The notes below the pieces were generated by a model. It was not told the origin of the DNA. It was given only the letters and a program-made list of their open reading frames with translations, and did no database searches. A stretch of 31,164 nt of DNA, from IMG/VR virus record IMGVR_UViG_3300010353_002388, positions 1 to 31,164 of that record; one strand, written 5' to 3'. The first letter of the stretch is position 1. Every line of letters begins with the position of its first letter. The translations under genes were made by a program, and so were the position numbers. Of this stretch, positions 1 through 31,164 are shown one piece after another. The stretch is from a virus.

Positions 1-423
1 GATGTATTTAGAGTGGTTTTCTATTTGTTCACGTATAATGAGAATAGGCCCAAGATCGGCCATTATTTGAATCTCTTTTACCCTTTCATTAGGAAATCTT
101 TTTTGTGATTTATAAGTATAAAAATCATATTTTTCTGAAAATTGTTTACGATAGGTTTTATTTACCTTTTGCAAAAGAGTTAAAAGATAATGATAATATT
201 CTACGGCTTGCTGTCTTTCTGTATAGATATTAGTCATAAGTTCAGCAACATCAGGGAGTCTTTTCATCATTGTAGACATATTTTGAACTTTAGCTTTCCA
301 TTCAACTCTTTCTTTAGAGAAACGAGATTCCATGGTATCTTGGCCTTCTTTATTTTCAGGAACCTCTTCTTTTATAAAGTCGTCAAAAGAGCTCGGTATT
401 TGTGGAAGAGTCTCGTTTTCCAT
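1..423 (-). CDS. UvsY-like recombination mediator protein (partial, runs off the window start)
   Basis: Not in the ORF track; hand-translated from ATG 423: MENETLPQIPSSFDDFIKEE...YRKQFSEKYDFYTYKSQKRFPNERVKEIQIMADLGPILIIREQIENHSKYI, open to position 1. The EKY-x-YY-x-K...I-x-AD-L pattern resembles T4-like UvsY; it lies downstream of primase and SSB. Confidence 0.5.
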   Translation of the reverse strand, partial: MENETLPQIPSSFDDFIKEEVPENKEGQDTMESRFSKERVEWKAKVQNMSTMMKRLPDVAELMTNIYTERQQAVEYYHYLLTLLQKVNKTYRKQFSEKYDFYTYKSQKRFPNERVKEIQIMADLGPILIIREQIENHSKYI

Positions 424-556
424 TCTTTTTCGGTTTAAATATTTCTATTTTTGTTTTTTTGTTTTCCTTTTTAGGATTAGAAATTTTAATATCTAAATTA
501 GGTATTTCCTCATCGAAATTAAAATTCCATTTTAGTTTTGGATCGAGTGGTTTCAT
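383..556 (-). CDS. small Lys-rich hypothetical protein (57 aa)
   Basis: ATG overlaps the primase TGA stop (ATGA); hand translation MKPLDPKLKWNFNFDEEIPNLDIKISNPKKENKKTKIEIFKPKKNGKRDSSTNTELF*. Confidence 0.5.
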   Translation of the reverse strand: MKPLDPKLKWNFNFDEEIPNLDIKISNPKKENKKTKIEIFKPKKNGKRDSSTNTELF

Positions 557-1674
557 AATTCAATTAAATCCATTGGGTCATCAGTAAAATATTTATCCCA
601 CATAGGAACTACAGCCTTATTCATCTTTAACCATATCATGAAATCATTTAGATCCCATTTTCTTCCAAATGCTGGTTTAGGGGGAAGACCATAATCTCTT
701 TTTAACCTCTCCCAAAGAAAAATTTGGTAACCCTCATTTATTCTTTTAAGAGCATTAGTTCTTCCTGTTGAATCGTCATCATAGAAATATCTTCGAGGCA
801 TTTCAATAGGAAACGATTTATTAGCTCCTCCATTTGCAATAGAATTTGGGAATAAAAAGGAATCAAAAGGTCCTTCAAAAATGGTTACTGGTCGATTAAA
901 ATTTATTCTGCAAATATTAAAAAGTTGAGAAAGGGTTTCTATTTCGTCGGGGACTTTTTCTGTTTTTCCCAGCAATTCATACATCTTTGTAGCACCATAG
1001 GTCATATATCCTCCATGGTTTCTTAAAAACCTTCTCTTCTGAAATCCTAAAATCTTTCCCGAAGGAGTTAAATTTAGGATTAATAAAAAATTATGATAAG
1101 TGCTATATAGGAAATATTCTTCTTTGAATTGCAATCTCCTATTTAACCATGACCAGACAGGAGAATCTTTCGCTTCGATTAAACCAAATCTCTTTTTGAT
1201 CTCCTGTCTGTCAATGGCATACCCCTCAATGGTCGGAACATCCAGTAGAAGAGAAATATCATACTTTCCTGCTACTGAGGTGAAATCCCCCTTATTTTCC
1301 GCTATATACGTAAGGACATCTAAGGTTAGGTCTATTTTAAAATCCTTAAAGAATTGATCTACTCTCTTAAATTCCCCACAGTTAAAACATTTATAATAAA
1401 ATTTGTGTTTTCCCTCTAAGATTATATTTCCTCTTTGTTTCCAAGAGCTTTGCATAGAGTCGCCACAATAAGGACAGCTGCCCGTTATCCTTTTTGAATG
1501 TTTATGAATTTTTTGTTTAATCGGGTCAGAAGGAAATCTTGCTCTTGAAATATTCTCAAAATTATTCATAAGAATATTTAAAAGCTGATCAGGAGAAACT
1601 TTTCTATCAAGTTCCTCAAAATCAAAGAATGTTGATGTGTCAAATAAGGCGCTCATACGAAATTCTTTTAACAT
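553..1674 (-). CDS. DNA primase (T4 gp61-like)
   Basis: Zn ribbon CPYCGD...CFNC; TOPRIM motifs IFEGPFDS and YFYDDD..G; C-terminal KWDLND. True start may be the second Met (MSALFD). Confidence 0.9.
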   Translation of the reverse strand: MLKEFRMSALFDTSTFFDFEELDRKVSPDQLLNILMNNFENISRARFPSDPIKQKIHKHSKRITGSCPYCGDSMQSSWKQRGNIILEGKHKFYYKCFNCGEFKRVDQFFKDFKIDLTLDVLTYIAENKGDFTSVAGKYDISLLLDVPTIEGYAIDRQEIKKRFGLIEAKDSPVWSWLNRRLQFKEEYFLYSTYHNFLLILNLTPSGKILGFQKRRFLRNHGGYMTYGATKMYELLGKTEKVPDEIETLSQLFNICRINFNRPVTIFEGPFDSFLFPNSIANGGANKSFPIEMPRRYFYDDDSTGRTNALKRINEGYQIFLWERLKRDYGLPPKPAFGRKWDLNDFMIWLKMNKAVVPMWDKYFTDDPMDLIEL

Positions 1675-1730
1675 AATCTTTGGGAGGACAAATTACTTCA
1701 TCCCCCCTAAAGATCATGCTCAAGTTTTAT

Positions 1731-2738
1731 TTACATCTTTCCGATGATGTCGTCGAGGTCTCCAAGATCACTGGCACCTTTGGAACCACCTATGTTTCCA
1801 AGGTCAAGATCCGGAATGTCAAGATTATCTCCGCCAAGGTCAAGATCATCTACACTTATATCAGACGAAGTTATACCCGCTTTCCCCTGAAGAGTTGCAT
1901 CACCAGCTGTACCGGATTTTGGAGCAGCTGAATCTTTGCTAACAACATTAGCATATTTCTGTGAAACTGTACCTTCTCCAGTAACAGCTACGATTACATG
2001 ATTTACATAATCATAAGTATCCTGATCCCACTCTTTATAAGAGTATTTAGAAAGATCTGGGGAGTTAGCTTTAACCCATTCGAAAATTTCTTTCTTGTTA
2101 CCCTGAGGAGTGACAGGAACAAGTTTTCCATCTGCATTAGGAATGCAAAGGGGAATTCTCTTATCAACGAACTTTGACTGATCATAGTTGTTGAATCCTG
2201 AAACCTTAGTAATTACTAAAGCGAAAGCTTTTCCCTGGAGAATATCGAATGGATCATGAGATTCACCGATAACAGGTTTGAGTTCAGCCTGTATCTTTTC
2301 CCATATCTTAACTCCATAACGGAAGACCATAATCTTACCCTCTGCTTCGGGGTTATTCTCGTCACGAATGACCTGAACAAGTGAAGCATAAGAGTGCCTA
2401 CGTGAAAAGTTGACGGCAAGTTTCTGCATTTGAACACTTTCGCTTTTGCGAAGTTTCCAGTAAATATCCTGGAGAGGTGATGGTTTACCCACAGAACTGG
2501 GGCAATCAATATATCGGCCACGCTGTGTAACAGGGTCAACCAAATATGATACCCATTTTTCTTGAATAGAACCGTGTTTTGGATCTTGGTGCCAGGGAAT
2601 AAAACGAATGATGGACTGATAAATTCCACCTTTTCCCTTATCGGCGGTTGGATTGTACTCCTCTGTTTGTTTAGAGGTTGTTGAGGGAGCTTCTACTCCC
2701 GGCGTAAAGAACGCATCGTAGTTTTCTACATTACTCAT
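1731..2738 (-). CDS. single-stranded DNA-binding protein (T4 gp32-like)
   Basis: IIRFIPW, YGVKIWEKI, DPFD...GKAFALVITKVSGFNNYDQSKF motifs; acidic C-terminal tail (DDLDLGGD...DLDDII). Confidence 0.88.
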   Translation of the reverse strand: MSNVENYDAFFTPGVEAPSTTSKQTEEYNPTADKGKGGIYQSIIRFIPWHQDPKHGSIQEKWVSYLVDPVTQRGRYIDCPSSVGKPSPLQDIYWKLRKSESVQMQKLAVNFSRRHSYASLVQVIRDENNPEAEGKIMVFRYGVKIWEKIQAELKPVIGESHDPFDILQGKAFALVITKVSGFNNYDQSKFVDKRIPLCIPNADGKLVPVTPQGNKKEIFEWVKANSPDLSKYSYKEWDQDTYDYVNHVIVAVTGEGTVSQKYANVVSKDSAAPKSGTAGDATLQGKAGITSSDISVDDLDLGGDNLDIPDLDLGNIGGSKGASDLGDLDDIIGKM

Positions 2739-2814
2739 AGTTTTAAGACATTTTAGTTAGTAAGACAATTTAGCTTTTTAGGTACCTTTAGCTCATTTAT
2801 CTATGTATATATCC

Positions 2815-2846
2815 AAAAACAAAGGCGAAGTTTTGTGCTCCGCCTC
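2815..2846 (-). terminator. intrinsic terminator
   Basis: Minus strand GAGGCGGAG-CACAAAA-CTTCGCCTT followed by TGTTTTT, just after the 2874 ORF stop. Confidence 0.65.
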
Positions 2847-2873
2847 ATTATTTTATTAACTTTTCGTTAAATT

Positions 2874-3230
2874 TTACTCTAAATATTCTCTTATTTTTTC
2901 TTTAGCTTTTTCCAATTTAGTAAAGGTCATTTGCCTATCCATATATGTTGTAGAAGCAAAATAATATTCTAATCCAGATTTTACCCAAGCCAAAGAATAA
3001 GCATCTAATTGATATTTGTCCTTGGAAGATTTGATAATTTTTTTATCCTTAAAAACAGAAACTACTACCATTTCTCCGGCTTCAGTAGTTTTATCATCAG
3101 TAATCCTAGGTTCTAAAGAAGGATCAATTTCTTTAAAAGCCGCCATAAGTTTTTGTGCTTCTCTAGCATGCTTATTTCCGATGTTCATAGAATCCTTAGG
3201 ATCGATACCTCTTACAAATTGTGCTCTCAT
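2874..3230 (-). CDS. hypothetical protein with N-terminal FERG-type tag (single module)
   Basis: Starts MRAQFVRGIDPKDSMNIG, a variant of the recurring F-x-RG-x-DPK-x-S-x-x-IG tag; ATGA overlap with the upstream gene. Confidence 0.75.
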   Translation of the reverse strand: MRAQFVRGIDPKDSMNIGNKHAREAQKLMAAFKEIDPSLEPRITDDKTTEAGEMVVVSVFKDKKIIKSSKDKYQLDAYSLAWVKSGLEYYFASTTYMDRQMTFTKLEKAKEKIREYLE

Positions 3231-4006
3231 CTTATTTTAAGATTTCTTTTCTTCAACCCATCTAATCCTTCAGACTCCCATATTTCTTTTACCCTGGAAT
3301 AGTAAATGTAAAATTTATTTATATATTTTTTCTTTTGGGATTCGGAGATATATTCCCATGGTTCAAATCCCTTTTTAAACCAATATAACTGATCATTCCA
3401 ATCATAAAATACATAATCCCTATTTTTCTTTTCCATAGTTTGTTCCAATCCAGCCCAATAATGGCCGGAGATTGCTTCAGAAAAATAAGCATTTAGTTCG
3501 ACAGGGTCCAGATAATATTTGGCTACCTCAGCATCATAGTTTATTCCAGAATTTGATAGAATCTTTCCCTGCAATCCATTATATCCGGATCTTTGATTTT
3601 TTCCTCCACTTATCCAATAATCATAAGCATGCTGTAATTCATGTAATAAATTTTCTCTAGAGCAAAAAATTATAAAGCCTGATTTAAATACCTTATATTT
3701 TTCTAATGACTCCGGTGTAAATACGTTCTTGTAATCTGGAGGATAAATGATTGCACCAGCTTCCTGCCATTCTTCGTCGGATATATCACCGTAGATTAAT
3801 CCTATTCCGCTTTGAATAAATTTATCTATTTTTTCATATTTCTTAGAATCGACTATATTTCGAATATCAAATTCATCAGAATCCTCTTTAAGAGGATTTA
3901 ATCTCTTTATATTTTTTTCCTTAAACCAGGAAAAGATCTCAAAGGAAACTTTATGTAATTCCTTTAAACTATTATAATCCTCATTTAAAACAAATTGAGC
4001 TCTCAT
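3227..4006 (-). CDS. putative zincin-like metalloprotein (HExxH)
   Basis: LLHELQHAYD motif and downstream YYLDPVELNAY; N-terminus MRAQFVLNE shares its leader with the next gene. Confidence 0.6.
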   Translation of the reverse strand: MRAQFVLNEDYNSLKELHKVSFEIFSWFKEKNIKRLNPLKEDSDEFDIRNIVDSKKYEKIDKFIQSGIGLIYGDISDEEWQEAGAIIYPPDYKNVFTPESLEKYKVFKSGFIIFCSRENLLHELQHAYDYWISGGKNQRSGYNGLQGKILSNSGINYDAEVAKYYLDPVELNAYFSEAISGHYWAGLEQTMEKKNRDYVFYDWNDQLYWFKKGFEPWEYISESQKKKYINKFYIYYSRVKEIWESEGLDGLKKRNLKIR

Positions 4007-4009
4007 AAA

Positions 4010-5560
4010 TTAATAAATAGTTCCCAAAATACATAAAATATCTTCTGTAATTTGGTTTTTAATATAAATTTCTCTAGTCGATGATCCAATTAACTGGAAT
4101 TTTCCCACTTCATCTTCTTTATCATATACCCAATCTTCCCTTTCGATATATTGATCAAGAATTAAATCATTTGGATTTAATGGAATATCTTCTGGATCAT
4201 TAGGCCAAATGCCTACCCCAACTTTTTGCTCTGATGTTTGTAACATTTTAGCTGCTGCTGTAAGTAAATTATTTTGTTCTCCAGCAAACAGATTTTCAAA
4301 CCATGGATATTTTTCACAAGCTTCCATAAAAGGCATTGAAGGAATAGTAGCAAAGAAATTATTTTTATTCTTGCCAATATTCATAGCTTTTTTAGGATCC
4401 ATCCCTCTTTCAAAATTTACTGCTTCACTTACAAAATTTGGAAATGCTCCTATATTTTTAAAATATTCTTTGAAAGGCCCTTTTATTTTATATTTTATCT
4501 TGTATACAGCGGATCTTTTTTCTTCATATTCTCCTGGGAATTGTAAAAATTCATCAATACCATATCCCTTTAAAATATCCTCTATCCAATTTTTTGGATA
4601 AACTGAACTAAAAATATAATAGTCTTCACCCATCGGATAAAATCCCCATAGAGTTTGCATATCTCTTTTGCTACCTAATTCAATTTCATTATGATGTATA
4701 TTTTTTAATTTATTGAGTATTCTATTTTTTGTTCCTATATCTATAGAAGCTTTTGGATCTAGTCCTCTTTCAAAATCCAATGATTCATCAATTTTTCCTC
4801 CCCATTGAGCTATTATTTCATTTGCAGCTTCTTGGGGTGATTTTCTTCCGCCATAATTTAAATTAGCAAATGGTTTTCCGGGTTTATTCCATTTTATAGG
4901 TGTAAAATAATATTGATTGTCGTCTTTAGATTCGAAAAATTCAATGCCATAATTATAAGAAGACGTAGGAGGGATCCAAGTAGCTCGGATTCCCGTTTGA
5001 AGAAGAAATGTGGCTTTGCGAACATCGATTTTACCACCATATTTCTTTTGAATATCACCAAAAATATTTTTGAGTTCTTCTCTAGCTTTTTCAAGCATTC
5101 GATTATGGTAATGTCCTATTTTTAAAGAATCTTTTGGCTCTAGACCTCTTTCAAAATTTATGGATTCATTTACTTCAGGGTCTTTCAGATAAACTATATA
5201 AGGTTTTCGAGAACGATCAAATTCCAAAATTCCTTTATTTTCTAGTTCATCAAAAATCCTTCTCATCGTAAGAGATGGGATTTCTCTCTCCGGGCGAATT
5301 TCTGGAAACGGAGCAAAATTACCATGAGTTATCAGATGATTAAGCATTTTTACCTGATAATCTATAGTCCAATCGGGCTGTCTCGGTAAGTTTTTAACAA
5401 TATAAGGCTTGAGAGAAGTCTTTCTTAAATATTGAATAGCTTCTTCGGGTGAATATGGAGTATTGGCGGGATATATTCTATCCCAAGTATTTTCATATCT
5501 TGAAAGACCAATATCCATTGCTTTTCTAGGATCTTGGCCCTTTATAAATTTAGCATCCAT
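4010..5560 (-). CDS. four-module protein with FERG-type tags (putative head-packaged polyprotein)
   Basis: Tags at aa 1 (MDAKFIKGQDPRKAMDIG), 132 (ESINFERGLEPKDSLKIG), 259 (ESLDFERGLDPKASIDIG) and 379 (EAVNFERGMDPKKAMNIG); the sequence between tags is unrelated. Confidence 0.75.
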   Translation of the reverse strand: MDAKFIKGQDPRKAMDIGLSRYENTWDRIYPANTPYSPEEAIQYLRKTSLKPYIVKNLPRQPDWTIDYQVKMLNHLITHGNFAPFPEIRPEREIPSLTMRRIFDELENKGILEFDRSRKPYIVYLKDPEVNESINFERGLEPKDSLKIGHYHNRMLEKAREELKNIFGDIQKKYGGKIDVRKATFLLQTGIRATWIPPTSSYNYGIEFFESKDDNQYYFTPIKWNKPGKPFANLNYGGRKSPQEAANEIIAQWGGKIDESLDFERGLDPKASIDIGTKNRILNKLKNIHHNEIELGSKRDMQTLWGFYPMGEDYYIFSSVYPKNWIEDILKGYGIDEFLQFPGEYEEKRSAVYKIKYKIKGPFKEYFKNIGAFPNFVSEAVNFERGMDPKKAMNIGKNKNNFFATIPSMPFMEACEKYPWFENLFAGEQNNLLTAAAKMLQTSEQKVGVGIWPNDPEDIPLNPNDLILDQYIEREDWVYDKEDEVGKFQLIGSSTREIYIKNQITEDILCILGTIY

Positions 5561-6738
5561 TATTTATCTCTTCCAAAGCGGAAGAAGCTAATTATTTTAA
5601 GTAGCGGAAGATAACTTCCGGTAAGTTTAAAGAGGTTTCCTTCAAATTTAAATACAATTCCTTCTACAGGAACTATTGAATCCCATCCTCCAGCTCTAAT
5701 AAATCTGTCATACTGAATTCTTAAGTTTTCAGATTTTTCTCCTTTATACTCTTTCAATTTATTTATCCCTGTTTCCGCTTTATTAGATATGATTTTTTTG
5801 GATTCTTCTGGATTAGAGCAAGCAATATCTTTTAGGTTTTGAAGAATTTTTACCCCCACTTTTGATAAGAGTTCAATAATTATCTCAAGGAATTCAGTTC
5901 GGGTCTCTTCAATTGTTGAATCCACCTCTCTTACCCAGGTAGCTAATCTTGAATTTACCCCAACTAAAAGTTTCGTAATATTTCTGGATTTATCTAAATA
6001 CGCCCATCTTTGAATAAGTCCTCTTCTTAATCCTGGGTCTTCTTCATTATACATATTAAATTCAAAATCTATGAATTCTTCTAATTCTATTGCTAGAAAA
6101 TCTTTTAAAGTATTTCCTTCTACCAAATTTCTTTCATACATTAAATCATCCAATTCATTAAGGAATAGAGACGGATCTATAACTGAAAAAGAAACTTTAT
6201 TAGTTTTATCGACATCAAAAGTAGTTTTTGCCCCATTCTGGGCATCTTTAATAAGTTCTAAAAATTCGTCTAGATTTCTATCGACAATTTTTCCTTCCGT
6301 TTGAACATTATGAATTCGAAGTTGGCTTTTTCCATAATGGATAATATTTTCCATTAAAGGAGTCAGTAATTCCATATTCAACCAATATTTTCCATCACAG
6401 AAGAAATTTTGGAGAATTTTTTCCTCTATTGGAACGAAAATCAGTTGTAAATCTTGAGCAGCTGTAGCATAAGACTCCTTGGATTCCGGGGTTTTCATAT
6501 AATCACCTACAAGATCCCAGCGAATAGCTTCAGCTCCGTTATTTCGAACTTGTTTAGGAGTACGAGCAATATAAACATGACCATTTTTATAAGTGGCCAT
6601 TATATTTTGTCCGTCTAATTTTTCAGATGGATTTTCAAGAGTTCCATAGCAAGCTCTTGTAATTATTTCTCTTATCTGTCCGAATGTTAAATCTGTATTT
6701 TCCCAAGGGGATAAAATGTGTCCGGCTGATCCTGCCAT
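5560..6738 (-). CDS. ligase/nucleotidyltransferase-like protein with KxDG motif (start corrected to MAGSAGH)
   Basis: MAGSAGHILSPWEN N-terminus, SEKLDGQN (motif I-like), VEGIVFKF and FKLTG near the C-terminus. ATG 6738 follows TAAT of the extended upstream gene, so the track's 43-aa extension from 6867 is probably spurious. Confidence 0.6.
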   Translation of the reverse strand: MAGSAGHILSPWENTDLTFGQIREIITRACYGTLENPSEKLDGQNIMATYKNGHVYIARTPKQVRNNGAEAIRWDLVGDYMKTPESKESYATAAQDLQLIFVPIEEKILQNFFCDGKYWLNMELLTPLMENIIHYGKSQLRIHNVQTEGKIVDRNLDEFLELIKDAQNGAKTTFDVDKTNKVSFSVIDPSLFLNELDDLMYERNLVEGNTLKDFLAIELEEFIDFEFNMYNEEDPGLRRGLIQRWAYLDKSRNITKLLVGVNSRLATWVREVDSTIEETRTEFLEIIIELLSKVGVKILQNLKDIACSNPEESKKIISNKAETGINKLKEYKGEKSENLRIQYDRFIRAGGWDSIVPVEGIVFKFEGNLFKLTGSYLPLLKIISFFRFGRDK

Positions 6739-6739
6739 A

Positions 6740-7539
6740 TTATGATCTTTTACGTGTCCAAGTTTTCTTTTTTTCGTTCCATTCCCAATCTTTAAGAGGC
6801 TCATCGTCCTCATCCTCGACAATCGGAAATTGTGCTTTATAATTATATCCTGCTTGATAACGATCATATCCTAAAGGAGAACTTTCTGTAGGTGTTCCTG
6901 ATGTGTGAAGAGCTTCTGTTACAGCATCGTTTTCAGTATCAGTTACAGCATCATTTTCTGGTAAAGAAATATTTTGTTCTAATATATCCCATATAAAAGA
7001 TACTGTTCTTCTGTTGAATCAGGATAACCTGCCATAAAATTTTCGATATTTCCCTCAATAAGATCCTGTCTAAGAACGCTCGCCGAAATAGGTTCTCCTT
7101 CGTGTTCGTCGGTTCGTCCTCTAAAATGCAAGGGTTCAATATTTACAGATAATTGGACAATATCAACTCCTTCTCTATAAAATTTTCCTTCTGGCGAATG
7201 TTTTTTGGCAAAGTCTGTGATCCTTTTAGCATTTTCTTCTTCTTTACTTGAAGCGGCAAGGGTATAAGCTCCTTTATCAGCTTCTTCCATAATCTTATAA
7301 GCTGCTAATACCGGAGAAGGCCAAGGAACACCTTGAACTACTACTTTTTTCATATCCTCAGTTAATTTCTCGAGCATTTCTACAGCTTGAGATTGGACAA
7401 TTCCGTCACGAACCCCTGGTCCTACAAGGACCCAGATTTCTTTTACTTCGGGAAGTTCTGCATATTTTTTAATAAGATCAATATGCCCTCCATGAGGGGG
7501 TTTAAATCCACCGGGATATAAAACAGTTACTTTTTCCAT
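6740..7539 (-). CDS. HxGH nucleotidyltransferase (cytidylyltransferase-like), apparent frameshift near 7003
   Basis: YPGGFKPPHGGH and ISASVLR motifs. The frame stops at TAG 6979, but a -1 frame from ~7003 continues VSFIWDILEQ...KTWTRKRS to TAA 6740-6742, one base before the next ATG. Confidence 0.75.
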
Positions 7540-8393
7540 TCTTCAACTTCTTTTGGTATTGAGAGATTTTGCTCTTCGAGGCATTCAACAAATCGATTGA
7601 TGATGCCTTCTCGTTTATTTATCCACTTAAAATTAGGGGACATAACTATATCCCAGAGTTTCTCAAAAGTATTAATATCGCTTGGTTTATAGTGTTCCCC
7701 GACAGTTAAATCCGTAACCTCCTGGGGATCATTTGTAATAAAGAAATCAAAGCCTTCTACATTTTTACCTTTTTTTACTAATCCCTTTTTGCCCATGAAA
7801 TTTTTTCTTACCCGAGAAACACCAAAGGGATACCTTAAAATATTTACTTCTATTTCTTCAATACCACCATCTTCCGTAGTTTTAGTAATTTCTTTTGTGG
7901 GCTCTGTGATAAGAGCCATAAGAAGAATATTCCGATAATAACCCTTATATTTTGATTCTTCCTTTCGAAAATCCGGAGAATGATATATAAATCTTGACCA
8001 GTAGAGATTGGTGGATAACATTAAATCGATCTGAACCAAATCCTTTTCATCCGGAAATATTTCCCCGCAATTTTCAAGACTTTTAGATCCTCCGATAGGA
8101 CAGCCAAAAGAAACAATTCTGAATCCATAGTTCACCTTTGTTTCGAATCCCATTCCTTCGAGATCAAGTCTTAAAAGATTGAGTTCAATATTTTTTGGCA
8201 TAGAGACAGCAATATCAATATCTCCGTGTGTTTCCCCTTCTTTTTTCTTTCCATAAGAACCCAATATTTCTACATCTTTATCTTCTATTGGGATAACTGT
8301 TAGCCGAGGGAAAACCTCTTGCCTTATCCATTTGATTGTTTTTTCAGCCTCTTCAAAAGTAACTGATCGAGATTTTACGGCATTACCTCCCAT
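7527..8393 (-). CDS. Pol-beta superfamily nucleotidyltransferase (start corrected to MGGNAV)
   Basis: LGSYGKK...GDIDIAV (GS/DxD) and third Asp in VQIDLM; ATG 8393 lies downstream of a TAnnTTTG element. Confidence 0.78.
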   Translation of the reverse strand: MGGNAVKSRSVTFEEAEKTIKWIRQEVFPRLTVIPIEDKDVEILGSYGKKKEGETHGDIDIAVSMPKNIELNLLRLDLEGMGFETKVNYGFRIVSFGCPIGGSKSLENCGEIFPDEKDLVQIDLMLSTNLYWSRFIYHSPDFRKEESKYKGYYRNILLMALITEPTKEITKTTEDGGIEEIEVNILRYPFGVSRVRKNFMGKKGLVKKGKNVEGFDFFITNDPQEVTDLTVGEHYKPSDINTFEKLWDIVMSPNFKWINKREGIINRFVECLEEQNLSIPKEVEEWKK

Positions 8394-8407
8394 AATATAA
8401 TTTTTTA

Positions 8408-8415
8408 CAAATATA
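8408..8415 (-). promoter_or_regulatory. Bacteroidota-type -7 promoter element (TAnnTTTG)
   Basis: Minus strand TATATTTG, 14 nt before ATG 8393; no clear -33 TTTG found. Confidence 0.4.
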
Positions 8416-8417
8416 CA

Positions 8418-8450
8418 CAAAAATGGGATAAGTTTTATTCTTATCCCGTT
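8418..8450 (-). terminator. intrinsic terminator
   Basis: AACGGGATAAG-AATAAAA-CTTATCCCATT plus T run after the 8488 stop. Confidence 0.7.
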
Positions 8451-8487
8451 ATGGTTTTGTTAAAAAATCGAATAATTATAAAAGCCA

Positions 8488-9414
8488 CTAGACCTGTTGC
8501 GGAAGATCCGCAGGTATGGCATCGATTGGTTCTTTTTCTTTTTTAACTAGATTAACAACTTTTCTTGAAGTTCTATCTGGATCATTTTCTTTATCCGGAT
8601 GCCATGAATAAACACCTTTAGTAAAATTAACTTGGAAAGGTTCTTTTAATTTCATAGCATATTTCTTTCCCTCCCCTGGTTTTACATAAGCAATTGTCAT
8701 GTGAGGATGATAATCAGGAAAACTTTGTGTATTCGGTATTTGCATAAAAATATCTCTATATTTCTGCAGTTGCCCGGTCAAAGGTAAATTATATTTTACC
8801 ACATCATATTCTTCCCCCTCAAAAACCCCTATTTCACTTACAGTTAAAGTTACAGGTTTCATATAATATTCAAGCATTTCCCCCATTCTCTGAGGATCTA
8901 CTTCTTCTTCGTGAATTCCGTAGAGAATAGTTACATGAGGGGTTTCTTCTAATCCGTACGAATCATCATAAGGTTTAATAAAAACATCATCTTCTTCTAT
9001 TCCAGCTGTATGATATTCATTCCAATTTTTAATATCAGCATCCATCATAATGCAACCGTATCTCGGCTCACTTGCTGGTTTTTGATGCTGTTCATTTAGC
9101 CAACGACCAAATCCCATGAATCCCTCTTTTAGGGAAACTTCTTTATGCTTAAAAGCTGCACCATCATCTGTTTTCATTGAGGGAACATATTTATATTTTG
9201 GGTTTTCTTCTTTGATATATTTCATTAATCTGGAGCCAAATCCTTGCCTCCTAAATTCAGGTCTTACAAAAATATGACTTACTGAAAGCTCTCCATCATA
9301 AAGAACATATTCAACAATACCTACGATTTCTCCGTCCAAATAAATACCTGCTTCACAATTTAATTGTCCTGAATAGGCATCAATAACTTCATTTGTATAG
9401 GTTATCTTAGGCAT
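8488..9414 (-). CDS. GNAT acetyltransferase fused to a 2H phosphoesterase (Acb1/gp57B-like)
   Basis: N-terminal VSHIFVRPEFRRQGFGSRLM (acetyl-CoA motif A); C-terminal paired HxT motifs ETPHVTILYG and DYHPHMTIAY; linker SLKEGFMGFGRWLNE. Confidence 0.8.
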   Translation of the reverse strand: MPKITYTNEVIDAYSGQLNCEAGIYLDGEIVGIVEYVLYDGELSVSHIFVRPEFRRQGFGSRLMKYIKEENPKYKYVPSMKTDDGAAFKHKEVSLKEGFMGFGRWLNEQHQKPASEPRYGCIMMDADIKNWNEYHTAGIEEDDVFIKPYDDSYGLEETPHVTILYGIHEEEVDPQRMGEMLEYYMKPVTLTVSEIGVFEGEEYDVVKYNLPLTGQLQKYRDIFMQIPNTQSFPDYHPHMTIAYVKPGEGKKYAMKLKEPFQVNFTKGVYSWHPDKENDPDRTSRKVVNLVKKEKEPIDAIPADLPQQV

Positions 9415-9425
9415 TTGTTTATTTA

Positions 9426-10247
9426 TTAAGAAATCGAAGATAAAGTTTTGAGCATTTCTATAACTTCAGGCTGCGGATGTAAATCTGTTTTTGCATTTGC
9501 TGGGCGATACGATACATGTGTCCATACCCCTGGTTCCCCGGAAAGAGCCTTTTGAGAAACATCCCACATATCTTCGTTATATTTTACAGGGATACCATAC
9601 TTATCTTTCCAGAAAAGGATTAATTCCCCTGCTGTTCTGATTTGCTCAAGGGTATATTTTTCATAATAATTATATCCCCTAAATCCATCTGGATAATATT
9701 GCATTGGAACATCAACTGCATTGCCATAATAAGTATAGTATTTTCCTACTTCAGTCTGAATCATCTTAGGTGTTCCATCAGCTTTCTTACCAAATTGTTT
9801 GATTGTTCCATCACCGGGAATTAAGTATCCCCAATTATCAATTTCAATTCCTATAGATTGACTATCCCTTGCTTTATTTCCTATTCCAAGATGCCAAGCC
9901 CAATATTTTGAAGAAAATAATTGATAAGGAGTTCCATCTCTATCAATAATAATAGCGGTTCCTACTACAGAATTATCATCTTCCCAAGTAGCTATATCAC
10001 CGGTTACACCATTGCCACTTACAGTATGATGTAATACAATTTGTTTTTTAGTAAATTCTTCTTTGAAATAATCCTTCTCCGGGAAGGGAACAACTTTTAT
10101 CTTATGAAGTTCTATGGGTTTTAAATCTGACCACATATTGGAAATTATTTTAGTTTCAGAAGTAGATGCTTCTGGTGTATGCTCATAAAATTTCCAATCA
10201 TTTTTAAACGGAAAAAAGAACCAATTGAAAGGAAATGATGATGACAT
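9426..10247 (-). CDS. N-acetylmuramoyl-L-alanine amidase (Amidase_2-type endolysin)
   Basis: IVLHHT, AWHLG, SIGIEIDN, THVSYR..KTDLHP motifs. Start set at MSSSFP (10247) to avoid overlap with the HAD gene; the track starts at 10307. Confidence 0.82.
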   Translation of the reverse strand: MSSSFPFNWFFFPFKNDWKFYEHTPEASTSETKIISNMWSDLKPIELHKIKVVPFPEKDYFKEEFTKKQIVLHHTVSGNGVTGDIATWEDDNSVVGTAIIIDRDGTPYQLFSSKYWAWHLGIGNKARDSQSIGIEIDNWGYLIPGDGTIKQFGKKADGTPKMIQTEVGKYYTYYGNAVDVPMQYYPDGFRGYNYYEKYTLEQIRTAGELILFWKDKYGIPVKYNEDMWDVSQKALSGEPGVWTHVSYRPANAKTDLHPQPEVIEMLKTLSSIS

Positions 10248-10258
10248 TTTTATTTTAT

Positions 10259-10687
10259 TTATTCCATCAATTTTTTCTTTATTAACCTTTCGCATTTGGA
10301 TTTCCAATTAGCTCCAAGAGAACTAATGGCTTTGGTTTTTGTATATTTAAGAATATTTTTATTTTCTATCCAATCATCATCAATATGCCACAAGAAATCA
10401 TCATGGAACTTTAGGAAGGGCCACTTATCATCCATGTTTGTAAAATGAATTCTTTCTTCGGGAATGCCCGAGGAATTAGCAACTTCCTTTAAATCATTAT
10501 TGGTAATATCCACATTGATTGAAGTCTGGAAAAATTCTTGATATTTTTTATTATCTCCAAATCTTGAAGTTACTATCCAAACCTCATATCCTTTTTCTAT
10601 TAATTCCTTGGCATAATTCTGAATGCTTTTTCTATCCAGTGTTCCGTCGAAATCAAAAGAAATTTTTATATTAGACGGGGCTAACAT
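10259..10687 (-). CDS. HAD-superfamily phosphatase
   Basis: SFDFDGTL (motif I), IVTSR (motif II), HIDDD (motif IV). Confidence 0.8.
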   Translation of the reverse strand: MLAPSNIKISFDFDGTLDRKSIQNYAKELIEKGYEVWIVTSRFGDNKKYQEFFQTSINVDITNNDLKEVANSSGIPEERIHFTNMDDKWPFLKFHDDFLWHIDDDWIENKNILKYTKTKAISSLGANWKSKCERLIKKKLME

Positions 10688-10997
10688 GTTTTAAAAGTTT
10701 TTCTCCTGCCGAAGTAATTATCCATCCTTCTTCGGTTTTTTCTATTAAACCTACCTTCGAAAATAGTGCCAAAGAAATAGCAGCAACTTCTTTTGCATCT
10801 TGAACAGCATCTTTTATTTCTCCCTCTGAAAGAAGAGGGGTTGCTCCTGTTTCGAGTTTTTTAGTTACTCTTGCTTTAATTGAAGCAAAAACCGATTCTC
10901 TTTTCATAAAAGGAACATTGATTTCTTTATCAAACTCTCCTCTTGCCAATCGGTCTTTCATTTTATTTAAAAATACTTGTGCAGATTCTGGATTCAT
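10671..10997 (-). CDS. hypothetical protein, possible winged-helix C-terminus
   Basis: ...LFSKVGLIEKTEEGWIITSAGEKLL resembles a wHTH wing; no firm family. Confidence 0.55.
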   Translation of the reverse strand: MNPESAQVFLNKMKDRLARGEFDKEINVPFMKRESVFASIKARVTKKLETGATPLLSEGEIKDAVQDAKEVAAISLALFSKVGLIEKTEEGWIITSAGEKLLKHVSPV

Positions 10998-11212
10998 AAT
11001 ATTATGTTTTCGCTATTTATTTGTTATTATACTCATAAAAAGTTAAAAGATTATTTCTTAACGGGGTTTTAACGCCGGAGTTAAAATAAAAAATTAACTA
11101 AATTTTAACAGGAGGATAAAAACTATTTCGAGGGGGGTCATACAATAAGTGCCCAAGAGAGAAAGAAAGAATCTCCTTAAGAGAAAGAGAATAAATAAAG
11201 AAAAACCCCTTA

Positions 11213-12137
11213 ATGAAGTTAGTTCAGGAATCATTGAATTTTGAAAGAGGGCAGGATCCAAAAGCTTCCTTAAAAATTGGATTTGGAAGATATTCTAATG
11301 AACATGGCGATGGGGTTTCAAAAGCACTTATAAAATTAAAACCTTATTTAAATAAATATGGGTTTCAAATGGTTGAAGAAAATCTGGAACCACCCATTAA
11401 ATTAGTTTTTTCAAATGATAACGAGGATAAAATAAGAATTGCCCAGAGAAATACTTTAGGGGATGGTATTCATGGGGTTCGTGTTGAATTCAGTCTTCGG
11501 AATGGACTTACCTTTTTTGATCCAACAACTAAATTTGAAAATGAACAGGTAGAAAGGATGGATCCGGAAGAAATTTTCCAAAAGCATTTTGGAAATCCTA
11601 TTAAAGAAGGATTAAATTTTGAAAGGGGAAATTTTCCGAAAAAAGCCTTAAAAATAGGAATGACCGAACTTCTTCAAGATATGGAGGAAAAATTCAAAAA
11701 ATATTTTCCCGGGGTAATATCCAGATATTCATATTTTCATCAGGACAAAAAAACCGGGGATGGCGATGTATTTTTTGCTCATCTTCTTACACGTAGTGTT
11801 TTTTGGAATAGAACAGTAAGGGAATTTTTTGAAAACGATCCATATTTTGAATTAATCTCTTATAAACCTCTAGATGTAAATTCTTCGGGGGCAAGCGATG
11901 ATGCTATTTTAAAAATTAAATTCAATCCTAATAAATTAAAAGAATCTGTCAATTTTGAAAGAGGAATTGATCCTAAATCTTCAATGAGAATTGGTAATGC
12001 AGCTATTCTTCCGCAGATGATTTGGAAGGGACTGGGCAAATACAGAAAACACTGATCCCGATTTCATACATTGGCCGGAGCCCATTGTAAAAGAGTTAGA
12101 AGATCAATTAGGGGAAAAGCGCTGGCAACCTTATTAA
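11213..12137 (+). CDS. three-module protein with FERG-type tags; probable frameshift near 12030
   Basis: Tags at aa 6, 132 and 244. The track ORF ends at TGA 12055; a +1 frame from ~12030 reads DWANTENTDPDFIHWPEPIVKELEDQLGEKRWQPY* and ends at 12137, overlapping the convergent resolvase stop. Confidence 0.7.
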
Positions 12138-12751
12138 TTTTTTTCTAAATAAGTTTGTACAGCCCAATAAGCGTCAACCAAATCATCTAAATGATCTATC
12201 CAGGTACCTGTTTTCTTTTGAAATAAAGAAGGGTTAGAAAAAATTATTTGTGCAAAAGGACAGGAAGTTCGAACAAAAGCATCTATCATATCTTTTTTAG
12301 TTTTCCCTTTCCCCGAACATCCTGCAGTTTTCTTTATTGTGATAGGAGCATAAGTAGTCATGTTTTCAAATGGGATACAATTGTCAAAAAGATCCCTCAT
12401 AAGCATATACTTATAACCACCCAATTGGATACCCATATTACCGGAGGAATTAAATGATAACCCTTCAAAAACTATTTGCCATTTTTTCATCTCACCATTT
12501 GGCAAACTAGTAATAATTAAATCGGAAAGATACATGGAGTTAGATACTTCCCAACGCATTTTTTCTGAAGAATCCTTCCCTTTATATTTTTGATCTCTCC
12601 TATCTATAAGATTTATGCCCGCGTCGCGATAGATTTTTTTAATCTTATCGCTAAGATCAAAAGGCCAAGAATAAAAAGTATATTTTCCGTTTTGATATAA
12701 ACAAGCAGCAGGCTTATTGATTGAAAAATCAAAGCCAATTATTGTATTCAT
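12134..12751 (-). CDS. RuvC-like Holliday junction resolvase
   Basis: IIGFDFSINKPAAC, IVFEGLSF, PITIKKTA, DDLVDAYW: RNase H-fold catalytic D/E/D/D pattern. Confidence 0.8.
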   Translation of the reverse strand: MNTIIGFDFSINKPAACLYQNGKYTFYSWPFDLSDKIKKIYRDAGINLIDRRDQKYKGKDSSEKMRWEVSNSMYLSDLIITSLPNGEMKKWQIVFEGLSFNSSGNMGIQLGGYKYMLMRDLFDNCIPFENMTTYAPITIKKTAGCSGKGKTKKDMIDAFVRTSCPFAQIIFSNPSLFQKKTGTWIDHLDDLVDAYWAVQTYLEKN

Positions 12752-12771
12752 TAAATTAAAGATTTAAAGGG

Positions 12772-13086
12772 TTATCTCTTTTTTACTAATAAAGAGTCTA
12801 ATTGTTTTTGCTGATAATCAATTAATTCTTTATTTTTTCTTATATGCTCTAAATTCGAAGTAGTATCTATTCTTAAATCCGTGATTCTTTTTTGTTCTTT
12901 TTTAAAAGTATCTGTAATAACAATAAGAGTTTCTGATGGGAATGATATTTCTTCAGATTGCAATGCATACTCAATTGTATCCAAAGAAAATGCTAGCGAA
13001 TCAGAAGTCACCATCTCAGCTTTTTGATATGACCCTCCACATCCATAAAGAAAAATTACTAAAAATAAAAATACTAGTTTTTTCAT
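12772..13086 (-). CDS. lipoprotein, o-spanin candidate
   Basis: MKKLVFLFLVIFLYGC signal peptide with lipobox Cys16; C-terminal coiled coil; ATGA overlap with the upstream membrane gene. Confidence 0.55.
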   Translation of the reverse strand: MKKLVFLFLVIFLYGCGGSYQKAEMVTSDSLAFSLDTIEYALQSEEISFPSETLIVITDTFKKEQKRITDLRIDTTSNLEHIRKNKELIDYQQKQLDSLLVKKR

Positions 13087-13346
13087 TGTTGTTTCATATA
13101 TTGAATGATCTGGCCATTTAATTCAGCTTGTTTTTGAAGAGTTTTATTGATCTCTTTTAATTCTGCTTTTAATTCATTAACGGATTCAATGGTTTCTTCT
13201 AAAACCACTTTTGTTTTTGTTTTATTAGAAGTTGAAGTTGCAACCCAGCCAATGGATGTTGCAATAAAAAGAATGATGAATATAACATCTCTAAACTTCT
13301 CCATAAAAAGTTTCCATAAATTCTTTTCTTCTTTTGCAGCTGGCAT
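13083..13346 (-). CDS. single-TM coiled-coil protein (i-spanin or holin candidate)
   Basis: TM VIFIILFIATSIGWVA followed by a heptad-rich tail. Confidence 0.5.
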   Translation of the reverse strand: MPAAKEEKNLWKLFMEKFRDVIFIILFIATSIGWVATSTSNKTKTKVVLEETIESVNELKAELKEINKTLQKQAELNGQIIQYMKQQ

Positions 13347-13356
13347 TTGTTTAAAT

Positions 13357-13728
13357 TTATTTTCCTAGAGCTATTCCAATAGCCGTTGTTACTAATCTTG
13401 AAGTTATTAATTTACCTAATGTTCCATTTTCGTCGATACCAAGAGCTTTACAAATAGCTCGACCAATAGCAGGTCCAGCTAAAGCTCCCGCAGCACCCCC
13501 AACAAGGGCTCCAAGAAATCCTTCATCTATTTCTTCTCCTTTTTTAATCTTATCAAGAATTTGGTAATAAGCTTTCTCTGCTTCTTGTATCTGGTCGGGT
13601 TCCATATCTTTTATTTCTTCCGATTCAAATATCTTTGAGCTTCTGGAATACTTAATATCATAATAAGTGGGAAAATCGATTTCTTTTGATTCCTCTACTT
13701 GAAGACGGGATTTAGTATTTTCTTCCAT
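13357..13728 (-). CDS. glycine-zipper protein with acidic leader
   Basis: Charged N-terminal half ending in IDE, then GFLGALVGGAAGALAGPAIG (GxxxG repeats). Confidence 0.65.
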   Translation of the reverse strand: MEENTKSRLQVEESKEIDFPTYYDIKYSRSSKIFESEEIKDMEPDQIQEAEKAYYQILDKIKKGEEIDEGFLGALVGGAAGALAGPAIGRAICKALGIDENGTLGKLITSRLVTTAIGIALGK

Positions 13729-13747
13729 GATATTCTTTTATTTCTTT

Positions 13748-14311
13748 TTATATATTATTCTGATTTTGACCAGCTCTTCTCTGAATCCTATATCTATTGT
13801 ATACAAGATTTAAAGAAAAAGTATTAAATTCGGCTGCTGTTGTAGCATAAGATATTTCAAATTGCGATAAACTTTTAGGAACAATTTTTTCAAAAGTAAA
13901 GGCTACTAATTCCATTCCATGATGATCAAGAAAAGAAACAAACATGGGAGGCCAAAATGGCTGAGTTGGCGAATATTCTACAAATTTTTCTATTTGTTCA
14001 AAAAGGATCCAATATGAAATAAATCCCTCGGTTAATTTAAAAGTTATAGTAAGATTTTTATCTATAACAGGTTCAAGCTCTTTTCCCCCTCTATATGTGA
14101 TCCTATACTGATGCTGTGTTTGCTCAATGGTAGGAAGTTCTACAGCAGGAAAATTAATACTTTGAACAGAAGCATTTATAAAATCTTCTACAGTTTCATA
14201 AGGGAGTTTTAATCTCTTAACAACGTCAGCCCACCTAGCATGGATTTCTGGATAAAAGAAATTCTTGGGAAATTGGACGACGAACTGGTTGTTCAAACTA
14301 TTAAGAATCAT
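13748..14311 (-). CDS. tail tube-fold protein (T4 gp3 tail terminator/gp54-like)
   Basis: VQSINFPAV, LTITFKLTE, FTFEKIVPKSLSQFEISY, FSLNLVYNRY pattern of the gp19/gp3 fold. Confidence 0.6.
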   Translation of the reverse strand: MILNSLNNQFVVQFPKNFFYPEIHARWADVVKRLKLPYETVEDFINASVQSINFPAVELPTIEQTQHQYRITYRGGKELEPVIDKNLTITFKLTEGFISYWILFEQIEKFVEYSPTQPFWPPMFVSFLDHHGMELVAFTFEKIVPKSLSQFEISYATTAAEFNTFSLNLVYNRYRIQRRAGQNQNNI

Positions 14312-14340
14312 TTCGGATATATATTTTAAATTATATATTC
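14312..14340. promoter_or_regulatory. back-to-back late-type promoters
   Basis: GGATATATAT on plus (14315-14324) and GAATATATAA on minus (14331-14340) in a 29-bp gap between divergent genes. Confidence 0.5.
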
Positions 14341-15276
14341 ATGGAAAAAGAAAAGTTTATTTGTCAAATATGTCAGAAGGAATACCCTACTTTATCTCAT
14401 TTATCAAAGCATATTAATACTCATAACATATCAAAAAAAGAATATTATGATAACTATTTGAAGAAAAAGGGGGATGGGGTTTGCCCTATCTGTCATTCTT
14501 CTACCCCTTATACAAATAAATGGCAAAATGCTTATAAAATCTATTGCTCAAATGAATGCAAAAAGGCCGGGGTTCCTAAAAATGTTGAAAGGACCTCTAT
14601 TGAAAGATATGGGGTCTCAAATGTAAATAAGTTGAAAGATATTCGAAATAAAATTAAAATAACTAATGAAGAAATTTATGGAAATTCTTGTCCTATGCAA
14701 AATTTAGAGATTCAAAGGAACATAAGAAGAAAGAATCTGGAAAGATTAGGGGTAGAATTACCCTTTCAATCTAAAAAAATTCAGAAAAAGGGGGCAATAA
14801 CAAGAAAAGAAAAATATGGCGGGGAATATACATTCCAGTCTTCAGAATTAGTAGAAAAAATTCATAAAACAAATATGTTAAGATATGGAATGCCTAATCC
14901 TATTCAAAGTTTGGGGGTTTTTTCAAAACAACAATTATCTGGTCTTTTTATAAAAAGATATAAAGAATCTTCTTTATTTTATCAAGGGTCTTATGAATTA
15001 GATTTCTTAGAAAAATATTATGATTTATTAAATATCCAAAGAGCTCCTTTTATAAAATATAAATTTAGAGATAAAGAAAGAATTTATTATCCTGATTTTT
15101 ATATTCCCTCTATAAATTTAATTATAGAGGTAAAAAATAAATATTTAGCCAAAAGGGATAAACAAACAATTAGGGCTAAGAAAAAAGCTGTTATTCAGCA
15201 AGGATTTCAATTTATTATGATTGTAAATAAAAATTATGAAGAATTTGAAAAACTTATTTCCTCATCATCTCTATAA
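14341..15276 (+). CDS. putative free-standing homing endonuclease (Zn fingers plus PD-(D/E)xK)
   Basis: C2H2 finger CQIC...H.NTH, CPIC...CSNEC, repeated T/S-x-x-E-R/K-YG units, C-terminal YYPDFYIPSINLIIEVK. Confidence 0.75.
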   Translation: MEKEKFICQICQKEYPTLSHLSKHINTHNISKKEYYDNYLKKKGDGVCPICHSSTPYTNKWQNAYKIYCSNECKKAGVPKNVERTSIERYGVSNVNKLKDIRNKIKITNEEIYGNSCPMQNLEIQRNIRRKNLERLGVELPFQSKKIQKKGAITRKEKYGGEYTFQSSELVEKIHKTNMLRYGMPNPIQSLGVFSKQQLSGLFIKRYKESSLFYQGSYELDFLEKYYDLLNIQRAPFIKYKFRDKERIYYPDFYIPSINLIIEVKNKYLAKRDKQTIRAKKKAVIQQGFQFIMIVNKNYEEFEKLISSSSL

Positions 15277-15296
15277 TTAAAAAATAAAGTGAAACC

Positions 15297-15974
15297 ATGG
15301 CAGAACTTGAAATTAACAACGTTGAAGAATTAAAAGAAAAATTATCCGAAGCTGTTGAAGCAAGCCCAAATAAACCTTCTGAAGAAGAAATAAAAGCTGC
15401 AGGAGAAGAATTTGAAGCAGCAGCAAAAGCATTTCCCGTAAAAATGTGGGAAATAGGTGGGAATAAAGATGCTCGAGAATATTGTAGCTATCTTTCCCAT
15501 TATGTAAGGAATCGTCTTTTCTGGACCAAAAATGGATGGATGGGTGTAGTTAAACTTGATGAAGAATTAAGAGCTGCTGAAAATCTTCTCAATGGTAAAG
15601 AACCATTAAAACTTGGATACCAGGCCCTTGAATTTGTTTATTATTCTCTTATGAATCCTGGCGGAGTTGGTCTTCAATCGGCTCAAGATTTTGAATCTGA
15701 AGGGGAACAATATCTTCCTTTAATGGAAGCTGTTTCTGTAACACTTAATAAAGCAAGGGGAGAACTTAAGAATATCCAATTCCTTCAGGATAAGTATGCA
15801 GCTATGCAGCAGGGATTTTATCTCGAATTAGAACAAGCACCAGTTGAAGAACCAGGAACTCAAGGGGAGGATCTCGGAACAATGGAAGTTTCATTAGATG
15901 AAGAATTAGACGGAAATTCAGGAACTCCTCCTACAGAAGAGATAGGAGATCTTTCCATAGAAAAATCTGAATAA
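15297..15974 (+). CDS. acidic hypothetical protein
   Basis: 225-aa ORF with AT-rich start context and a terminator downstream; no family recognised. Confidence 0.7.
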   Translation: MAELEINNVEELKEKLSEAVEASPNKPSEEEIKAAGEEFEAAAKAFPVKMWEIGGNKDAREYCSYLSHYVRNRLFWTKNGWMGVVKLDEELRAAENLLNGKEPLKLGYQALEFVYYSLMNPGGVGLQSAQDFESEGEQYLPLMEAVSVTLNKARGELKNIQFLQDKYAAMQQGFYLELEQAPVEEPGTQGEDLGTMEVSLDEELDGNSGTPPTEEIGDLSIEKSE

Positions 15975-15993
15975 TTTTTAACATTTCTTTAAC

Positions 15994-16024
15994 AAATATC
16001 CCTTGAATAGAGGGATATTTTTTT
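15994..16024 (+). terminator. intrinsic terminator 1
   Basis: AAATATCCCT-TGAATAG-AGGGATATTT plus TTTT. Confidence 0.75.
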
Positions 16025-16032
16025 GAAATATG

Positions 16033-16065
16033 GAGGGATATAAAAAACTAATATCCCTCTTTTTT
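16033..16065 (+). terminator. second hairpin with T tract
   Basis: GAGGGATAT-AAAAAACTA-ATATCCCTC plus TTTTTT. Confidence 0.6.
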
Positions 16066-16121
16066 GTATAAACTTCGTAAGAAAGTTTTTGCAAGAATAT
16101 ATAAAAACAAATAATTAAATT

Positions 16122-16478
16122 ATGGCTACAACACCACAACAATTTTTTTCAAAAAACATGAAATGGTTTGCTTTGGCTTTATTGTTTTTACTTATGATTA
16201 AGAGTGTGCAGAGTTGCAATAGAAAAACTCTTTTGAATATGGGATCAAAACAATACATTGAGCAAATAGATTCTCTAAAAACTCTTTACAATAATTATTA
16301 CAGGGATTCCCAGGACAGTATAAAGAAATTGAATTTCGAACTTAAACTTGCAAACGAACAGGTAAATGCTGCTAACAAAAGAGCTGAAGCTGTTCAATCT
16401 GCCGTTGAAAAAGTTCGTTCAAATACAACTATTACTGTTAAAGGCGCTGAAGAAGTTAAAGACACCTCTAAAAAATAA
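16122..16478 (+). CDS. membrane-anchored coiled-coil protein (spanin-like or lipoprotein)
   Basis: TM WFALALLFLLMI, possible lipobox VQSC, long coiled coil. Confidence 0.5.
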   Translation: MATTPQQFFSKNMKWFALALLFLLMIKSVQSCNRKTLLNMGSKQYIEQIDSLKTLYNNYYRDSQDSIKKLNFELKLANEQVNAANKRAEAVQSAVEKVRSNTTITVKGAEEVKDTSKK

Positions 16479-16483
16479 ATACA

Positions 16484-16765
16484 ATGAACGAAATTACTCC
16501 TGAATTAAGAGAAAAAATTGCGCTATATTCAAAACATTTGCATGAAATTATTCATACAGATATTAGCGATGAAATGCTAAATGCTGTCAATATCAAAAGT
16601 GTAAGTATGATTAATGAAGTCATGACTGAATACCCAGCTGAACCACTTTTAATTGTTAAAAAATTAGATGGAACAGAAGAGCGCATCTGGGGATTTGTAA
16701 AAATCCCAGAATACTTGAATAATCTCATAGATCAAATTGAAAATTCAGGATACGTTAAAATATAA
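16484..16765 (+). CDS. hypothetical protein
   Basis: 93-aa ORF tightly packed in the plus-strand run. Confidence 0.6.
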   Translation: MNEITPELREKIALYSKHLHEIIHTDISDEMLNAVNIKSVSMINEVMTEYPAEPLLIVKKLDGTEERIWGFVKIPEYLNNLIDQIENSGYVKI

Positions 16766-16775
16766 AAATCATTAT

Positions 16776-18029
16776 ATGAATTTAAAAAATTTTAAAATTA
16801 CAAACAAAGGTCTTTATTGGGGGCTTATTGTTACATTTGCCCTCCTATATTTGTGTGTAGGATTTGTATCAACTTTACACTCAATTACATTTTTCAACTT
16901 AGCGAATACTGTTGGCCTTGCAGTACTTCTTGGTATTACTTATGAAATTGGCCAAGCGTCAGTTTTATTTTCGATACTTATGACTAAGAATAAGGATAGA
17001 TTTTTGCCATGGGCTTTAATGTTTTTATTAACAGCGTTACAAGTCACAGCGAACGTTTATGCCTCATTTAAATTTATGGCAAATTCAGGCTCTAATGATT
17101 GGCAATATTGGCAAAAATCAATATTGATTGGTGTACAAGCTGAGAATGCTGAAATGTATCAAGTTATTATATCATGGATAGCGGGTGCATTACTTCCTAT
17201 AGTTGCTCTTGGTATGACAGCATTGGTTGCTAATAATATCAAAATGATTACTGAGGAAAATGAAGCTAATAAGGAGGAGCCAAAGGAAGAGAATAAACCA
17301 AGAGAGGAAGAGCTAAAGGAAGAGAATAAACCAAAGGAAACTTCAGATTTAAGCGAAACTATCGGAAAGATCCTTGATAGAGATAATCATTTGGAAAAAC
17401 TTAAGAATACCCTTCTTTCTACTGCTGGCCCAGCTACAAAATATGAGGAAAATCCAATTATTGGTGAAGGAGGAGTTGAAATTATTAAAGACCCTATCTC
17501 TATTGAATTAAGAGATCACGAGAAAGCAAACGAAGAATTTGAAAAGGAATATTTTCAAGATAATATGACTCCTCTTCAAAGATCTGAAAAAGAAATAGAT
17601 GAGATAATCGAAAATGAGGTAGAAAGAAGGCTTAGGGAAAAAGAAAGTGCTAGGGGAATAGACAGTGCTTTTGATGTACAGGAAGGAATGGATTATCTTG
17701 ATCGAGAAGCAAATTCATTAATCCCGGAAACAACTTCAAAAATAATTGATGCCCATCCTTCTCAAATTATCATTCCAGAAGAAAATTTGCCAGAAGTAAG
17801 TAATGAAATAGAAGATGTTACTTCTCCAGAAATAATGGAGCAAGCTGTTGAAGCTACAATAAAAGAAGCGGAGGAATCCCGAATTACAGAGGAAAAAACC
17901 CCTGTTACAAAAACAAGGGGGTGGCATCTTAAGAAAACTTATGTAGATTCGAATGGAGATGTTTATCATTTTGGCAAGATCTCGGACGATAAAGAATTAA
18001 AAGAACCCCAGGACTCAAAAAAAGCTTAG
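16776..18029 (+). CDS. multi-pass membrane protein with long acidic tail
   Basis: About four hydrophobic segments in the first 150 aa, then a Glu/Lys/Pro-rich region. Start moved to MNLKNF to remove overlap; may be continuous with 18038. Confidence 0.7.
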   Translation: MNLKNFKITNKGLYWGLIVTFALLYLCVGFVSTLHSITFFNLANTVGLAVLLGITYEIGQASVLFSILMTKNKDRFLPWALMFLLTALQVTANVYASFKFMANSGSNDWQYWQKSILIGVQAENAEMYQVIISWIAGALLPIVALGMTALVANNIKMITEENEANKEEPKEENKPREEELKEENKPKETSDLSETIGKILDRDNHLEKLKNTLLSTAGPATKYEENPIIGEGGVEIIKDPISIELRDHEKANEEFEKEYFQDNMTPLQRSEKEIDEIIENEVERRLREKESARGIDSAFDVQEGMDYLDREANSLIPETTSKIIDAHPSQIIIPEENLPEVSNEIEDVTSPEIMEQAVEATIKEAEESRITEEKTPVTKTRGWHLKKTYVDSNGDVYHFGKISDDKELKEPQDSKKA

Positions 18030-18037
18030 GAGCGAGC

Positions 18038-18319
18038 ATGGATGAAGGGGTGAAAGAAGAGCTCGCTCCTGATAAAGAAGAAATAAACCCCGTAGAGGAA
18101 TTGAAAAAACCTTCTCCTGGTCAAGAACTTATTGAACGTATTAAAAAAGAAGATTTTGAAAAGAAGAAAAAGAAGGAAGCAGAAGAATATGTTCCCTCTA
18201 TTATAATAGATGGGGTAGAAGTTATTGATGCTAAAGCTATTCCAAAAAAAGAAAAAATAAGGCTCGATAAGTTTGGAATTCCTATTCCTGAAAATCGAAG
18301 AACCTGGGATAAAATCTAA
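18038..18319 (+). CDS. Glu/Lys-rich hypothetical protein (possibly the frameshifted end of the upstream gene)
   Basis: Composition matches the upstream tail; A7 run at 18017-18023. Confidence 0.5.
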   Translation: MDEGVKEELAPDKEEINPVEELKKPSPGQELIERIKKEDFEKKKKKEAEEYVPSIIIDGVEVIDAKAIPKKEKIRLDKFGIPIPENRRTWDKI

Positions 18320-18507
18320 ATATCAAAAGGACCCCTAAATACATTGGCACAACTCATAGGCACGTGCCTGCTAAGTTTAAATCCCTAAGTCATGTTAATC
18401 CTTGCCTTAGGGATTTGTTGTCTTAAACAGCAAATAATAACTTTTTATAAAAATCCATTCTATTCTTTTTATTCACGAATAAATAATAAAAATAAAAGGC
18501 TAATAGC

Positions 18508-20052
18508 ATGGCTACAGATGTATTTAATAATTCTAGCAATAACTATGTTTATCCCGCTCTTTCACCATGTGCGGGGGCTGGAGATGATTCATACCTACAA
18601 TTTTTACCAAATAAATCTGTAGGAGTTATACAGGGAAGCAACACTCTTGCTTCAATATCTTTTTCAGATATTAAAATTCCCGTTTCCTCTTATAGTTCTC
18701 AAATGAAAGTTGTAGAACCAGGAGAAGTAATTTTTATCCCTGGATTAACGAAGGGTCTTGATTTTAGATCGCAAGCATTTACTATTCCTGCATTCACGGA
18801 TAATGATTTGAATCCATATTTTATGACTGTCGATCTTTCGATTGGCTTTTATAAAAATTTCAAATATTATCAATTTAATGTTGAAGCTTCCGCAGACTAT
18901 TCAAATAATATCACAATAGATCAAGCTTTAGATATAGCTTTATCCAATATTCAAGCAAAGATTACAACTACTTATGATCCTAGTGATCTTTCTTTTACCG
19001 GAACTCAGGCAGGATGGGATTTTAATATTTCCAACATTGAACTAACTCTTATAGATGCTTCTGAAAATGCTAGTTCGCCTTTCCCTGCTATTATCATAGG
19101 GGGAATAAATGTTCCTCAAATATTTGAATTAGAAGAGGATCTTTCTAAAATGGTTCTTTATGCTAAGTATCCTAATTCAGCAATGCAAGGAATTATTTTA
19201 AAAGCTACATATCCAGCAACAGAATTAAGTTATAATAAATGGATTTATCTTAACCATGTTACAGATATTGTTACCATTTTTGAGCCTATTCAGATTGACA
19301 ACTTTTTAAAAAATATACAAAAATTTACAGAGATAACATTTGATCCTTCGATTTCTTTTGGACCATTTATAACAGATTTTACAGATGCTTCCGTTGGTTT
19401 GGATGCTAGCTCTGGAAGTGAATCCTATGTTCTTGCAGTAGATTGCTCTTACGCATATTATCAGCTAGCGGATTCATCTTTATTTAATTCTAGATTAAAT
19501 CTTGAATCAACTTTAAATGGAACTATTGAAAATTCCTGGGTAAACAAAGATTATCCTTTACTTCCTTATGGGGATCCTTCAAGCAGAGTTGAAATAGCTT
19601 TATCTATTGTAAACGACTGTTCTATAAACAATGCTTTTATTCAGGATAGCTCCATATTTACATCTTTCTTAGAAGACGTTTCATTATCTGGATGTACACT
19701 TTACAATTGCTCTTATGATCCTAGTATGGTTACCTTATCCAATTGTACTCTTATTACAATTAATGAAACTATAGATTGTTCTATTTCTTATGAGACTGAT
19801 TCATCAACCTATTATACTCCGGTTGTTAAAACAATTGAAGTTGGTATGAGTGGTTGCTCTAATGCTACTCAAATGAGCGCAGGAGATTATCTTGAATGGA
19901 TTACAGAAAACGAGGATTGGAAAAAAGTTGGAGATGCGTATATTTGGACTTCAGCTCCTGATAATGGGGATACAAGGAATTTAATTGATGGATTTTATGT
20001 TTATAATCCTCAAACTTTCCCAGTTCAAATAGATTATTTAATCTTTGTATGA
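18508..20052 (+). CDS. probable virion structural protein, D-x-S rich
   Basis: Ser/Thr/Asn/Asp-rich, beta-like, 514 aa; preceded by GAATAAATAA. Confidence 0.55.
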   Translation: MATDVFNNSSNNYVYPALSPCAGAGDDSYLQFLPNKSVGVIQGSNTLASISFSDIKIPVSSYSSQMKVVEPGEVIFIPGLTKGLDFRSQAFTIPAFTDNDLNPYFMTVDLSIGFYKNFKYYQFNVEASADYSNNITIDQALDIALSNIQAKITTTYDPSDLSFTGTQAGWDFNISNIELTLIDASENASSPFPAIIIGGINVPQIFELEEDLSKMVLYAKYPNSAMQGIILKATYPATELSYNKWIYLNHVTDIVTIFEPIQIDNFLKNIQKFTEITFDPSISFGPFITDFTDASVGLDASSGSESYVLAVDCSYAYYQLADSSLFNSRLNLESTLNGTIENSWVNKDYPLLPYGDPSSRVEIALSIVNDCSINNAFIQDSSIFTSFLEDVSLSGCTLYNCSYDPSMVTLSNCTLITINETIDCSISYETDSSTYYTPVVKTIEVGMSGCSNATQMSAGDYLEWITENEDWKKVGDAYIWTSAPDNGDTRNLIDGFYVYNPQTFPVQIDYLIFV

Positions 20053-20492
20053 TAGCCAAGAAGGTTTTTGAAAATATAGAATTTAAAAGAGGAGATCCCC
20101 CTCAAAAAACCTTAAAAGTAGGAAAACATAGAACTACTTCTAAAACTTTTAAGGATTATGAAGGAGAAGAACAAACTATTGAAGTCGATCGAGAAAATAG
20201 TTTTGATCTTTATAATATGAGGGTCCGGTTAGTTTTTAATAAAATAGAAGGTGATGAGTTTGCTGATGTTTTCATCAATGGAGAAAAAAATGATTTTTCG
20301 GTTTTTAAAATAACTCCTTTTGATTATGAATTTAAGAGCAGCGCATACGGATTTCCTGTTGCAAAAGATGAAAAACATCTTAAGGAATTAAAAGAAAAAT
20401 ATTCTCATTGGATTGCAATATCTAATGATTATTCTAGGGAAAATAAAGATCCTTTTATTGCGGTTGCAGAATTAATACTTTTTACATACTAA
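20049..20492 (+). CDS. hypothetical protein with N-terminal FERG-type tag
   Basis: MIAKKVFENIEFKRGDPPQKTLKVG. Confidence 0.7.
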   Translation: MIAKKVFENIEFKRGDPPQKTLKVGKHRTTSKTFKDYEGEEQTIEVDRENSFDLYNMRVRLVFNKIEGDEFADVFINGEKNDFSVFKITPFDYEFKSSAYGFPVAKDEKHLKELKEKYSHWIAISNDYSRENKDPFIAVAELILFTY

Positions 20493-20935
20493 TGAAAGCA
20501 CTAAAAGTATTCGAAGCATATAACTTTCAAAGAGGCCAGAATCCAAAAAGATCTCTTTCTTTAGGAAAATACAAGTCCCTTCTTTATAGGGCTTTAACTG
20601 ATCCAGATAATGAAGTTAATGGAGAAGCCTTTCGTGATTGGATGGAGACAAATCCTACTCTTGCGAAAGCTATAGAATATGATAAAAATCCTTTACCTTT
20701 GGATCAATATTTAACCTTTGATTTGGACTATTATTGCGAAAATAATGATATAGATCCAGATGATCTCAAAGATGATTTTGATTCTAAAGAAATTTTTTCA
20801 AGGTTAAAACCTGGAGAATTAATGGTCTTTAGAGGAATTATTAAAAGTTTACCCGATCAAAATAAAGTTTTATATTATAGGGGAGGAAATATTGATGGGT
20901 TTATTACTCGAAAAGATTGGGTTGGTATAAGATAA
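20492..20935 (+). CDS. hypothetical protein with N-terminal FERG-type tag
   Basis: MKALKVFEAYNFQRGQNPKRSLSLG; TAATG overlap with the previous gene. Confidence 0.7.
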   Translation: MKALKVFEAYNFQRGQNPKRSLSLGKYKSLLYRALTDPDNEVNGEAFRDWMETNPTLAKAIEYDKNPLPLDQYLTFDLDYYCENNDIDPDDLKDDFDSKEIFSRLKPGELMVFRGIIKSLPDQNKVLYYRGGNIDGFITRKDWVGIR

Positions 20936-20942
20936 ATAGATT

Positions 20943-21695
20943 ATGAGAGCAAAGAAAATATCAGATACAATCAACGAATGGGGTGGAGCAGGATATTCCA
21001 TTTATGGTGGTAACGCCGGATATGGAAATGCTAGCGGAAGAGGTATGGGATTTGGCCAGAGCTCTCAAAATAAAGGAGGTCCAAATTTAATGTATACCTA
21101 TGACGTTAAAGATCTTGATCAAAAACTCCAGCAGGCCCCAACTCCTCAAGATAATGAAAAATATATTCATGTTGGATGTGAAATTGAAGGGGATTCTTTA
21201 GATACAAAAAAGAAAATATCTGGTAAAATAGTTTCTGAAGAAACCGATAATGATGGTAATATTTCTTATTATAATGTAATAAATTCGAAAACTGGAAAAA
21301 CTGAAAGAGTAGATCCAACCTCCGCCGAATTAATTCAAAAGGATTTATCTCCAGAAATGGCTATTAGGGATTATCCAGGATTTGAGTCTTTTGAGTATCC
21401 TTCTTTTGAAGATTTTTTGAATGAAAAAGATAATGCAAGAGAAGCTGTCAAAAGAAGCCATTTGCCAAAAGATATAAAAGAAAAAATACTTCAATTGGGG
21501 GTTTCAAGATTTAAAGATGGAAAAGCTCATGGAATAGGGAAACCAAAAATTGGTGGAAAAAAATTTAGCGAAGTAGGAATTGGTGCAGATAAAAATGGTT
21601 TTTTTGTTCATACTCACCGAGCAAGATCAAAATCATATAAGGATCTTTCAGATATTCCCAATAAAACCATTAATTTTATAGCATCAACAGGATAA
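20943..21695 (+). CDS. two-module hypothetical protein (Gly-rich plus SH3-like module, basic C-terminal module)
   Basis: MRAKKISDTINE leader, Gly-rich segment, internal SFEDFLNE linker, basic domain GADKNGFFVHTHRARSKSY. Confidence 0.7.
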   Translation: MRAKKISDTINEWGGAGYSIYGGNAGYGNASGRGMGFGQSSQNKGGPNLMYTYDVKDLDQKLQQAPTPQDNEKYIHVGCEIEGDSLDTKKKISGKIVSEETDNDGNISYYNVINSKTGKTERVDPTSAELIQKDLSPEMAIRDYPGFESFEYPSFEDFLNEKDNAREAVKRSHLPKDIKEKILQLGVSRFKDGKAHGIGKPKIGGKKFSEVGIGADKNGFFVHTHRARSKSYKDLSDIPNKTINFIASTG

Positions 21696-21696
21696 T

Positions 21697-21724
21697 AAAA
21701 AAGAGGTTTATTTAACCTCTTTTT
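21697..21724. terminator. bidirectional terminator
   Basis: AAAAAAGAGGTT-TATTT-AACCTCTTTTT between convergent genes. Confidence 0.75.
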
Positions 21725-22580
21725 CTTTGTTAACATCCTGTTTTGCTTTCCACCTTTCCATTTCTTCCTCAACCCAGGGAACCTGGATACCTGTAATTCT
21801 TACATCTAATTTTCTTACAAAAACACTATTATCGGGAACATTAAATAACATAATGGCAGGATCCCCTTCTTTCCAATTTTCGTATTGCTTTACAGCTTTA
21901 TTAATAAGATCCGGGGTAAAATGATCTTTTGCTGACCAGTTTTCTAATTTTTTCCTTATATTTTTTCTGATCCATGCAAAATGCTGCATACGGATTATCT
22001 CATCTTCAAAAATATAAGTTCCTATATTTAAAGGATTATAGATTCTTCTTGTAGGATCCGTTGGACCAGGGGCTGGTCCATTGAAAGTATAATTAAAATA
22101 AGTGGAATGAATTCCGGGAACAAATGGTCTAAAGGGATAAACAAGATAATGTTCTAGATCTCTGAAATAATTAACATAGCTCCAATAAGTAATAGGCCAC
22201 CCATTTTCATTAATCATTTCCTTAGCAACTCTGAATTGATCTTTATCATAGAACTCATCGGCATCAATATTCAATATATGAGAGCATCCCCTTTCTTTTG
22301 CGAGAGAAATCCCCATATTTCTTTTATCTGTTTCTTGTTCCCTCGAATATTTTAGAAAGTTGGGTTTGAATTCAATCAATTCATCAATAAGACCTAGGGA
22401 CTTTAATCTCTCTAATTCAGCCATATCTTTTGGATCCATTGCATTTTTCCAATAAGATTTCTTTTGATAAAAACCGGCAACCCAGTCTACTTGATCCCTT
22501 ATTTGGGAAATAAGATCAAATAATAATTCGCTTGAGTCAAAACAGTTAATAGTAAGGCCTAATTTTTTTATTTTTCCCAT
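21708..22580 (-). CDS. glycosyltransferase (GT-A/GT2-like)
   Basis: TINCFDSSELL N-terminal strand, NIDADEFY DxD motif, MQHFAWIRKN. Confidence 0.72.
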   Translation of the reverse strand: MGKIKKLGLTINCFDSSELLFDLISQIRDQVDWVAGFYQKKSYWKNAMDPKDMAELERLKSLGLIDELIEFKPNFLKYSREQETDKRNMGISLAKERGCSHILNIDADEFYDKDQFRVAKEMINENGWPITYWSYVNYFRDLEHYLVYPFRPFVPGIHSTYFNYTFNGPAPGPTDPTRRIYNPLNIGTYIFEDEIIRMQHFAWIRKNIRKKLENWSAKDHFTPDLINKAVKQYENWKEGDPAIMLFNVPDNSVFVRKLDVRITGIQVPWVEEEMERWKAKQDVNKEKEVK

Positions 22581-22813
22581 TCTTTTGGTTTTTCTTTTTT
22601 AAATAATTTTATCCATGTTCTTTCAATCTCTCTCATTCTTTCTTTACTCTTTTTTTTCCATTTTATATCATCAATTATAATTTTTACTGTATAAGCTATA
22701 AAGAGAATAAATGCTAAAAATAGAAAAATGGTTATAGCATTTGAATAAAATGGATCATGAATTCCTATTATATCTCGTATTAATTGATCTCTTATTTCTT
22801 CATAAGGATTCAT
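22568..22813 (-). CDS. small single-TM membrane protein
   Basis: TM AITIFLFLAFILFIAYTV followed by a basic tail. Confidence 0.6.
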   Translation of the reverse strand: MNPYEEIRDQLIRDIIGIHDPFYSNAITIFLFLAFILFIAYTVKIIIDDIKWKKKSKERMREIERTWIKLFKKEKPKEWEK

Positions 22814-23496
22814 TAAGACTCGTTTATTTTAATATCATCAAAAATGATAGGTATCTTTGATTGGAACTCCTTTAGCAGCGGAATAGTTAATTCCCTCATT
22901 TGAGGATGAGCAGCAGGAGAAGTTCTTAGTTTAAAAAAATGTCTCCATTCACGTAGGTTATATTTAACATTTATTTCGGTTTTAGTTGAATTCGGAAGAA
23001 CTGATCTTGCCTGCTGAGCTTGCCAGCCATCTTCAATTAATAAATTATAACTATGTTCGGCAAATGCCATAGCTATAAGCCATCTTCTTTCATCATCGTT
23101 GATATTTGTCGAAGATTCAATTTCAGCTCTATCGGTCAAAAATTGTTCATCAATATTAATGCACCAATTAGGAATAATGAAAGTAATTTGGTTATCAAAT
23201 TTATCTTTTGAATAATTACAATATCTTGTGCTCTCCTGAGCATAAGAAGCCATCCTATGACGAACTATTTCATGGGAAACCCCTCTATCGCAAGTAAATT
23301 TAACTGTAATGTCAAAAAATTCGATCATTGCTTCATGACCTCTTGAAATAAGCATTCTGATCATTTTTTCCGCAGAATCATCAGTAATCTTATCCTCAGA
23401 TTTATAGCAAGTTCTAGCAACCTTTTCAAGGAATTTTAGAATTTCTTCTCCGTTTATTGGGGTAAGGATTTCGGTAAAGGGTTTGATTAATTTCAT
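22813..23496 (-). CDS. thyX: flavin-dependent thymidylate synthase
   Basis: RGHEAMIE, SHEIVRHRMASYAQESTRY (RHRxxSxxxxSxR), ARSVLP, NLREWRHFFKLR, AHPQMR. Confidence 0.95.
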   Translation of the reverse strand: MKLIKPFTEILTPINGEEILKFLEKVARTCYKSEDKITDDSAEKMIRMLISRGHEAMIEFFDITVKFTCDRGVSHEIVRHRMASYAQESTRYCNYSKDKFDNQITFIIPNWCINIDEQFLTDRAEIESSTNINDDERRWLIAMAFAEHSYNLLIEDGWQAQQARSVLPNSTKTEINVKYNLREWRHFFKLRTSPAAHPQMRELTIPLLKEFQSKIPIIFDDIKINES

Positions 23497-23555
23497 AAAA
23501 ATATTTTTAGTGTACTACTTTTTTATTATATGAATTTTGTTATATGTAGTTTTAA

Positions 23556-26477
23556 TTAATCAAAAGTTAATACGCCTTTTCCGGGGGATGAGGGGGAGAA
23601 TTCAAATTTTATTTGACCCTTCTTCATAGCTTCAGCAATTTGAGCTCCGACTGTTTCACCTATTTGAGATGCAATTACATCCCAATTTGGGCTAGCTGCA
23701 GAACTTTCTTTAACTGCTTTACTCTTTTCCTGTATCCTTTCAGCTGTTGTTGCTGTTGCAGCAGTACCAGAGGGAGCTCCACCACCTGCACTAACAGATA
23801 TCGAAGCTAATTTAGAAAGCTTATCAGTATCAAAATTATCTAAGCTTATTGATAGATTATTTAATGATTTTGCTAAGTCCCCAATTGTATCATTTGCTTT
23901 TTGGAGATTTCCTAGGGATTCAGAGAATTTAGATAATTCCTCGATAATATCGCTATATTTTTCTAAAGCTTTTTTAGCATCCTTTGGTGTTGATTTTTCT
24001 AAACCGGTTGCTAATGTATCCGAAAATGTTGTAAGTGCTTTAACAATATTATTGGAAATAGTAGCCATGGAAATAGTTTCTCCAGTTGGCTTTCCATCTT
24101 TATCTAAAACTGGCAATTCATTTTTCTCTCCAAATTCTGAGAATAATCTAACAACCTCGGAGAATTGAACAACTGCACCAAGAATACCATGTCTTCCAAT
24201 AAGAGCTTTGGACATCTTTTGCATTCTTTTGTAGCCATTTCCTTGGGGTCTTCCGGATATACCGGCTTCTTCGCCATCCCCGAATTCACTTTCGGATTTA
24301 GAGAATAATTGTTCAGAAAAATAAAGGAATGTTCTGATTATATTATCAACAACGGTTGTAGCTTTAACCTTCTTTCTTATCTCATTCCCCTTATCATCAT
24401 ATTCTACATATCCAATTTCATTATTTTCTCCGAATTCAGCATATACTTTCATAGCATCTGCGAATTGGATAACGGCTGAAAGAATACCATGTCTTCCAAT
24501 AAGAGCTTTGGACATCTTTTGCATTCTTCTCTTCTGTCTTCCGGATATACCGGCTTCTTCGCCATCCCCGAATTCACTTTCGGATTTAGAGAATAATTGT
24601 TCAGAAAAATAAAGGAATGTTCTGATTATATTATCAACAACGGTTGTAGCTTTAACCTTCTTTCTTATCTCATTCCCCTTATCATCATATTCTACATATC
24701 CAATTTCATTATTTTCTCCGAATTCAGCATATACTTTCATAGCATCTGCGAATTGGATAACGGCTGAAAGAATACCATGTCTTCCAACAAGAGCTTTGGA
24801 CATTCTCTTCATTCTTCGTTTCTGCTTACCCGATATTCCTTTTCCTTCAGGCTCTCCATCGCCAAATTCACTCTCGGATCTTCCAAATAATTTTTCAGTA
24901 AAATAAAGGAAGCTACCAATCATATTATCAACTACGACTGTTGCTTTGACTTTTTTCTTTATCTCATTTCCTTTATCATCATAATCAACATATCCAATTT
25001 CATTAGCTTCTCCAAATTCAGCATATACTTTCATTGCATCAGCAAATTGGATAACTGCGGAAAGAATACCCCTTCTTCCAGTTAAAGCTCTACCCATTTT
25101 TCTGATAGCAACAGCTTTTTCTTTTGTAAGAGTTTCTGTGGATTCAAGAAGAGCAGTTAAGAAAGTACTTATCGAATACGATATATTATCAGCGACCTTT
25201 GTGAGATTAACTTTTGCTCCAAATATAGGTTTACCGTCCTTATCATACCCTTCAATAATTCTCATATTTTCTAGTTCGGCAAAAGCAGTAACAGCTATAG
25301 CAAACATACAAAGAGCTAGAGACATGGACATTAAAACACCAATACCTGCGAATATTTTAGCACTATTTTTTATAAATTCTGCAATACCACCAATTCCTTT
25401 TTTACCCCCAGAAAGAACAGAAATCCCATCTATCATTCCCCCCAGGACTCCTCCAATAAGATTTCCTAATACATCTCTTATGGGAACGTCTTTTAATTCA
25501 TTAGCAACATTAACAATTTTTTTAATCATTAATGAAAGAAGCCAGAATGTTGCACCCATTCCTAAAATAACTAAGCCTCCTAAAAGAATAAGTTCTCCTA
25601 TGGGTGCAACTAAAGCAAATATTGCAGCTGCCCCAAGTATAACTCCTCCAACTATCAACATTGATTTGAGAATACTTCCGCCAGATTCCTTAGATAATAT
25701 TTTTGGAATTAGAGACATTGCCATAGCAAATGAAAGCAATCCAAATGCTAATGCAGCTAATCCAAGGCCCATTTCAACTAAGGTAAATACACCTTTTTTA
25801 ATAAATCTATTAGCTAGGGCAAGTGTCCCAAACATTACTAATAATCCTAGGACAGTAACTCCTAAGAACATTATAACATCTGTAGGCTTAGATAATTTTA
25901 ATATCATTGCGGTTAATAACAATGACCCAGCAAAAGCAAGAATACCTAATCCTAAATATGCAAAGCTTAAGGAAATATCTTTAACAGGTTTAGCAATTTT
26001 TGTTAGAGCATTTCCTATTTTTTCAAATGTTTTTATTGCACGATCTACTTTACGTATGCTCGCAGAATCTCCTTTATCTTCTAGAAATTCCATTAGCATT
26101 TTTAAAGTCGAAAGGGTTCTTGTAACTTGCTTTTCTTTTACTCTTCCCATAGAGTCTAATCCTTCGGCAAGTTTTGGAAGACCTGTTCCAAGATTATTTA
26201 AAGATTCTGATAAATCTTTTAGATTTTTTGCCCCTCCTTTTTTCTTATTAGCAATATCCATCATTTGCTCAATAAATGAAAAGAAATCCTTTATTGTTTT
26301 GGGTTTTACTTTTCCGAATCCAATCAAAGAAGGGCCAAGATTGGAAAGCATTGCTATTTTATCTCTAACAGCTGCACCTGGACCTGCTGGGGCTGCAGGT
26401 TTTGATCCACGGGTATTTTCCTCAATTCGTCCAAGGGTTTTGAGAATCCCATATAAAAGTTCGTTAGCCTGCTGCAT
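23556..26477 (-). CDS. tape measure protein (probable)
   Basis: 973 aa, helical Ala/Gly/Leu-rich with hydrophobic stretches and internal repeats; canonical position after sheath, tube and chaperone. Confidence 0.7.
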   Translation of the reverse strand: MQQANELLYGILKTLGRIEENTRGSKPAAPAGPGAAVRDKIAMLSNLGPSLIGFGKVKPKTIKDFFSFIEQMMDIANKKKGGAKNLKDLSESLNNLGTGLPKLAEGLDSMGRVKEKQVTRTLSTLKMLMEFLEDKGDSASIRKVDRAIKTFEKIGNALTKIAKPVKDISLSFAYLGLGILAFAGSLLLTAMILKLSKPTDVIMFLGVTVLGLLVMFGTLALANRFIKKGVFTLVEMGLGLAALAFGLLSFAMAMSLIPKILSKESGGSILKSMLIVGGVILGAAAIFALVAPIGELILLGGLVILGMGATFWLLSLMIKKIVNVANELKDVPIRDVLGNLIGGVLGGMIDGISVLSGGKKGIGGIAEFIKNSAKIFAGIGVLMSMSLALCMFAIAVTAFAELENMRIIEGYDKDGKPIFGAKVNLTKVADNISYSISTFLTALLESTETLTKEKAVAIRKMGRALTGRRGILSAVIQFADAMKVYAEFGEANEIGYVDYDDKGNEIKKKVKATVVVDNMIGSFLYFTEKLFGRSESEFGDGEPEGKGISGKQKRRMKRMSKALVGRHGILSAVIQFADAMKVYAEFGENNEIGYVEYDDKGNEIRKKVKATTVVDNIIRTFLYFSEQLFSKSESEFGDGEEAGISGRQKRRMQKMSKALIGRHGILSAVIQFADAMKVYAEFGENNEIGYVEYDDKGNEIRKKVKATTVVDNIIRTFLYFSEQLFSKSESEFGDGEEAGISGRPQGNGYKRMQKMSKALIGRHGILGAVVQFSEVVRLFSEFGEKNELPVLDKDGKPTGETISMATISNNIVKALTTFSDTLATGLEKSTPKDAKKALEKYSDIIEELSKFSESLGNLQKANDTIGDLAKSLNNLSISLDNFDTDKLSKLASISVSAGGGAPSGTAATATTAERIQEKSKAVKESSAASPNWDVIASQIGETVGAQIAEAMKKGQIKFEFSPSSPGKGVLTFD
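24181..25080. repeat. tandem ~288-300 bp repeats (~96-100 aa) within the tape measure gene
   Basis: AGAATACC anchors at 24181, 24481, 24769 and 25063; 24249-24499 appears identical to 24537-24787. Confidence 0.9.
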
Positions 26478-26490
26478 TTATTTGTAGAGA

Positions 26491-26505
26491 TTTTATTTAT
26501 ATATC
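26491..26505 (-). promoter_or_regulatory. late-type promoter upstream of the tape measure gene
   Basis: GATATATAAATAAAA, identical to 31113-31127; contains T4 late-like TATAAATA. Confidence 0.6.
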
Positions 26506-26515
26506 TCCAGCAAAG

Positions 26516-26541
26516 AAAAAAGGTGCAGAACTGCACCTTTT
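26516..26541. terminator. intrinsic terminator
   Basis: AAAAAAGGTGCA-GAAC-TGCACCTTTT. Confidence 0.75.
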
Positions 26542-26812
26542 AAAATTTAGGTTTAGGCATAGAAGGAATATTCATTTTTGGAACCTTAAATCCCCCATAA
26601 TCTGGCTTATCGTGGGATCTAGGCATTTTTGCTGCAGCCTGTTGTTTTTTATATTCTTCTTCTTGCTGCTTAATTCTTTTTTCCTCTTCTTTATTAGCTT
26701 CTTCCAATTCTTGTAAAATATATTCGATTTCAAAAAATTCCATCGGATATAAATGAATTGGAGCTATATGAAATCTATTGGCAAAGATATATTCTATCTT
26801 AACCCAATTTAG
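26540..26812 (-). CDS. tail assembly chaperone extension (gp51-like), probably reached by frameshift
   Basis: Frame open from 26860 with no ATG/GTG/TTG before 26743. LNWVKIEYIFANRFHIAPIHLYPMEFFEIEYILQELEE resembles small T4-like gp51-type proteins (NYYKTNF..M..WER pattern). Confidence 0.6.
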   Translation of the reverse strand, partial: LNWVKIEYIFANRFHIAPIHLYPMEFFEIEYILQELEEANKEEEKRIKQQEEEYKKQQAAAKMPRSHDKPDYGGFKVPKMNIPSMPKPKF

Positions 26813-27728
26813 AAAACGGATCTGAAATAAGGAAAATAGATTTAATTCCGCCCTGAAAGTTTAGCGGGATAACCCGCTCCCCTCCATTCTTATCTTTGTA
26901 TTTTAAAACAGGATTAATAGTTTCAGAAAAAATCTTCTTTACTTCTGTGAGAACCGAATATTCTTCAGCAGACCAACTATTTGAATCAAGGACGAATTTT
27001 TCATAAGAAGAATCATTTAGCCCCCTCCAATCACCAATAACAAAAGGAGCATATCCTACAAAATCCTCATCAAGCGGTTCTCCAGCTTGTCTTTTACGGT
27101 TAATATAGTTTTTAAGCCAATTTGTTACCCCTGCTGATGGTAGGAAAACTCTTACTTTTTTCCCGCTACTTTTAAATGGAAGAATAATACATCTTTCTTC
27201 GGGGGAATAAAATCTCATTACCCTATCATCAAAAGTAATATAATCCACCATATCCTTGACAATATCAATTTTTTCTGTTTCGGATACTTTAGCTTGAAGT
27301 TTATTATCTCCTTTTACAAAGGTCCTTTCTCTTATAGCAAGTATAATATAAAATCTGTCGACCTCCTTTATATCCCTCCAAGAAGAAAATTTACCATCCG
27401 GGAATTTTAAACTACAACATCTTTCAAGGACATAATTAAGCATATCATCAAGAGCAAATATGTCATCTTCATTAAGGGTCGACCAGTGTCTTATTTCTCC
27501 AGCCGTCGCTGAACGAATTACTATTTCTGTTCCCTCAGGATAAAATAATCCTTGAGTAGGAAGATCTGTTATTTTTAATCTTTCCCATCCAAGTTCATTT
27601 TGAGGGTCTCTTGATTGAGCCATTGGAATAGGATTGACCCCACCTGGTATTGGAGTAATAGGGGGACCTACTCTTCCTTCTTTTTCTTCAGCAAATTGTT
27701 TTAACTTTTCCTCGTTATTCTGATCCAT
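26799..27728 (-). CDS. tail assembly chaperone/baseplate hub assembly protein (T4 gp26-like)
   Basis: LPTQGLFYP, IRSATAGEI, DRFYIILAIR; C-terminal LNFQGGIKSIF; lies between tube and tape measure. Confidence 0.7.
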   Translation of the reverse strand: MDQNNEEKLKQFAEEKEGRVGPPITPIPGGVNPIPMAQSRDPQNELGWERLKITDLPTQGLFYPEGTEIVIRSATAGEIRHWSTLNEDDIFALDDMLNYVLERCCSLKFPDGKFSSWRDIKEVDRFYIILAIRERTFVKGDNKLQAKVSETEKIDIVKDMVDYITFDDRVMRFYSPEERCIILPFKSSGKKVRVFLPSAGVTNWLKNYINRKRQAGEPLDEDFVGYAPFVIGDWRGLNDSSYEKFVLDSNSWSAEEYSVLTEVKKIFSETINPVLKYKDKNGGERVIPLNFQGGIKSIFLISDPFSKLG

Positions 27729-27795
27729 AATTTTATAGAGTTTATACGATTTATCTATATATTATTATAGAGCAAAAAACTCAATAGTTTTAAAC

Positions 27796-27823
27796 AAAAA
27801 AGAGACTTATTCAGTCTCTTTTT
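27796..27823. terminator. intrinsic terminator
   Basis: AAAAAAGAGACT-TATTC-AGTCTCTTTTT. Confidence 0.75.
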
Positions 27824-27965
27824 CATCTTTCTCCTTTTTCTTTTTCCTTAGGAGCTTAAAATCATTTTTTGTTATCTTTTTATTCTTATCAGCATCAATT
27901 TTATATTGCTTGCCTTTAAGTTTTTCATTTAGCTCTTCTAAGCTTTCACTAACTAACTTTTCCAT
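27807..27965 (-). CDS. 52-aa basic protein with EF-hand-like loop (missed by the track)
   Basis: Hand translation MEKLVSESLEELNEKLKGKQYKIDADKNKKITKNDFKLLRKKKKEKDEKETE*; starts 4 nt after the tube stop and ends in the terminator. Confidence 0.7.
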   Translation of the reverse strand: MEKLVSESLEELNEKLKGKQYKIDADKNKKITKNDFKLLRKKKKEKDEKETE

Positions 27966-27969
27966 ATTA

Positions 27970-28569
27970 TTAAACTATTGTTTCATCCCAAGAATCACAA
28001 GCAAGTGTATATCCTTCAATCCTATAAATTTCTTCACTCATGTAATTTATTTCAGGTACATTGAGGGGAGTTATTGGGAATACATTGTAAAGTTTCCACT
28101 GCCAATAAGGATTATTAGCTCTATCATAAAGGGTAATAAGTGCCCAAGGAGCTACATAATCAGCTTTGATACCAGTTCTTCCTGTTAGAGGATCGTAAAC
28201 TAAGTCATTCCATTTTCTTAAAGTTTTTAGAACATAAGCACTTGGAGTACGATTTAAGTTTACTTCAAAAGAGAGAGCAACGTCCATCGTAGTTTTGTCG
28301 GGCTTAGCCCCAGCAAATCTCCTGGTTGCCCATTTATACTGCTGAGAAACAGGAGTTGTTGGGAATGAGTTGGATTCCAATCCACCTATACTTATAATAT
28401 TTTCAAGTAAAAGATTCGTATTTTCATCTGTTGAACCAATGCCTGTTGGTAGAGCAATCTGAACAGTAAAGAGGTTCAAGTAAAGAGGTTCGTAGAGCTC
28501 TTGTGCTGCTCTTGAACTTCTCCAGTGAGGCATTCCGAATGTTCCTTGACTTTTGAAATTTTCAGCCAT
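27970..28569 (-). CDS. tail tube protein (T4 gp19-like)
   Basis: EPLYLNLFTVQI, LRKWNDLVYDPLTG, LYDRAN, LYNVFP, TLACDSW; directly downstream of the sheath. Confidence 0.88.
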   Translation of the reverse strand: MAENFKSQGTFGMPHWRSSRAAQELYEPLYLNLFTVQIALPTGIGSTDENTNLLLENIISIGGLESNSFPTTPVSQQYKWATRRFAGAKPDKTTMDVALSFEVNLNRTPSAYVLKTLRKWNDLVYDPLTGRTGIKADYVAPWALITLYDRANNPYWQWKLYNVFPITPLNVPEINYMSEEIYRIEGYTLACDSWDETIV

Positions 28570-28600
28570 ATCGCGTTACTTTTATTTTATTTATTCTCTA

Positions 28601-31036
28601 TTAAAGTGTACTATTGCTGCCTGTGCTTACGCCGCCAGTTTTGTATACTGTAATTCTCTGAATAATTTTTTCCATTCCTTTAGTAACCCATACGCCAATA
28701 TCGATAATTGCAAGACCTTCATCAACGACATCTGGTGTGTTGTTTGATTCATCCATCGTGATCTGGTAATTAATAAGAGCTCCTGCATCTTTCATTGATT
28801 CAAGAATAGGAGTTACTGCATTTATGATAGTAAGACGAGTTACTGGGTTATTGAAATCGAATACGTAATTCTTAAGAACTTCTTCAACCTGTAGTTCAAT
28901 TGTATTAAGAAGCTCTCTAACATGTAAGTAGTTGAAATCACTCTTTACAGTCTGATAAGCCGTTCTATTTGCATAGATAAGAACTTCACCTGTTGATGTT
29001 CTCTCAATAATTGAGTTATATCCAAATGGTTCTAGGTAGCTTCTATCTTCTTTGTCGAGCATATATTCTACACCTGCAAGATTAGGATTAGAAATGATAC
29101 CATTTTTATTAGCTACAATAGCGTATGGATCTCCTCCTAAGAATTTCCTTACAAAGCTATTTGAAATATCAGCAGCTGGTGGAACAAGGATAACTTTATC
29201 ATTCTCAGTATATTTTAAGAATGGTCCGAATACACCGGTGAACTTTGATCCATTGTCTTCATCAGGAAGAGTAAATCTGAAGCTTCTTGGCATATCAGGG
29301 TTACCTCCTACTGGAATGTACTCCGTACTGAAAATTGGTTTTGGATCAACTCCGCTAACGAATACATCGCAGAAGTAAGGATCCTGACTTGTTGCAAATT
29401 GAGTCATTGAAGGAGCACTAATAATAGCAGTAGTTTTGCCTCTCTTCTTAGCAAGTCTGGAAAGATAAACTTTACCTCCCAAATTAGGTCTAAGACCATA
29501 GGCCATTGTATCAACTACATATCTGTAGTTAATCATTTCTGGGTTAGTTAAACCTCTAAGAATTCCTTCATCTTCAAGCATTGAATAGATCTTTTCAAGA
29601 CCTTCTTCAGCGTTTGGTGTTCCTGTAGTTGTATATCCAGGAAGATGATTAGAAGTAAGTTTAAGACCATCAAGTTGTAAGAATTTATATGCTGTTGCTA
29701 CAGAAGCGTCATCAATAGGTTTCTGTAGATAAGCAGAAGGCTCATTACCTAAATAATTATAGATAGGTTCTGCTGTTTGAATAACATATAAAGATCCATC
29801 AAAAGTTTTATTGGTTACATAAGTAACTCCAGGAATATCAGCGCCACTTCTTACAAGAGTTCCGATAGTTAAGAAATCTTTATAAGTAGGTGTAATTCTG
29901 AAGTTTTTACCAGTTGAATCAGTATAATCATAAACTGGAACTGAAGAGTGAATAACTGCATCATCTACACTAATATCATAGCTTAAGAAAGTAGATTTGA
30001 ATCCAACTTTATCTATGATTCCGTGACCAACGAGATCAACCATGTGAGCTGCAACTGAAGTTGAAGTTCCATCTCCCATTTCCCACTGATCTTGATCTTC
30101 ATCCCAAATAAGCTGATCAAGAGCATCCTGGTTAACATTAACAAGAATTCCGGTTAAGGATACTGAAGCATTAACAATATCTTCAATATTCTGATTAGAC
30201 CCAGTTTGATCTCTGAAATCAGGAATAAATGTTCCGATCCATGATCCAATTAAACTAACCTGAGGAAGATTTATAAATTCATTAAGTTTTGAAGGAATAA
30301 CTCCGTTGGCGTTAAAATAAGCTGAGAAGAATGGATCTACAGAAAGACCTGTATAATTTGTCCAATCACCTTCGATAGCAATAACCTGGATGAAATAGTT
30401 TTTCATTTGATCATAAGGACGAATCCATTCGTAAGGGATTGCAGTGGTGGAACCATACCAATCTTTTGCTGTAACATCATATCCCTGAAGGCCAACAGCT
30501 TTTCTTACAATAACGGAAACCCTCTTAGTTCCAACATTAGCTACCTGTAATAATGAAGTGCTTTCAGCAGAACCAGGAACCCCTTCTTTATTTCCAGCTA
30601 CTCCCAATAGATAGTCTGGATCTGGTTTCCAGAATCTTTCTCTATTATAGAAATTAATAAAAGCATCGCTGAAAACACCTGGGTTTGCGGCGGAAGCATC
30701 TACAGAAAGAGAAACAAATTCTGCAAAGTTCGTTGAAGAATTATCAACATTTAAAAGGTTAAGAGCAAATACGGGTGCTTGAAGTAAGCAAGTATCTATT
30801 GATCTCTGGAAGAAAGATCCTTTTTTCTCTAATTTCTTATCTATATCCCCAAAGAATCTAGCACGATCCCTGGTGGAACGAATAAAAGTAGGAGCATTAA
30901 AAGGCCCGATCTTTGAGAATCCAACTACCAATCTTAAAGATTGAGTTGTAACTGTAATTCTTTCAGACTGATCTACTTCGACTGTATAAACACCAGCAGC
31001 TTTAAATTGGGATAGATCTAAAGAAAGTTTTGCCAT
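28601..31036 (-). CDS. tail sheath protein (T4 gp18-like)
   Basis: AAGVYTVEVDQS, GFSKIGPFN, VPPAAD, YLHVRELLN..E, YVFDFNNPVTR, DESNNTPDVVD sheath motifs. Confidence 0.93.
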   Translation of the reverse strand: MAKLSLDLSQFKAAGVYTVEVDQSERITVTTQSLRLVVGFSKIGPFNAPTFIRSTRDRARFFGDIDKKLEKKGSFFQRSIDTCLLQAPVFALNLLNVDNSSTNFAEFVSLSVDASAANPGVFSDAFINFYNRERFWKPDPDYLLGVAGNKEGVPGSAESTSLLQVANVGTKRVSVIVRKAVGLQGYDVTAKDWYGSTTAIPYEWIRPYDQMKNYFIQVIAIEGDWTNYTGLSVDPFFSAYFNANGVIPSKLNEFINLPQVSLIGSWIGTFIPDFRDQTGSNQNIEDIVNASVSLTGILVNVNQDALDQLIWDEDQDQWEMGDGTSTSVAAHMVDLVGHGIIDKVGFKSTFLSYDISVDDAVIHSSVPVYDYTDSTGKNFRITPTYKDFLTIGTLVRSGADIPGVTYVTNKTFDGSLYVIQTAEPIYNYLGNEPSAYLQKPIDDASVATAYKFLQLDGLKLTSNHLPGYTTTGTPNAEEGLEKIYSMLEDEGILRGLTNPEMINYRYVVDTMAYGLRPNLGGKVYLSRLAKKRGKTTAIISAPSMTQFATSQDPYFCDVFVSGVDPKPIFSTEYIPVGGNPDMPRSFRFTLPDEDNGSKFTGVFGPFLKYTENDKVILVPPAADISNSFVRKFLGGDPYAIVANKNGIISNPNLAGVEYMLDKEDRSYLEPFGYNSIIERTSTGEVLIYANRTAYQTVKSDFNYLHVRELLNTIELQVEEVLKNYVFDFNNPVTRLTIINAVTPILESMKDAGALINYQITMDESNNTPDVVDEGLAIIDIGVWVTKGMEKIIQRITVYKTGGVSTGSNSTL

Positions 31037-31112
31037 ATTATTTCATTTATTTTTATTATTTATTCGTCAAAAATTTAAGGAAAATCTACTTTCTGACTTT
31101 TCAAATAATGTC

Positions 31113-31127
31113 TTTTATTTATATATC
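31113..31127 (-). promoter_or_regulatory. late-type promoter upstream of the sheath gene
   Basis: GATATATAAATAAAA; a second GAATAAATAA at 31056-31065. Confidence 0.6.
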
Positions 31128-31164
31128 ATAGAATGAAAAACCCCGTTTTAACTTTTTCACCATG

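Follow-up and report, generated by a model that had tools for sequence, protein, structure and literature searches.

The closest described counterparts of the genes analyzed here are the internal proteins of phage T4 (IPI, IPII, IPIII, and Alt), four small and diverse cargo proteins that are encoded by single genes at loci hypervariable between relatives and that have in common only a short conserved N-terminal address, a 10-residue capsid-targeting sequence (CTS) that is removed when the S77 prohead protease cuts behind it, after L/I-x-E. The cargo-loading peptides of encapsulins are likewise short and conserved and direct unrelated cargo into an HK97-fold shell. The cleavage rule of gp21, the T4 protease, is given as L/I-X-E (PMC9026906), and gp21-like proteases cut the ejection or inner-body proteins of phiKZ, 201phi2-1, and SPN3US after S/A-x-E; giant phages hold tens of MDa of protein in the head, where a diverged gp21 homolog makes many cuts at Glu (PMC9026906, PMC7411985). 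Polyvalent proteins (Iyer et al. 2017, PMC5512222) combine 2 to 15 unrelated domains in one polypeptide and are predicted to be packaged, possibly cut into parts, and delivered along with the DNA.

The window (the whole stretch of DNA analyzed, 31,164 nucleotides) represents about 8% of the roughly 400-kb genome of an uncultured sludge megaphage and contains no head genes. It encodes a conserved 20-residue peptide, the FERG tag, which consists of a cutting site of the head-protease type and a fixed handle, and of which we found no published description (a full-text search for "FERG" and "phage" returned nothing relevant). Like the T4 internal proteins, the modules behind this tag are small and diverse, vary between relatives, and have a single short address in common; their agreement with the T4 cut site is one of sequence only. 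The T4 CTS precedes the cut and is discarded, whereas the 17-residue handle follows the presumed cut and would be retained, so that the conserved address does not lie upstream of the cut as in a CTS, to which the tag has no sequence similarity. T4 cargo consists of four single-gene proteins, whereas here a single ORF may fuse as many as 12 modules, and tens to about 100 are expected per genome. The substrates of the phiKZ type differ in their site (S/A-x-E versus I/V/L-x-E), have propeptides without a shared retained tag, and do not form chains of interchangeable modules. Tagged chains resemble polyvalent proteins in joining 2 to 12 distinct modules per protein, drawn from 250 sequence families, but polyvalent proteins are built of enzymatic conflict domains (MPTase, ART, ParB-like, LPD, and others) with no common interdomain tag, whereas Pfam finds essentially Ank and GNAT in the tagged chains, and the same peptide precedes every module. 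The likeness to encapsulin peptides is one of mechanism and by analogy only, the shell here being a phage capsid with no encapsulin; those peptides are usually C-terminal, have no protease site, form no chains, and differ in sequence.

Tags and tagged genes in the window

A profile (HMM) built from the 10 copies of the tag ([IVL]-x-E-S-[ILV]-N-F-E-R-G-x-D-P-K-x-[AS]-[ML]-x-I-G) and run against all six frames of the window recovers those copies and no others, in five ORFs at three loci, with per-copy E values from 6e-9 to 1e-13; the next-best match (E of 0.66) provides no 11th tag. Eight copies are Glu initiated and are preceded by VQE, IKE, LKE, VNE, IDE, VSE, VFE, and VFE, and two are leaderless, of the form MxAxF[IV][RK]G without the Glu site, as are 8 of 157 N termini in the family. 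Over the 20-codon core, the window tags have a mean nucleotide identity of 65%; where residues agree, the third codon positions are 67% identical, and the longest stretch of identical DNA measures 16 nt. Between loci, some tags have 36 to 39 nt in common at 86 to 87% identity. The tags are conserved at the protein level, with synonymous variation, and are not a DNA repeat. On the number and placement of the copies, the [VIL]-x-E before the eight Glu-initiated ones, and conservation at the protein level, the initial annotation of this DNA proved accurate. None of the five tagged ORFs matches a Pfam or PHROG family.

Locus A (2874 to 5560) has gp32, primase, and RNA-repair-type genes as neighbors. 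Its ORF 4010-5560 (minus strand, 516 aa) is a chain of four modules from four different clusters, with the E or M of its tags at aa 1, 132, 259, and 379 (tag coordinates 5507 to 5560, leaderless and beginning MDAKFIKG, then 5114 to 5173, 4733 to 4792, and 4373 to 4432), and its start overlaps the stop of an upstream 435-aa ORF (TAATG). ORF 2874-3230 (minus strand, 118 aa) encodes a single module behind a leaderless tag (3177 to 3230, beginning MRAQFVRG), has an ortholog of 59% identity at the same place in the relative G005, and overlaps by an ATGA the untagged ORF 3227-4006 (minus strand, 259 aa, phrog_15811), which separates the two tagged genes. The untagged ORF has its first six residues (MRAQFV) in common with ORF 2874 and contains HELQH (HExxH); since neither the syntenic G005 locus nor any of the 76 related loci contains it, we do not regard it as a core part of the system. 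As a candidate for a dedicated tag protease, ORF 3227 was dropped, having neither a PDB sequence match nor a homolog in those 76 loci; its Atlas leads (LPD23 and SprT-like) are weak, with scores below 0.9. Related loci were collected with a degenerate DNA pattern.

At locus B, ORF 11213-12055 (plus strand, 280 aa) carries three tags (E or M at aa 6, 132, and 244; tag coordinates 11222 to 11281, 11600 to 11659, and 11936 to 11995). It is not an intact three-module protein: its third tag, which follows two full modules, heads only a 19-aa frameshifted stub, a decayed cassette left by a deletion of 1,224 bp by comparison with a 92%-identical relative, in which the ORF has six tags and 711 aa. The six full modules of ORFs 4010 and 11213 fall into six different BLAST clusters. 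A T4-type late-promoter-like motif, AATAAATA (11190 to 11197, plus strand), precedes the ATG of ORF 11213 by 23 nt.

Locus C lies in the tail-gene region, where the conserved 514-aa ORF 18508 (18508 to 20052, plus strand), for which an Atlas search gave nothing, is the first gene of an operon with two single-tag genes and is preceded at 30 nt by a second AATAAATA (18478 to 18485, plus strand). An ATGA couples it translationally to ORF 20049-20492 (plus strand, 147 aa, leader MIAKKVFE, tag at 20064 to 20123), behind which stands ORF 20492-20935 (plus strand, 147 aa, leader MKALKVFE, tag at 20507 to 20566); both single-module genes are missing in G005 and are 73% and 92% identical, respectively, in the relative G006. 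The N terminus of the adjacent conserved ORF 20943-21695 (plus strand, 250 aa), MRAKKISDTINEWGG, looks like a degenerate leader and tag, and its G005 ortholog starts MKAKTIQEALNEFGG.

The same late-promoter-like motif is found 23 to 30 nt before the starts of the sheath, the tube, a 973-aa tail gene, and ORF 18508. Such NATAAATA motifs precede two of the three window loci, at the spacing seen for the sheath and tube genes. Across all related loci, the motif is not enriched on tagged ORFs (4/39 versus 46/288 others). Contigs from RNA libraries of two studies fall on all three loci and span 18509 to 20655 and 2880 to 4393, which supports transcription weakly, since RNA libraries can contain DNA. 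In the DNA run X2, contigs are lacking over about 18.7 to 21.3 kb; because no contig bridges this hole, it was not used as evidence.

Conservation across the family and the prohead protease

The window phage is a T4-type myovirus (gp32, gp19-like tube, and sheath) that recurs in sludge and digester metagenomes. Its sheath is 43 to 45% identical to those of Lak-A, -B, and -C over 91 to 98% of its length, and the capsid protein of the tag-bearing relative G001 is 48.6% identical to that of Lak; because the complete Lak-A1, -B2, and -C1 genomes have no tag at an E value of ≤0.01, we place the phage in a sister group of Lak and not in Lak proper. Megablast and tblastn of the region, ORF 11213, and a 22-aa tag against 50,697 phage records yielded no cultured relative. 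The tag profile matched in 9/9 IMG/VR relatives searched, and relatives at large have thousands more tagged modules: 1,120 protein clusters match at an E value of ≤1e-3 and 57 at ≤1e-30, and one protein may contain as many as 12 tags. In three quarters of tagged ORFs, the only tag is an N-terminal one. G001 has 34 tags in 133 kb. At a density of about one tag in 4 kb, roughly 100 modules would be expected in a genome of 400 kb.

Among 597 tags drawn from clusters less than 50% identical, five positions are nearly invariant (F, 100%; R, 98%; G, 100%; P, 95%; G, 97%), Glu occupies position -4 in 94%, and I, V, or L occupies position -6 in 77%, so that the [IVL]-x-E noted in the window also holds family-wide, in agreement, as sequence, with the L/I-x-E rule of gp21. 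At internal joints, E(-4) reaches 98% and P1' is Ser in 77%, with no conservation upstream of -6. Conservation is strongest in the 17 residues from -3 to +13, downstream of E(-4), and nothing is conserved after +13. N-terminal leaders of tagged proteins are 5 to 8 residues long and read MKAKxVxE, MKLVxE, or MIVRE.

Within modules, [ILV]-x-E-S is underrepresented (observed/expected of 0.73, or 0.47 with one representative per family, z of -2.7), a modest depletion (z of about -2 to -3) that affects ES and EG and not EN or EA. In untagged ORFs of the same phages, it is overrepresented 1.79-fold, and N-terminal MK(K)LVxES-type leaders, which head a lysozyme, an AAA ATPase, a cupin, and ankyrin proteins, account for 24% of the cases. 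That the same leader stands before different downstream sequences indicates that the cut site is separable from the handle.

A gp21-like protease, which the proposal of cut head cargo calls for, is present in G001, where an S77 protease (PF03420, E of 3e-16; phrog_207, E of 2e-40) is encoded directly upstream of the major capsid protein, whose N terminus contains ALNE|AEMGG, a T4-like LNE|AE site. It was not found in the window or in G005, G006, G008, or G009, all of which are fragments (estimated 8 to 18% complete), and G004 has a weak match only; the evidence for the protease comes from the more distant G001 because the window, G005, and G006 are fragments without head genes. Self-cleavage, through an acid-labile D-P bond, 2A-like skipping, or intein-like chemistry, was rejected, no conserved nucleophile or matching motif being found.

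Module families and their exchange

Tags are spaced at a median of 117 aa (5 to 95% range, 93 to 160), which leaves modules of about 100 residues, and single-tag genes have a median of 139 aa; this narrow size would fit a limit on ejected proteins. BLAST clustering resolves 250 unrelated module families that may occupy any position in a chain, and hhalign between families gives a median probability of 0.2%, with 2 to 3 of 91 pairs remotely related. Module pI and hydropathy show no distinctive bias. A Pfam scan of 65 multitag proteins found only Ank (8), GNAT (3), and two single weak matches, with ankyrin repeats wholly within modules. In the AlphaFold model of P0078, the modules (one alpha and two beta) have a pLDDT of about 80 to 94, and the tags, with a pLDDT below 50, form no more than a helix of 4 residues at DPKx; a model of ORF 4010 made without an alignment was uninformative (pLDDT of 34). 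In these predictions, the tag is a low-confidence linker between confident modules and not part of one fold.

Modules are gained or lost exactly at the tags between close relatives, and cassettes turn over there in genomes with a 95 to 99% identical backbone: locus B has one module in G005, two plus the stub in the window, and six in G006; locus C has zero, two, or three genes; and contigs from sludge populations diverge at 11936 to 12030. Cargo genes are hypervariable between close relatives, and the tag is kept. The view of the initial annotation that the domains are small, unrelated, and swappable is borne out by these comparisons and structure predictions, in which modules are shuffled among relatives and the tag is not part of one fold.

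What the tag may do

Our preferred explanation, to which we give a probability of about one-half, is that the tag combines a gp21-type cut site with a retained handle and that the modules are loaded into the head, where the chains are cut; the sharing of one tag by unrelated modules leads us to predict that the capsid is probably stocked with an interchangeable set of small proteins. The first part of the tag, [IVL]-x-E followed by S, N, or A, would be the site of a T4-type (S77, gp21-like) prohead protease, and the second, [ILV]-N-F-E-R-G-x-D-P-K-x-[AS]-[ML]-x-I-G, a handle kept on the N terminus of the module behind it. Each tag would head an independently folding module of ~100 residues, encoded either singly with a leader of 5 to 8 residues, the putative counterpart of the T4 CTS, or fused in frame in chains of 2 to 12. 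Tagged proteins would enter the prohead, the protease would remove leaders and cut chains at every joint, and the freed modules would be delivered together with the DNA; the handle may serve docking, retention, ejection, or a shared step in the host, and the tag, as DNA and protein, may act as the joint for cassette gain, loss, and exchange. Several observations count against this reading: the neighbors of locus A (gp32, primase, and RNA-repair-type genes); a predicted number of modules per genome, on the order of 100, that is large for head cargo; the leaderless tags; and the 17 conserved residues behind the cut, when a gp21-type site needs only three. The lack of late-promoter enrichment on tagged ORFs is adverse or neutral.

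These observations are largely those that favor the best-surviving alternative, which we nonetheless consider unlikely: that the tagged proteins are not virion components but adaptors, whose tag would attach, inside infected cells, to a single shared partner (a protease, chaperone, polymerase, or membrane machine of either host or phage origin) and whose module would confer target specificity, as in F-box or ankyrin-PRANC proteins. The chains would then be multivalent beads on a string, or be cut by another protease, and [IVL]-x-E would be part of the binding motif. Such a role suits a tag that is conserved mainly beyond the three residues of the protease site and that would function in leaderless form without the Glu site; its low pLDDT and very high conservation are typical of a motif that folds on its partner, ankyrin modules are protein binders, and the genomic setting of locus A and the promoter counts agree with it. 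Set against it are the 98% E(-4) with I/V/L at -6 at internal joints, exactly the gp21 rule, the [ILV]-x-E-S leaders on other proteins with different downstream sequence, the depletion of that motif within modules, the narrow module size, for which it gives no obvious reason, and the late or structural context of two of the three window loci.

It is more improbable that the tag is a recombination joint, a linker kept by gene conversion for in-frame shuffling and with no specific biochemical role of the peptide, by analogy with the hyperplastic regions of T4-type phages, where regulatory cassettes flank shuffled ORFs. Breakpoints do fall at tags, both between close relatives and within sludge populations, and stretches of 36 to 39 nt recur between loci. 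Conservation is, however, at the protein level, with short identical runs and synonymous variation; five positions are 95 to 100% invariant over 597 copies from divergent clusters; and the three quarters of tagged ORFs with one N-terminal tag have no need of a fusion joint.

We give very little credence to the tag as an anchor that fixes small accessory proteins to the tail or baseplate and not to the head. Locus C invites it, being probably co-transcribed with ORF 18508 behind a late-type promoter, translationally coupled, spanned by RNA-library contigs, and surrounded by tube, sheath, and tail genes; but the other loci are not beside tail genes, G005 keeps ORF 18508 without either tagged gene, ankyrin, GNAT, and small globular domains make up the modules, with no receptor-binding folds, on the order of 100 of them per genome would have to be accommodated, and the Glu cut site points to the head protease. 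The idea that the tag forms a structural part of a single repeated fold, with the modules as very divergent paralogs, draws on the uniform spacing and the few remotely related families but is already largely refuted by ankyrin (all-alpha) and all-beta modules behind the same tag in one protein, the low-confidence modeling of tags, the near absence of similarity between families, and a protein with two tags 8 aa apart and no module between.

Returning to protease-separated head cargo, we advance as a tentative proposal, held at somewhat below even odds, that a clade of uncultured ~400-kb sludge and digester megaphages has a new addressing grammar (leader, Glu cut site, and retained 17-residue handle) for loading, separating, and delivering on the order of 100 interchangeable proteins of ~100 residues per genome, many of which would be made in chains of as many as 12. 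The handle, kept after cutting, would then be a novel signal for capsid docking, ordered ejection, or a common host step, unlike the discarded T4 CTS. Roles of the modules in host takeover or antidefense are conjectural, the recognizable ones being ankyrin repeats and a GNAT. If the adaptor alternative were true, the handle would be a widespread interaction motif with a partner worth finding. If the cargo reading is true, the principle that T4 applies to four single-gene internal proteins would extend, in giant phages, to a large modular payload separated by a protease; a simple sequence rule would identify head cargo in metagenomes, where 1,120 protein clusters already match; a natural 20-residue tag would become a candidate for loading foreign proteins into capsids; and the hundreds of module families would supply a list of candidates for effectors that act in the first minutes on bacterial targets or defenses.

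The tag in the window and in sequence databases

The FERG tag, a ~20-residue element in which an [IVL]-x-E cut-site-like part is joined to an N-F-E-R-G...I-G handle, occurs in the window exactly where the initial annotation had placed it. A six-frame scan with an HMM of the ten copies returned those ten only (per-copy E values of 6e-9 to 1e-13; next-best match, E = 0.66): one in ORF 2874-3230 (-) and four in ORF 4010-5560 (-) (locus A), three in ORF 11213-12055 (+) (locus B), and one each in ORFs 20049-20492 (+) and 20492-20935 (+) (locus C). All eight Glu-initiated copies are preceded by V/I/L-x-E, again as first described, and the remaining two (ORFs 2874 and 4010) begin directly with M-x-A-x-F-[VI]-[RK]-G. 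Because the DNA of the copies is merely 65% identical, with identical runs of at most 16 nt, the tag is conserved as protein. None of the five tagged window ORFs matched a Pfam or PHROG family, and a literature search turned up no description of the tag.

When 1.84 billion cluster representatives were screened with a profile built from the ten window copies, 1120 proteins matched at E ≤ 1e-3, 57 of them at E ≤ 1e-30, and the highest number of tags in any one protein was 12. Among 597 tags from 157 proteins, anchored on Phe (position 0, F in 100%), the frequencies are I/V/L at -6 (77%), E at -4 (94%, rising to 98% at internal joints), S at -3 (65%), I/L/V at -2 (77%), E at +1 (80%), R at +2 (98%), G at +3 (100%), D at +5 (77%), P at +6 (95%), K at +7 (75%), A/S at +9 (81%), M/L at +10 (90%), I/V/L at +12 (95%), and G at +13 (97%), past which conservation is zero. 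N-termini fall into the classes M[KR]A[KQ]x[VI]xE (56 proteins), MKLVxE (25 proteins), MIV[RK]E (20 proteins), and the leaderless MxAxF[IV][RK]G (8 proteins). The 74 related IMG/VR loci, retrieved by a degenerate DNA pattern, hold 155 distinct tagged ORFs, of which 117 have a single tag; it is N-terminal in 104 of these 117, and those 104 have a median length of 139 aa. Large contigs carry 18 to 36 tags apiece (about 1 per 4 kb), and one 46-kb contig has 36 tags inside 20 kb.

A Lak-related genome and its putative late promoters

The window is one whole contig of 31,164 bp, identical to its genome record, and its CheckV completeness of 8% corresponds to a genome of ~400 kb. It encodes a gp32-like single-stranded DNA-binding protein, a primase, ThyX, an amidase, a GNAT plus 2H-phosphoesterase protein, a gp19-like tail tube, and a tail sheath. 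Compared with the sheaths of the ~540-kb Prevotella Lak megaphages, this sheath shows 43 to 45% identity, and a tag-bearing relative has a capsid protein that is 48.6% identical to its Lak counterpart. Structural proteins of Lak-A1, Lak-B2, and Lak-C1 are the closest among cultured or named relatives, and since the FERG tag was not found at E ≤ 0.01 in these three complete genomes (MK250016, MK250021, and MK250029), we take the tag system to mark a sludge/digester sister group. Near-identical DNA turned up in 14 DNA runs. These are metagenomes of activated sludge, sludge, and anaerobic digesters, they come from no fewer than 11 studies, and one may be the window's own source; in run X3 the phage reaches a depth of about 95x.

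The T4-type late-promoter core NATAAATA occurs in intergenic DNA at window positions 11021, 11190, 18478, 26501, 28595, and 31064, each time 23 to 30 nt ahead of a start codon, where T4-type late promoters would be expected. The genes concerned are those for the sheath and tube, a 973-aa gene of the tail region, and ORFs 10671-10997, 11213, and 18508. This placement agrees with a gp55-like system of late transcription in a Lak-related phage. Across the related loci as a whole, tagged ORFs are preceded by the motif no more often than others (4/39 versus 46/288). ORFs 18508, 20049, and 20492 overlap via ATGA or TAATG; the leftward cluster 5560-4010-3227-2874 is coupled too, in surroundings of RNA-repair-like genes, gp32, and primase. 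RNA-library contigs from two studies map to all three loci, spanning 18509-20655 and 2880-4393, although such libraries can contain DNA.

Several neighboring genes merit description. ORF 3227-4006 (-; 259 aa), flanked by two tagged genes, opens with the same six residues as ORF 2874 (MRAQFV) and contains HELQH, an HExxH motif; a zincin-like peptidase is one possible identity. Its PHROG match is phrog_15811 (unknown function), the named Atlas clusters closest to it are LPD23 and SprT-like (scores below 0.9), and no homolog turned up in the 76 related loci. The stretch 5560-8420 (-), upstream of the tagged chain, may be an RNA-repair cluster: ORF 5560-6867 (435 aa) has a K-x-D-G motif resembling that of ligases (EKLDGQN), and with it come a cytidylyltransferase-like ORF (6979-7539) and an NTP_transf_2 ORF (7527-8420). 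ORF 8488-9414 (-) fuses a GNAT acetyltransferase to a 2H phosphoesterase with a weak match to the anti-CBASS protein Acb1 (PF23474, E = 3.6e-4). What looks like a lysis region adjoins locus B (9426-10307, 12772-13086, and 13083-13346; -): close to an amidase_2 endolysin are two overlapping genes, for a small lipoprotein with the lipobox LYGC and for a small membrane protein, which together resemble a spanin pair. ORF 14341-15276 (+), with a C2H2 zinc finger, DUF7487, and hints of a TnsA/PvuRts1I-like endonuclease, is 69% identical to its ortholog in the syntenic relative G006, with flanks at 98 to 99%, and may be a mobile or homing endonuclease. The Gly-rich ORF 20943-21695 (+; 250 aa) matches phrog_3666 at its C-terminus (E = 4e-14) and starts with what looks like a degenerate leader and tag; its ortholog in a second relative, G005, ends in the leader-like VSESIEQLYE.

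A head protease and its presumed cut site

T4 gp21, the prohead protease, cleaves after L/I-X-E, and a site of this kind closes the 10-residue capsid targeting sequence (CTS) of internal proteins (PMC9026906); the internal proteins of T-even phages are diverse defence proteins with the CTS alone in common (PMC3012670). The gp21-like protease anticipated by the initial annotation is encoded in the tag-bearing relative G001 (133 kb, 34 tags), the window and its nearest relatives being fragments without head genes. There, the first ~270 residues of an 844-aa protein (L081:10768-13302) constitute an S77 head-maturation protease (PF03420, E = 3e-16; phrog_207, E = 2e-40), and directly behind it lies the gene for the major capsid protein, whose N-terminus reads ALNE and then AEMGG. 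Mature T4 gp23* starts AEIGGD after LNE, and residue numbering in a PDB alignment (Gly27 of the mature chain) agrees with that start. Because this protease adjoins a capsid gene with ALNE/AEMGG, a T4-type maturation system is present in at least one phage that bears the tag. Beyond the protease domain, the protein runs on for ~570 Lys/Glu-rich residues containing many [ILV]-x-E sites; this C-terminal extension is probably a fused scaffold.

Modules exposed to an [ILV]-x-E-specific protease should avoid the motif. Relative to shuffled sequences, [ILV]-x-E-S has an observed/expected ratio of 0.73 in all modules and 0.47 with one representative per family (11 versus 23, z = -2.7), and [ILV]-x-E-G one of 0.64; comparison motifs ([ILV]-x-D/Q/N-[SNAG]) give 1.2 to 1.4, and [ILV]-x-E-N and [ILV]-x-E-A show no depletion within modules. 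This pattern fits protease exposure and is suggestive, not decisive.

Untagged ORFs of the same phages contain 1.79 times as many [ILV]-x-E-S sites as expected (z = 10), 24% of them within the first 15 residues. These N-terminal sites form leaders, MK(K)LVxES[LIV] or M[IL]IxES, that lack the FERG core and head a GH24 lysozyme, an AAA+ ATPase, a cupin, and ankyrin proteins (L035:7736-9271, L020:1881-2699, and L078:6110-6805, among others). Further proteins with such leaders, of 200 to 260 aa, have other recurrent sequences past the site, such as ESLxE[IL]FESPDEIS, so that a single leader and cut site may serve several alternative handles. In the window, such leaders are confined to FERG ORFs; ORFs 3227 and 20943 have an MRAxx[VI] start in common. 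That leader and cut site occur independently of the handle argues for separate roles of the two halves of the tag.

The best-supported reading, to which we assign a probability of about 0.5, is a T4-like head-cargo system with in-frame cargo chains and a handle retained after the cut. Its main rival detaches the handle from the capsid altogether and has it recruit a common partner in the infected cell, an explanation that we regard as possible but less likely.

Module diversity and exchange

BLAST sorts the 644 modules into 250 clusters (158 of them singletons), and every larger family is found at any chain position and in chains of any length. Spacing from tag to tag has a median of 117 aa (5 to 95% range, 93 to 160). 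Profile-profile comparison of the 14 largest families gave a median probability of 0.2%, with 2 or 3 of 91 pairs related. Of 65 multi-tag chains, 8 contain Pfam ankyrin repeats, which fall entirely between tags, and 3 contain GNAT, which forms an untagged first module (carriers include P0047, P0056, P0066, and P0120) that is 67 to 74% identical to the N-terminal domain of ORF 8488-9414 (-).

The initial annotation's supposition that modules are swapped is borne out by two syntenic relatives. In G006, with backbone proteins 95 to 99% identical to those of the window, ORF 11213 corresponds to an orthologous protein of 711 aa with six tags; 1224 bp of its gene are missing from the window, where the left breakpoint coincides with the final codon of tag 3 and a stub of 19 aa follows out of frame. 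G006 also has an additional third single-tag gene immediately behind ORF 18508. In G005 (backbone, 60 to 80% identity), the counterparts of ORFs 10671-10997 and 12134-12751 enclose one module, the locus behind ORF 18508 has no tagged gene, and the gp32-side locus has the ORF 2874 ortholog and one single module, without ORF 3227. Database proteins 89 to 91% identical to ORF 11213 differ past the third tag, reusing modules known elsewhere, and contigs from sludge and digester runs part from the window at 11936-12030, which is tag 3. The tag as purely a recombination joint, weighed against these breakpoints on one side and its conservation as protein on the other, fits less well and seems improbable to us; tail attachment also fits less well and is very unlikely.

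An AlphaFold model of the three-module relative P0078 (seven-row alignment, mean pLDDT of 73) has one ankyrin and two differing beta modules at pLDDT ~80 to 94, the ankyrin fold being confirmed by Foldseek, and all three tags at pLDDT <50, extended save for a four-residue helix at D-P-K-x. Given these confident, differing folds and low-pLDDT tags, the tag is a flexible joint connecting independent domains that differ in fold, and the idea of one repeated fold with the tag as its integral part, the counterargument raised in the initial annotation, is hardly credible. Compared with T4, what would be new in the head-cargo system is the in-frame chaining of cargo modules, together with a conserved handle that is kept past the predicted cut.
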